DNA of 64,000 nucleotides from Isurus oxyrinchus (taxonomy: Eukaryota), in contig JANJGN010000034.1 of the NCBI GenBank assembly GCA_026770705.1, positions 3,224,001 through 3,288,000 on the forward strand, read 5' to 3'. The translations under genes were made by a program, and so were the position numbers. The notes beneath the pieces are model-generated. The model did not search any database and was not told the DNA's origin. It saw only the letters and a list, made by a program, of their open reading frames with translations. Of the stretch, positions 1 through 64,000 are shown one piece after another (positions within the stretch are counted from its first letter, which is position 1; every line of letters starts with the position of its first letter).

Positions 1-227
1 CTACAATTACTCATATTGGAGAGAGACAAGATCATATGTTCAATGATATATCAGTATATTCCTGGCTTTTCGTTGTTTGCAGCAAATGTGATATGCAATC
101 AATTGAGACATCAGTAGCATTGCCTATATTTCAGAATATTTGGAAAACAAGCATTTGACGCAGAACAGATAGACATTAGCCAAAAAAAGCACTAAAGTAC
201 AATGAAAGACAGGCCTGTTCCACTCAC

Positions 228-263
228 CGGCAATCTCCAAAGCAGCTTTTAGCTCATCTAAAC
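228..263 (-). CDS. Microexon E13 (36 nt, phase 1-1, class A); peptide SLDELKAALEIA
   Basis: Minus strand reads ttccgcttcctgcattctcttag|GTTTAGATGAGCTAAAAGCTGCTTTGGAGATTGCCG|gtgagt. An in-frame alternative AG 6 nt downstream would give a 30-nt exon. Confidence 0.85.
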
Positions 264-1099
264 CTAAGAGAATGCAGGAAGCGGAAAATTAACTAAACCA
301 CAGATATTGTCACCACGTTCACCAAAATGAGGGTGAAGGAATTTTCGTCTCTGCAAAGACAGCCTGAGATCTCATAGCTGTATATTACTTAGGTGCATAT
401 TTTGAAGATAATTTAAACCATCGGCACCCTATAATCTCCTAGAGCACGCCTAATGGAAACGTTTCTCAGTCATTGCATCTTCCTAATGAAATCGTTGCTT
501 TTTATCAGGAGGCTTGAATGGGCTGGAAAATGTGCTGCCAAAAAAGGTGACATTCATTATTGCCCCTATCACACGTAAATGAAGCACAGCTAGTTCCTAC
601 ATAGGGACATGCGCAGGTAATTCTTTAAAATGGAAGTTGCTCCGAGTGGGGCACCATCTTCAATCTCACTGCGGTAGTTTGAATTACCCATTTGGAGACA
701 AGCTTTAATTTGCGCTAATTGTCCATTATTAAGTAACTTCCACATAGAAAGCTTGCAAGCCTGTTATTTGCTGACGTTAAAAGCCCTATACTTATTTGGC
801 CAAATTGAATGCGGATGTCGTCACTGTTCTTTGTTTGCAATGCTCAAATTCAAACAAGTATATTATTATCATAATTAACTGATTTAATATTTACATAGAT
901 TTTATTCTAATCATCTTGCTTTTTTATGAATTGGATATGTCAGACTTTTGCAGGTTGTAAATTCAAATGTATTTGAAACATGATTATCCAACAGTTATAT
1001 TGAATCTGAATTTGCGAAGTGAGACACCAGGTGTGTGGTGTTGTAGAACTCGTCCATTGAGAAGGTACAGCGTTCGCTGTTATTGCTTCTCCTTCTTCA

Positions 1100-1405
1100 G
1101 GTACCATGCCAAAAAAAAGGATTTAGTTGACCATGGAGTTACATTGAATTGGCGTAGGATTAAGCTTAGCAGGGCACTGCATTGGTTTGCCGTTGCTTTC
1201 GGCAGTTTGGTTGACCAGAAAACTCTCTCGCTCTTGCTGCTATCTATTGGGTGCAATGGAATGATTTACAGGCCGGTAAGAAACCTGCTAGAAGACGATA
1301 TGAGCGCATCTCCGGTGGATATTAAGTCCTCCAGTGGGACTTGAACCCAGAGCTTCTGGCTGAAAAAATTGTCGAGATTCTACTCTTTGGACCAGCAGAC
1401 CTCCT
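1100..1405 (-). mobile_element. tRNA-derived SINE, family also at 2600-2870 and 44200-44460
   Basis: B-box-like GGGTTCAAGTCCCACT on the minus strand near 1332-1348. An internal AAGAGC..GAGAGTT-like motif is shared by the three copies. Confidence 0.6.
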
Positions 1406-2079
1406 GTACTCTTCGCAATGCTATGAAACTGACTGCAACTTCAGAGGCTCCTGGCATATGTAGGTTACAAGCAAAATGAACATTACTTAGATAGCAACAT
1501 TACTCTAAAAGGTAAAGAGCTCGTCAAAATGTTTCATATGAACAATTTTGAGCGATGGATTGCTATCGATTTGCAGAGCCAATGCCTTCGATATCCGAGG
1601 GCACGGCAAGTGATTACCTGGAAAGGGATCACAGCTACTTCTTTGGAGACCATCAGATTTAATGGTGGGGGACCTCGACACGTTATACTGTTGATACGAT
1701 TAGATAAAAATAGAAGCAGACAAGATCGATGTGATCCGGGTAGCCTTCAGTGGAGTTCTGTGGATGGACGGTCATGTGATAAATGTGCCAATGTCAGCAG
1801 ACAAACCCGGAACGATGAGGATGGATAATGTACCTTTTTGGCCTCATGGACGGAAGGTGTTGGGTTTGCAGAGGGGGGCGGTGAGTGGTGTTAAACACAG
1901 AATTAAAGGAAAGAAAATGGGCACAACTTTGTTGGCAACACCACATTTAAGTGTTTTGCAGTGAAAAAGGAGTTTGGATTCGAGCCAATGTTTGATAAGA
2001 ACGTTACGCCCAATCATTGGCTATGAGAGCAGAGTTGAAGCCATCATAGTTACATTCATAACCTCTACAATTTAATAAC

Positions 2080-2560
2080 ACACTTATTGCACACTTGGCT
2101 TCCTACATCTTCCCTGCATTATTAAAAGAACTGCTGCCCATGGCCCTAATCGAAGCCGTGTGCTTTCCACATTCAGCATTGTTAGCATTGGTTGACATGG
2201 TCTTCAGACAATCAGGACCTTGACTTTAGTATGTTTTCTATGATTTATTTTTCTTATGAATCTACTCTATGTCGTCGACCCTCCTTCTCTATGTATCCTT
2301 CTCTGCTCGTACAACCCCTACGGAGTTTTCTGTGCTCCCCTAATTTCAGACTCCTAAGCAATGCAAACGTTAATTGCTTCCACATTGCTTTCCATGCTGT
2401 CGGCTGTCGAAAGTATTAGCGCACAGATGTGGTACCATCATCTCTTTGACTGAACCTGTCGCTGAAAAATGTTCATCGGAATTGCTTTGGTGCGTTCCTT
2501 TATATAATCGTGCTGCATGAATATAATTCATGTTTGTTGCAACCTGTGAATTTGTACTTA
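2080..2560 (+). mobile_element. Decayed L2-type LINE 3' end
   Basis: Resembles the L2 tail I recall (ctgtgctcccctaatttcagactcct...ttaattgc). A similar segment lies at 53560-53740. Confidence 0.45.
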
Positions 2561-2599
2561 CGAAGTTGTCGTCAGTTTCAAAGGGGTACGGGATGAACA

Positions 2600-2870
2600 G
2601 CGGGACTTATGCTGCAATAGGTATGGCCTCTACTTTTCAGCCAGAACCTCCAGTTTCAATTCCCACTCCAGGACTTAAGAGCCATGGACGCTGCACTCCT
2701 CATGTGGTAAACAGACATATCATCAGCCCGCAAATCCGCCAGATACACCTGATGGTAGGCGGGAAGAGCAGGAACGTTTTCAGGTGAGCCATATTCCCAA
2801 AACTTGCAGCAAACCCAATGCAGTACTACGCTGAGTACAATCATGTACCAAAACAATCTAAGTCCATTGT
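2600..2870 (+). mobile_element. tRNA-derived SINE copy
   Basis: Head cagccagaacctccagtttcaattcccactccaggactt, colinear with the copies at 1100-1405 (-) and 44200-44460 (+). Confidence 0.6.
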
Positions 2871-3900
2871 CAAAAAGCCTTTTTTGGGTGAGAGGGGAGA
2901 TTTTTGAGACTGGAACTATAACGGGGACAGCACCATAGCTTGAAGAGAGAGATAGAGAATAGTTAACCATATCAGCTAACACGTTGACCATTTTCCTAGT
3001 CTGTATTTAAATGAACAATTTGATGTCATGAAGAACAACATGGAGAGAGAGGGAAAAAAAGAAGTTAGAAGTGAAAACAGTGATGTTGATTCAAGTTCAG
3101 GGCTAAAGCTATTTGGAGACGTTCAGGGCTCTCTTGACACCTAAACATATACTTTAGCCAGGATACTAGTGGAATACAACAGCACAGTATTATGGCAGCT
3201 GACCAGCTGGTGCTGATTCCAATGACGAATAAATTAAAGAGTTAATCAGTCTTCTTATTGGAAGGCTGGACTGATGGGATATGACAGATAGGTTTATGGT
3301 GACAGTTTATCGCAGGAAAGAAGCTTAATCTAGTGGTTAATTTTTAATTCCAAGATGATATTTTAATAATGGAATTTTCTTTTTCCAGAAAGATCGTAGG
3401 TGACTGTGTATCATGTGATACATTTAGATCTGGCTGGAATGAATGTACCATATCCCTTTTAGACTGTGTGCCTTGAATTTTGTACAGCACAGATGAGTTT
3501 CACTACACCTGACAGAGTGCCAGGGTGAGTCATGATTTCACTGGGCTCTAGCATATCACAGGTGGACATGGGGTCGCAGTTGGAATCAGTCTCTACAGGC
3601 AAGTATGAAGAAAGGCCAAAACACTGTGTTATGTAAATGAATAGAGGGAACAGTTCTTATCCTGGGGGAGACGCAGAACAAAACAAAACAGGTTTGTGGC
3701 CCGGAAATGGGTGTTGGGGACTTTGATGCAACGCGTTGAATACAGATGGCATTACCTATGGCTGCTAACTGCGCCTTGCGATATTACACGAGATGTTAGT
3801 CTGAATTGGCTGGACATGAATATTTGCTGTAGAGTTTACGTGGAGGAGGTTCATTAGGGAGGGAAAAATGGTAAGTTGAAATCATGGCGACAATTATTAA
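2870..3900 (-). mobile_element. Decayed L2 LINE ORF2 fragment
   Basis: The translation LADMVNYSLS...GAVP..VP resembles the L2 pre-RT motif LADIVNxSLSSGxVP. The extent beyond ~3000 is uncertain. Confidence 0.45.
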
Positions 3901-4059
3901 GATTTGGTCTTGCACTAAATGCTCCACCACAGTGAGTGCTGTCGATCTCATTCCCCACTACAGCAACAACCCCATCACCCCAGCACACGATGGCCGCACC
4001 TGCTCACCCATGCCACGACCACCACGCCTTTGGGTTCATCAACATGACATTGCATTAGC

Positions 4060-4410
4060 AGGTCACGGGATGTCCACTGCAGAACGCTAGTCTAATGTGC
4101 AAACCTGGGTTCAAATCGCACATCGACAGCAGGTGGAATTTATATTCAATTAATAAACCTGTATTTGAAAGCTAATTTCAGGAGTGCCGACCATAACAGC
4201 TTTCCTGTTTTGTTAAAAATAATAATAATGCTGTTGACTAATTTCGTCGAGGAAGGGAAATCGGCTACTCTTACCTGATCTGGCAGATATGTGACTCCAC
4301 ACCCACAAGAACGTGATTGACTCTGATTTTCCCGCTGACCTCAGTTCAATGTCAATTAGGGATCACAATGAACGATAATGATGCTCACGTATCATGAAAC
4401 AACTTTTTTA
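4060..4410 (+). mobile_element. tRNA-derived SINE with LINE-like tail (family also at 12270-12580, 50880-51260; related minus copies 27900-28150, 63170-63420)
   Basis: B box gggttcaaatc, then gcaggtggaattt...cttacctg.tc.g...atgtgactcca...caattaggga. Colinear with 50880-51260. Confidence 0.75.
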
Positions 4411-7191
4411 AATTTCTGATGCATGTGTATTCATTGATCAATAAACGATTATTTGAAATATTTAAACTAAATTTTATACAGATTTAAAAAAATATAAGTA
4501 AATATTTCAGCTTCTGATTTCACCCTACGTATATGTAGTAATCTTTATTTCCGTCGATGTATTGTTTTATTATGTGTCTGCCGCCTTTGTCGGCTGTGAA
4601 ATCCATTGAGACGAGCTGCTTGAAGAACTTGTTGATATAACTGGAGCTAGACGTGGGGAAATTCCCAGAGAATAACTTTGGGATCAGTTGAGGTATAGGA
4701 GAATAGGGTTGGTGGGATATGTCACCCCAGATAGAGCGTGAAATTTCCCAGTGAGATAGATTAGGCTGTTGACACACCATTTCAATAAATATCAATTGTT
4801 TAAATTCTTAGTTTAGTGTCTAAGTACACATATAGATGAGATCAACATTATTGCATCTCCTAAAAAATGTCTACCCTTTACCTTTAAATTTGTAAAATGT
4901 TTTCTTTCGAATGTATCCACTGTTATCATTCCCTCCATTGTCTTTACAATGAACGAAATGTGTTTATCCAGAATTTATGGCGTAGCGACCTGAAGCCTTG
5001 CCCACTGCTGCCTGCTGTTTTCATCAGTGATCACAAGTGTGCTTGTTAGCGCTGAGGCTGAAGATAAGAATGAATATTTCTTGGTCCGATCCCAACGTCA
5101 TGCCTCTGGTAATTAACTTCATAGTTTGCAACTAAGTCTGTGGTGAGTGCCAGACGTTGTACCACTGCTTTTGAAACCCCGGCAAAATTCATTATGTTCA
5201 TTGTAGTCGATAGGCAATCTGTTTATGGCGACGCTGTAGGTTGTTTTGCACTTAACTTGTTTTTCTTTGACAAAGTCACGCGATATTTTCATCTCTTTAA
5301 TTGACAGGGTGGCTTCAAAACATTTTTCTCCCTTATGAGTTTCAGTTTCTAAAGATGATAGTGTTTACAGGACTTCTACAGTGTACAGAATTTACTTGAG
5401 AGCCAAGCATAAATGAACTTGGACGATGATTTAGTTTAGCAATCCGTGCTTTTTGTATCTTTACCCTGGTCGCTGTCTCTGGGGCTAAATGAAAACCAAA
5501 CGTGAATTTAGCTGTTATCTTTGCATTGTTGTAGTAGAGTAACCATCTGTTAGATAACAGCCACAGTAATTCAACAGTACCAAAATTAGTGAAAGCAAAA
5601 CAGATCCTTAATTACACCAATAGTGATGAAAAAAAATTATTGCATATTAACATTTTCAACAAGTTCCTCTCAATAATGTTGCATTTTTGCGCACACATAA
5701 CCCCACTGCTCTCTTTCAAATGACTTATCGGGACATTGTCCACAACCAGTTTCAAGGGGATTCTTTGTATTAATTGTTTGAAATGAGATAACTTGAAGAT
5801 CTGACTGCTTTTCGAGGTACTACAAGACCATATGATATGATGCGTTAGCGGGGTCGATTGTAAGGCAGGTGGGGAAAAATAAAAATAGACATAAGGACGC
5901 ATCTTCGAAGAAGGCTGTAGGCTATAGAAGGGGCCACATTTGCGAAAGTCGGCAGAATTAGCAAATTCATAACTCTATGCATATATGAATAAATAACGAT
6001 GCTTATATGTACCTGAATCATTGTTACAGAAGTTTCCTGCTAAATAGAACTGCCCTTTCTGTAATATTACCCTGACAATGTACAGGTTAATTTTCCCAAA
6101 AACTAACTGAACAACGTTTGGATGTGGATTGTAGCCGGAAACTATGATAATAAGTGTGATTGTACGTTAAACAGGCAGATTTTATGGTGAAAGTGGAAGA
6201 AAAAACCAGTGACGCTGAACAAGCAGCATCTCATCAGATAGCCACCACGCTGTAGAAATTATGTTGTCCTTTCCAGAAGGGGCGCCAAAGAGTCTCCGGC
6301 CAAGGTGTGCGACTCCCACCTCCAATCCATACGACACTAATTATATAGGGCTATTATTTCTTGCAGACCAATAGACAACAAGATCGTAAAATGATATTCC
6401 TCTTTTAAAAATATTTAGAGAGCAACTAATCTGAAATATTGCCAATGTTTTTACGTGAGCCGCTTTCATTTGAATCGAGCTTTGCAAGGGACAATAGGAA
6501 GAGTGTTGCACCTTTTTTGCCAAGTCAGTGTAGGAGGATTTAGGACCTCAATTGTTCTACTCACCGAATGGGTACAGCACTCAACTGGAGCTCAGAGTGT
6601 CTAATACTTATATTAACGCCAGATAACATAGATGGTTTTACTCATTAATTGCTATAAGCCGGCATTCATAAAGTTAGATAGATTGATCTGAGTGAGGGTT
6701 CGTGTGGAGCAAAAGCACTGGCATTAAGCCATTGGACATAATATCCATTTCTAAACTGTATATAAAGCATATTCTCAGTTAGTCTGAGCTGTAGCTGCTA
6801 CATGTCATTATTCGGCTGTTTTTTGTTCTTATTTATTTTGCTTGGTTCACTGTTGGGTGTGCCATGATCAGGGTATGACAAGAGTTTCAGCATTTCATGT
6901 TCAAAGAAGCGAACAAACAGAACTGAAGCCCTTCAACTCATCGCTTTGCGAGTTTTAACGGGATGATGGTTCAAATTGTCCCTCACTGGCATTTTTCTGG
7001 AATGGTATCAAATTATATAGGTCAATGTTTTTGAGGTGATCATGAATTGGTGCAACTGAATAGTGAAAAATATTTCAGGGGAGTTAACGGCATTCAAAAG
7101 TTGCTTAGCACTCTTGTGCATTTAGATGAGATGGCAGCCTGTCTGGTATTCGAACATGCTAAAGTTCATCATAAGGTATTTTACTACTTAC

Positions 7192-7218
7192 TGCATTTAA
7201 GCTGAAGGTCTTCAAGTT
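7192..7218 (-). CDS. Microexon E12 (27 nt, phase 1-1, class C); peptide ELEDLQLKC
   Basis: Minus strand reads ctaat...gcctttggcgtttag|AACTTGAAGACCTTCAGCTTAAATGCA|gtaagta. Paralog of E8. Confidence 0.9.
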
Positions 7219-8530
7219 CTAAACGCCAAAGGCATGGTAAATGATTAGATACTTGCCGAGCTAAATGCAACGATTGTCTGAATTCCTTTTGTCACCAAAG
7301 AGGCAGGAGAAATAATGCACAATTGATAACTTCTCAATTGAGTCAGCGCAGATGCCAAGATATTGTATTTAGTCAAGACCTCTGCCTGCATTTAGCCCGT
7401 AGCAATCATCTTTGCTTTTGCAAGGAAAAACGTTTTTTTGTCGACCTGCTGCATTATTTGTCAACCCAACAGCTTTGTTCCAAAGTCATTTGTCTATTGT
7501 GGTTTGATATCTTTCTTGAACACTAAAAAACAATAACTGAAGTAAGGCTGAGTTTTTTTTACAGCCTATTTCATCCTCTAGTGACAACAGAGAAGAAACA
7601 TTAAGAAGCACATTGCCTAGGATAGGTTAATTATAAAGGAAACAAAAAGTCGCCGGCTGAATAATCGGTGCTGAATTCGTTTGCACCTACTTTGCACTCT
7701 TTGCTAAAAGGGAAAAGAAAATGCCTCACCAAATCAATGACTGCCAGAACACGAATCTGATATGAAACTGGGAAGATTCGGCCCAGTGATAGGCTGATAT
7801 TATACGCTTTGAGGCAAAATCTCCACCGCCCTGCACAGTGCCTGTGAGTTGAGACTGATAAGCTAAGTGACATTGCCTTTTTCCATCACCACTTGACGAA
7901 GGTCCACTCTTCCTTCTTGTCTATCTGTCGCTTAGATCCTAGGTGCTGTTTACTCACCCATTTTTTGCTTGTTTCTATTTTTCCTCCATAGAATAGTGGT
8001 TATTTGACAATTCACCAGTTATTGTTTGCCCTTTAGTTACACTTCATGCACCTGAATATTGCAGAGATGGGAAGAATGGCTGCTAGTCTCAGAGAACACG
8101 GTCACTTCTATGCTCTCCTTGAAGTTATCCATTATTCCAAGGTGGCGACAATGGTCACTCCTTCACGATTACTCAATAAAACTCTGAGAGCTGCCAATAC
8201 TTGGGAAGAATAATCACAAAACCTCAGTGCTACAGTAAGAAAGCTCACTGCCAGTTTTGTTACAGCGGGCAGAATGCCCCATGAATGACAACTTGGCGAC
8301 AAAGTTTAGGAGATTTCTTTATGCCACAGTTTTGTCTCTGATCGTTAGGATTGCTTGCACGGGTTGGCAAGAACATTTTGCAGAGAGCTCGAGGGATGCA
8401 GTACACCTCACATAGAAAGTACTACAAACAATGGGTCCGTTTTTAATCTTTTCACTTACCCTTTGATTAAAATTGAATGTAAATTTTCGAACTTACATTT
8501 TCAAGTTAAATACCCATTTGAGGCGCATAC

Positions 8531-8557
8531 CTTTTTCCTTGTTACGCAGTCTTTGTT
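8531..8557 (-). CDS. Microexon E11 (27 nt, phase 1-1, class B); peptide EQRLRNKEK
   Basis: Minus strand reads cctctttttctgcacag|AACAAAGACTGCGTAACAAGGAAAAAG|gtatgc. Confidence 0.88.
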
Positions 8558-9061
8558 CTGTGCAGAAAAAGAGGTAAACACTGGTTGAAAATATTAGCGA
8601 ATAGATACATTTTGAGAAGATACCGGCTAGAATTTTAATTGTAGAAATGCATGCCTGACAGAAGGGAAATGAGAGCCTCGTGTAAAGGCGAATCACTCGT
8701 TGTAAGACACCCACCTGATATGTAGTTCCCCGGATTCAACATAAAATATAACAATAGTAACAAAACAAGAGATCGATGGAATTCCACCAATTTCAATGTG
8801 ACTGAATAATTAATGAATTGCTAACCTTTTCCGACAAACGTAAATGCATGCAAACAATTAATTCTCGTTGAAGAGTCGGTGGCAGCCGCTTAGCTGGGTC
8901 AAACGGGTTACCACTGATCCTAGAGGAAGTCCCAACATCTCCATTTCTTGGGCAGCAGGCGAAATTGTCAGTAGCGCCTTGATCCTGAGAATGATCAGAA
9001 AGGTGTATGCATTTTTCATGTAATCAATTAAGTGACGGCTCAGAGAAGCATCTATCGGTGT

Positions 9062-9091
9062 GGGGGGGGGGGGGGGGGGTGGGGGGGGGGG
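9062..9091. repeat. Poly-G tract
   Basis: About 30 nt of G with a single T interruption. Confidence 0.95.
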
Positions 9092-11175
9092 AGTGTCGTT
9101 GCTGAACGTGTTAAGTGACAACAGGTAAATTTCAAAAAAAAACTTTTTTTAACGGCCTTATTCAACCTTCACTAGTTGCATCGAGCACATGGAATCCACC
9201 CTTGTGCCATGGATTGGGGCTTTCCGTCAACACCAATGCAGCAAGCCTCAAGGAAAACAATATCTGCTGGAAATAATAATCAAATTGGACACCCAAAGCA
9301 TCATCAAATAAAGAAACTTTGAGGCTCACCCGAACGTTCCAGAGCGCCTTTCACATTTTCCAGTTCTGAAAGAAATTATCGAAGTCCAAGAATCGTGAGA
9401 ATTTTACATTCAGTGCAACGTTGAGCAGCATAAATCCTCTGCAGAAATACAGTTGTTTGGATAATTGCCCGGCATTCAAGCCAGGATATTGGACTGCTAA
9501 AGGTCACTGGGACCGATTTTGCTCGCATTTTTCACTTTATTCAACAATCTGCTATTTCCTGAAGTTTTGTTGCTGTAGTGATGATTTTCATATTTGACAT
9601 AAATTCACGGATTACAGTTTCACTGTAGTGTATTTTTTTGTCGGCGTTGCTTATGCATGAGTTCTGATTGCTGAACCCGTTTTTTTTAAATTTGATTTTA
9701 GCAGGCCCGGCTTCTGGTTTACTGCACAAAAAAACCCTGCTCTCCCTGACTTAGTCTCCAACATCCCGCCTTTAAATGGCACCTTTGCGTCCACGCTCAC
9801 TGCATTTCAAGCTTTATAGTAAATCTTAGAAGATGAATTTGAAGTCCTTCAGAAGTAATGAGCATTTGGAGGTTCACTGGAAGCGACCATCAATAAACAT
9901 TGATTTCTCACATTCCTACCTCTTAATAATTGCTTCAATGTGAAAAGCTGGCGTTGGGTGTGTCACTTTAATAGTGTTCAGCCGTTATTGACACCATTGC
10001 CTCAAAACATCACTGGACCCGTCGATAAGAGCCACAACACCTCGACTAGCTCCAATACATCACCAGCATCAAAATCCAACTTCCTCCACCACTGCCTTCA
10101 TGATCCTCGAATCCGCAGTCAGTTCCTATTACCCCCCCAAGTCGGAGCATCCAACAACCTCGGGAATATCCCTCAACATGCATCGAATACTCTCCACGCG
10201 CTGACAACTGGCCAATCATCGACTACCCGCCAACCCCGCCCATTTTCTACCATCTTGTCCATCCAACAACAACAGCCCACCGACACTCCCGATAACCATC
10301 CCCCGCCCGTCACTCATCGAGCACACGCTAGCCCACCATACGCCCCCACCGCAAATCCCCCTGTCTCTGAACATATCTAATGTACTTACATGACTCTAGT
10401 TTGCCAAGTTGGAATTTAAACAGAAGGACCTTTAAACATACAGTTTCATGGCAGGAAGCACAGTGAAAATGAAAGGGCGATGCTTTCACTTTTCCCGATG
10501 CTACTGAAAGGACTCGGGGACCAGGTTAGCTGCATGCATCTCACCAGACCCGGGGCGGAAGTCCGGGAGAGAAATGTGTCCATCCCAACCACAATATGTG
10601 AAAAGAGTGGATAGGGAATCCGTCGGTGATTGCCACCCATTGGAGCCCCTGGGCCATCAGGGAAAACATTATATAGCATTTTACGTTAGCTACGAGGGTA
10701 GGCATGATCCATGTCCATGATTATAACTCCATTTGAATAGGAAATATGTCCTCCCCCTACTTGATTGCTTAATACCTTATACTTTGACGGCAAATAAATG
10801 AATTTCAGACATTCAGAGGCCTCATGCGACTGGAGTGTTTGCACCTTTGCAGCTCTGTTGTTAGTTAAGATGGGGTACTGGGGCAATGAATGGATAATTT
10901 TACCCTACTGGTATTCGGAGGAAAAATGGAAAATTGTTCAAGACATGGAAAACCAACAGTGACTTTTAGCTTCCAGTGAAACTAAATATTGGGAATTCAT
11001 TATTATGTACACCAAAAATAGTTTGTCCTGTTATGCATCCCAATAAAACTGGGTTTCTGAGACTCTGATTAATACAATTCCTAATTTCATGAACACATTT
11101 CCTTCAGGAATCTGTAATAATTTACACCTTGCACATTATACATTGTACACCAATTATAACAACTGGCTTTTGTAC

Positions 11176-11202
11176 CTTTGCTGATTTCCTTTGGGTCTGG
11201 CT
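11176..11202 (-). CDS. Microexon E10 (27 nt, phase 1-1); peptide KPDPKEISK (Pro-containing)
   Basis: Minus strand reads ttttaatttatcttgcag|AGCCAGACCCAAAGGAAATCAGCAAAG|gtacaa. Strong acceptor, moderate donor. Confidence 0.65.
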
Positions 11203-11349
11203 CTGCAAGATAAATTAAAATATATGTTATATCTTAGGCTGGGAATTGAATGGAAGAAGACACAAATAGTTCAGGCACCAGAAACAGGTGGTTATATTAT
11301 CGACTATTTTTAGGAATACTGAACGAAATGTTCAAATGTAAAAAATCTC

Positions 11350-11790
11350 TGCTACCGTTCAGTAAGTAGCACTTACACTTCAGAATCAGGAGATTTGGGT
11401 TTCAAATGTTGGTCCAGACACTTGAGCACATTTATTAGGATGGCATTGCACATCTCAGGGAGTGGTATTGGAGATGCTGACCTTCTAGTGAGACGTTAAG
11501 ACAAGCCTCTCTCTGCCACCTCAGGTGTAACATGCAAGATCAGAATGCATTATTCCAAAGAAGAGAAGTGGTACTGTACCGAGGGTGGAGCCCAATATTT
11601 ATGTCTTAAACAATATTATAGAGACAGATTGTCCTGGTTATGTACTGTCGTTTCTAATCGTATCCTTGGGGGAAATTTGCTATCCTGTAATCTACATTAC
11701 AAAAATATTTGCACTTAATTTGGTGTGAGAATATTTGGAACATTTTGGGATCAAAAACGGCAATTTTCTTAAGCCTATTTATCTTCCCTT
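11350..11790 (+). mobile_element. Deu-domain-like (SacSINE1/AmnSINE-type) SINE, decayed; related copies near 22370-22700, 40660-40920 and 58420-58620 (-)
   Basis: tRNA-like head, then the gtgagacgtt...ctctc...aggtg...gaagag...ccaatattta core recognised from memory. gtgagacgtt is shared with the copy at 22484. Confidence 0.55.
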
Positions 11791-12012
11791 TGCTGCTCTG
11801 GACATTGCAGAGTCAATTGAAACAAAAGAAGACATTTTAGAATTCATGTTTATTAGGTTGTTAAGCATGGACTTATGCTTACGGACGTATAATGATGCTG
11901 ATCGATGAAGCATAACAGCAGAAGGGCCATATGTGCGGCAACGAAATGTGATGTAAAGAACCTGTTAGGCCATAAAGACTGTACATTCAGACTATGATCG
12001 TGTGATGCACAC

Positions 12013-12048
12013 TTCTTTGTTGATGAGTTTCGTCTTTCAGCTGGGCCT
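12013..12048 (-). CDS. Candidate microexon E9 (36 nt, phase 1-1); peptide KAQLKDETHQQR
   Basis: Minus strand reads cttaatttcag|AGGCCCAGCTGAAAGACGAAACTCATCAACAAAGAA|gtgtgc. Length, phase and module position fit and the peptide is coil-like, but the donor is weak. Confidence 0.4.
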
Positions 12049-12269
12049 CTGAAATTAAGTGTTGCCCTTTCCATGACGGTGCTCTGCCAGGAATGACCAG
12101 GTGTGAGCCGGGAGATACAAAGTTGGGAGTGGAATTACTAAAGTCATGACAATGCGTGTCGTGAGGTTTAGAAGTGACATTGCACCAAGCGTAGCGTACA
12201 GAAGAGCAATGTTTATCCTAAAGGACCAGTAAACCAGAATTCTGATATAATGCAACTGACACATAAGTA

Positions 12270-12580
12270 AGAATGCCAATATGGCAGCTGGAGAATTAAC
12301 ATTGAATTAATTATATAAATCCGCAATAATGAAGCTGCAATGTTGTCATTTGAGATAACGGGGTATTGTAAATACTCACTTATACCCTTTAGGGAAGGAA
12401 CTCTTCAATTCTCACTCGGTCTGACCAATTTTCCACGACTGAGTCTTATCTGCCCTAAGAATGGGCTAGCGATCCACTCAGTTCTTCGACAAGCAGCTCC
12501 TTCTTAAGACAACTTATGGGCTGGGTAATACATGACGGCTTTACCAGTGACACCCACACCCCGTGAATTAATAATGTTAA
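12270..12580 (+). mobile_element. SINE copy (same family as 4060-4410), 5'-truncated
   Basis: Contains atggcagctggagaatt...cctttagggaagga...gccagtgacacccac-like tail. Confidence 0.65.
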
Positions 12581-13123
12581 TGCACGGCAAACTGTCGGCT
12601 TCCCTGTCACATGAGGAGAGGAGAAATACTTCACTTGACTTATGTTACACCTCTGTGTTCTAGAGATAACCAATGTCCCCCCGTGCACCAGAAGCCATGT
12701 AATTTGACCAACGTGATCCCAATGTGAAGGTCATTTCGTGTCACAGACGAGACGAAATTTATACTTTGCAGTGTCAGAAAGCACGAGGTCTTAAATCGAG
12801 AATTCGTTATGTTGCCCGCCCCCTATTCATTTCCACTTACCTCAATAGAACTGAATATTTTGAGTATTACTTGATCGATTTCAGAAATCTGGAGAGAGCA
12901 TGTTGCCGCACAAAGTAAGCTTCATCAAAAACGTTTGTCTATGCTGAAGGTCACTTTTAACCCTCTAAACCCTCTACTGTGGAGCAACACTGTGGAAGTG
13001 CAGGTCACACAGGATCAACTTGAACGTTGGAAATACTGGTGGCTGAGGGGCTTCTTCCTCTTCTTCATAGGGCCACCGCTACAAAACAGGAGAGAACAGT
13101 TCAGCCAGTGTATTAGTACTTAC

Positions 13124-13150
13124 TGCATTTCAGCTGAAGGTTTTCTAATT
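13124..13150 (-). CDS. Microexon E8 (27 nt, phase 1-1, class C); peptide ELENLQLKC
   Basis: Minus strand reads ttccctctgcag|AATTAGAAAACCTTCAGCTGAAATGCA|gtaagta. 23 of 27 nt are identical to E12. Confidence 0.9.
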
Positions 13151-13829
13151 CTGCAGAGGGAATTCACCTTACATTGGTTAAACTGGCATACCGAATGCAA
13201 TTAGCTCAATAATGGATGTGCAGGCCAGGAAGTGAAACAGAATAGACTATTACAGCAAGAACGCTGCCATTGCCACAATTTGGCCTGTGCCGTCTATTTA
13301 CAGAATTCATGTAATTATTCTCAGTTGTGAACGCTCCTTTAAAGCCCCGAACATCTTCCCTTAATATAAAACTAAATATTCGTGAGGTTTGTTTCAGCAT
13401 AAATGAAGTATCAGTTATCATTCACACTTCAACGTGGTGACTTGGAAATCTGCACTGGTACTTTATTTAACTGCCATGTTTCTACTATAAGAACTAAAAT
13501 GGCAGAAATTCTTATTGTCCCTGATGCCGCCCGTTAGATTTGCCGTTATAAAGTTGTTGGTATGCTTCAGTAACAGTCGGTAGGTGGGGATATTTTCAAG
13601 CCAAGAGTCAATACTGATGGGCAAATAAATATCTGTAATTAGGCACTTAGGAGGCTAATTTAAAGCGTGCATAATAATGTTGCTTCGAATCTGGGATGTT
13701 CAATTCTAGGCCTCAGAAGTCTAAAGTTGTCAATGATTCCTTAGGAACAGTTTTAGGGTATATTTTATATCTGGAGCTGCGTAGAATGCGGGACTCTTTG
13801 CCACATGGAGTAGCAAGATGCACTGAGGT

Positions 13830-14030
13830 GGAAATTATATAAACGGTGGCAGCGAGAAACAATGTTGACGTTGTGAATCCAATGTGCGTCTTTTACCGAT
13901 GAAGAGTCACGTTGGATTAGGATGGTTACCTCTATTGCTCCTTCCACAGATGCTGGCATACCTGCTGAGTTTTTTTTTTCCAGCATTTTCTGTTTTTTTT
14001 TAAATTTAAGATTTCCATTATCTGCAGTTT
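13830..14030. mobile_element. Penelope-derived short palindromic repeat
   Basis: The arm ccacagatgctggcatacctgctgagttttt..ccagcattttctgttttt is shared with 49830-49900 (inverted), 50520-50590 and 56560-56735. Confidence 0.6.
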
Positions 14031-16129
14031 TCATTACTTATTTATCCGAGTTTGACTTGCACGGTCTTTATCCAAAAATTGGATATGTCTGTAGATGTTG
14101 CACAACATTTGATGTTCCTTATGGCCTAAATCTACCACTTGAAGTATTTTGAAGCAACATAAAGGGCCGGAACAGATGTATAGAGAAGTAAATACAGCAT
14201 GTGGAAGTAGCTCCCTTCTTGCACATCTTGTCTGTCCTGCAACACTGCGTCCATGATCTGACCTTTTACGGTTCTGTTTAATTTTATAACGTTTTAACGC
14301 GTTTCAATTTGGCCAGATGTTTTGCTTGCATGCCTCAGATCCAGCTTTAGCCTGCTTAGTATATTGGTGAGCTACTTCCCTTTCAGTGTTTCCCTTTCAG
14401 TTTTATTTTACTACTGAGTTTCTAACTTGATTCCCTCACAATCCCCGCCTTGGGAACAAAACCAGTTGTACAGTAGTAAAGCTGTCTTTACAAACGTGTC
14501 GAAATATAATAAGCTCTTATCATGGTAAGCATCCTAGACTGATAATTAAAACTTATGCACATAACCTTTTTCATATTTCACAATTGCTCATGTCACATTT
14601 GCAAAGTTACGTGGGATTGATCAGAAGAAGATTTGTAAATGCAAAAGGATTAGCTGGATTCAAACCACAATGAAATTGCAACAAGTCAGAAGCTCCATTC
14701 TCTCTTTATTTCCCCTTCTTTAAACTATTGGCAGCTCAACAACAACACAGTTGTTTTGTTTTTCTTTATGCTCTGGCGACATGCTTAGCTCTTACGTTCG
14801 CGAATTGCTGCATCCATATCCAGCGAAAATACTGAAAATTCCACGTGTGGAAGTGTTTGTGAAGATTATGATCAGTGTTAGTTAATGCCTCTCATTGATT
14901 AATAGAAACAAATATTTGAGAATGCTGAAGAATCAAGACATGACTTAACGTTTCCTTCCTGCATTTGTTGGATTCACGTAGATTTGATGGAAGTTCTCTC
15001 TGGAAATCACTAAATGGACTCTCCATCCCAGTATCATCATCTTCTGGCAGCACTATATCTAGAGCTACATCAGTAGGGTCAATATCTTTTTGATATTTCT
15101 GTTAATCTGGAGGAGCCAAAGGGTTCAATTATTAAGAGGGCCATGGTCCAGACAAAGATGGCCTGTCACGACTCTGTCCAGTAACATCACACTAGAATTT
15201 GAGACAATCTTCCTATAAAAAACATACATTTAGAAGAGCTATCATATTTCTGCTTTCGTTGTAAGGTCTGGAAGGTCAATAATATCTTGCACTTCAGCTT
15301 CCCTGGGCAGTTCTCGAATTGGCGCCATGACATGTCCCAAAACTACTCTTTGCCTTTGGCAAACACATCTTCGCCAAACGTATCTACAAATTGGCTTGCA
15401 GCATTCTATCACATAATACCCTTCAGCGCTTCAAATGCCCCTCCAAGTTATCAGTGCAGCTCAATAGATCACCAATAAACACAATACATTTGTGTAATGC
15501 AGGCATTACTTGGTTTGCCAATCTTTGAAATGTATGCAGTGCAATTTTGATTCCAATTAGCCAATCGTTGCATTGTTATGTGCCATTTGGGTCTACGAAG
15601 GCTGCGACTCCTTTGGCTTGACTTGTTAGTGCAACATGCCAGTCGTCTATTAGCAAACATATTTTTCTAACAAAGTCGGAATTTTGAACTCCATGACTCC
15701 AATCCTCAAGCCCTGGAACTGGGAATCATTTTTTTTTCTCTGCTTCGTTAGCTCTTTTTTCCCTGTGTAAAGAATCTGAGTGATTAATGAGGTTTTAACA
15801 ACAGTACCACTCGATAGTTCTAAATTCCTACATTTGGTCCAATGATACTGTGCAACATAAATTTAGTATCTTACTTGAGACAATTTTCCAATATAGAATC
15901 AGTAAGGATTTTGTTTGATGAATGTTTCCTTTCTCGCATCAACTATGTAAGACAAAACGCATGGCTAACGACATAGTTGAATAATTTAGCCTTCGACATT
16001 CCATAAAAAGCTGATTTTTTTTACAAACTTGGCTATGACACGCTGAGACTTCTCTGGAATGTGGTGCATCTTCTACCCAAACGTTTTAGCAGCTCCGTGC
16101 TGATCCAAATCATTACTCAGAGGGCTTGA

Positions 16130-16530
16130 TGTGAGGAATTTCTATCCATGTCTCATTTTTGAAATTTCGGGTATATTCATAACATTTTGATTCTTCACTA
16201 TCGGGCGAGATGCGAATGGCTATTATTCACAGCAAGGCTGAAATTGACTTAGTGTGGCATCAAGTAACTGCAGCCATGTGAATATAAATTCTATTCTGAA
16301 TAATTGTTTCTCCAAGTACCCCATCCACCGAAATTAAACTGACTGGTCTGTAATTGCAGAGCAGACTTTTGAAATCTTTTTTGAACAACGCTGTAATGCT
16401 TTCAATTCTCCAGTCCTCTGCCACCTCCCCCGCAACCAGGGAACATTCAAAGATTATTGCCAATGCCTCTGCAATGTTCAATCTCAATTCCTTCAATATT
16501 ATTGGATGCATCTCAACCGGCCTCAGTGTA
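16130..16530 (-). mobile_element. CR1 LINE ORF2 fragment
   Basis: The ORF 16260-16511 translation MHPIILKEL..IAEALAIIFECSLVAGEVAEDWRI..ITALFKK...NYRPVSL is the canonical CR1 pre-RT motif. Confidence 0.85.
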
Positions 16531-18859
16531 CTTTAAACAAAGTTTTAAATGTTCGAGCTTCATGTGTCAGTTCTGTATGGTTTTTATTTTTTTTTTGGGG
16601 GGAAAAGTTAAACTGTTTCCCAGGTATTATGAGAGATTTTGACAGACTAAATCAAAAGTTGGGAAATTAGTCTAAGACTAATTTCTTCTCCCTGCTGCAC
16701 AACACCTTCTTTAATTAATATATGTAGCCGCTGTATTTCAAGTCCTTAGAAGGCCACACAGTTTTGGTTATGATATCATACATGTTTAAGGGTAACTGTT
16801 TGAAAACGATATGCCTGCTAAGGAGGGGAAAAAAGTTCTTCAACAACCTTTGTCCAGAAAACAGACGTATGAAAAGACAAGCTGGCATCTTTCTGTGTTG
16901 TTCCGAAATGTTATCAACCTGCTAACCTCAAGAAGGTTCGCAAAAGGAATGTTGAAAATCAATTTGTGCCCCAGGAATGCAAATGAGGTCCTTCCTCTTG
17001 CTGATCGCCTTTCACAACAAAGGAAATGAACCGAAGCAGAACTTAATGAAAAGCTAATGAAGAGTCCCTGGTCAGAGCAAGGGTGTTTCAATGGCCGATG
17101 CCAGATATGCAAGCACGGTTCTGACAGTTTATGAGCCGCTATCGTTGGGGTGCCATACGGCAGGAAGAGTCTGGAATGCCACAAGGGAAAACTATCTTGA
17201 CCATCACTAGAGAGCACCTTGAAACAGAAACTGCTTCTCAGCACGGAGAGAGGAATGAAGTTGTCCAGAAACAGCCATCCAGCTGCTGTGCTAAATCAGC
17301 TAAACAAGAACCACCGCACGCAATATCGGGAAAGTGAAAAAAAGAACCTTCCTTCACTTCCAGTAGCTGTTCTGTTCGCTGAGTCCACCTGAAAATACGG
17401 ACTCCAACCATTCAAGCAGAGAAGATATTGCAGCTGCTAAACGGAAACCTAAAGTTCACGGCCAGGACGACTGTTATTCAGAAGCATTTCCAATCAGGCT
17501 AGCTGATGAGTCTTTGTGAGGTGGGTGAGGTGAGGAGGTCCCGACTAAAGCTAAATAGCCCTTGTTAGGGTGCTAAATAGCTGCTGACCAGGCACTGTCG
17601 GCCGGGTGTGTTCTGCAGCGACAATTCAGAAGGCAGGAACGGTAAGCCCCGCCTTCGGAAAATGCTGGAGCTGATTTCCAGAGTCAGTTTGAATTGTAAT
17701 TTCCTTAGAAAAGGGAAGGGTGAGTTGCATTTCGAAATAGTTTCTTTTTTTTCAGTTTCCCTTGACAGTTAAGATCTGTCAAAACAAATTCCACTTTGAA
17801 AGCAAGGATTCCATCAGAATATCCGAGAGTAAGAAAATAATCAGAAGCAAATAAATGTTAATGTCACGGCAAAAGTCAAGTAAATTTGAACAGAAAACAC
17901 ACTGCAACTAAGAGAATATTTTAACCTGAGCCTTTGACAATCCGACCGGTTGAAAAGTCTTCACCATGGATTTAAAATTGCCCTATCTTTCTTTCTCTAT
18001 TTATTTATGTATTTACTTCCTTCCTTCTATATTTCTTTCCCTCTTCTTCTTCTTCTTCAACTTCTTCCATTTCACTCTGAGTGCCACAATGCCGCTATAT
18101 CATGTCTATATATCCCTTCCCGCCAGTCGGCAATTCCTGTACAATTCATGCTGTCTTTAAGCCTCTCACAGTGTTACTTATCCATCTGACACTGGATATT
18201 TCCCATATCTTTCATCTGACAAATCCAATTTCCATCACTAGCCTCAACAAATCACTGCTCTTTATGCACAATACATAATCATTTTATTTCATTCTCTATT
18301 CTGTCATTTTTTTAGAGGTTATCGCAATCCTCACCGTCTCTCTGTTGTATTTCTTCATGATATTTCCTTTCCTTGTCTCTCCAAATAATTTATGCCAACG
18401 TCTCCATAGCATTACGATCCAGTCTTTGTCCATCCCTTCTTGAAGCTTCCCACTGTATAAAAATGTTGATCTCACAATTATATTTTGATCGTTTCAACTA
18501 AGCTTCAGCGCTAATTTTCAATCAGTGTAACAATCCGCTGCAGTCCTCCCAATTATTTCAACTGAAGATCCTCCTTTGCCTTATTTATATTCATACACGT
18601 TTAGTTCGGATGCTCTTCTTTCGTTCACACATTAGTTCATACTTTGGATCGTTGGTTTCCAGAATATCATCTCCCTATCGTTCTGTGATATTACTTCATC
18701 AATAGGAAACCGACATTAAAATAAATGAGCAGGAAAATAAGGCAGGCCTCATCCTGTGCGACTACTTCAGGAGTCACCACCTAGTCACATTCTCCTTGTG
18801 ATATTTTACATATTCTCCATATTCACCATTCTCCAAGAGCAATGCCGCACCGGAGAAGC

Positions 18860-19460
18860 GCTGCTGTTTATGCTAAATATTAATACAAAACTATATAAAA
18901 GACTATTTCGGCCTCAACTGGATTTTCGTGCCCAATTATGGGCAAAGTCTTTTATGAAAGAAGTGAGTGCATTTGAGAAGATAAAAGAACGATTCAAAAG
19001 AATGCTTCCAGGGGTGAAGAACATCAGTTACGTGGATAGATTGAAAAAAAGAAAGTGATTGTTTTCAATGAATTTGAGAAATATAAGAGGAGATATGATG
19101 GAGGTGCACAGAGTCTTGATAAGCAGATAAAGATAAACTGTTCCGGTTAACAGGCTGAAGTAAAATCGCAAGAATGTCAATTAAAAGTGATCCTAGAAAG
19201 AAGCAACGACAGAATGGAGATTTTTGTTCTGAACAGCGGGTGGTTAGGATCTGGAATGCAGTATCTGCGAATATCTTTTGCGCAGAAACAATAAAAGGCT
19301 TCCAAATAGTATCAGGTGACTTTATGAAGCGAAACAAATGGTGGATTACAATTAAAAGGTAGGTAACTGGAACTAGCTGACTTTTCACCCAGTGTGACAT
19401 TTCTTAAAACTTGAATCGAATGGGGTATTTCTGTGCTATAGTCATTCCAAGATTTTATGG
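18860..19460 (+). mobile_element. CR1 LINE 3' fragment
   Basis: Translation LYKRLFRPQLDF.AQLW...EKIKERFKRMLPG...SYVDRL and FCSEQRVVRIWN match CR1 C-terminal motifs. Confidence 0.85.
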
Positions 19461-20318
19461 CCCATGTTCCTTGCCTGGTCGGCAGGGCATTTTACAAAGT
19501 GGAGAAAAAATGCAAATGATACAATATATAAATACATACACACAGGGTAGGACAATAGATATGGAGTGTGGAAATCCATTGAAAATCTTAGAGATAAATC
19601 ATCCCAAGCTATAAAAATCGGTATTGAACAAATAAAACTTATAATTGTGTAGCGTTAATCTCGAAAATTAGCTTAAAATTGTCCTTTTGTTACCGTTCTT
19701 TATGACAGTGGTTACAGTTGATCAGACAAGATCCTATTTTTTAATGCCTCTGAAATTAACTTCCTGACTTCTGTCTCCTCTCAAAATGCTCCATCGGTCC
19801 TTCCTCATTCTCTCTACACAGCCCAGGTACTGCATGCCTGCGACAGTTCGAGTAAATCACCTCTGCTAACTTTCCAACTTTTCTGGTTGGCCATGATTTG
19901 ACGCAAAATCCCAACTGGAAACTTTCGAGAGCTGTATTTATGCTAATATTAACTTCTCTCCTCGTTTGTTCCACACCTACAATTCAAAAGTGACACATGT
20001 GTGGGACGTTCTAACCGCATGTGTAATTAGCCCTGCTTTCTTCACAGATTCCCATATAAAATATCCAAGGCCTCTTTGTTTCTATGTCCTTAAAAAAACC
20101 CATAAAATTGGGTTATGTTGTCCTGCTTCAATTTTCTTTCATTTTTTACGTCAGTTGTTCCCTTATGTTCCTGACAAATGGAAATCTACCGCTGAAGCTT
20201 ACGTCATGAATAAATTGAATGAAAAATAACTTTCTGACATTCAATTCCACGATCACCATAAAGAAAGGAACTAGGTTTAGCTCAATTAACAGATTAAGTG
20301 CAGTTTTGAATTTCAAAC

Positions 20319-20345
20319 CTTTTTCTTTGTTGCTCAATTGCATGT
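20319..20345 (-). CDS. Microexon E7 (27 nt, phase 1-1, class B); peptide NMQLSNKEK
   Basis: Minus strand reads tatcttttcttgtatcaacacag|ACATGCAATTGAGCAACAAAGAAAAAG|gtttga. The 3' half nearly matches E11 (AACAARGAAAAAG); the donor is weaker. Confidence 0.82.
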
Positions 20346-21083
20346 CTGTGTTGATACAAGAAAAGATAAACTTTTGTTGGCATTGTGTTCAATAATGCAG
20401 ATCGACAGGATCTGCTGAATTGCTGAAGTATTTCAGATAAGATAACAAATGCAGACAAAGCCAACTGAAGTTAATTTACAATGAAATACCACAATAGACA
20501 ATTGATTAATTGAATAAAATCCACACCGACCAAACTTTAATGCTATTGATGTTACGTTATTGCTTTGGGTAGCTCTGTGAAGGAAACATTGCTGAAAATG
20601 GAACGGCAAACTATTCCTGCCTGACGTCTGTATTGCTGTGGAATAGCCTCCAATTCAGGTTGTATCACAAGCCCAGGTCAATGTTCGAAGCTTGAAGTCG
20701 TAATTCGGTGCTCCCCCACTGGTTGCAGTGTGGAACGGGGCCATTTGCACAAGGGCCACAGCGCCGAAAATTAGCGAAATTATTCGACATGAAGATACCT
20801 TTCAATCTCCCGCTCTCCTATTGCTATCAGATAGACTTGCTCACTAATGAGCAACGGAACTTTTAATAAGGTTAAATGAAGAATATACTCCGCTTAATCT
20901 CCGGTGTCCTTCAGAGGTGGGAAATTGACGAACCACCACCCCCCCCCCCCCACCCCCCCGCCACCGCCCACACGGCGGCAACATCTTCTGGTCCAGCGGA
21001 AGTGAAGGGGCTTTTGAACGGCAACTGAATGCAGGAATTTAGTGCTCCGCCTCCACCGTGAGGGATCCATAAAATTCGTCCAT

Positions 21084-21146
21084 GTGTGTTTGTGTGTGAG
21101 AGAGAGAGCGTGTGAGGCAGGGAGATAGAGAGAGAGAGAGAGAGAG
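21084..21146. repeat. (TG)n/(GA)n compound microsatellite, with a poly-C tract nearby at 20934-20960
   Basis: Direct reading. Confidence 0.9.
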
Positions 21147-21744
21147 TCATTATTCAATTTACATTTTTTTGCGTCTGAATATTTAGGCCAAGTTTAACTT
21201 CTGTCTCTGGAGGCTAATGAATTATGAGATTCGCATGTCCGTTTTGAATTATCCGTGAATCTCAATGCTCGGATCACATTACACATCTTATGGTAAGTTT
21301 TTCGTAACCAACTAAAAACAGAATCTCCCTACACATCTTTCTTCGAACTCATGCATGGAAAGGTTTGTTTCATCAGTGGCAATAGCATTTATACGTGCAA
21401 TTTCCAAAGCAAATAATTAGCGTGAGCTATGCAGCAGCATGTGCTGACAAACCACGATCAGTGCCGTCGTACATTATGCTTTTTTATTTACACCTCTCGA
21501 CCCTGTGACTAGTTCATTTTCCAGAAAGTTAAGAAAATTGAAAGTTAAGGGAAAGCAACCGACCAAAAACTGGAAGTCACTGGCCCTTTGATAATGGATA
21601 AACTCTTAATGTACCCTTGGATGTATTGTATGAAAATTGCCATCCCAGGAGATGACAAATAATGTAACAATGGAGAAATAATGAGGAGAGACAGACTCAG
21701 GGATATGTTTGGCATCTCACGTGTTTACTCTCTGTCTATGTAAT

Positions 21745-22060
21745 GCTGTCCAAGGCTAGGGTGTCCAAAACTACGGGGCATAATCTGAGGATATGTGGTA
21801 AGCAATTTAGATTTGAGATGAGAAACTTCATTACTCAGAGGGTGGTGAACCTTTGCAATTCTAAAGAGGAGAAGGCTTTGGAGGCAAAGTCACTGAAGAT
21901 ATTTTAGAAGGAAGTAGATAGATTTCTAGACTCTAAAGGAGCCGGGGGGCTTGGCGGGGGATTGGGAATATGGCGTTGAAGTAGAGACTCAGCCATTACA
22001 GTTTAAATGGTGGACCTAGTTTTAAGGGTCGAATGCATGCTCCTGCTCCTATTTTCCATT
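21745..22060 (+). mobile_element. CR1 LINE 3' end
   Basis: aactacggggcataatctgagg...ttactcagagggtggtgaacct..., ending in a gggtcgaatgcatgctcctgctcctatttt tail. Confidence 0.8.
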
Positions 22061-22899
22061 TTTCTAAGAACGAATTTCAACAGGAATGCTCTTCTAAAGT
22101 TATGCTACCCTGACGGTATGATAGGACATTCCAGGATGCTGTTTGCACTTTTTGAACAACCATGAAACTGTGTGCAAAGGACAAGTGCTTATACTCTGTT
22201 TGTGGCACAGTCCCTGCGCCTGAATGAGAGCAGTCTGACAGCATAATGTAACTTGATCATTTGTTTATCTTTTGATAAAATATATGCCAATGCGTTAAAC
22301 ACTGTGAACATACAGCTTTATTAAGAGAGTAGAATATTGTCTGCCTATTAGGAATAGTTCTAAGAATAGGATGTCAGCTTTGGTTACCTCTGTGTTAAAA
22401 TCGCATTGCAAGCAGAAAAATAGAGAACGACACTCAACTGCAACGTTGAAGGAGTATTCTGCCGTTGAAAATCCATCTTCCCAGTGAGACGTTCAACGCT
22501 GGCGCCGCCTGCTCTCCAAACTGGACTGAAACCGACTAAAGATTTCGATTTCAAGGATGAATAGGTTCGTTATCGTCATTTTCACGACCAACATCTACTC
22601 CAACATGTAAATATCAATTTGTGCTTGTCTTTGTGGTTGAGTAATTGTTGGCATATTGTTTGCCGACGTTTCTGTAAGATTATCATCCAAAATCATGGCT
22701 CCAAAGACCATAACAATCGCAGTATAAAAATAATTCTTTCCTCTGTTGATAATATTGCTCATTGCTCAACCTGATATGACATCAAGAAAGGCCGACTAGA
22801 ATCGCTGCAGAAATCCATAATAGATACTTTTGCGCATAGTGGACACATTCTTAGGAGCCGAAAAGTTTTATATATGAAATTGCAAGCATTTAATGAATC

Positions 22900-23600
22900 C
22901 CCCAGTACCTCTGCATCCCAGAAAATGTGCACGATATAGGGAATTAACTAAATGAAGGAAGGTTGCAGAACTCGGTGTTACAGAAGGATGTAGGTGTCCT
23001 GGTGTGTGAATTATGTAAAGCTACCTTGCAGTTATTACAAGCGAAAGAAGAGGAACATTGAATTTTGGCGATTATTGCAAGAGCAATAAATTATAAAGGT
23101 AGGGAACTTGTACGCTACTGTACATGGCTATGGTGGGACCACTTCTCGGCAACTGTGAGAAGTTTTGATGTCCTTATTTTCTATTTACATTTCAAAGCAA
23201 TTTAGTTAAGGCTCACTGGACTCAATTCTGTGTTGAAGGGTTTGTCCTATGAAGGAATGTTGAAGAAGTCAGACCTTTATCGATTAGAATTTAGAAGAAT
23301 GAGAGGTGATTTTATTGAAACATATCAGATCCTGAGGTGACTTGACAGGCTGAATACTGATGGCTTTTTCTTCTTGTGGGGAAGGCTATAATTAAAAAAA
23401 TAGCACATCTCGCTTTTAAGGCATAGTTAACGGGAATGTATTTTCTGCCAAAGGGCCCTCGATGTGTGGAATTCTCTCACCCAGACCATAGTGGATGTCC
23501 AGTCATCATTTCTTTTCATCGGAGAGCTAGACAGTTTTTTCTCAGTAAAGTGAGCAAGTGGTATTGTACAAGAAAGAAAAGATAAACTGTGCTGCACATA
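22900..23600 (+). mobile_element. CR1 LINE 3' ORF2 fragment
   Basis: cagaaggatgtaggtgtcctggtg (DLGVLV-like) and tttagaagaatgagaggtgattttattgaaacatat (RRMRGDLIETY-like). Confidence 0.8.
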
Positions 23601-24699
23601 CCCAGATCCACTGAACTTCAAGAAAGACCTTTTCGACTGAATTAACCGGAAGGCAAAAACTATAAATGATGCGCTGTAACTTCCCTTGAAACCACTGTGA
23701 AGGACTTCACTATGCTTGATTGTGCCAAATTAATAAGTGGAAAGCAAGTAGTGATTTTGTTGAAGGTTCAGGGCAGGTATTTAAAGAGCGAGTTTTCCTG
23801 GATGAACTTGGGCACTCTGAAACAGAAATGCCAAATTTTGACTTCTGAGAGATTTAATTTGGATTTCATTCCAAAATATATTTGTACATACCAACACTAA
23901 TATGTTGATTGTGGGGTGCTGGTGCACAGTATGTATTTTTTTTTTTGATGGTGCTCCCCCATGGCCATATCTAGATCCAACAGTGTCGGCTAAAAAAAAA
24001 AATCCGCCTAATTTTAAACCAAGATCGGAAAACTATATCATTGCATTAAGTGTATGGCATAGCTGGTTAAAATGTTTTAACATAATTTCTTTAGAGGTAT
24101 GTCTAACAGTGAGGGAGCTGATACGAAGAGCATTATAATAGGGCAGTTCTAATATATATTAAATGAAAATTATAATTTAGGCGAGGGATTAAGCCGATTA
24201 TAAAATAATGAATATATAAACTAGGTCATTGATGGGCAGCCGCGACCTATCCTTTGCAATTTCTGCACCATGTGAACTTCCAGAAAACGTGAACAGTCTT
24301 AGTGTAAACGTTGTATCAGACATCTCTGCAGGTGCTTGAACTATTCCCCAGGATTTATCACTTGAGGGACAACTGGTAAGATGGAGGCCTATCAAGGAGG
24401 ACAAGTGCTTCTGAAATCGTATGTATCAAAACGTGTTCATTCCATGGAGAGTGAGGTTTCATGATAATAATTGGTGGGGCCAGCCAGCATCATTGGAAGA
24501 AGCAGAAAGAACAGCATCCTTGAAATCTGTTCCACTATCAAATGATAAAACAGATTTGGAGGCATCTGGAAATGTAGAAGTGATGTTTGGCGCCAGTGGT
24601 CAAGTGGCTGTAGTGGAATTATGAGTATTGAGTAGAATTGAAGTCATTATTTCTGCCATATTTCTGGAAGGAACACAATATTTGCAAGAGTGCATTTTG

Positions 24700-25425
24700 A
24701 GTCAAAAATAGTGGTCTGTCTTCCTCGTGCAAGGGGACAAGCGGCCTTGAGGAGGGTACAATATGTTCCAATTGGGGAATCATGTGAACATTATATTGTG
24801 CGGCACGTCAGTGTCTGACACAGCAAGCACAGGTAATGAGAACCGAGCCTCAGTTTTTCAGAAACTAGGGGTCGGGTAGAAGTTAAACAAAAAGTATCAT
24901 TTGAAGCCAATGATCGCAACTATGCGGAAAGTAAATTATACATCCTAACATGTGTAGAAATAAAATCATATGGAAGGAGAAGCTTGGCTTGATATTGGCG
25001 CTGGAGGGACGTCTTTATATAACTGCGGCTCTAGGACAAGTTCAAGTGCAGGAGCCCAGAATTCTAATAAAAGCAGAAGTGCCTTAACAGGTTTGGGCCC
25101 AATGGCTTTGAATGGAGGTTCACCAATTTGTTTGGGGAGTATTAAAATTATATTGGCAGTATGTTAGGTACCAGCACATAGAAGATGAAAGGAATGGCAA
25201 GATAGACAGAGGGGTAAGCAATTATGATTATTAGAGAAGGAAGGAAGGGCATACTTAAGAAGCACAGACAAGGAAAAACTAAGCAGAATAAAAAGTGAAG
25301 TATACAAATATATATGTAAACAGACAAAGTATGTTGAATACCTTTGGCGAGCTATGAAAGCAACCAGAAATGATTAAATAAGATGCAGTGGCAGTAAAGG
25401 TAACGTGCCTTATAAGCAGTGAGGG
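24700..25425 (+). mobile_element. CR1 LINE 5' portion (ORF1 end and start of ORF2 endonuclease), continuing at 28150-29150
   Basis: atatatgtaaacagacaaagtatgttgaata resembles the CR1 APE start LYxNARSIxNK, followed by a DVVAITETWL-like remnant. Confidence 0.5.
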
Positions 25426-27870
25426 ATGGGTGCTGTTCCTTTAAAGCTAATCTCCTTGTACATCTAGGAGATAGGAGTCGGAGATTTGGATGGTGCTGTC
25501 GCAGGCGCCTTGCTGAGTTGCTCCAGTGCATTTTGCATACGGTAACCACGGCTGCAACTGTGCATTGGAGGTGGAGCTAGTGCGTGTTGAAGGCGGTGGG
25601 TGGCATGCCAATAAACCAGGCTGTTTGGTCCTGGATCTTGGTTAACCTCTTGAGTATTGCTGGAGCTGTACTCATCCAGGCAATGGGAGAGACATCCAGC
25701 AGACTCCCGGTATATGACTTCTAGTTTTGGGATAGGATTATGGAGTTAGGAGGCATAATTGCCATATTTCTGACGTGCATGTGGAGTCAAAATACTTTAT
25801 GACCGGCCTAGTTCAGTTTCTGGTCAATGGTCACAATCTGGCTGTTGATTTTGGGGGATTCAGCGATCGCAATGTAATTGAATGTATTTGGGGAGATGGT
25901 TCAATTCTCTCTTGCCGTAGATCGTCATTGAATGGCATTCTTGAGTCACGAACTTTCCTCACCACTCATCAACCAAAGACTGAATATTGTTCAGAAATTC
26001 ATGCGTATTCACAAGTGCTGCTTCAGTAACTGGGGAATCACGAATGTTGCTGACATTGAGCAATCGTCAGCGAACATCTTACTTCTGCAATTATGATGGA
26101 GAGAATGTCATTTGTGAAGCAGTCAGAATGTGTGGGCTGAGGACATTAACCTGCTGTCGCCTTGCATGGAACTCGTGGAACGTGTGTTATCAAGCTCCAA
26201 TAACCACAACCACCTCCCCTAATGCCAATTATGACTACAACCAGCGGAGATTCCCCCCTCCACCCATCCACCACCCCCCAAACCCCACCGATTCCCATTG
26301 ACTTCAATTTTTTTTTTCTAGAGCTATTTCATGCCACACTCGGATATATTTTACTTTGATGTCAAGTCAAGGGAAGGCTCTCACTTACTTCTTTAATAAA
26401 GTTATTTTGTGCATGTTTTGAAAAAGGCTGTACTGGGGTCAGGAGGTAATTGACTGTGGTGGAACCCAAACTGAGCGCGAGTGAACATTTAATTACTGCG
26501 TAAGTGCTGCTTGACAGCATTGTCGATGACTGTTTGCTAATGATTGGGATTAGACTAATAGGGCCGCAATCGTCCAAGATGCATTGTTTGTGCTTTATTG
26601 CAGACAGAACATAGCTCACAATTTCCCACATTTCTGGGTAGGTACCAGTGCTTTTGCTCAATTCGAAGAACTTGGCTAGAGTCACAACATGGATTGGAGC
26701 ATAAATCCTCAGTAAAGTTCCCTGAATGTTGTCAGAGCCCATGGTATTTGCAGTGCAAATTGCATTTAGTCATTTCTTGATATCACTTATTGTGTACCAA
26801 ATTGTTTGAAGATTGGGATATTCTAAGATGGACAGCTCAGAGGAAGACCGAGCTTGATCAAGCACCTGACATTCTTGGCTCAAGATGTTTGCACATGCTT
26901 CTGCCCTGTTTTATGTACAGATGTGCTGTGCTCTGACTCACCGAAGATGGGGCTATCTTGGGAGTATCCTCCCCAAGTTAGTTGTTTAACTGCCTACCAC
27001 TATGCACGGCTGGATGTATTGATATGCTGAGTCACCAAACTGCAGATTGTGGTTTTGTGCAATTTTTCTGCTGCTGATGGCCCATAGTGCCTCGTGAATG
27101 AACAGCTTTGAATTGCAAAATCTGTTCGGAATCTATCCCATGTAGCATGGTGATCGTGACTGACAACATGACTGACGGTATCCTCAATGTGAAGAATTTC
27201 GCCCTTCATAAAAACTGTGCCCTGGTCACACTTCGAAATATTATCATGGGTAGATACATCTGCGACAGGTGGACTGGGGAGAAATTGATCATGTAGATTC
27301 GATTTTTTCATTCTTGTTCATTCCCTCGCCACCTGCTGGAGATGAAGCAAATCAGCTATATCCATTACGACGCCGCTAGATCCGTCAACATTAAAGTCCA
27401 ACACAGTGAGTGCATTTTGTGTCTCATCACCCTCAATGTGTCATTCAAACTTTGTTCAAAATGGGAGATTACTTATTTAAAAGATGGATGTGTTTGTGTG
27501 GGCGATGCAGTTGGAGATAATCAGCAGGTGGTTTCCTTGTCCGTTTCTGGCGTGATGTGCTGAGAATTAATGGCGCCTGGGGTAAAAGGCAGCGTATCCC
27601 ATGGCAAGGCGCCCCTACCATGCATTCCACTGTGCCGAGACCCTCCTTCGACTATCTTGCTGGTGGGGCAGAACGTGCCAGTGGTTGTGATGGTCTTGTC
27701 TGGTACATTGTCTGTCAGTTTCATTTACTGAGTATGGCTATGCCAGGCTGATGCAATAAGAATCTGTGAGACAGCTCTCTCAATTTTGACGTGAGCACCC
27801 AATAAGGAGGGCTTTGCAAGCTTGGGCTGATTTTATCCCTTTCAGGCTTCGTCGATCTCTGATACATTTT
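25425..27870 (-). mobile_element. Long decayed CR1/L2-clade LINE (APE + RT), a high-copy family in this window
   Basis: ORF 26362-26742 MGSDNIQGTLLRIYAP...LAKFF....TGTYPEMW...GPISLIPIISK matches the RT N-terminus. ORF 27521-27724 LTDNVPDKTIT is APE-like. Confidence 0.8.
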
Positions 27871-28149
27871 ATTGATGGGACATCTCAGATGGCAGTTAAG
27901 AGTCAACCACAATGCTATTATTCAGGGGCCATAAAAAAGCCAACTAAATGGCAATAGTAAGCCAGATTGGGATTTACAGCAATCAATAGTGGCCGTATGG
28001 ACACTCTTGTTGAAACAAGGTTTTAATTCTACACTTAGTAATTCAATTTAAATTCCATTTGCTCCCATTGCAAGGATGTGATCTACTGCATCGAATACAT
28101 AATCCTGGGCTCTTGGATTACTCGCCCAATGACTTATCACTGCGCCACC

Positions 28150-29150
28150 ACATCTCCTTTTCAATTTCTTTTCAGACAAGCTTCCTAGAGATTTTTCTCT
28201 CAGTCCAGCTAGCAAAGGGCCATGACTGGATATGATGTTTGTGAATGATTTAGGGCAATTGCAATTTTGTCTGTGGGATAGCACTGTGAGCTATCAATGA
28301 ATGATGATGGTGAAGAATACAGATCTGTCTAGTGTAGCAATTCTAATTTTGAGGAATGCTAACATAAATGGAGTAAGATGGAACGTAGCCGTCCAAAACA
28401 GAACCACAACATGACAGGAAAATCTGCTGAAAAAGAATTGGTGATTTTGCTGGGGGAAATAAGTCTAGATCAGACCAGATACTTTTCAGTAAAACAGGAA
28501 AGACAGGAAGGTATCTAAACCAAATCTAGGGCTCTTTGAATAATAAAAGAGAATCGGCGAAGCTATAAAAACAAAGGTTAGTATCATTCATGTGAGGTGA
28601 GCTTTTAAAACGAGAACTAGCCAATGCACAAGAATTTGAGAATGGACATTAAACAAGGACATGGGACTGGAAAAGAGAGAATATGGAAATATAATGAAAT
28701 TTAACATGAAAGCGAACCCAAAATTATTCTGATGGTGTACAAATAGTGGATGTGTTGGAATCAACTTGGTGGGACCTATTGCAGAGTAGCAGATTGATAC
28801 ATGCGCTAAATTAGCAATGTGTATCGATATTTGCTAAGAAAGAAGATGCTGACAACATATTGATGTAGTGGAAATGGTAAAGGTAATGGATGAGGTGAAA
28901 ACTGATAGGAACTGGAAAGACTGGCTGAGCTTAGAATGGACAAGTTGTTTGGCTTGAAAGGCTTGTGTTGGAGCGTGAATGAAGGACGTTCGAGTTCAGA
29001 TGGGAAAATCTTTTTTATAGTAATTGAATCTTCCCCGGACACATGTCAGGATCCAAAGAATTGGCGAGTGAAAAAAACAGCCCCCCTAATCAAGAGGGGG
29101 TGTAATTTCCTTTCTGGTAATTGCAGACCCGAGGGTTGAGCACAACAGGT
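28150..29150 (+). mobile_element. CR1 ORF2 middle fragment
   Basis: APE-end remnant, then gatccaaagaattggcgagtg...caagagggggtgt...ggtaattgcagacc (PxDWRxA...KKG...GNYRP-like). Confidence 0.7.
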
Positions 29151-29414
29151 GGGAAATGTTTGAGAATCTGCTTATAAGATTATGAATAGATTGTCCATGT
29201 GACAGGAACTAATAAATGCTGTCGCCGCCAGCTAAGCCATCGGCTCGATTTCCTTTACTTGACAATGCGAGACTACAGCAGAAAAACATCATATCCCCCA
29301 GTCCAGTCATTACCGAATGTTTGCAATAGCAATTCAGCTCAACCAAATTCCCGATCCTTTTGTTGTACACATACATTTACAGTTATGATTGTATATTCCT
29401 GTGCCATACTCTCA

Positions 29415-29960
29415 TAATCACGAACCAAAGAGTCACACAGAGCAGAAGAGGCCCTTCGGCCCATCGAGCCTGGACCAACACTTTGGAAACACCTGACCTA
29501 CCTACCTATTCCCATTTACCAGCACTTGACCCATAGACTTGAAGGTTGCGACATGTCAAATATTCTTACAAGCACTTTTTAATGAATGTGAGGCAACCAC
29601 CATTTGGCACCCTTCCAGGCACCACAGTCCAGTCCGTCACCACCCTCTGGATAAAACAAGTTTTTTTCCTCACATCCCTCCCAAACATCCTTCCCCTCAA
29701 TTGGAACTGGAACTGGAATGTCCCCTTGTGAATGACTTTTCAACTATGGGGAACAGATGCTCCCTATCCTTCCTGTCCATGCCCCTCATAACCTTTTACT
29801 CCTCGATGAGGTCGCCCCTCAGTCTTCTCTGCTCCATCGACAACAGCCCAACTCTTTCCAACCTCTATTCATAACTTAAATGTTTCATCCCATGCAACAT
29901 CCTGGCGAATCTTCTCTGCAACCCCTCCAGTGCAATCACATCCTTCTTATAATGTGACAA
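29415..29960 (-). mobile_element. CR1 LINE 3' end, relatively well preserved
   Basis: Reverse complement of the CR1 tail: cagaagaggcccttcggcccatcgag...gtcgcccctcagtcttctctgctcc. Confidence 0.85.
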
Positions 29961-31229
29961 CTGTATTCCAGAACCGAAAGGGTAGCGTTGTTAAAAAATA
30001 AAAACATTCTTCTTCTAGCCACTTTGATTCTTCTGTCGTTCACCTTGAATCTGTACCCTTTGATTGTTGCCCTCTCCCTCAATCTGCACGGCATCTTTCA
30101 ATCTACCATGTCAAGACCCCTCATTACTTTCAACATCACTATCAAATCTCCTCTCAGCCTTTTCTTATTTTCAGGGAACAAACTGGAATTATCCACATGG
30201 TCCTCGTAAACTACTTTAATCTTCTATGAAGGGTGCAGGGATAAAGGTAGGGTGATGGCGCTAGGTCATAATGTTCATTTGTTAATCTGGGAAGGCACCA
30301 CGGGCCGAAAAGCCTCCTTCTGTGCCGTTAAGATATGTGATTATGTGAAATTATTCTCATAAATCTTTACCACACTGCCTGTGGATAGTCCTTTATAATG
30401 CATGATGGTGGGAACTTGACACTATGCTTACATTGAGGTCGCATCACTGCTTTTTCAAATGTTCAAAGCAAGTTTCATGTTTTTGTTTGCAACTACTTAT
30501 TACTTTCATTAACCCGAGTGAATATTTGACCACTTTCTCAGCCTGCCACAATGACCGACTTGCCAGAATATACGTCAGAACTCAGTTCTGAAGCAAAAAT
30601 AAAACATCAATAGAATGTGCCCTTCATTGCTGTCCTGGCTTTTCACTCCATTCCCTGAATTCTGACTTGAACCTATAAAATTCTGGCCAAAAAAAAAAAA
30701 ATTGCGCTGAACTGAAACACGGCTGTAATTCTGCAACAAGCCAAAATAATAAGTTAAATGGGAACATAAGTGTAATTTATTTTACAAGTGTTAGTTAGAT
30801 ATTACTTTACATTTTAGACATTTGAGGTATTTTCACAAATAAATTAATTGACGGCATCATGCTGACGAGGGGGGGAATAATCTCTTTTACAAGCAAAAGA
30901 GTGTAATAAATAATTCAGGGAAATGTTCTGGGGGTATAAACGCGCCTGGTTTGTGAACAAAAAGTTAGTTTTGCACGAATTGTTTTCTATTGATACACCC
31001 ATAATTCAATTAGGTTGACTTTAATCAGACGAGGCATACAGCAGGTACAAACACACAAGATAATTCTGATTCTTCTTGTCCGGCAATGGAGTTTGCAAAT
31101 TAATTATTCTCCCAATATTAATGGGAAAATATCAGCAAATTTGATTCAGCTCATTTCACTGAGACGAAGCAGTTAGATGAAAAAAAAACAGAATGCAACG
31201 TTTTGGGGCTTATCAAATTCGTCACTCAC

Positions 31230-31265
31230 TCAATTCCTTTATTTTCTCCTGCAGGCCTTCTATTT
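31230..31265 (-). CDS. Microexon E6 (36 nt, phase 1-1, class A); peptide KIEGLQEKIKEL
   Basis: Minus strand reads ttttaatttcgttgcag|AAATAGAAGGCCTGCAGGAGAAAATAAAGGAATTGA|gtgagt. Clear a/d hydrophobic pattern I..L...I..L. Confidence 0.88.
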
Positions 31266-31489
31266 CTGCAACGAAATTAAAATTGGTCAGACTCCTAAGT
31301 TTGACCCTAATTGACGAGCCATGCTCCTTTCCAAATGGAAGCTTTCAACGCATGCAATAACGGATCTGTTTATCGATATGAATGCAACTGAATAGGATTG
31401 GTTTCTCATCCTGTCTCTCAGTGTTTCATATTTGGCCGTGCTGAAGCATTGTTGATAACTACACTTGCAATTACATTTGCAAATACATA

Positions 31490-32060
31490 AGAACATCAAT
31501 AAATAAGAAATATGAGCAGAGGGCGAAGCATAATAATCTCGAGCCTGCTCTGCTATTCAATGAGATAAACGCTGATCTGCTGACTCGGCTACAGGTTATC
31601 ACCTGCTCCCCTTTTTTCGATGAGGTATGAACCATCAGTCTATCGAAGACGTAAATATACTCAACGATGTATCATATACAACCCTTGCCGGTAGATGTTC
31701 TCAAATGTCATAATTCTTTTGAGTAAAGAGGCTGAGAAAAAACTGATTGATGAATTCCGGGTCCATAACCATAAAATATGTCCTCATTCACTGGATTCTC
31801 CAGCCAGAGGCGAAGACATTATTATGACTACCATGATAGTTCCCATACAGAATCGGTTGTGCTGTAATGCGATCTCCTCACATTCTCCTAAACGCCAAAT
31901 TATATAGGCCCAATCTAACCTTTTATTTTTTTCAACAGAACAAGACTCTTCCCTCATGAATCAATCTTCGCTGTATCATCTCAAATGCAAAAATGTCTTC
32001 TCATGAATAAGGAGACAAAAAATGCACACTGTTCTCCAAATGTGGCCTCAAAAAATTCCT
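31490..32060 (-). mobile_element. CR1 LINE 3' end
   Basis: cataagaacatcaataaataagaaatatgagcagag...ctcgagcctgctctgctattcaatgagata is the reverse of a CR1 tail. Confidence 0.75.
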
Positions 32061-33879
32061 TTATTTTGCAATTCTTCTTTCTGGCTTCAAGGTCCTTCAC
32101 AATCAATTTGATCAATTTGCTGGCATGATCCTTAGTTTATAATTTTCGCAACCACCTTCTCTCTCATCCAGGGTGAAATTCATGATCTTTCATTCAGTCA
32201 AATTGACCTGTAACTGCTAACATTTTTCTAAATGTGTAAACACGTGCAATTGTTCTTAGAGGGCAGACTGCAACAGCAACAAATATACAAAAAAGTGGAT
32301 ATAGTTTCCAAGCGAAAAAGGAAAGGGGTTCACTTTGGCACGGTACCTTACCAGGCAGTGGGCCGGCAAAAATGAGCTGTATTGAAATTTCTTCGTTTTT
32401 CTAACTGTATCACACCTTAAATGTCAATACCAAGTCTAGGACGGATATTCAACAAGTTCCTGATGAAGCTGCATATTTTGTTTCTTTTTCCTTTTGTTTA
32501 AGATACAAATATTGGTTATAATATTTGGAGAATGCTTCCAGATTTGAAGGAAACACTGTTTAATATCATTTAAACCCACAAGAAAAGCATTAAGGAAAAC
32601 GAATTTAACGGGTGAGTGGAAAGGAAGCACCATCACAACTTAAAAATATACAAATGCCTCAGTGCTTCACAGCCAATTTATGGAATTTATGCTCTTGGTC
32701 CTGTAAAGGAACTGTAGCAACATGACTCTGACTAAGCCAATCGAGGTATCCATCGAATTACAAATTCCACCAACAGTAATTACACCTGGGTGCTGTCCAA
32801 TGAACGGAACTATTGAGGGATTTTACACCAGAAAAGTTTGAACTCGAAATTAACTTAAATTCATGAAATTACATTGAAACACTTAAACATTAAATAAATG
32901 CGTTGATGCATGTTTTTCAAAGAACAAATAAAATGATTAGTGAGCTAATTGGTATGTTTTACCTAGTATATTGCGGTCTGTTTCAATCTCTACAAGAGGC
33001 AAGTCATATAATGAATAAAATAATATTTCAGGATATGATGCGAACAAATACGAAATCATAATCATTCAGAACAGAATGTAAATGTCATTTATGCCATTGT
33101 GAATGTACCACCACTTTGAAAGAGCCATCCGTCTACCCTCTTCGTTCTCAACAGCACTGCATTATTTCATTTCCTTCTCTTTAGATAATTGCATTTAGAA
33201 AGCTCCTATTAATTGCTGATATATCTTTTCAAATAGGGCGTTCCAAATCATTAAAAAACACGCTTTGTAAAATAAAAAAAATGAAGTATTTGCAACAGAT
33301 CACCCTGCCCGAGCGAGAATTTGCCACCAGTTTTCTTTTTTGGACAACCATCTTTTTTTTTATATAGCACTGTTAAAATTCCCATTTGCCATCTGTGTTG
33401 TAAAGAGGAATACTCCGCTGTCACTTTCCCCGTAAACAAAAGCACTTTTAAATGCCACAAGTGAAGCGACTTCCGAACGTGAATATAACTAATTGTATTG
33501 AAAATATGTTTTCTTTTTGGATGATATTTGTGAAGTTATATCATTTACAACTGTGCATTTGCCATAAATACGCGGGCTTTATAAAGTGCACAACGTTAGC
33601 TGATGCTTGGAGGCTTCACTAACTGCGCTCATTAGGCTAAGCTATTAAAGTAAAGATGATTCTATATTTGGACTTCCGGGACTGTTACCTGAGCAATGTA
33701 GATGGGATAAGGATTAAAATATAAATCACAACTTTCTGTAACTTGGAGAATGCCTTTTTGTCTTGACCTAGCACACTGATGTTGGCTCTGGCGCCTCATC
33801 TGCGTGGTTTGTGCACTTTCGCTTCAGTCAAGTAGTTAATGTGGAATTTACCACCGATTCAACATCCAACAGGACATCC

Positions 33880-35760
33880 TCCAAATTATTGAAATGTGAA
33901 TTTCACCTTCAAATATGTCCCCGTCCCACCATCGGCCAAATATTCTCTTCCAAGTTCCAGCATCCAAAAAAACATTTCTTGTGAACCTAAGGATCGGCTG
34001 TCCAATATCGCAAATTTATCAGCAGATCTAGCGTGGAGCGCACTCAGTCCCTCAAAAGTGCTTGTCGGGAACGGGCCACTGATGTCCTAATATTCAAGCA
34101 GGCAGGAATTAGGCAATACCGACATCTTGGAAGTTTGTAGTGCCAGAGATTGGGTTGGGCGATCATGTTTTCAAACAATGCTGAGAGATGTGAACAATGA
34201 ACTACTGCCTGAACCGGAGCCGAACAGGAATCAGAGAGTGCCAGGAGAATTGAACTTGATGCGGGTTAGGACATCGACAGCAGAACCTTGCACGATGTTC
34301 ACACAATGTGAAGTAGAATGTCGTTGGTGAAGATGGAATTTGTTGGAATTGTCAACACTTGGCACCAAGATACGGTATGAAGTTCTCAGCACCCGATGAA
34401 TAGAGACAGAGTTGGACTACCGTGATGTAACGGATTTATAAATATACATTATCCGTTCTGGAGACAAAATGTGGTCAGAAACATATCTGGGGTTACATGT
34501 AACATACATTTCATTGTCTGGCACAAGTGCAAAGGGGTGACAGATGTAGTCAGCGGCTCGGAAAATGCGTTTTTAATGGGTCTGCTTGGTCTCTACCCAG
34601 TGATATTTTCTCTCACATTAATTTTAGAAGGCAAAATTCGAACAGTGCAATGGTGACACGCACAGCTTGAAATAGTAAGCTTCGCTCACGAACAATCTTT
34701 GGAAGTCATTCCCTGTGCGAATTTGTGATAGCAAAATCATGTAATATAGTGCCATGATCATTATCAATTAAAACATTTAGCACTAAATAATCTGAGGATA
34801 ACAACCTGGTTTAGCAGTCTCAGATAATGCTAATATTAGTAGTCTGCTGGCCATCGCCCATATAAAACTCTCCATAAAACAACAATGGCAAATTGTAATG
34901 TCATGCAAATAAAAAACAAACAAACGTATAAATAAATAAATGAATAAATAAATAAATAGACATTCATAGAGGCATTACAGCGTAACATTTATCAATATGA
35001 CAGGTAAGTATATATTATTGCAGATTACCAAAATCATAGCCAAAATGAAAGGTTTTATGTAAGTGAAGAAATTGAGTAAAAGAGCCGGAGAGGATCAGGG
35101 AGGGAGTTCCAAATTCTGAAGAGTTGAAGTCACAGCCACCAATAGTGGCGGGATTAAAAGTCGTCATGTTAGTTTGAAATTAGAGAAGCGTACACATCTC
35201 AGAAGGTTTTTGGGAAAAATGATTTACGGAGAGGCTAGGTCATGGAAAGCTTTGAAAAAAAAAGGATGGCAATTGTTACGCTGAGGTTGTGCTTAGCAGC
35301 AAATCAATACAGCGGTCATGTCTGAACGGCAGTGGCTTTATTTTGCATAATGAACACACCCATTTTTTTTTATAATGCCAATTATGCAAAGAGCAGGAAG
35401 CAGGAAGCGAGTTAGACACTGGTCAAAATAATTATATGTGCATTTAAAATGCAGAAAGGGGGGTTTCTTGAGGAGAAGGATTGAGGCAAGGATCCAATCT
35501 GCTCATGTAACCGATGCAGAAATAGACGTGTGGGTGGAAGGCGGGTTGGAAAAGGAGGTGCAAATTTTGTCAAGTCCTGGATAAATGCTTGAGATTCAAA
35601 GCACCATTAACTGAGACAGCGAGGTCTGCTTCAGCCTTAGACATTTGACAAGACTAAGACAAAATAATGCCAGAGGGAAGGTGTTGTGAGAAGTGAGGCT
35701 GAATTGTAGCACGTTGTTAGCAGCCTTAATGTGGAAAGTGGTGTCACTGACAATCGACCT
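33880..35760 (-). mobile_element. Cluster of decayed L2 LINE fragments
   Basis: Reverse L2 tail gggagggagttccaaatt...cagccaccaatagtggcgggattaaaa near 35095-35160, with similar pieces upstream and at 24200-24660. Confidence 0.5.
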
Positions 35761-35784
35761 GGTCGCACAGGGGATTTTAAAAAA

Positions 35785-36470
35785 AATCATTCATGGGATG
35801 TGGGCTTCGCTGGCTGGGCCAGCATTTATTGCCCATTCAGAAGGTCATGGTGAGTTGTCATCTGGAATCGCTGCAATCCATGTGGTGTAGGTAAACCACA
35901 GTGCAGTTAGAAAGGGAGATCCAGAAATTTGATCCAGCAATAGTGCAGGAACGGCACGATATTTCCAAATCAGAATGGTTGGTGACTTGGAAGGGAATTT
36001 CCACGTGGTTGTGTTTCAATCCATCTGCTGCACATATCCTTCTAGGTGGTATTGGTCGTGGGTTTGGAAGGTGCTCTCTTCGGAGATTGGTCAATTCTTG
36101 CAATACCTTCAATAGATGGCACACACTGATGTTACTGTACGTTGGTGGCGGAGTGAATTAATGTTTGTGGATGTGGTGCCAATCAAGCGGGCTGATTTTT
36201 CCTGGCTTTCTGAGTGCTATTATGCCTGCACTCATCCGGGCAAAATTGTGACATCATACTCCTGACTAGTTCCATATTGATGGTGTACAGGCTTTCGGGA
36301 GTCAGTAGTTGAGTCATTCGTCCTAGCTTGTGGCATGCTCTTGTAGCCACAGTATTTATATGGCTCGTCCAGTTCAATTTCTGGACAATGGTAACCTCCA
36401 GGATGTTGATAGTGGGGGATTACATGATGGTAATGTTATTGAACATCAAGGGGCTATGATTGAATTCTCT
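35785..36470 (-). mobile_element. CR1/L2-clade LINE 3' portion
   Basis: Reverse complement of the tail at 42800-43350 (gggatgtgggcttcgctggctgggccagcatttattgccc). Confidence 0.85.
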
Positions 36471-37349
36471 CTTTTCAAATAATCCAGCAATTCTACATGC
36501 AAATAAGAAACAGAAAGCAGAAATGAGATTTTTGGGCTAACACAGAAATCCCAGTGCGGAATTCAGAAGTCAACCTTTGACTGTGATCCTCTGGCCATGC
36601 TAATATGGATAACAAAACTATCAGATAAATGCAATACTACGCAGTTCGACAACTGCAAGGAAGCATTGCAGAAGGATAACACATTTAGTTGCATCAAGGG
36701 CTGCTGACAGGCCGAGAAGAAAGTCGGGACATGGCTGCCTTCGTGTTTTGTTTCACCACATATCTTCGCTGATTTTAATGAGATAGATTTTTTTAAAATT
36801 ATGGCTGGATCAGAACACTCATTGAAAGGAATCAAGCATACAATTGTGGGGAACAATGGTCTGACACCTGGAATAAGACACATGGGACAATGGAGAGGAA
36901 AGAGTCGCTGTCGATGGCACGGTGGATTTCAACATTGGAAGAAATAAGTATTGTTTTCTGAGGCTAATAATGATGAAGACCGTTTGGAAGGACCCATGGA
37001 CAAAAACAGGTTTGGGGATGTTAACAATAACAAATAATATGTGCACCAGGAAATTTCGTTTGGTGGTCAGTCGTTTTCAGATTAGTGACAAGGGAACATG
37101 AAGTGGATCTCCAGGACAATATTAGCTCTGAGTGGTCATGATGCATAATAGGAGATGAACAGACAAAACATACAAGTTAAGCCTTACGTCTGGGGAGAAC
37201 TTAGATAAATTCTGCCCAATGGGTTATTGGAAGAGAGTGAAAAGTAAGAAACAGACAGACGGAAGGATCCAAAAATAGTCACATAAACAACTTGCCTTTG
37301 AAGATGAGGGTGGAAAGGAGTTTATGAGGATCGAGGCATGACTCACGAA

Positions 37350-38110
37350 GTACTGATATGCACTGAAGGAGGTCATTCGGCACAGAGAATCCATGCTCTG
37401 TATTGGCGGAGAAATCCAGTCAATTCAACTCCCCATTACATCACTGTAACACTAAAGGTTTTTTTTTTAATTTTCATTTGAACGTCCATTCAATTTCCTT
37501 TTGACATCATTGAATATTTTTCTTTCTCCAGACTCTTGGGCAATCACTTCCAGATCCTTGTCACTCGTCACGTTCCACAAACATCCCTTGCCGCAAAACA
37601 TAAACCTCTGTCTGATAGTTCCTGTATTATCAACTAGTGAAGCGGTTTTCCTTATATATCTTAACTAATCTTGTCAAAAATATTGCATGATTCTATCAAA
37701 TCTCCCTCAGTCGTCTTTGTTATAGGAAAGGAATATAAGATGCTACATTCTAAAGATATAATTAAAACTCTCCCTCCACGAAGCCAATACAATGACTTTT
37801 AATTGTTTCCTTTCAAGTACCCTTACTTAATTATTAAGTTGCAGTGCGGCAAAACGCAGTCAGTCCTCCTGTAGCTGCCTACTCAGAATTTTAAGAACGT
37901 TCAACATAATCCCCCTCTCTTTGTATTTAACAATTATATTTGCAAATACCGGAATTACTTGAGCCTTGCAATTGACTCTGTGAGTATGTCCTGCTATCTT
38001 TAACGAGCGATTCGCATGCACCACAAGTTCTTTATTCCTCTGGACTCTTTGGAACTGTCCCGTGAGTTCAGCGATTTGTATCCTCCATATTGTATGCCAT
38101 TCCTCATATT
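37350..38110 (-). mobile_element. Decayed CR1 3' fragment
   Basis: gcactgaaggaggtcattcggcaca...tctatcaaatctccctcagtcgtct. Confidence 0.65.
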
Positions 38111-39129
38111 GACTGCATTTTTTTTCTGAAATTCAACTCTTTATAGCAAGAACCAAATCACTTATATATCGAAAAAATATGCAGTGGACTTGCAGTGACA
38201 AAGGAGAACATCACGTTACAGTTTTATTGTCAGTGTCTGGTTCCATTTCACCCTGATTATATCGCTCATCAAAAATTTGAAATTATCCCTTTTGCATTAT
38301 CCAGTTTCTACTTTATGCCATTTCTTTAATTTCTCCATTAGAGCCCGATACTTACGATATGATGATCATTCTTACCAATTGCTCGCCTGCAGGCTATTAG
38401 GCACAGTTCATTTCCCAGCAACAGGACCCACAATGCCTGTTTCCAAGTCGGACAGACGCAGTTCTGATGAATTAGGTTTTCCTGAAAAGCTTTTAGAAAT
38501 CTCCTCCCTTCCATAACATTTACACCAACATTTCACTAATCGATAATTAGGTAATTAAAGTCCACTCTTATCACGACTTTTTAGTTCTTGCACAAGTCTG
38601 TGCACTCCTTGCACATTTCTTTCTCTCGGTCTCACTCACTCACTCTCTGTCTCTCTCTCTGTCTCGCACACCCACCCTCGGCACACACTCCCTCTCCCTC
38701 TGTCTATCTCTCAGCTGGAGATCTTCCCCCACACATGGTCCCTCAAGATAAGTGAACAGCCCTGAGCTTCCCAGATGGGACAGGAATTGCAAGCAAGCGT
38801 TCACAGATAACCGATTGAAAGGAAACTTACATTTCCCTCTTTACCAGCCTAGCCAGTAGCCTTTTTAATTATGAATATAATTTATAAACTCTAGGCCTGC
38901 CTTGTTCTTACATTGTTTTAATTCATTTGCTGTTATACGAACGGCGATTACTTATTTTTATTTGCAAGCTCCTAATTTAAATGAGTTTCCCGGTTTACCT
39001 AGAGAAAGGAGGAAGATAAAGCAAAATATCCCCAAAAAATAACTGAAGTCAATGAGATTCAAGTAACAAATCTCCAATGTTTGAAATCAGGCCTTAAAAA
39101 AGAATGTTGTTTCTGATAGTTTCCTTCCA

Positions 39130-40080
39130 ACCATCATATCCTGAGGACATTGCTGCCGGAGTTCCTCAGTGCCTTTGCCCCAAGAACAAACATTCTCAAC
39201 TATTGCATCAAGGATTTTCCTTCCTTCATCAGGATGGGGGGAGAGGACGGCGTGGTGAGGCAGCGTAACATCTACTGAAGATTGCATTGTCTACGTCACT
39301 TTCTTTGGCTCTACCAATACTGAATCATTTCATGCCCACAGGTAACAAAGCGGGGACAATATTCAGGTTTAGGCTGATGGTTGGCAGGCAGCGCTGGAGC
39401 CAGAAAGTACCAAACAGTGTGCATCTCCAATAAGAGGTAAGGTAACCATTCCTATGACCTTGAACTACACGGCCATGGCTAAATCTATCACCATCGACAT
39501 CCTGAGGCTTCACATTGATGCAAAGTTAAATGGAGCAGCCAGTTAAAAACTGCAGGTACGAAAATAGAGAATAAGCATCTAAGAATAAGCTAATAAATCT
39601 GCAATGAGAAAACCTCTTTCCGACTATCCAAAAATTGTACCTTATAAAGAATGCACACATTAGCGACAGGGTGGAGTATTCCCCCCTTTGCTGGATGAGT
39701 GTGCCTCCAACAACACTGTCAAAGCTCGAATCCACTTCGAGATCAAAAGTAGACCTATTGATTTTTTCGCTACACACCCCATTAAAGATTTACAGTCTCC
39801 ACGGCTGACACACAGCAGCTGCAGCACATACAGGACGCCTTGAAGCAATTTGGCAAAGTCCTTTGGAAAACACCTCCGAAATCCGCGATACTGCTGAGAA
39901 GGACAAGGCCAGTAGTCACATGGGAAAGCCACGGCGTGCACGTTTATCACAACACTGAATTGGACGACATTCCCATTCATTCACCGCTGCTGACGTAATA
40001 TCCTGGAACTCCGTTCTTAACCCCAATGTAAGTTTACCAATAATGGATGTTCTTCAGGATGGAAGTTGGCACCACCACAT
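39130..40080 (+). mobile_element. CR1/L2-clade LINE RT/3' fragment
   Basis: gtggagtattcccccctttgctggatgagtg (MEYSPLAWMS-like), colinear with 42800-43350. Confidence 0.8.
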
Positions 40081-40517
40081 CCCACCCCCGATCACACCCA
40101 GCAACCTGTTAGCTGATAGATTATCTGTATTTTTGTTGTGTTAACCACTCTATTTGCAAACCGTCACTACCACTGAGGAAATCAATCATACCCGCCTCAG
40201 TTTGGAATTTTAAGTCTGCCCTATTCAGGACAGATTTTCTGGAAAAGAAAGATCCAAAAATGATTTATCTGTTTTCCCTTTTTAAATGTTGCGCTTTTTG
40301 ACATTATCCAGAAGATCTTGCAATTATGTTTAAGTTTATGCAACCTTTTTTAAATGTAATCCATCAGTTTAAGAGGAAATATGCACGGCCATTTACATTC
40401 TACATGCAGTGCTAATCTATGTTGTGAACTTCCGCACTAAATAGTAGTCAGGTTAGAGACATCGAGAACAGATGAGAACTTGAGTTTAGAGACATCGTCA
40501 GATAGCTTAGTACTTAC

Positions 40518-40544
40518 TATTTTTGTGTAGCTTGTCTTCACATT
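40518..40544 (-). CDS. Microexon E5 (27 nt, phase 1-1, class C); peptide ECEDKLHKN
   Basis: Minus strand reads tcttcttatcttcttatag|AATGTGAAGACAAGCTACACAAAAATA|gtaagtactaa. The donor context is identical to that of E8. Confidence 0.85.
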
Positions 40545-42799
40545 CTATAAGAAGATAAGAAGACAGTTGAACAAAGCAAACATATTGGGATAACAAATCG
40601 TCTCTTCTGGTTATATAAAAAAGGGTGAAATTGGATCAGTTGCAAGTTAAATGTAACGATTCACATCCATTGCAGCTCTTCAGGGGTGGTGACTCTCCAG
40701 GCAGTGTTGACATACTTTTAATACAGAAGCCTGGGCAAATGTTCCCGAGGCAATATTCCATCCTATAAAACAGCAGCTGAATTTAAAATCGTTCGATGAA
40801 CTGTATCCCTGACTAATATTCGCGACCATGCCATTATCAAAATGTGTTCATTAAATCAGATCGGTTCCACCGACATTTAAGCTGTAGCTATCCTCAGACG
40901 TCATTCGATGTGCAATGTTTATTTTCCAATTTGAGCAATCATTTTGTATTTGCATGGAAACCTACGTAGGCCTAAGCTCGCAGAATGAAATTGGGTTTTC
41001 TGATAGGTCTATCATCAAATTTTGATAATTCCGGGATTTTAAAACAACGATTAGGTGAAAGGTGCAGGGTTTTGTCTCCTCGGATCTCCGAGGAATTGGG
41101 TAGATTTGAACAAAATGGGAAGAGAGTTGCAAAATCGTCCTGTGCATTTCAGTGATCATCATCAAAATCATTTCGAAGTATCATTAAACATATGGTGGCC
41201 CTGAGTTGAATCTGCATCATAGTAAGTTGTGAAACTGGATTAATTAGGTTGGAATTATTTTAATTTTCAGGGCTACAGGTATAGAATAAGTGCCAGTGGG
41301 AGGAGTCGCGTTCCATATTTATAGAGATGTCAGAGGCATGATCGGCCGGATGCCCTCCTGGGGGCTCCATGATTGAATATTCCACTATTTTCAGTTAGTT
41401 TACAGTCAATGGAATGAAATTATATGTGGGGCTTATGGTCGGTGCAACAATCAATGTTTTCCTGTGTCACCAACGACGTGTTTGTACTCCGTCTTGAAAG
41501 GCAGATTTTTTTTTTTAACTGAGATGCATGAAAGGGGAAAAAAGATGCACGACGGTGAAACAAGCCAGGCTTATTGCAGATATCCATTGATTAACGAAGG
41601 CCATTCACGGCAGAATGGAAACATCCTTTTCAAGGATCATCAGTTTTCAAGCAACCTGCAAAAAGAATACGAGGACGTGCAGTGAGTTGGGATAGAATAG
41701 AAAATAGCGCTTTGCATAAGCTACCTTCCCAGACTAAATAGGATGGGGAAAACAATCATGATTTCAATCCTAGTAGAAGGGGAAAAGTGAGGTTAACACG
41801 ATATAAATCAAACACCATGGTTGAATGGCCGCGTGCTGCACTGTGTTTATCCACGGAATAAAAATAGGAGCCTGGCATGGCCAACAATAGGGCGAAACAA
41901 GGCTGACCACCGCTCTATGCATCGTCTGATATTCCATGCCACTCACTGATGTGAAACTGAAGATCAAATGCTGCGTAGGAATCTCGTCGATTGGATGCTG
42001 CCCTTTGTGCGCTACCACCCCAACTGCTCACTCATCTCACTCGTATTCATCCAAGGAAGCCTGGCTGTTTGATCTGTTCCTCCTATTTATATACACATTT
42101 CAAGATATTGATTGCTTTGTACGAATGAGGTCAAGATGGTTATTGTGTTTAGTGGATGGCCTGACTTAGTCTAGCTTATATGTTATTCGCTTTCCTATCT
42201 GATCCATGTGTGTCACGCAAGTACAGCTGGGCAGCTGGTTAGGAGGTGTTTATTTTGTCCCGTGAATTGAAGGCAGTTGAAAGGAATTTTGTCTTAGGCG
42301 TCCTTTATTTATTTTGGCCTTTAAATTAAATCGCCCCATTGTTATTTCTTTATTTAAGTCTTGGTAGCTTTAATTGGAAGAATTGAGTAGCTTTTATGCA
42401 GGCAAATAAAAATGGCAGATGGAGGTATCACGCTTTCCGCGCTTTGTTTAATGGAACTGCATATCTTGCATTTGCTTAACTGGGAGGCAGTGATTTTGGC
42501 CTAGTTGAAATAAGCCCACTCTGACTGCCAGCAGACAAGTAATTTTGGACTAGACGAGGTTGAATAGGGCTCAGAAAACACCGTCGAACAAGTAGATTTG
42601 CCCTTTTCTGTCCCAATAGTGAATAGTTCCTGACGGTACCCGTAGACTGGAAATCGAACAAACGTGATTCTGCCTAATTTGTCTAGCTGTATTTGTTCAG
42701 TTCTTTCAAGAGTTGCGTTACGTGTGGCAAACTAGTGAATAGGACATGTTGATCGAACCACGTGTCCCAACGTCTATGGAATTGTGGTGCTTTTCCACT

Positions 42800-43355
42800 G
42801 AATATTTGTGTCTGCTTTATAATATCTACAAGGCACAAGTCACGAGTGTCATGCCATACTTTCCACTTGCCTGGATAAGTGCAGCTCCCACAGCAATAAA
42901 TAAGCTTCAGGTTGTCCAGGACAAAGCAGCCCGCTAGACTGACAGGACACCCACAAACATTTATTAACTCCTCCACTGACGCACAGTGCCAGCAGTGCAT
43001 ACCATTTATGAGATGCACTGCAGGAATTCACCAAGGCCCCTTCGACAGCACATTCCAAACCCACGACCGCTAATATCTAGAAGGAAAAGAACAGCAGATG
43101 GAGGGGAGCGCCATCACCTGGGATTGCCACTCCAAGCTACTCAGCAACCTGACTTAGAAATATATCGATGTTCCTACACTCTCGGTGGGTCAAAGCTTTG
43201 GAACTCCCTTCTGAACAGCACTGCTGGTCTACTTACACAACATGGGCTGCAACGGTTGAAGAAGGCAGCTCCCCACCATCTCCTGAAGGCCAACTAGGGA
43301 GGCGAATAAATTGTGGCTCAGCCAGCAAAACCCTCATCCCTTGAATGAATAAAAA
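42800..43355 (+). mobile_element. CR1/L2-clade LINE 3' end
   Basis: Translation IYKAQVTSVMPYFPLAWISAAPTAINKLQVVQDKAAR, followed by the family 3' tail. Confidence 0.88.
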
Positions 43356-43649
43356 TAAAAACCGATGAACAAGGCCTTAACGCTTTTTGATAAGGAAACT
43401 GGACCATCCTGAACCGACAGCCATTTTTGCCGTCTCTCTTGCAGATAGACAAAATGATTAAAAAAACAGGCATGACGCGTATTAGCTTATACATAGATAG
43501 TCTACTGTTTTTTTGCTGAAAAGTCAAACAATAATTGTCATTGTCTCACGTTTGGAAGTTGGAGTAATCAATGCTGAATCTCGCAAAAGTCTGCATTAAC
43601 ATGGCTTCAAAATTACCATAGAAGAACAAGAAATTAAGTGTTGTGTGTT

Positions 43650-43651
<2 letters not shown>

Positions 43652-43681
<30 letters not shown>
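43652..43681. repeat. (AT)n microsatellite
   Basis: Direct reading. Confidence 0.95.
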
Positions 43682-43684
<3 letters not shown>

Positions 43685-43849
43685 GCTGAACTGATCTGTT
43701 CGCAGTGACAATGAAATCATATAAGTTGCTCTGCCATTAAAGGCTGCACATTTGGAAATCTATGGTAGAAAGGGATGTTAAAAGCAATACAGCCAGTTAA
43801 TTTAAACTTTTGCAGGAAATAAAGGGATTTGGAGATTCCCGGAACTGAC

Positions 43850-43876
43850 CTCTGTCTTTATTTTTCAATTGGCGTT
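43850..43876 (-). CDS. Microexon E4 (27 nt, phase 1-1, class B); peptide ERQLKNKDR
   Basis: Minus strand has a T-tract acceptor ending tttag|AACGCCAATTGAAAAATAAAGACAGAG|gtcagt. Paralogous to E7 and E11. Confidence 0.85.
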
Positions 43877-44199
43877 CTAAAAAAAAACACAGGAGATTGA
43901 AAGCTCTAGAAACAGCTCTACATGTCCTCAAGTCATGCTAACAATTCTATTCTACGTGTGAATAATCCAGTCGTTGCAGAGCTAAATATACCAAGTGAGA
44001 GATAAGTCATATAATGCAATGTTATCATATTAGCTAATCATTTTCTCGGTTTTCCATTATTGAGTTTACTGCAGGCTACAGGTTCGGCCTATGCCATGAA
44101 AAACGACTATTAAGGCCTTAGCCACTTGATGTTTGCATGGGAAGATTCAAGGCGATAAACGTGATAAAGCTTGTTTGCTGGAGATTCATGTGATACCTA

Positions 44200-44460
44200 A
44201 ACTACCTATCTCTTGGCCTGCAGCTCCAGGTTCACATTCCACTTCAGAACTTGATGGCCATGGAAGATACGTTCATAATATGGCCAAACAGGTTGATTAT
44301 TAGCCAGTATATCCTTATAGTACACCCGATGAGAGATGATAAGAGCAGGAGAGTTTCCTCTTCATACGGTAAAAGGCAGGGGAAATCGTTGTCGTCATTC
44401 AGCAATCATAATCATGGGTGAATCCAATGGCAGTCAATGGTCGCCAAAACCCTCTTAGAA
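44200..44460 (+). mobile_element. tRNA-derived SINE copy (family of 2600-2870)
   Basis: ctccaggttcacattccacttcagaacttgatggccatgga...aagagcaggagagtttcct. Confidence 0.6.
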
Positions 44461-44904
44461 CACAGTAACTGAGGGAGGAGAATGAGGTTTGCTTGGAACC
44501 AAGATGAATTTGTACCCTCGTGGACCCTTTGAATGCTGCCTAGCCCGACCAGAGGGACGGTTATCCAGGATACAGCGTTTTGTTGAGCGGGCAATACTTG
44601 GGAGGTCCTTTTGGAAGAATTCCATCCTTTTACGAAACTAGCGAGGTTTTGCTCCGCTATTTCATATGACAACCTGTTTATTAGCAAAGTATCTCCAATT
44701 AATTCCATCATCTTGCCACCAAAGCAAACTTAGTGTATACATAAAATGCTTGGCAAAAACTTTTTAAAATAGTTTGTATACCGTCACACATGCAGGCTTT
44801 TATTTCAATTTATCTTAGGCCAATATCACCGTTTTAGTGATATAGGGTTTAGAGCTGTGTAGATTGCACTCTGGTTGGCCTGAATAAAATTCCATTAGAA
44901 AAGA

Positions 44905-47195
44905 AATACCCTGATGGCTAAGGCCATGGCAATGACAATATTCCGGCCTTAGCACTGATGATAAATGCTCCAGATCTTGCTGCAACAGATGTCACGTTGT
45001 TCCAGTACAGCTGCAAGACTGGCATCGCCCTGGCAATGCAGAAAATTGCACACGTATTCTCCTATTGGTAAAAAGCAGCACAAATCCAACCAGCCCAATT
45101 ACCGCCCCGGTCTATTCTTAATCATCTGTAAAGTCATGGGATGGGTCATCAACAGTGCTACAGAACTTTCAAGCGGCCCTTGCTTAGCAGTAACCTGCCC
45201 AATGATGGTACGTTTGTTTTCCTCCAAGGACACTCAGCTCCTCACCGCACTATAATATTGATTCTAACGTGGATCATACCAATAGCAGAGCTAAGGTGAG
45301 AGTGAATGTCCTTGACATCAAGGCAACATTTTACCAAGTGTGGTATCAAGGATCCCTGGAAAAACTGGAGTTAATGGGAGTCAGTGTAAACATCTCCCCT
45401 GCTAGTGCAAAGAAACATGGTTGTGATTGATAGAGGTCAATTATTTCTGTTCAGCATATCACTGCAGAAGTTCATTAAAGTAATGTTCTGGGCCCAACTA
45501 TCTCCACCTGCTTCATGAATTAACTTTCTTCTTTCATAAGGTTAGAGATGGGGATGTTCGCGGATAATTGAGCAATGGTCATTACCATTGCAAATCGTCC
45601 GATACTGAAACAGTCCATGTTCAACTGTAGCAAGATCTGGACAATATCCAGTTTTAGCCTGAAAAGATTCAAGAACATTCGCACCAAGCAAGTGTCAGGC
45701 AATAACCATCTCCAACAAATAACATCTTACATTGCATTATCATCTGTAAATCCCCCACTAGCAACATCTTCTGGGTTAGAACCAGCCAGAATATCAGCTC
45801 AACCGGCGATATTAATAGCGTGTCTACAAGAACAGGTCAGAGATTAGGAAACCTGCATCGAGAAACTCACCACCTGAATCTCAAAATCGTCAACATTATC
45901 TACAAGGCACAAGTCAGGATTGTGTGGATTACTCTCCGATTTGCCAGCTGAGTTTAGTTCCAAAATCCCCATGAAGCTGCAGGATAAAGCCGCCCGCTTG
46001 ACTGGTACCACTTCCACACACAATTACGCCCTCTATCACCGGCACACAGTGGCAGCAGTAAATTAAGTGGGGACCGCTAATAAGTGGTTATCTTATGACT
46101 TACATGGGATTAGGTAAGTAGAATTGATTTTCCTTCTGGAAAGAGGTTTTCTAAACATTTTATCCACTAAATAGTCGCAGTTCAGGCTGCCATGTAAATG
46201 TTCCTGAGTTGTTAGATAACTTCGTCTTTACTCACGTATGAATACAATTGTTTAGAAAGCACAAGTATGTGATTTTCAGCAGCCTGTAAACTAAACGATG
46301 ACCTCAAGCAGTGGTGTTGGTAACGACCCTGAAGTTCTGAGTATTTGTCCTGTATCCATTGGTCAGAACAGTAAGATGGATCATTGACATTGTTTTAAGC
46401 TACCTGCTCCACAATTCGTGTATAAATATTGGTGTCATACTGACGGTATAGAGATGTTCACCTGCTGGGCTGGGGTGCTGATGGGGCTAATGTGCAGGGC
46501 CTGAGATCGGATGGAGGTGCTGGAGAGTTCCTGCTGAAGGAGCCTATAATGCTGAGGCGTTGGGCAGGTTGCAGCCTCTGTCGGTAGACTCCTTCTTAAG
46601 ATGGACAAGGAGAAGAAGGGCAGTGAGATCAACACATTCTGTGCCAACTACTTTTCTGCCACCTGGAACAATTAAACCGCAATTGCGAGAGTTGTATAAA
46701 TTTTCTGTCTAATTAGTTAGTCTATCATATCTAAACTGCTGTTTCTTCATGAACTCAATAACCCATCTTAAATTCCTTATGACTACTCCACTGCCTATTT
46801 ATCTATCTGTGGACCCGAAACCCGAACCTTTAAAACAGTGTGTACCATCGACAAGATGCACACCAGGAACTCACCAATGCTCCTTACACAATACTTACCA
46901 AGCCCAATACCGCTATGATATAGAAGGACAAGGGCAGCAAACAGATGTGGGAACCAAAACCTAGAGGTTCCCCCTCCAAGACACCCACCATCCTGACTTG
47001 GAAATATATCGCTGTTCCTTCACTGTCACTGAAACAAAAACTTTGGGCCCCCTCACGAATAGCACTGTGGGTATCCGTGCATCAGATAAACTGCAGCGAT
47101 TCAATAATGCAGCTCACCACCACCTCCTAAAGGGAAATTAGGGTCGTGGAATAATCCTGGTGTCGCCAGTAATGACCATGTCCCATGAAATAAAA
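44905..47195 (+). mobile_element. CR1/L2-clade LINE RT plus 3' end, split by an insert at 46060-46835
   Basis: Motifs KKQHKSNQPNYRP, cttgacatcaaggcaacattt (LDIKATF) and gggatgttcgcggataat (MFAD). The sequence resumes colinearly at 46836. Confidence 0.85.
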
Positions 47196-47467
47196 ATACA
47201 AGTCAACAGTCTTACCGGGCGTGGTAAGGGCAGTTGCAGTGAAAGGGAATATCACCGCCTATCAGGGCAAATTATCCATTAAAACCTGATTTATCACAAG
47301 TCACAACGTTTTTTAAAAATTGTATTGATGGGCGATAACGCATTATTATTGCCACATGGTGTTAAACACGCCATTAGTCAAACAGCAAAACCGGGAAAAT
47401 TATTGTACTATTAGTTGACAGATAAGATGCATTGCTCAGCAATGTAATAAAATTTAAGCTTGCTTAC

Positions 47468-47503
47468 CTGTCTCAGCCAATGCATCCTTAGTGTTGATCA
47501 GTT
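47468..47503 (-). CDS. Microexon E3 (36 nt, phase 1-1, class A); peptide ELINTKDALAET
   Basis: Minus strand reads gcttttacag|AACTGATCAACACTAAGGATGCATTGGCTGAGACAG|gtaagc. It keeps the heptad Leu register with E2 and E4. Confidence 0.85.
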
Positions 47504-47512
47504 CTGTAAAAG

Positions 47513-48300
47513 CATATAGATTCATGGAGTCGAGGGGATTTTACGGCTGAGAAGTGGGCGCTTGCTTAATCGGGCTCTTGCTGGACCTTATTAGAGCAAT
47601 TGAACCAGTATCATGATCTCGCTTTATGCCCGTAGCCTTGTACTTTTATTTCCCTATGTAGCAGTCAACTTTACTTTTTGAAATCAGCAATTATTTCCAT
47701 TACCACCACCCTCGTACGCAGCGAATTATAAGTCACTACAATTCACCTCTTTAAACAAGCTTCATCACAGCCTCCTGAACTAAGTGCCCAAAACCTTAAA
47801 TCTCATCCTTCGAATGCATGTTACATTAGCCAATGGGAACCTCATTTTCCTTAAATATCTTCTCTAAAACTGTTATAACTGATCATACTTAGATCCATCC
47901 TCCACTTAATTTATTTTATTCCAATGAGAGCTAACCAAGCTTCTCCAATCACACGTATTAGCTATAATCCTTAATTTGCGGAACTATTCTGGTACAGCTG
48001 TTCTGCATTCTTGCAAGGTCGCTCACATCGTTTCTCGAGTACATTTAGCAGGACTGGACGTAATATTGATTGTGGCAGAAGCAGTGTGTTGCAGACGTTC
48101 AGAAAAGAAAAAAAAACATCCCCGATTTGTGCTCAATGCCTATTTTAAAACGCGAAGGATTACATGTACTCTATAAACTACAAATTCTACATATACTGCC
48201 ACATTTAGTTTTCGGCAGAAACCTACCAAAGTGCTTCTTGGATACACAAAATGCTTTGGGATTATGCCAACCTGTCTCTTGAATTGTCTCATGTTCCCTC
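47513..48300 (-). mobile_element. Decayed CR1 3' fragment abutting the E3 acceptor
   Basis: catatagattcatggagtc...ttacggctgagaagtgggc is a reverse CR1 tail, followed by CR1 3' ORF remnants. Confidence 0.6.
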
Positions 48301-48582
48301 TAGTAACAACCTTCTGCACGTTCCCTACCCATTGTGCTGTCTAAACTCTGCACAGGTATAGTTGCAATGGCTCAAAAAGACAGAACAGCGCAACTTTCTC
48401 GAGTCAAACACGACATATATATATATATTCTCTATCGCTTTTGGTGACAGATACAGTTGAGAAGGCTACGATTAAGTGACTTAACCCAAACATCATCGGA
48501 GACCCTTGGGAATTAAGTGCAATCATTGCTCTGAAGTGCACAATTAATGCTGAAATTATAACTTTTCTGTTGATCCACTTAC

Positions 48583-48609
48583 CCGTATCCTTTTCAGTCA
48601 ATGTTTTCT
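48583..48609 (-). CDS. Microexon E2 (27 nt, phase 1-1, class B); peptide EKTLTEKDT
   Basis: Minus strand reads gaattacag|AGAAAACATTGACTGAAAAGGATACGG|gtaagt. Consensus donor; the xxxLxxK[DE]x pattern is shared with E4, E7 and E11. Confidence 0.8.
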
Positions 48610-49223
48610 CTGTAATTCAATGACAACATTGAATGCATGGGTGACTATTTTGCCAAAAAAGCTCCATAAGGTTCCTGCCTATGTATACTTACCTATTTTA
48701 ATTGCATGGTAATGTGTAATGTAGGCCTTCACGATATAGACATATAGACGTAGGGCTAAATGGTCCACTCCGAGGTCGGGAGTATTTCATGCTTTACATA
48801 GCATAGTAGGGACGAGTTGATTTCGGCGCCGATGAGGACATCGCCATGCCAGTTTCTGAGAAAAAGATGTGTGGACGGGTGAAAATGTCAGTATCCCTCC
48901 CGCATTATACAAATTTCAATTTACAAGTTAATTCAGCTAATTAACTAGAAATCTCATTGCAATAGTACTGCCAATATGCTTTCAAAGCGAGCTTTAGCAA
49001 AGGCTGGGAAACCGTTTTTTTTCTTAAAATCAAGCTTTTCTGGACGCTTTTACAACGCAGCTCAGAGCAGAATGTCAAATTTGCAGTTCACACTCCCTTG
49101 ACAGCAATGACAGCATATTTCACTGGAGAGAGAAACATTTTTCATAAACCTTTTCGTGAGGGGAACTCTCCTCTGATCCAGAGGTCACTTTAGGCGGAAT
49201 ATTTCGCTGTCCATTATCCAGAA

Positions 49224-49685
49224 GTGATGGTTGAAAATTCTTTGAGACAGGTGGGGATTGTTCTCTCAGTTGGAGCCTCAACCCCCAGTGAGGAGGATTG
49301 GGAAGATGAGGAAGAGGGGGTAAGGAAGAGGAAGAAGAGAGAAGAAGCATGCTCAAGAGCGTATTGTTTCCGAGGAAGAGGACAGTTTGGCATGAGACCC
49401 CGAAACTCAGAAAGAAGCCAGAAGTCGTTAGGGGTCGCACGGCTGACATTCGGTGGCACCAAAGTTATGTAGGCCGAAACTTAGATACCTGCACCAAATG
49501 ATCTCAAGATGCCTTTGAGCCTTTGGTGGAACTGGGATCAAATATCCGTCACCACATCAACGCTGTTGACCTCATCAGCCATTTCTTCCCAGGCAGCACA
49601 AAACTCCCTGGGCATCCTATTCTGCCCAGGTCTTGACACCACTGAATCTGGGGGCAGCTTTTCCTCTCACACAATGCCTCTCCAT
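49224..49685. mobile_element. PIF/Harbinger deletion derivative: convergent transposase N-terminus (+) and Myb/SANT-like N-terminus (-)
   Basis: Minus strand gives MERHCVRGKAAPRFS...AWEEMADEVNSVDVVTDI*SQFHQRLKGILRS (Myb/SANT-like, with frameshift and stop). Plus strand gives an acidic/basic leader then APKLCRPKLRYLHQM, which resembles the HARBI1-like R-V-Y-R-x-R-x-S-Y-L start. Confidence 0.6.
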
Positions 49686-49809
49686 CGCTCCAATGTTGCA
49701 AATGTTTATGCATGGGAATATGTAATATGAGTGCAACTTCTCAGTGTTAAAATGCAGGAGACTTACTGATATTTAAATCATCTGCCACAGACGAAGAGTG
49801 ATATGGTAG

Positions 49810-50605
49810 GCAGAGATTAGCTGAAATTTCAAATAAAAGGAGGAAATGCTGGATGAACTGAGCAGGCTTGGCGGCATCTGTGTAGTGATGATCTGAGTTA
49901 AAGGTTTTCTGTTCACATGATTCTTCTTCCGACTGGAAGAGAGGGACATTGTGGTGGATTTTATGATGTTGAAGATAAAGGATGTGGCAGGTGGAGCAAA
50001 ACAGATGGCCAGGGACAGGTGGTAAATTGGCAGAGATTTGACAACGATGTCAAGGAGACAAGATAAAAGGTTTTCGTAATGATAGTGTAAAAGGCTAAGG
50101 CCGGTGCTACAAGTGGCATAAAAGTCAGATAACAAGATGAGGTAGTAGCAGAAGAACTGTCAATGCTCCCCTAAAGCAAAATGAAAGAGGAAAATACAGG
50201 CTGGCCTAACGAGGAAAAGCGTTGGGAAATAAAGGTCAAAATGGAGGTCCACTCACAAGGCCTGAAGTTGTTGAAATGATTTCTAAGACAATTAGGTTGC
50301 AAGGTGCCTAATTGGAAGATATGTATGTCTTCCACAAACCGCTCACTCCACAGAGCCATTCTGTCAAAATTTGTCCAGAGCTCAAACCTATCCCTGACTT
50401 TCTCTTTTGCCCCACCTACTCCACTCATGCTCTTTAGCAGTGTAAAGACCATTGCACTTCAACTTCTGTCCAGCTCTGAAAAGGGGGCATATGGACACAA
50501 AATGTTAAATCTTTTTCTTTTTCCAGAGAAACTCCAAGGAAAGCTAGTTTCCTCCAGCATTTTCTCTTTTTCTTTCACATTTCCAACATTAGCAGTATTG
50601 TACAT
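49810..50605 (-). mobile_element. Penelope-like element remnant with inverted terminal arms
   Basis: Translation EDIHIFQLGTLQPNCLRNHFNNF matches the Penelope GIY-YIG C-terminal motif (LIFxLGTLQPxGLN). The ends are inverted copies (aaatgctgga... versus ...tccagcattt). Confidence 0.75.
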
Positions 50606-50879
50606 TTATTATAGCTAAAATTTAAAACGGGTTACGTGGCAAGACTGGGGATTGTAGAAATTTTCAATATGTATTGGTGGTGCACTGAACTGATCAGCTG
50701 ATGGGTCACCTAACAGGGTCCGATACCAGGGTGGCCGTCAAAGTGCGGGCCGTTCTCATCCTCTGGCAGACAGCCTGCAGCCTCAGAGACCAGACATCAC
50801 ACTTTCCAGCACTTATTGGGCAATATGCCTGTTTGCAATCCTCCCTTGCTGCTCATTCGTGGCAATTACCATTTCATCA

Positions 50880-51260
50880 ATTGCAATGTCACTGGACTAG
50901 TAATCAGGAGACTCAGGTGAAGGCTCTAGGGACCTGAGTTCAAATCTGACGGCAGCAGGTGGAATTTGTGATCAATTAGTACATTCAGAATTAGAAGATG
51001 GCAACAGAAATGGTGATAATTATTGACTGTTGTGAAAACCCATCTGGTTCATTAATTTCCTTCATTCTTTCCGTTTAGGAATGAACATCTGCCAACCTTA
51101 CCTGGTCCGACCTGCACATGACTCCAAACATAGAGCAATGTGGTTGACTCAAATATCCGCTGTATTAGCTTAGATAAGCATCACTTCAAGGCAATTAGGA
51201 ATGTCAACAATTGTTGGGCATGCAGGCGACACCCTCATTGCGTGAGAGAATGACAAAACT
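50880..51260 (+). mobile_element. tRNA-derived SINE (family of 4060-4410), near full length
   Basis: aatgtcactggactagtaatc...gagttcaaatc...aaaacccatctggttc...ccttacctggtc...gcaatgtggttgactc...ggcaattagga. Confidence 0.85.
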
Positions 51261-51513
51261 ATAAACTGTCTATGATTTAAGTAAATTAAAATCTACATTC
51301 TTAGATAGGAAATGTCCAATGAATCCCTTATTTAAGTGACTTCAGGAGAAGCAGTATCTGAAGCCACAGCGACGTGATTGAATCTTAAATGATATAGCCC
51401 AGCCACAGTGTTCAAAAGAAATTTGGAAAGCACATCATGTGCTTGCCTTGCCAATGATGCCCACAACGCATGAAAGAATAATAAAAAAATATATATTAAT
51501 AATAAAGTGGGCG

Positions 51514-51549
51514 TGAGAGAGAGAGAGAGAGAGGGGGAGAGAGAGAGAG
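51514..51549. repeat. (GA)n microsatellite
   Basis: Direct reading. Confidence 0.9.
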
Positions 51550-51589
51550 GTAGAAGTAAGGGAACAAATGCAGGTAGCTGCGTTGTTTC

Positions 51590-52050
51590 CGGAGGGGAAC
51601 ATTGAAAATTGCCGTTCTGGAGAGAGAGGTATTTCTGGTGGGATCAAAAATTGAGTGCAGTTCGCGAGAGCTAAGGAACAAAATAGTTACAAGTTCATTG
51701 CTCAGCGTAGCTGATAGCCCACAAACAAGGGGAAAATAAATGTAGCACCTTATTGGAATGAAATTACAAAAAAGTGCTAGAATTATCGAGCAATTTTATT
51801 GGGAGATTAAATTATTCAGCAATAGACTAGAATTGTAATCGTGCTAAAGGCCGAATAAGGCGAGAGTTCTTGGAGTGTATTCAGCAGAAATTTCTTTATC
51901 AGTATGTTTCCAGTCGAAAGAGAAAGGACGACTTGTTGGATCTCGTTACTGCCAATGAGTTGGAACAAGTGAAGCAAGTGCTGTAGGAAAGCATTTATGG
52001 ACAGCCGATCATGTAATGTTAATGTCAATAGACTAGCAATCCACACGTTC
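51590..52050 (+). mobile_element. CR1 ORF2 endonuclease fragment
   Basis: Translation EFLECIQQKFLYQYVSSRKRKDDLLDLVTANE matches the CR1 APE C-terminal part. Confidence 0.8.
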
Positions 52051-52199
52051 TGACGAATGGTCTGTTGGGCACGGTTTCAAACTCCACCTCCAGTACAGTA
52101 AATTCACGCCCCCTTTTTGCGGCACTGGCTGCTTTAATCTGGTAAGTAAAGGTTTCTAATCACACAAATCTATTTTGAAAACAATTACGAAGAATATGT

Positions 52200-52930
52200 A
52201 CGTGCGGAAGCTAAGTAGATAAGCAGGTAGAGTGAGAAAGGCTGAAGTGTGGCAAGATAATTAGTAAGAGAGTAGGGTGGATCAGGGGAAGCGAGGCAGC
52301 TAGGCAGGGCAACAGTTCGGCAGCTTGGTGAGGTCGATATGGTGGCAGGTGGGCAGGGTAGTAGGTGGTTACGTTGGGTAGATTAGCAGGTTTTTGAGTT
52401 AGCTAGTTTGGCAGTTGGTTAATATTGTTGGTGCATAGGGTTGTAGTTGGGTGCAGTGTTGGATAGTTGAAATGCTCATGGTCGAGAGCGTGGCAAGTGG
52501 GAGGGCTGGTTAGGGTGGCAGGTGGTTCCGATGGAAGGTGGGAAGTGTGGTATGTGGGCAGGGTGGAAGTTGTCTAATGTGGTCAGCATGTCTGGTGGCT
52601 AGTGTGGCAGATGTGTGAGATGGGTAAAATAGGAACTGCTTTGTGGGTAAGGTGGAAGGTTGGATGCTCGGTGAGAATAGTAGGGTTTTAAATCGTCCAA
52701 TTTGATAGGGTGACAAGGTGGCTGAGTAAGTAAGTGTGTCGGGGCTAGACAGCTAGGGTAGGGGCCTAGTCAGGTCGGGTTGGGTGAGAAAAGATGACCA
52801 GACGGGGGTGGTCGTGGAGTGCTAATGGCTATTGGCATGTCAGTATGGTTAGTCGGGGGGTCAGGAAGATATTCGGGAGGTCAGTCTGTGTATGGATGGA
52901 AGTCTGCGGTGTTGGTGTGAATGAATGGAG
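52200..52930. repeat. G/T-rich degenerate simple-sequence tract
   Basis: Recurrent ggtag/ggttg/ggtgg/ggcag words with strong C depletion. Confidence 0.75.
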
Positions 52931-55900
52931 GGTCAGTTTTACACTTACTGCATTGTTGACCAGTTTTCTTTTACGAATACATCATTTCCTACGTACGTAT
53001 CTATCTAAGTCAGTTGGAACTGCGAAAATTCTCTGACCCTAATCCAGAGTTAGAGCATTTTTCAGAGGATCTCGGAAACAGGGGAATTGTCCATTGGAAG
53101 CTGAAACTTCCCTCATATGCCCAGGCTTCCTTGTGTTGGGAATTCCGAGGGGTCCCGTGGAATATCTACTTGGTTACTTCTGCTCTTCATTTATTCAGAG
53201 ACTGGAAGATCTACATACACACATCAATCATCTGCCCACCCTACCCACGTCCCGGCTTATCTACTTACCAACTACACACTTACCCACATTTCCATCTACG
53301 CATCACACACACATCATCCCCTCCCACCGACTTACCAATTTATAAAGCTACCCTACGCACATTTAAAACCATACTGGCTTAAGTGTCTCACCACTTACCC
53401 CTCCTTCATGTACCACCTACTCCAACTCATTCATCCATTTATCTACTCACCCATTCATCCACTCACAATTATACTTTTCAATTCTCTTATAATGAGCTTG
53501 GACCTTTAAACTTATCAACGAGAGTCATGAATTTGACCCTCCTTTCTTATGCCACCTACTCCAGCTCCACAGTCAGCGAAGAAATCCTCAGTTACATAAT
53601 TCCAGCCTCTTAAGCATTTCCGATTTTAATGCCGCCAACACCGTTGGTCATGCCTTTAATTGGACTAGCACTAAGATTTGGAATTCCATGCCGAGATTCT
53701 ACCATCCCTCTACCAACCTTTCCACTTTAAATGTTAATTACCACATAGAAACCACAAATCTCTAAAAGGAAGGAACCTCCAGGTAGCAAACGGAAATAAA
53801 ACATCTGGAGGAGATTTTATGTCTAAGAATTTCACTATAAAAAACATTGATTTTTTGAACACGAATTAACAGGCAAAATATTTTTTCGGTAACAAAAAAA
53901 TACTTTGATTATTATGTCCTACACAGATTTACCTCAGCTAGTTTTGAACATTGAAATCTGTCACCACCTGCAAACTTAGTCTTACTAAATCGGAATCTAC
54001 TGTATAGAAACTGTCATTTTGCATTCAATTGATTTGGACCACGACTTACATTCACCAGCAGCTGCATTCCATCAGATAATGCCCGACACAGTTAACACCG
54101 ATATAACAGAAATCTATCAAACCTCGCTCATACGGGTCATGACAATTTGAATAACACAAATATCTTCAGGCGCTTAATCTCAGACACAATTAAATGGTCT
54201 GGTGGGCTCTGGTAACACTGAAGCAGCAGCAATTGTTCTTATCCTATTCAGAATCTCGACGCTTCAACTATCCAGCCTTTCCACCTGCCTACCACACACA
54301 CTGTCTGTTCTATCCTCAAAGACGTGCTTCACAACAAGGATCTGTTCGAAAGCTGCCAAGAAGAAAACTGTTCCATTCATTTAAAAAAAAACTTGCCCGT
54401 TTTCTTTTGCATTAATTTTCAGCGCGTTCTGAGTTGCCAATCAAAAATGCTGTCTGAAAACTAACAGTGGAAGAATTAACTTTCTCTTTCCAGTTTCTTC
54501 TTACCTGGTCACCCCTATGGCAACCTCAAGTCACATAGGCATTTTTTGGAAACTACTGTCGGCATAATCAATGAAAAACTTAGCCCTCTTTTCAGAATAC
54601 TCCCCAGTCCAATTTGATCTTAAAGGAAGCATCGGTGATATAATGTAGAAAGCCTTTCCCACAGGCAAATAAGTCATCATATAAGGCATGAGTAAAACAT
54701 AATCATTTGGCCATCGGTACAAATGTGGATTAGTGTTATTTATCTGTTGATCTTCTTGTTGTGATTGTGACCTAGATTATGGTCTTATCTTTTTTAGCGC
54801 ATCTGGAAAGCAGTAAGTGACAACGAACTACACACCTCCGCTTTTCCGGTGGAGGCTTTCAGTGGTGTAATAGTAATTTCACCTCGGTCACGGCCTGCCT
54901 GTAAAATTGGCCAAGCCATTAGGGCGGTTTTCCAGCGTGCTATTGATTATCCTATTTACATCATGCTCCTAAAAATTTACTTTCTATCTAAGGTGAATTT
55001 GTAGTTCGTTTCTCGAATCTGGAACTTTTTGGCTTCAATTTTAATCATTCAGCTGAGGAAACTGGTATAAACCGGCAAACCATTATAACCAATAATGTTA
55101 TCTTCGCTCCAATTGATGGCCATCGATGGCCATGCTTAATAAAAGAGTGAAGGTAAAAAGATCTTAGTTTTTGCAGAACATTTTTTAGAGCAATGAAAGT
55201 AAAATTGAGTGAAGTTAAACGTAAGTTTGTCGCTGCTGCGGAATAAATTTCACCTAGGGCTAGCCGACACATTTGCCTATGGCACCAGTGCAAAACGGTT
55301 GTTGTGTTTCTACTGATGATGCACAGCTATGCTTGTTCCAAGGATTCCTTACTGAAATTAAATTTAAACAAAAGAACCTGTTATTTTTGATAAAATTACG
55401 CACCAAAATTCATTGGCAAGTCAACCCTACGGAACTCGTAATTCTGCCTGCATCCGTATTTTAATATTACTTCAATGAATTAACCGAGGTCACTCATAGG
55501 TGCAGGACAAAACTCATGTGTTAGGTCCTTTCCTTTGTTGAACATAGCTTTCTTTCCTGCATTAAGTCTAAACGACTTGACCACTCCAAATAAACAATAT
55601 GTATCATCTAGCTCAGTGGGGTTGGATGTTGCCGGGGCTGGAATATTACATCCTATTCCCCGGCCAGGTTGCAGTGTTTATTAATCAATGCATGATCTTG
55701 ATTTAATGCCTTCTGTGGGAAAAAATGACTGCACTGTAACCAGAGAAATTTCAAGTGCAACCTACAAGCAATTCCCCAGTTGTAAGCTTATGCATGTTTT
55801 TAATACAAGTTCTTACAGGAACAAAAACATGTCGTTCATTAACTCTTCCAAAGCAATGGAGTAGATTTCACAATCGTTAGTTTTCCTGTACGGTTGTTAC

Positions 55901-56554
55901 TCGGAATTACAGTGGTCATTGCACCAAAATGTTTGGTCACTCATCATTTGACAGATTTTCGGTGCAGCTCTGTTAAAACAAAGCAAACACGTGTCAATCA
56001 AACACTCTTAAACTTCACTTCTTTCTCCTAAGGGAGTCCTTACTTGAAGTTGTTAGACTTTGTGGCATTTTTACATTATGTGATGTTCTCTTTGGGCTAT
56101 AAAATATTTGGCAGTATCACACTGGGCAAATGTTTTGCCTGGCACCTGGGGAACAGTATAAAAAAAATCAACACTCCCTATTCTCACTCTCCTCAAATCT
56201 CCCACCTTGCTCGCACGCCCCCGTGTACATTCCATTGCCCAGCTCACATACTTCTCATTCTGTTTCTCCTCATACACCACACGACTGAACTGTTGGCTCC
56301 TCCTTCACATCACAATAATTCCGCCTTTCGCACATGTAGTTTAAATGTACAGGCAGCATGGAAGATCCAAACAGCTTGCAGGCCTGAGCTTAAACGTGAA
56401 CAACCTTAAAAAATATACTAGTATCTCACATCCACTAAGCAATATCCTGGATAACTTCAAAGAACCTGCGGTTTGCAGAACTGGTACACGTGCATCTGCC
56501 AACATCAAAGGCAAGTATCCATTAATCATAAAGCAAATTACTCTCAATGCTGAA

Positions 56555-56735
56555 TTTCGGAAATAAAAACAGAAAATTCTGGAAAAAAGCTCAACGGTTT
56601 TGCCAACATCTGTGGAGAGAGAAAAGAGTTTACGATTTCAAAAATAATCATTTTGAACTCGAAACGTTAATTCAGCTTCCCACTCCAAAATGCTGTCAGG
56701 CCTGCTGAATTTGTCCACCATTTTTGTTCTTATCG
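56555..56735. mobile_element. Penelope-derived palindromic short repeat
   Basis: Left arm ataaaaacagaaaattctggaaaaaagctcaac is an imperfect inversion of the right arm gctgaatttgtccaccatttttgttcttat. Confidence 0.7.
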
Positions 56736-57258
56736 CTTTATCATGCCTCATATATAATTATTAACCAAATTCTTATCAGGGACATGCCGGGAAGAAAGCT
56801 TTAGGATTGCGTTTTATCTACATCGATTGATCAAATGCACCCCCAGCTGTTTGTACATATTTGGACACTATGCGCCGTACTCCAGGACATTACATGCATT
56901 GGGCCTTTCTGTTCAATCGGCTCTAATTTGAGAACTGGATCACTGAGAGCTCCTGAGTGGGGAGTACACCTGACAGTATGTGTAATCCAACGTCGACAAT
57001 CAGGTGTTGCGTTCAGTCATGCTGCTTAGTTCCACCTGTCCATTCTCAGGCCAACCCGTTCGGGGGACTTTATTTCACGTTCCCAAAAGCCTTGGCAAAG
57101 GAACAAAGAGTGTTATCATCTTCTGAAGCTCAACGTTTCTTGGCGGCCCTAAGATTTTTCTCGAAATTTCTTTGCATTCCTCTCTTCTCACAGTGTACGT
57201 CTTTTGCCAGGGCATAAACCTTTCTCCAGATGGTGCTTTCTGCTCCGGCAAGGACACA

Positions 57259-57320
57259 TTCTCTCTCTCTTTCCCTCTCTCTCCCTCTCTCTCTCTCTCC
57301 TTCACTCACATACACACATA
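57259..57320. repeat. (CT)n/(CA)n microsatellite
   Basis: Direct reading. Confidence 0.9.
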
Positions 57321-57569
57321 CGCACTATCTCTACCTCTCTTCATGCGTTCACTGTTCCTCGAATCGCAGTTGCGCATTTCTTGACTCTCTCCAGAGCAGC
57401 TCGCGCTTTATTTCACAACTTGGTGCTGAGACCAACCCTACACAGCGCTCACTGATAAGACCTGCCTGTTTATGTAAATATGCAGCTTCTTTCAGGTTTC
57501 GGCAGGTTCACGCAAACAATCATCTTAGATGGAATATTGCCGGATGCCATTCAACAATTTAAATATGAT

Positions 57570-57800
57570 CTTTGTATTCGTCCAACATTGCATGCAATGG
57601 CTGCACAGTGTAATAACTGCAGGGTGCACTGTAGCAACTCACCAAATAACATTCGGCAGTGCCTTACAAATGAGCTCACTTTAACAGCTATGCTGACTAG
57701 ATTTCCATTGCATGGGAACCAAATAACACTAAAACATGCGCCATCCTGACTTGATACCCATATCGGAATTTTGTCTCCGATGCTGGGTCACGCTCCTGGG
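57570..57800 (+). mobile_element. CR1/L2-clade LINE 3' fragment
   Basis: gtgcactgtagcaactcacc...gccatcctgacttga...tgctgggtca, colinear with 43010-43200. Confidence 0.7.
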
Positions 57801-57968
57801 AGATCATCAACCACATTGATTAAACCTTCCAAGAAAATGACAGCAAATTTAGTGACACCCAATGCTGAGCAGTAAAACTTAGATTTTGCTGGCATTGTTG
57901 AGATTTCGTGGAGGTGTACGCGAACACATGCTTTTTTAATAACATCACCGCCCCCATTTAATTCTTAC

Positions 57969-58004
57969 CTGCTTGTTTTTGATTTTCATTTAGCTTTGCT
58001 ATTT
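57969..58004 (-). CDS. Microexon E1 (36 nt, phase 1-1, class A) of unnamed coiled-coil gene; peptide (x)IAKLNENQKQA
   Basis: Minus strand reads ttgttcttttgcag|AAATAGCAAAGCTAAATGAAAATCAAAAACAAGCAG|gtaaga. Strong acceptor and donor, open in phase 1, and the start (ttgcag|AAATAG) is shared with E6. Confidence 0.85.
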
Positions 58005-59189
58005 CTGCAAAAGAACAATTACAACTTGATTTTAAAAGTTACTTGCAAATACGCCTAAACACTTTTATGGTTAATACTTGTGTATTTTTCTCTCCGTAAT
58101 CCTGAACATATTTCAGTCCATGAGGGCAGGTTGCGATGATATATGGGTGAAAAAAATCATGGCTGACTTTCGATATACAAATTCCAGTTTATATTGCCAG
58201 TTTCTTCTGGAGGATAGAGGGAGAGAAAGAGAGAAAATAAATGCGATTTTATAAACTACATTTTTATTAACTGAAAATAGTGTAAGAATGTTCTGGGCAA
58301 TCACATTATGCAATGTAAGCAAATGGTCATACAATGCCCGGCTAAATTTGGCTGAGGTGTAAAAACTGTCTAGAACTTTGAGAGACTGAAAGAAAAACTG
58401 TCCTGCTCTCACTTTTGAAAAAACCTCTAGGTTTTATGACCCACCAAGTGGGAGGAGCAATGCACTTCTATTTAAAACTCTAAACTTCGGCCTCAGCTTC
58501 AGTCCAGAAACCTCGAGATAATGCATTGAAGAGTCAGCTTGTACAATATGATTACGTTTCTACAGTAGGTCTTTAACCCACAGTCTTCTGGCTAAAACGC
58601 GTTATTAATTGAACCATGGTTGTGAACGTGATATAATAGCGCTCCTCAACAGAGCAATAAATCAGTGGACGGCATCACCAAAACAAAAATACTCCTTCTG
58701 TGCAGCGGTTGGAGTTTATAACTAGTATTATATGCTCAGTTCTCTGAAGTCTGGCTTGAACATAGTATTTTTTGATTATAGCTCAGAACTGAAATATTGG
58801 TGAAGGACAATCACCAAGGGAAAGTAATTTCAAGGAGAACGCTTTCGAAGTTTCCATTGGTTTCGAACTGAACTGGTTTACCTTGGAGAATAGGTTTACA
58901 TGAGGGAATTTTCACAAAACCAGACTGAGAATGCATATACAACTATATTGAAGTATTTTTTGTAACTCTGCTGTTAGGCTGCACTGCCTTATATGCACTG
59001 CAACTTAGGAAGGATATATTGATCTTTGTGGGCATGCAACACGAAACCACCAACAAGACATCTGGCATAGATGTGTTGAACTATGTGGACCAGTTCCAAG
59101 GGATGGAATTGTACGTCATTGAACGTTGATTTTAAGGTACTCTAATTGACTGGTTTAATCAGTTGGATAACCAACTTTAAATGTAAGGG

Positions 59190-60680
59190 GCATAAACTTC
59201 GGTGCCAACTTTCTATTGTTGCATGGGGGGCGAGTGTTCCTTTTTCGGTCATTACTGCTTCCCATGAGAAATTGACCATGAAGCACCTTCTTGAGCTGCT
59301 GCAGCTCATATCACGTACGTGCACCCACGATGCTATTAGAAATTAAGTTACAGGATTTTGCACAGCGACCTTGAAGGAACAGCGATATAGTTCCAAGTCA
59401 TGATGGTGTGCGGCTTGGAGGAGTAAAATGCAGGTGGGGTGCCCCGTTGCATCTGCTGCCCTTTTCATTCCAAGTGGTGAGGTTCGCGGGAATGGAAGCT
59501 TTTTGTCGAAGTAACATTAGTGAGTTGCTGGGATACATCTTATAAGCAGGGCTCTCACTCTGAATCGGTGATGCAGGGAGTGCATTTTGAAGGTGGTGGG
59601 CAGTTTGCCCGTCAAGCGGGCTGATTTGTCTTCGATCTTCTGGAACTGCTGGAGTGTTATTTGGAGCTGTGCTCATCCAGGCAAGTGGGGAGTATTCCAT
59701 CGCTCTCATGACCTGCCGATTTCAAGTAGTGCACTGTCTTACAGAGGTCAGGAGATGAGTTACTCTCCGCAGAATTGCCAGTTTCTCATCTCCTCTTGTA
59801 GCCATAGAATATATATGGCTTGTCCAGCTCTATTGTGATCAATGTTAATCCCAAAGTTGCACACAATGGGGGCTGGTAATGCCATTTCATGTCACAGGAA
59901 GTCGTTTAGCTTTAGGAGCTACCGTTTTGGTGATGCTCATTGCCTGCCACTTGCGTTTTTCGAATGCAACCTGCCACTTATCAGCCCAAGGCTGAATGTT
60001 TTCCAGGTCTGGCTGCATACTAATATTTCAGTACCTGAGATGTCACAAATTGTGTTGAACATTGAAAAAGTAATCCGATAATACCCCCACTTCTACGTTA
60101 TGACTGAGGGAAGATCATAGATAACACTGCTCAACATTCTTGCAGTTAAGACACCGCCCTGAGGAATCACTGTTAAATGTCCTAAGAGTGAGATGATTGG
60201 CCTTAAACAACATACTACGACCGTCATAGTGCTAACTATGACTCCAAAAGAGGTGAGAATCCACCCGGCCCCCATCCCGCACACGCGCAACCCCCTCCAC
60301 ATCACCTCCCGCCCGTTTTCCATTCAATAGGATAAATTGCTGACATACTCAGTAAAAAGCTACCTTGATGGCAAGGGGAGACATTCTCGCCTCACTTCCT
60401 GGGGGGAATTGTTCGTTCAGGTTTGGACCAAGGCTGCAATAAGGTCAGACGCTGAGTGGAAATGGCAGAATCAAACTTAGCTTCAGTGAGCACCTTATTG
60501 CTCAGCGACTGCCGTTGAATGCCACTGCTGATGAGGCAATCCATGGCTTTGCTGTTGATTGTGAGGAGACATCTGGGGGACATGAGTCATTTTTTAGGAA
60601 TGCAACTCCAGCTTTTTCCTGAAGTGCCACTAGATCTCGTGGGAATGCCGTGTCCAACCGATGACAGAATTCAATCAGTT
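59190..60680 (-). mobile_element. CR1/L2-clade LINE RT/3' portion
   Basis: Translation MRAMEYSPLAWMSTAP; reverse complement of the family seen at 42800-43350 and 44905-46059. Confidence 0.85.
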
Positions 60681-60799
60681 GTGCTGATGCTGGAACATTC
60701 TATTTTTATTCTGATTCTATAATTAGCATAAAATGGTAGAATTTCAAATTCATAATCAGTTATAGGTTGAGCAACTCCTCTCTCAAAGCCGTGTCCTTA

Positions 60800-62958
60800 C
60801 CTTAAAGAAGGGCAATTACACCGGTGAGAAGAAGGAATTGCGTAGAGCGGGCTGAGAAAATCGGCTAAGGGAAAGGACAGTGGATCAGCATGGCAGACAT
60901 ATAAGCAGATATTTCATTATGCTCAAGGGAAACATATCCCGGTCAAAAAGAAGAATCCTGTGAGAGGAATGAGCAACATATGGTTAATAAAGGTGGTAAA
61001 GGCGATTATCAAAAGCCAATGCATGCAATGCGGCCAAAACTAGTGCTAGGCCAAAGGAATGGGAATTTTTACGAACCGGCAGCAGATAAAAGAAAGGGAG
61101 AAAATTGATTATGAAAGTAAATTAGCAAGAAATGTAAAAACAAACAGCAAGTGGATCTACGAGTGCATAAAAAGAGTGTGGCTAAATTGACCGCGGGACA
61201 ATTGGAGGACACGGCTGGACAACTGATAACAGAGAACAGGGAAATGGCAGGTAACTTAAACTAATATTTTGCATTGGTCTTCATGGTGGATGACACTATA
61301 AACATCCCAAAGATTTCAGGTGAGCAAGGAACTAATGCGAAGAAACATCGGGTGACAGTCTCTATCACGAGCATCAAAGTATTTGAGAAACTAATGGGGC
61401 TAAAGGGAGCCAAGTCATCAGGACCTGATGACCTGCATTCAAGGGATTTAAAGGAAGTGGCTGCAGAGGTAGTGGCGAAATTGGCCAAAATATTCCAGAG
61501 CTCACGGGATTCCGGGATGGTCACAGCGGATTCTAAAACCACTAAATTGGCACTCCAGTTTAAGAAGGGAGGGAGGCAGAAAGCAAGAAACAATAGGTCA
61601 GTCAGCCTAACATCCATCGTTGGGAAAACGCTAGAGCCCATTATTAAATAAGAAATAGCATGATATTTAGAAAAAGTTTAACGCAATCAGAAGAGTCAAC
61701 ATGGTTTTCTGAAAGGGAAATCATGCTTGACAAATTTGCGACAGTTCCTTGAGGCTATAACAAGCAAAGTTGATAAAGCGGATAGGTGTAGTGTATTTGG
61801 ATTTCCAGAAGACATTCGGTATGGTGATAAGTCATAAACTTACAGTACTGTGTCTAATGGATTGAGGATTGGTTAGCACGCAGAAGAGAGAGAGAGAGAT
61901 GTGGTTAATGGGTATTTTAATGTTGCAAAAACGTAACTAGTGGAGTGTCGGAAGGGTCAGTCCTAGGGCCTCAATTATTTCAGATCCACATGGATGACTT
62001 GGAGGAGGGGCAGGTTAAAATGTATCCAAATTTGCTGACTATAGAAAAATAGCTGGGAAGGCATATTGTGATGAGCACATAGGAATCTGCAAAGCGATAT
62101 AGATAGTGGGTTAGTGGGCATAAACATGGCAGATGGAGGTTAATGTAGGAAAGTGTGATGCCATGCACTTTGATAGGCTGAACCAAACCAGGCTATTATT
62201 TAAATAGAGAGAGACTCCAAAAAGTGCAACACAGAATGGCCTGGGCATTCTGGTGCATGAAGCACAAAATGTTAGCATGCATGTGCAGCAAGTAATTACA
62301 AAGGGAAATTGAATCTTGGCCTGTATTTCTTGGATTTTGGTGTTTAAAAAATAGGGAAGCCTTGTTACGTCTGTGCAGGGTGTTGGTGAAGTTGCACTTG
62401 CAGTATTTGTGTAGAGTTTTGGTCCCTGTGTTTAAGAAAAGATAACATTGCATTGGAGGCTGTTCTAACGGGATTCATTACGCTGATTCCTCGGATGAGG
62501 GGGGTGACTTATTAATAATGACTAAAGGGTTTAGTTCCTTAACCATTAGAGTTTAGAAGAATGAAGTATGATCAGATTTAAATGTACAGGATTCCTAGGG
62601 GTCTTGCCAGGGTAGATATTGTAAACTTGCTTCCATTAGTTGGGTAATCTCGAACTAGGGGCATAGTAACAGAAAAAAAAAACGGGAAACACATTTATAA
62701 GTGACATGCAAAGGTTTTTCTTCACTCAGAGGGTAGTGGTTGTCTGGAATCTTCTGTCTCAGACTGTTGTGGAAGCTAGATCATTGGAAGGAGTTCTAAG
62801 AGCAGATAGGTATAATTTTGAAATTTAGTGGATTTGAAGCCTATCAAGAGGTGGCACGAAAGAGGCGTTGCTGCCTGGGGCAAATCAGCCACGATTGTAT
62901 TAAACGGCAAGGCAGGCTTCAGGGGACAAAGGGCCTTCTCCTGCTACTATGTCTTACG
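60800..62958 (+). mobile_element. CR1 LINE ORF2 (RT) to 3' end, about 2.1 kb, with stops and frameshifts
   Basis: Motifs KSSGPDDLHSRDLKEVAAEV...FKKGGRQKARNNRSVSLTSIVGK, QHGFLKGKSCLTNL, YLDFQKTF, GVSEGSVLGPQLF and KFAD, then the CR1 tail. Confidence 0.93.
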
Positions 62959-63169
62959 TCGTTATGCTCTAACTATTAATATACTATTGGGTAGTTCTCA
63001 CAGGTATGTCACAAGCCCACATATGTAAAACAGGAAGAGTTTTCAAGGTTGACAGGATTGGCCGTGTCCTTGTTGCTTCTGGTTCTAGGTCGATTCTTTT
63101 CTCCGTGCGGCTTCATTTCATTATGACTTTTCTGCAGTGGCATGATACCAGTGAGTGTTGTTCCCTTGT

Positions 63170-63420
63170 GCCTGTCCAGACCAAGGCCAGATGAAAGGTG
63201 GCAGATGCTGTTCCCCTAAGGGAATTGCTGGAATATATGGGTTCTTATGGTAATCGATGCTGGCTGTCATGGTCAAGATTGATGAGACTGGACTTTTGAA
63301 ATCTAGATCTATTACTTGAATTTTAAATCGACCAGTTCGCATGATAGGATTTGAACCCCTGCCGCCATAGTGTGGGCCTCTGAATTGCTGGCCGAATGAA
63401 CTTATCATTGTGCCACTCTC
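63170..63420 (-). mobile_element. tRNA-derived SINE
   Basis: ggatttgaacccc is a reverse B box; colinear with 27900-28150. Confidence 0.7.
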
Positions 63421-64000
63421 TTCTGCAAATGAGATGGAAATGATTCTCTCAGAGTTCATTTGAATTTGGTAATCCCTTCCCAAGCCAGAAGTATTGGCTG
63501 GGTCATTGATTATATTCTAGGGTAATTTGACATATACTTGATTGACAAGTACTGAAGGGTTTTCCACGGTAGTGAGGAAACTGGATTTAATGCCACCATT
63601 ATATCATCCATGCTTCTATTGAACAGCAGAGCAGACTGGAGTTGCTGAAGAACCCAATACTGCTCCTGTTTCTTATGTACATGCGTTTGGCTGGTAGCAC
63701 ACTCGCCAAGCCATCCAACGCTGTGCAATGCACTCAACTCCATCGATGCACGAAATTGAATACCTAGCGTGTCCTTCTACCAGACAAACACAATTAAATT
63801 CGTTTCCTAGGCCTTCATCTGGTCCAATTTAAAGAGTCAAATTTTCAGGATTCCATTGAACGAGTTATGGTGGAGAATGTACTTGTGACGGTGCTGCGCT
63901 GCATTGGAGGATAATATTTTTTTTGCAGTACACATCACATATTTGCATAATGTTTATAAAGTGCTTTGTCATTGCAGTAAATAACACGGGAATAAAACTA

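Follow-up and report, generated by a model that had tools for sequence, protein, structure and literature searches.

A minus-strand micro-exon gene of Isurus oxyrinchus predicted to encode a long coiled-coil rod with a terminal B30.2 domain

Introduction

The stalk of CD23 (FCER2) is built on a 63-nt, 21-residue unit of three heptads. In TRIM5, TRIM21, pyrin and BTN3A1, recognition is the role of the B30.2 domain. Butyrophilins, as described in the available part of one account, combine Ig domains and a membrane span with 'a few' heptad repeats, which in BTN3A1 and BTN2A1 lead into a terminal B30.2 domain (PMC4046983). The same portion of that source describes chicken BG molecules, whose coiled-coil tail is encoded by many tiny exons and varies by duplication; these exons measure 21 or 24 nt, number 13-36 per gene and lie between an IgV and membrane exon and a 3'UTR exon (PMC4046983). 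It also describes zipper protein, a soluble regulator of brush-border actin-myosin (PMC4046983), which is, by analogy, the closest functional counterpart for a putative cytosolic rod.

The gene described here (gene A) lies on the minus strand of contig JANJGN010000034.1 (C34) of Isurus oxyrinchus, and the window, a stretch of 64,000 nt at positions 3,224,001-3,288,000, is an internal slice of it. Gene A shares heptads and a terminal B30.2 domain with butyrophilins, but its rod comprises ~235 heptads and neither Ig domains nor a membrane span were found. A butyrophilin/BG-like design, with heptads on small phase-1 exons, had been anticipated from the window and is borne out; in contrast to chicken BG, the exons are 27 or 36 nt long and ~160 in number, B30.2 is present and no IgV was found. 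A coiled coil followed by B30.2 is common to gene A and the TRIM PRY-SPRY proteins (TRIM21, TRIM39, pyrin), from which gene A differs in lacking a detected RING or B-box, in its separate clade and in its far longer rod. A three-heptad, 63-nt unit like that of the CD23 stalk is also the likely building block, here split into 36+27 nt, whereas the chain ends in SPRY and not in the C-type lectin domain of CD23-type receptors.

Results

Thirteen AG..GT segments, five of 36 nt and eight of 27 nt, were found on the minus strand of the window and sum to 396 nt. The sequence-only reading, which listed no coordinates, had given a total of up to 396 nt for 13 phase-1 segments of these lengths; the reconstructed set yields the same sum and recovers 15 of the 15 heptad positions quoted for the window peptide. 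These segments and two additional sites are as follows (positions in the window).

57969..58004, minus strand, 36-nt phase-1 exon
48583..48609, minus strand, 27-nt phase-1 exon
47468..47503, minus strand, 36-nt phase-1 exon
43850..43876, minus strand, 27-nt phase-1 exon
40518..40544, minus strand, 27-nt phase-1 exon
32963..32989, minus strand, plausible 27-nt phase-1 candidate exon with weaker splice sites, apparently extra to the set of the earlier reading and outside the 163 catalogued exons
31230..31265, minus strand, 36-nt phase-1 exon
30647..30682, minus strand, doubtful 36-nt site with good acceptor, poor donor and atypical peptide, probably false yet within the 163
20319..20345, minus strand, 27-nt phase-1 exon
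13124..13150, minus strand, 27-nt phase-1 exon of the Cys-ending class
11176..11202, minus strand, 27-nt phase-1 exon with two prolines, likely a rod hinge
9330..9365, minus strand, 36-nt phase-1 exon with two near-identical copies further down the gene
8531..8557, minus strand, 27-nt phase-1 exon
7192..7218, minus strand, 27-nt phase-1 exon with Cys at its end; a duplicate with the same peptide lies 34 kb downstream
228..263, minus strand, 36-nt phase-1 exon, repeated 34 kb downstream with an identical peptide, the flanks differing by 13%

The chain was compared with chance expectation using a position model trained on 116 micro-exons, all outside the window, a site being counted if it scored above 10. 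Nine such sites were obtained on the minus strand of the window and none on the plus strand, and each of 30 block-shuffled windows gave 0. An equal chain on the plus strand or in shuffled DNA, the control named beforehand, did not arise. With generic splice matrices applied to 464 kb, lengths of 27 and 36 nt accounted for 45 and 29 of the 306 minus-strand candidates, compared with nine or fewer at any other single length between 15 and 79 nt, and for only 4 and 2 of the 234 plus-strand candidates. Over the whole span of gene A there are 163 micro-exons on the minus strand versus 0 on the plus strand, exons with internal stops having been filtered out before the count; among unfiltered position-model matches an internal stop occurs in 1 of 147, and none of the 162 junction codons is a stop.

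The 163 catalogued phase-1 micro-exons extend from C34:3,430,467 to 2,712,861 (~718 kb, ~1,655 codons), within a unit that spans C34:2,708,635 to at least 3,430,467. The proposal made from the window, a hidden gene on the minus strand whose 27/36-nt phase-1 micro-exons encode a coiled coil, is upheld as part of a far larger chain, to which the window contributes 13 to 14 of ~160 segments. The main length classes are 27 nt (94 exons) and 36 nt (65 exons), and six introns exceed 12 kb, the largest reaching 26 kb. The rod occupies ~1,655 of the ~1,830 residues, nearly the entire predicted protein. Peptides of 36-nt exons are hydrophobic at positions 1, 4 and 8 in 95, 85 and 97% of cases, respectively, and those of 27-nt exons at position 3 in 72%. 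Fourier analysis of rod hydrophobicity gives a 3.5-residue peak of 0.76, against a maximum of 0.25 across 200 shuffles. Gene A was lengthened by tandem duplication of exon blocks, and the exon copies show purifying selection (29 duplicated pairs; pN 0.047, pS 0.103, flanks 0.110, dN/dS 0.44, Fisher p 0.013).

A B30.2 exon, which the earlier reading had suggested seeking in the flanks, is present 515 kb beyond the window.

C34:2,709,152-2,708,635 (locus L069:5152-4635), minus strand, terminal B30.2/SPRY exon of gene A, entered in phase 1 and in frame with the chain

Gene A combines a predicted coiled coil with SPRY. Pfam assigned SPRY to the terminal domain at E 4e-15, which passes the cut-off, and did not detect PRY in it. 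Only two B30.2 exons occur in 1.06 Mb, one closing the gene A chain and the other closing the upstream paralogue. The closest solved relative of the domain is the B30.2 of BTN3A1; its AlphaFold model has a modest pLDDT of 62.9 and confirms the fold only.

The 5' end of gene A must fall in one 43.6-kb interval upstream of the chain. Among the 105 minus-strand frames of at least 62 aa in this interval, Pfam matched Ig in none. A butyrophilin N-terminal profile run over 1.46 Mb found nothing below E 0.9, its control having matched 56 proteins. RING and B-box were likewise not found upstream by motif scan, by profile (best E 0.69; control 85 proteins) or by Pfam on the same 105 frames. Since the upstream searches revealed no exon for Ig, RING, B-box or lectin, gene A is neither a butyrophilin nor a TRIM. 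The earlier suggestion of a coil serving as tail or stalk to a receptor with Ig or lectin domains is not supported, since no such exon was found in the 5' interval. Two weaker searches covered a wider range: no C-type lectin appeared on C34 among the 133 matches listed (150 of 616 candidates scored), and the nearest V-set on C34 in the genome search lies at 13.07 Mb (150 of 3,319 candidates scored).

The B30.2 domain of gene A belongs to a separate 12-row clade (support 100/100), outside the BTN/TRIM group, together with four neighbouring paralogous domains and database models from sharks, rays and a chimaera. The latter include XP_038671249.1 and XP_038668997.1 (catshark), XP_069775385.1 (electric ray), XP_055510696.1 (skate) and XP_042191566.1 (chimaera). 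In six such models examined with Pfam, a K/E/L-rich rod is joined to SPRY, as in gene A, with no RING, B-box or Ig. The relatives' models measure 200-945 aa, compared with ~1,830 for gene A, and are often truncated or split; none is a clear gene A orthologue, and none was identified among the relatives compared. The lineage specificity proposed earlier holds for cartilaginous fishes as a whole, the chimaera among them, and at no narrower level. Searching longer proteins with the single B30.2 domain gave no homologue at E 0.001, and a profile search gave one long family member among the 120 of 172 matches listed.

Contigs of four presumed-RNA runs did not cover the B30.2 exon of gene A, an uninformative result. 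Equally uninformative were the only two pieces, of 40 nt and less than 90% alike to it, that four presumed-RNA runs (one reused) gave on the paralogue B exon.

Discussion

Sequence, together with the relatives' automatic models, indicates that the gene A segments are very probably spliced into one mRNA. Its predicted product of ~1,830 residues, a coiled-coil rod with a terminal B30.2, would on balance be a long tether or scaffold, and we lean toward a cytosolic location. The building unit would be 36+27 nt, or 21 residues and three heptads, with extra 27-nt and Pro/Gly exons acting as register breaks and hinges. Parallel self-association may cluster the B30.2 heads at one end of the predicted rod, allowing avid binding ~200-245 nm from the other end.

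The same gene could instead encode a secreted or membrane-anchored protein, a disulfide-locked fibre with B30.2 heads outside the cell (in mucus, the egg or sperm coat or matrix, or as a collectin-like recognition molecule), although we consider this rather unlikely. Its 5' end would draw on a hydrophobic candidate exon at C34:3,438,617-3,438,692, 8 kb ahead of the micro-exon chain, and on a strong donor at 3,440,839 that has an ATG in frame. In paralogue B, 12 of the 25 exons of 36 nt place Cys at one core position, which would suit an oxidising, extracellular setting, and a 111-nt exon with conserved hydrophobic codons at its start is common to paralogues C and D. Among the relatives, the models P0151 and P0278 group also have a hydrophobic start, several models being visibly truncated, and family B30.2 domains carry 0-2 Cys versus 0-7 in TRIM/BTN. 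However, such hydrophobic exons occur by chance 18 times per 713 kb on the same strand, that is 0.2 per 8 kb and 1.1 per 43.6 kb, so that the candidate, like the membrane-span candidates before the heptads, is at chance level. Its splice sites score poorly (acceptor 0.5 or -2.0, donor 0.7), nothing similar was found in the genome by DNA and protein search or in paralogue 5' regions, and the rod has 4 N-glycosylation sequons versus 6.2 expected. A signal peptide was initially our first reading and was demoted after the chance estimate and the blank paralogue searches. The longest N-terminal relative model, P0279, shows no long hydrophobic stretch at its start, as judged by eye.

A cytosolic innate-immune sensor or decoy, RING-less and TRIM-like, with clustered B30.2 heads on repetitive pathogen surfaces, appears improbable. 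The solved relatives of the domain do include the B30.2 of TRIM5, TRIM21, pyrin and BTN3A1, and the TRIM layout is a dimeric coil plus B30.2, but the rod, at ~1,650 residues, is far longer than TRIM coils, and the clade stands apart from both TRIMs and butyrophilins. Moreover, C34 carries only five family-type domains, against more than 100 ordinary B30.2 exons on C21, and the B30.2 of paralogue B shares 72% identity with its catshark counterpart. We give very little credence to the segments belonging to a number of smaller genes, or being duplicated exons that have dropped out of splicing and are decaying. The gene A model is known from its DNA and not from a transcript, its six longest introns are large, and public annotation splits one relative into models P0279 and P0277; yet both are overlapped by catshark model P0175, in which 770 residues of rod are linked to B30.2. 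The chain also keeps one strand and one phase with no terminal domain in between, internal stops are nearly absent before filtering, and recent duplicates are under purifying selection.

Beyond the tether or scaffold preferred for gene A, we tentatively propose that cartilaginous fishes may possess their own class of giant filament/tether proteins, dating from before the chimaera-shark split. These would have rods of at least 1,600 residues, at least 160 symmetric 27/36-nt exons over at least 0.7 Mb, block duplication, exon skipping and B30.2 tips, and might be secreted and disulfide-locked. No paper on the chondrichthyan family of micro-exon rods with B30.2 was found, and it appears new to the literature searched. 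A vertebrate gene of ~720 kb with ~160 coding exons of 27/36 nt, one of five B30.2-tipped neighbours, has been largely missed by annotation. It shows a coiled coil growing through duplicated three-heptad exon pairs, is a ready-made case for testing faithful splicing across long micro-exon runs and adds to the B30.2 proteins a branch devoid of Ig and RING. The automatic names of the relatives' models ('TRIM39-like', 'zinc-binding protein A33-like', 'golgin-like') are misleading, and such labels in shark and ray proteomes can denote rod fragments of this family. A 'zinc-binding protein A33-like' entry from shark skin mucus, in the accessible part of that report a single-peptide 55-kDa entry, was not assignable to the family (PMC10707392).

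Skipping of symmetric exons may tune rod length. RefSeq isoforms of the relatives differ by micro-exon-sized steps of 6, 8, 9, 11 or 12 residues. Finally, two atlas clusters with SPRY, of 1,277 and 1,579 aa, score 0.93 and 0.91, respectively, to the catshark relative.

Micro-exon segments in the window

In silico analysis of both strands of the window for AG..GT-bounded segments revealed a set of 27- and 36-nt segments on the minus strand. The sequence-only reading had proposed a hidden gene there; its 13 segments, totaling 396 nt, were all recovered, and this set matches 15 of the 15 heptad positions quoted. Splice matrices in early scans were approximate generic tables, and later matrices were trained on the locus. 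When 116 exons from beyond the window were used to train a position model, nine minus-strand sites in the window scored above 10. The comparison with the plus strand and shuffled sequence, named in the same reading, gave no site above 10 on the plus strand or in any of 30 shuffled windows. A 128-aa plus-strand frame (window 61265-61651) resembles a LINE remnant by eye and has no Pfam match.

Extent and duplication of gene A

The window spans C34:3,224,001-3,288,000, and approximately 1.0 Mb of this contig around it was examined. The first 464 kb yielded 306 minus-strand candidates, among them 45 of 27 nt and 29 of 36 nt; the 234 plus-strand candidates included 4 and 2 of these lengths, respectively. 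The chain, termed gene A, runs on to C34:2,712,861. The merged catalogue holds 163 exons (94 of 27 nt, 65 of 36 nt, three of 18 nt and one of 33 nt; 1,655 codons), with none on the plus strand of its span and introns of median 3.2 kb and maximum 26 kb. Candidates with internal stops had been filtered out of this catalogue beforehand; among 147 unfiltered hits, in a span that is partly training data, one carried an internal stop. Since a few entries are doubtful and a few earlier-seen exons were missed, about 160-170 micro-exons is a fair figure. Intronic sequence of gene A contains a simple repeat of ~6 kb giving long spurious open frames (C34:3,134,000-3,139,900) and a plus-strand element with several frames of 235-632 aa (C34:3,115,384-3,121,420), which by eye looks like a non-LTR retroelement.

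Gene A includes tandemly duplicated blocks of about 34 and 71 kb with about 87% identity. In 29 duplicated exon pairs with homologous flanks, pN was 0.047 against a pS of 0.103, and the flanks diverged by 0.110 (dN/dS 0.44, Fisher p 0.013; pN below the flank rate, p 8e-9). The low pN relative to both pS and flanks indicates that the segments are constrained as protein.

Features of gene A and paralogue B
C34:2,709,152-2,708,635 (L069:5152-4635), minus strand: terminal B30.2 exon of gene A, phase-1 acceptor, entered in frame from the chain
C34:3,474,636-3,474,119, same strand as gene A: B30.2 exon of paralogue B, upstream bound of gene A
C34:3,474,119-3,975,000 (L019, L081-L100, L121-L133), same strand and design as gene A: paralogue B

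Rod and terminal domain

The encoded rod is rich in Lys (18%), Glu (16%) and Leu (16%) and poor in Pro (0.4%), with hydrophobic residues at fixed positions within exons. Its periodicity peaks at 3.5 residues (0.76, at most 0.25 in 200 shuffles), and 108 of 162 junction codons encode Glu and none is a stop. A 36+27-nt pair corresponds to 21 residues, i.e., three heptads, and the alternation is almost strict in the distal half. Where 27-nt exons occur in excess, the register shifts; Pro or Gly, encoded by some of these exons, would introduce hinges into a rod computed at about 245 nm if unbroken.

The terminal exon matches SPRY (Pfam, E 4e-15), its nearest solved domain is that of BTN3A1 (E 1e-25), and its predicted structure has the same fold as the solved relative. 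The position model scored no micro-exons in the 84 kb past it.

The 5' end

The 5' end of gene A must lie within 43.6 kb, because the B30.2 exon of paralogue B bounds the unit upstream. Among flanking exons proposed from sequence alone, B30.2 was borne out, in frame at the chain end, and Ig and lectin exons were not: none of the 105 frames of at least 62 aa in this interval matched Ig, RING, B-box or lectin families, and two matched reverse transcriptase. Butyrophilin/TRIM N-terminus profiles gave nothing below E 0.69 across 1.46 Mb. A hydrophobic candidate exon lies 8 kb upstream of the chain; 18 equally good candidates occur in 713 kb of introns, and the paralogue fronts searched lack a counterpart. 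A strong donor at C34:3,440,839 is preceded by an in-frame ATG, and the first 36-nt exon contains another ATG, so that a signal-less start is possible.

Proposed product

The gene A chain, with its periodicity, terminal domain, constraint and duplication, is a real feature and a new form of the heptad-exon and B30.2 design. The segments are very probably spliced into one mRNA, whose product may form a parallel coiled-coil oligomer with B30.2 heads clustered at the tip of a long hinged rod. We lean slightly toward a cytosolic protein, possibly working as a tether or scaffold. The main rival, a secreted fibre, is rather unlikely; core cysteines in paralogue B, where 12 of the 25 36-nt exons examined carry Cys at peptide position 4, speak for it. 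For the rod of the putative tether, the nearest functional analogy is the BG-derived zipper protein (PMC4046983). Cartilaginous fish have butyrophilins with IgV, IgC, membrane span, heptads and B30.2 (PMC12841164). On the tests run, gene A belongs neither to the butyrophilins or TRIMs nor to the BG genes or lectin receptors.

Family and relatives

In a genome search scoring 150 of 487 candidates, close B30.2 exons were found on C34 (five, at 2.71, 3.47, 4.82, 6.40 and 7.50 Mb) and on a second contig, C21 (one), ahead of more than 100 ordinary B30.2 exons on C21. The latter form a single cluster at C21:83-118 Mb in that search, and the exon at C21:89,722,248 scores near the C34 family. Paralogue B has at least 59 micro-exons in the part of the locus examined, and its B30.2 shares 72% identity with that of catshark XP_038668997.1. 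Micro-exon chains are also present at the fronts of three further paralogues. A 111-nt phase-1 exon, conserved at both ends, precedes the first micro-exons of both paralogue C and paralogue D (C34:4,005,537-4,005,647 and 4,859,457-4,859,567) and may contain the start codon or come after it. The 5' regions of two paralogues have a 22-kb block in common, with 76-84% identity (C34:4,828,230-4,850,373 and 6,434,060-6,455,835); the first copy contains no frame reaching 150 aa.

Models from catshark, skate, electric ray, basking shark and chimaera are the best single-domain relatives. In a midpoint-rooted tree of 31 domains, leaving out the 7.50-Mb and C21 domains, four C34 domains and eight relatives' proteins form one clade (100/100), with TRIMs and butyrophilins outside. 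Gene A is a member of an apparently undescribed cartilaginous-fish family; literature searches, with limited coverage of subscription papers, found no publication on it. RefSeq isoforms of the relatives differ in steps of 6-12 residues, with one of 23, and isoforms of this kind generally rest on RNA. The automatic catshark model P0175 (945 aa, rod and B30.2) is truncated, since its start is an internal site in P0279, the longest N-terminal model among relatives. Atlas SPRY clusters have representatives of 1,277, 1,579 and 1,802 aa (scores 0.93, 0.91 and 0.76) with unrelated automatic names, the last being only a lead as a relative.

C-type lectin exons form a very large tandem array at C43:0.02-6.0 Mb. 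Bowfin P0205 and P0204 combine a coiled coil with B30.2, and one has an N-terminal hydrophobic span; their B30.2 domains group with teleost TRIM/BTN, apart from the gene A family, suggesting that this layout arose separately.

Follow-up and report, generated by a model that had tools for sequence, protein, structure and literature searches.

According to two sources (PMC6790196; PMC4046983), butyrophilin genes carry very short 'heptad' exons immediately 5' of the terminal B30.2 exon, and in-frame skipping of a heptad exon has been reported for BTN3A. In the chicken BG genes, as described in the latter source (PMC4046983), the coiled coil of the tail is encoded by many tiny exons of 21 (24) nt, 13-36 per gene, located between the IgV and membrane exons on one side and a 3' UTR exon on the other; their number varies among paralogs through duplication and recombination, and a soluble form of the tail ('zipper protein') is reported to regulate actin-myosin interaction. 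A coiled coil with a C-terminal B30.2 domain is also present, in soluble form, in the TRIM proteins that carry B30.2 (TRIM21, TRIM7, pyrin).

The predicted gene studied here, gene B, extends across and beyond the window (the whole stretch of 64,000 nucleotides that was analyzed). It resembles butyrophilins in having short heptad exons ahead of a terminal B30.2 exon, and chicken BG in that its coiled coil is spelled by many tiny exons. Unlike butyrophilins, which have few such exons, Ig domains and a membrane segment, gene B has 160-190 predicted exons over 0.7 Mb and no Ig match upstream, and its B30.2 falls in a separate clade. It differs from chicken BG in the size of its exons (27 and 36 nt), in having five times as many of them, in its B30.2 end and in the lack of an IgV match upstream. 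The TRIM architecture is the same in outline, but no RING or B-box match lies above gene B and the rod is built of microexons. At its predicted length this rod exceeds a TRIM coiled coil about tenfold.

Relatives with a rod and SPRY, and without Ig or RING, exist in the databases as chondrichthyan models: XP_038671249.1 (catshark, 945 aa), XP_042192744.1 (chimaera, 1,697 aa), XP_069775385.1 (electric ray) and XP_055510696.1 (skate). They share with gene B the domain order and a divergent 172-residue B30.2 clade (100/100), although they are paralogs and not orthologs, under the automatic names TRIM39-like, A33-like and nuclear-pore anchor-like. In catshark, electric ray and chimaera, internal blocks of 9 residues distinguish the RefSeq isoforms of these relatives, which indirectly supports a spliced transcript of gene B as well. 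A skate model contains a Leu-x-x-Leu-x-x-x-Cys peptide similar to that of the focal exons. Gene B itself is represented in the databases searched by its bare terminal exon only. No paper on this chondrichthyan family was found in a literature search whose coverage stopped short of most subscription papers and of bioRxiv supplements.

The exon array and its terminal exon

Gene B occupies about 0.72 Mb and comprises 160-190 predicted phase-1 exons, in which lengths of 36 and 27 nt alternate, with the SPRY exon last (Table 1); it is one of five B30.2 paralogs of this kind on the contig. At a score of 8 the exon model, trained solely on two neighbouring paralogs of gene B, called 247 raw exons in minus-strand orientation versus 8 in plus-strand orientation; at a score of 12 the counts were 184 and 0. 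Once overlaps were removed 192 calls were left, 178 of them of 27 or 36 nt (106 and 72, respectively) and five of 21 nt. A neighbouring gene on the plus strand uses 21-nt exons. A 60-nt call at window position 14021, by eye a poly-T repeat tail, had been dropped before a count of 163. Of 191 calls selected on nothing but length and splice signals, 8 had a stop in phase 1, versus 115 and 89 in the other two frames; in the plus-strand control 14 of 24 calls had phase-1 stops. Two 36-nt exons are neighbours four times versus 22 expected (0/5000 shuffles). The hydrophobicity power peaks at a period of 3.5 residues, positions 1, 4 and 8 of the 36-nt exons are hydrophobic in 82-92%, and a pair of 36 plus 27 nt amounts to 21 residues, that is, three heptads.

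Table 1. Location of the predicted gene, the duplication and individual exons (window positions unless prefixed with C34, the contig)
Feature	Position	Strand	Details
Predicted gene B, spanning whole window	1..64000	-	C34 ~3,430,467 down to 2,708,632
Upper copy of 34.2-kb tandem duplication, in-window end	1..7916		Aligned blocks 77-87% identity, offset 34.2-34.7 kb
36-nt microexon	228..263	-	2 synonymous changes vs duplicate
27-nt hinge exon copy after E12	6455..6481	-	Acceptor AA, not AG; AG in its duplicate
E12, 27-nt phase-1 microexon, Cys-ending type	7192..7218	-	Peptide LEDLQLKC; first exon of upper 34.2-kb duplicate
27-nt microexon	8531..8557	-	Old paralog: 0 synonymous, 2 replacement changes
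36-nt microexon	9330..9365	-	Old paralog outside window: 4 synonymous, 0 replacement, flanks unalignable
27-nt Pro-rich hinge microexon, next after E8	11176..11202	-	Score 16.8
E8, 27-nt phase-1 microexon, Cys-ending type	13124..13150	-	Peptide LENLQLKC; ag/gtaagt edges
27-nt microexon	20319..20345	-	Score 17.6
36-nt microexon	31230..31265	-	Score 13.9
27-nt microexon	32963..32989	-	Score 12.3
27-nt microexon	40518..40544	-	Score 14.1
27-nt microexon	43850..43876	-	Score 18.4
36-nt microexon	47468..47503	-	Score 21.9
27-nt microexon	48583..48609	-	Score 20.1
36-nt microexon	57969..58004	-	Score 31.4
Terminal B30.2 exon of gene B	C34:2,709,152	-	Pfam SPRY E 4.6e-15

The best PDB match of the terminal exon is the BTN3A1 B30.2 (E 2e-26); the PRY model gave no match to it. 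Orthologous terminal exons of Scyliorhinus torazame and Chiloscyllium punctatum are 68-69% identical, and a database search with the exon returned only bare orthologous exons and unrelated multi-B30.2 proteins. In a 27-row B30.2 tree, midpoint-rooted and sparsely sampled, the 15 rows of the family separate from the 12 BTN/TRIM rows with 100/100. Descent from butyrophilins is therefore unsupported, given that the B30.2 of the gene B family forms its own clade apart from the sampled BTN/TRIM rows; by analogy, the product may resemble a butyrophilin tail without the receptor parts.

Probable selection on the focal pair and in duplicated blocks

The two 27-mers of E8 and E12 were found on the minus strand exactly as quoted in the preliminary description, with mismatches at four of the 27 nt; of the three frames, phase 1 alone is open in each. 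The codons that differ are TTA/CTT (two bases in one Leu codon), AAC/GAC (Asn/Asp) and CTG/CTT (Leu). That description counted three synonymous changes and one replacement, which holds on the shortest synonymous path but not with Nei-Gojobori path averaging (two and two); the presence of TTG and CTG in sister copies at the same Leu codon supports the synonymous path. The pair alone, which the description called a tiny sample, is weak evidence, reaching a post hoc P of about 0.025-0.05 on the kindest path and no significance with path averaging. Its reading of the pair as a sign of purifying selection in the predicted frame gains support mainly from the neighbouring 34.2-kb duplication.

This block, introns included, was duplicated in tandem and contains E12; the upper copy runs on for 26 kb below the window and the lower copy follows directly. 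Nine exon pairs give a pS of 0.11 (7.0/63.5 sites) and a pN of 0.03 (5.0/179.5; Fisher P 0.015), so that pS equals the intron divergence of 0.124 and pN is 4-5 times lower. Third codon positions take eight of the 13 exon differences, and pN/pS is 0.25 in the predicted phase 1, whereas reading the alternative frames yields 1.5 and 3.5; the phase-1 value rises to 0.41 (P 0.058) once four one-sided calls (dead or false) are counted. E12 and its partner 34,235 bases below differ by a single synonymous base, versus 12.4% in introns. Among old duplicates, four hand-picked pairs with unalignable flanks have 8-9 synonymous versus 3-4 replacement changes (Fisher P at most 0.002).

The larger sets are less clear. 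In 20 exon pairs of a 72-kb duplication pN/pS is 0.80 and not significant (P 0.54), the differences being spread over codon positions as 13/12/12; the full set of 30 recent gene B pairs gives 0.62 (P 0.12), and ten old pairs of paralog A 0.80 (P 0.36), these having been chosen by nucleotide identity, which biases toward low pS. It could thus be argued that the exons are real but that E8 and E12 are similar mainly through splicing constraint on the microexon DNA (edges, enhancers), with weak or relaxed protein selection and a rod that is largely drifting length filler. Values of 0.6-0.8 would suit such a situation, as would exons of the 72-kb block that lack a third-position excess yet diverge half as much as introns, and the loss of splice sites in some duplicates (6455..6481 and a copy 50 kb below the window), harmless to the frame. 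This alternative is nonetheless unlikely. In the 34-kb block pS stands at the intron rate with a much lower pN, in phase 1 only, and the variety of first Leu codons in the five closest Cys-type copies (TTA, CTT, CTT, TTG, CTG) is not predicted by constraint at the DNA level. In the 72-kb block pN is half the intron rate (P 1e-4), and pS is not significantly under that rate (P 0.12). Taken together, the signal of the 34.2-kb block and the non-significant ones of the 72-kb block and paralog A indicate, from sequence comparison, that selection on the microexons is real, yet moderate and patchy, and the similarity of E8 and E12 is likely kept by selection on the encoded peptide.

The predicted rod

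Most probably, E8 and E12 go back to an old duplication of a single likely microexon, and selection has likely preserved their similarity, within a predicted 0.72-Mb gene for a coiled-coil rod with B30.2. Splicing of the 160-190 phase-1 exons into one transcript would yield a rod of ~1,640 residues or more with B30.2 at the end. The focal exon type, with the motif Leu-x-x-Leu-x-x-x-Cys, would put Leu, Leu and Cys at three core positions, and together with the next exon, mostly of Pro/Gly type, it would end a rod segment at a hinge. The rise of a coiled coil is 0.148 nm per residue, and the product may be a soluble oligomeric spacer of ~240 nm with paired B30.2 binding heads. As all of the exons are symmetric, block duplication would lengthen the rod and splice-site loss would shorten it with the frame unbroken.

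If the array were split into several shorter transcripts or ended in an unseen membrane-anchored form, it would represent a set of genes or the tail of a receptor instead of one soluble rod plus B30.2. Neither a transcript of gene B nor an RNA link between exons was seen; among the datasets listed for the terminal exon none is RNA, and contigs from four of eight presumed-RNA runs cover only the repeat flanking it, which is neutral either way. The database models of the relatives are mostly fragments, two of them starting with hydrophobic stretches. A short hydrophobic segment lies at C34:3,440,870, 10 kb upstream of the array's first exon; its donor is strong, its acceptor is poor, and no in-frame ATG precedes it. 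Three ATG candidates for the first coding exon were found, none convincing. Such an organization is, however, quite improbable. Each array ends in a single SPRY exon on its own strand, and in gene B and two paralogs a Trp-Lys 27-nt exon precedes it; two database models, of 945 and 1,697 residues, comprise a full rod plus SPRY. Between the last exon of the upstream paralog and the first rod exon, none of the 50 minus-strand open frames of at least 75 aa (50/50 scanned, frames crossing 10-kb locus borders being cut) matched Ig, RING or B-box. Whole-genome PRY and V-set searches, which score the best 150 candidates, are uninformative on local absence.

A broader proposal is somewhat favoured: gene B would belong to an undescribed cartilaginous-fish family of rods of 1,500-2,000 or more residues, encoded in megabase genes by hundreds of frame-neutral 27/36-nt exons. 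A conserved Cys-plus-hinge exon pair, to which E8 and E12 belong, would divide the rod into jointed segments, and the length of the rod and the spacing of its joints would evolve by block duplication and single-base splice-site loss, one such loss (at 6481) postdating the divergence from a close relative. A synonymous bias between duplicated exons is by itself nothing unusual; its value here is as evidence, drawn from DNA alone, of a live gene missed by annotation pipelines. Should the predicted splicing hold, gene B and the neighbouring genes would rank among the vertebrate genes richest in exons, offering a natural series for studying microexon recognition over a 0.7-Mb transcript and the ways in which exons arise and are lost at no cost to the frame; they would also show how the butyrophilin/BG heptad-exon tail can be extended to a rod measuring hundreds of nanometres.

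Flanks, copy number and splice-site loss

The exon model scored the focal exons 7.2-7.3, and E8 (7.3), under the cut of 8, was added by hand. Each exon has AG upstream and GTAAGTA downstream. The flanking introns had been judged unalignable by eye, and blastn of E8 against E12 with 1.5 kb on either side confirmed it, the sole match being a 40-nt core (35/40, E 8e-9); the scores of the 300-nt flanks fall within a null distribution drawn from the flanks of other exons, 12% and 95% of whose scores are as high, so the flanks do not align at an identity similar to that of the exons. A degenerate 27-mer pattern with at most two mismatches has three sites in the 4.98-Gb genome, every one in the focal locus and not in a genome-wide transposon family, and the reversed control pattern has none in the same 4.98 Gb. 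About 0.34 bare 23/27 matches are expected by chance over all same-strand position pairs of the 64-kb window, hence chance could account for the 27-mer taken alone, though not for the 40-nt match, which covers both splice signals; as the three locus-confined copies and the unalignable flanks rule out a transposon or ordinary repeat, and all nine Cys-type exons of the locus have AG and GT edges, a fortuitous or repeat-derived match has next to no probability.

Compared with a related organism, E12 shows no difference among 40 of 62 rows (1.5 differences expected), a result not counted as evidence. In the hinge exon copy that follows it, base 6482 forms the acceptor AG in four of four DNA runs of the related organism, and in the shark studied here this exon is likely dead or skipped.

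Identity of the focal microexons

The 27-nt microexons E8 (13150-13124; LENLQLKC) and E12 (7218-7192; LEDLQLKC) are best read as duplicated microexons under moderate purifying selection, within a predicted giant and probably unannotated shark gene, here called gene B. Both lie on the minus strand and, as in the preliminary description, differ at four sites. They have in common AG at the upstream edge, GTAAGTA at the downstream edge and phase 1 as the sole frame open in both. A 23/27 match by itself is expected 0.34 times per window, and it is because of the splice signals, not of the 27-mer match alone, that the pair stands above chance. The flanks, said to be unalignable, proved so: blastn between the two 3-kb stretches left a single 40-nt core (35/40, E 8e-9), and local alignment scores of the 300-nt flanks were within the null. 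An origin in a dispersed TE family is contradicted by the degenerate 27-mer pattern, which with up to two mismatches occurs at three sites across the 4.98-Gb genome: besides the focal two there is one lying 34,235 bases from 7218, toward lower contig coordinates.

The proposal that the differences are mostly synonymous stands on the shortest synonymous path, with three synonymous changes and one replacement (post hoc P 0.025 unweighted, 0.045 when transitions are weighted 2), but not when the TTA/CTT change is averaged over its two paths, which gives two of each. The synonymous path is favoured because, among the five closest exons of the same Cys type (Leu-x-x-Leu-x-x-x-Cys; n = 9 in the region read), the first Leu codons are TTA, CTT, CTT, TTG and CTG, and third positions make up 4 of the 7 variable columns.

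Exon array, predicted rod and B30.2 end of gene B

The window occupies positions 3,224,001-3,288,000 of its contig (JANJGN010000034.1, C34). In the 1.47 Mb of C34 that was read, short phase-1 exons line the minus strand from ~3.975 to 2.713 Mb, and this run is head to head with one on the plus strand that begins at 4.01 Mb. Five close B30.2 exons were found on C34 (2.709, 3.474, 4.817, 6.396 and 7.497 Mb) when the exon that follows the final microexon served as query, so that the minus-strand run is divided into two genes, paralog A and, below it and containing the window, gene B. The exon model was trained on two neighbouring paralogs only, from seed splice matrices of approximate textbook values that include the exon-edge bases, with a cut of 8 for raw calls. 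Gene B gave 247 raw calls on the minus strand against 8 on the plus, and 192 after overlap removal, 106 with a length of 27 nt and 72 with one of 36 nt. In calls chosen without amino-acid information, phase 1 carried a stop in 8 of 191, the other frames in 115 and 89. The focal exons, scoring only 7.2-7.3 because their last base is A, were added by hand.

The rod, a predicted coiled coil, was assembled from 163 exons (score 12 or more, plus six Cys-type, minus one dropped); it spans 718 kb and 1,639 stop-free codons, with 50% Lys, Glu and Leu and a period peak at 3.5. Two 36-nt exons are neighbours 4 times, where 22 such cases would be expected. Of the 162 junction codons, 133 specify Glu or Asp. 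No transcript of gene B was seen. Hydrophobic positions are 1, 4 and 8 in 36-nt exons and 3 in ordinary 27-nt exons, so that the focal type, with Leu, Leu and Cys at 1, 4 and 8, resembles the beginning of a 36-type exon. The next called exon is 27 nt long and rich in Pro, Gly, Ser or Asp in four of the seven gene B cases; in a fifth case the probably dead copy at 6481 comes next. A Cys-type exon followed by a Pro/Gly-rich one would end a helical segment and introduce a hinge. Peptides like the focal type occur in skate and catshark models (2/6 proteins checked).

Searches with the terminal exon hit Pfam SPRY (E 4.6e-15) and the B30.2 of the butyrophilin BTN3A1 (E 2e-26); its orthologs in two distant sharks, 68-69% identical, are annotated as bare exons. 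No Ig, RING or B-box match turned up in the open frames examined above gene B (50) or between the head-to-head neighbours (59). RefSeq paralogs of catshark, electric ray, skate and chimaera, automatically named, consist of rod and SPRY only; their isoforms are distinguished by blocks of 9 internal residues (three species), or of 6, 7 or 16, which indirectly supports the splicing and skipping of microexons of this kind. In working manner the rod would correspond to the butyrophilin heptad-exon tail as outlined in PMC6790196, and it is like the chicken BG tail, or zipper protein, as presented in PMC4046983, although greatly longer than either. On the features tested gene B falls outside butyrophilins, BG and TRIM, and the B30.2 domains of its family form one clade, separate from the butyrophilin and TRIM rows sampled. 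No description of this rod-plus-B30.2 family was found in the literature searched. A basking-shark protein shares 93% identity with one of the paralogs, and the ESM Atlas lists, as leads only, chordate clusters of SPRY proteins (1,277-1,802 residues) with coiled-coil-type automatic names. The catfish Hemibagrus protein KAK3511214.1, with long 21-residue-looking coiled-coil repeats ahead of PRY-SPRY, is a possible bony-fish counterpart.

Selection and exon loss in duplicated blocks

Self-alignment revealed a tandem duplication of 34.2 kb that begins at window position 7916 (introns 12.4% different) and, farther down, one of 72 kb (11.3%). In nine exon pairs called in both copies of the 34-kb block, synonymous divergence was intron-like (7.0 changes/63.5 sites = 0.110) and replacement divergence low (5.0/179.5 = 0.028; P 4e-6 vs the intron rate; Fisher P 0.015 between the two classes). 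The two wrong frames gave pN/pS of 1.5 and 3.5; in the predicted frame, adding four calls found in just one copy gave 0.41 (P 0.058). In 20 pairs of the 72-kb block pN was 0.059 (P 1e-4 vs introns) and pN/pS 0.80 (P 0.54; 1.03 when the full 27 calls are counted), and differences were not in excess at third positions. This block, 251-415 kb below the window, shows exon divergence half that of introns and no synonymous excess, with several replacements within one exon in places, for which reasons relaxed or positive selection is possible there. Automatic pairing gave pN/pS of 0.62 (P 0.12) for 30 recent gene B pairs and 0.80 (P 0.36) for 10 old pairs of paralog A; four hand-picked old pairs, the focal one included, showed 8-9 synonymous against 3-4 replacement changes (P 0.002 or less). 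On this reading the purifying selection proposed earlier for the predicted frame is clear around the focal pair, in the adjoining 34.2-kb duplication, and weaker elsewhere.

The hinge exon after E12 (6481-6455, minus strand) has AA in place of the acceptor AG kept in its duplicate, and in a second exon the AG is gone from the lower copy only. In a related organism, compared across a 793-base contig with 45 differences, the AG-forming base at 6482 is present in 4/4 DNA runs; the loss would therefore be of recent date, if it is not a variant or an error in the present assembly. That organism shares the duplicate's base in 18 of the 32 differences listed and covers part of the stretch with two distinct contigs, which suggests that the 34.2-kb duplication may predate the species split.

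Neighbouring loci

Loci related to gene B on contigs C34 and C21 of the same genome
Locus	Position	Strand	Remark
Head-to-head paralog	C34:4,005,537 and 4,010,266-4,489,000	+	ATG exon with strong context and a phase-1 end
Tandem paralog A	C34:3,474,122-3,975,000	-	129 exon calls
Two near-identical B30.2 ends	C34:6,395,977 and 7,496,600		1.1 Mb apart; last microexon identical
Two further members of gene B's B30.2 clade	C21:89.72 and 91.35 Mb		

The head-to-head paralog is without a signal peptide and has 36/27-nt exons followed by 21-nt and 48-nt ones; its B30.2 end is likely that at 4.817 Mb. The terminal B30.2 of paralog A is 72% identical to catshark XP_038668997.1. Since the paired ends at 6.396 and 7.497 Mb are so alike, down to the last microexon, they would reflect a recent whole-gene or large duplication. 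The two C21 members lie in a cluster of >100 PRY-bearing exons (83-118 Mb). Below the C34 cluster, at 2.45 and 2.38 Mb, there are single-exon GPCR-like open frames, and an intron 84-90 kb below the window contains a ~6 kb degenerate tetranucleotide-type repeat that produces long spurious open frames.
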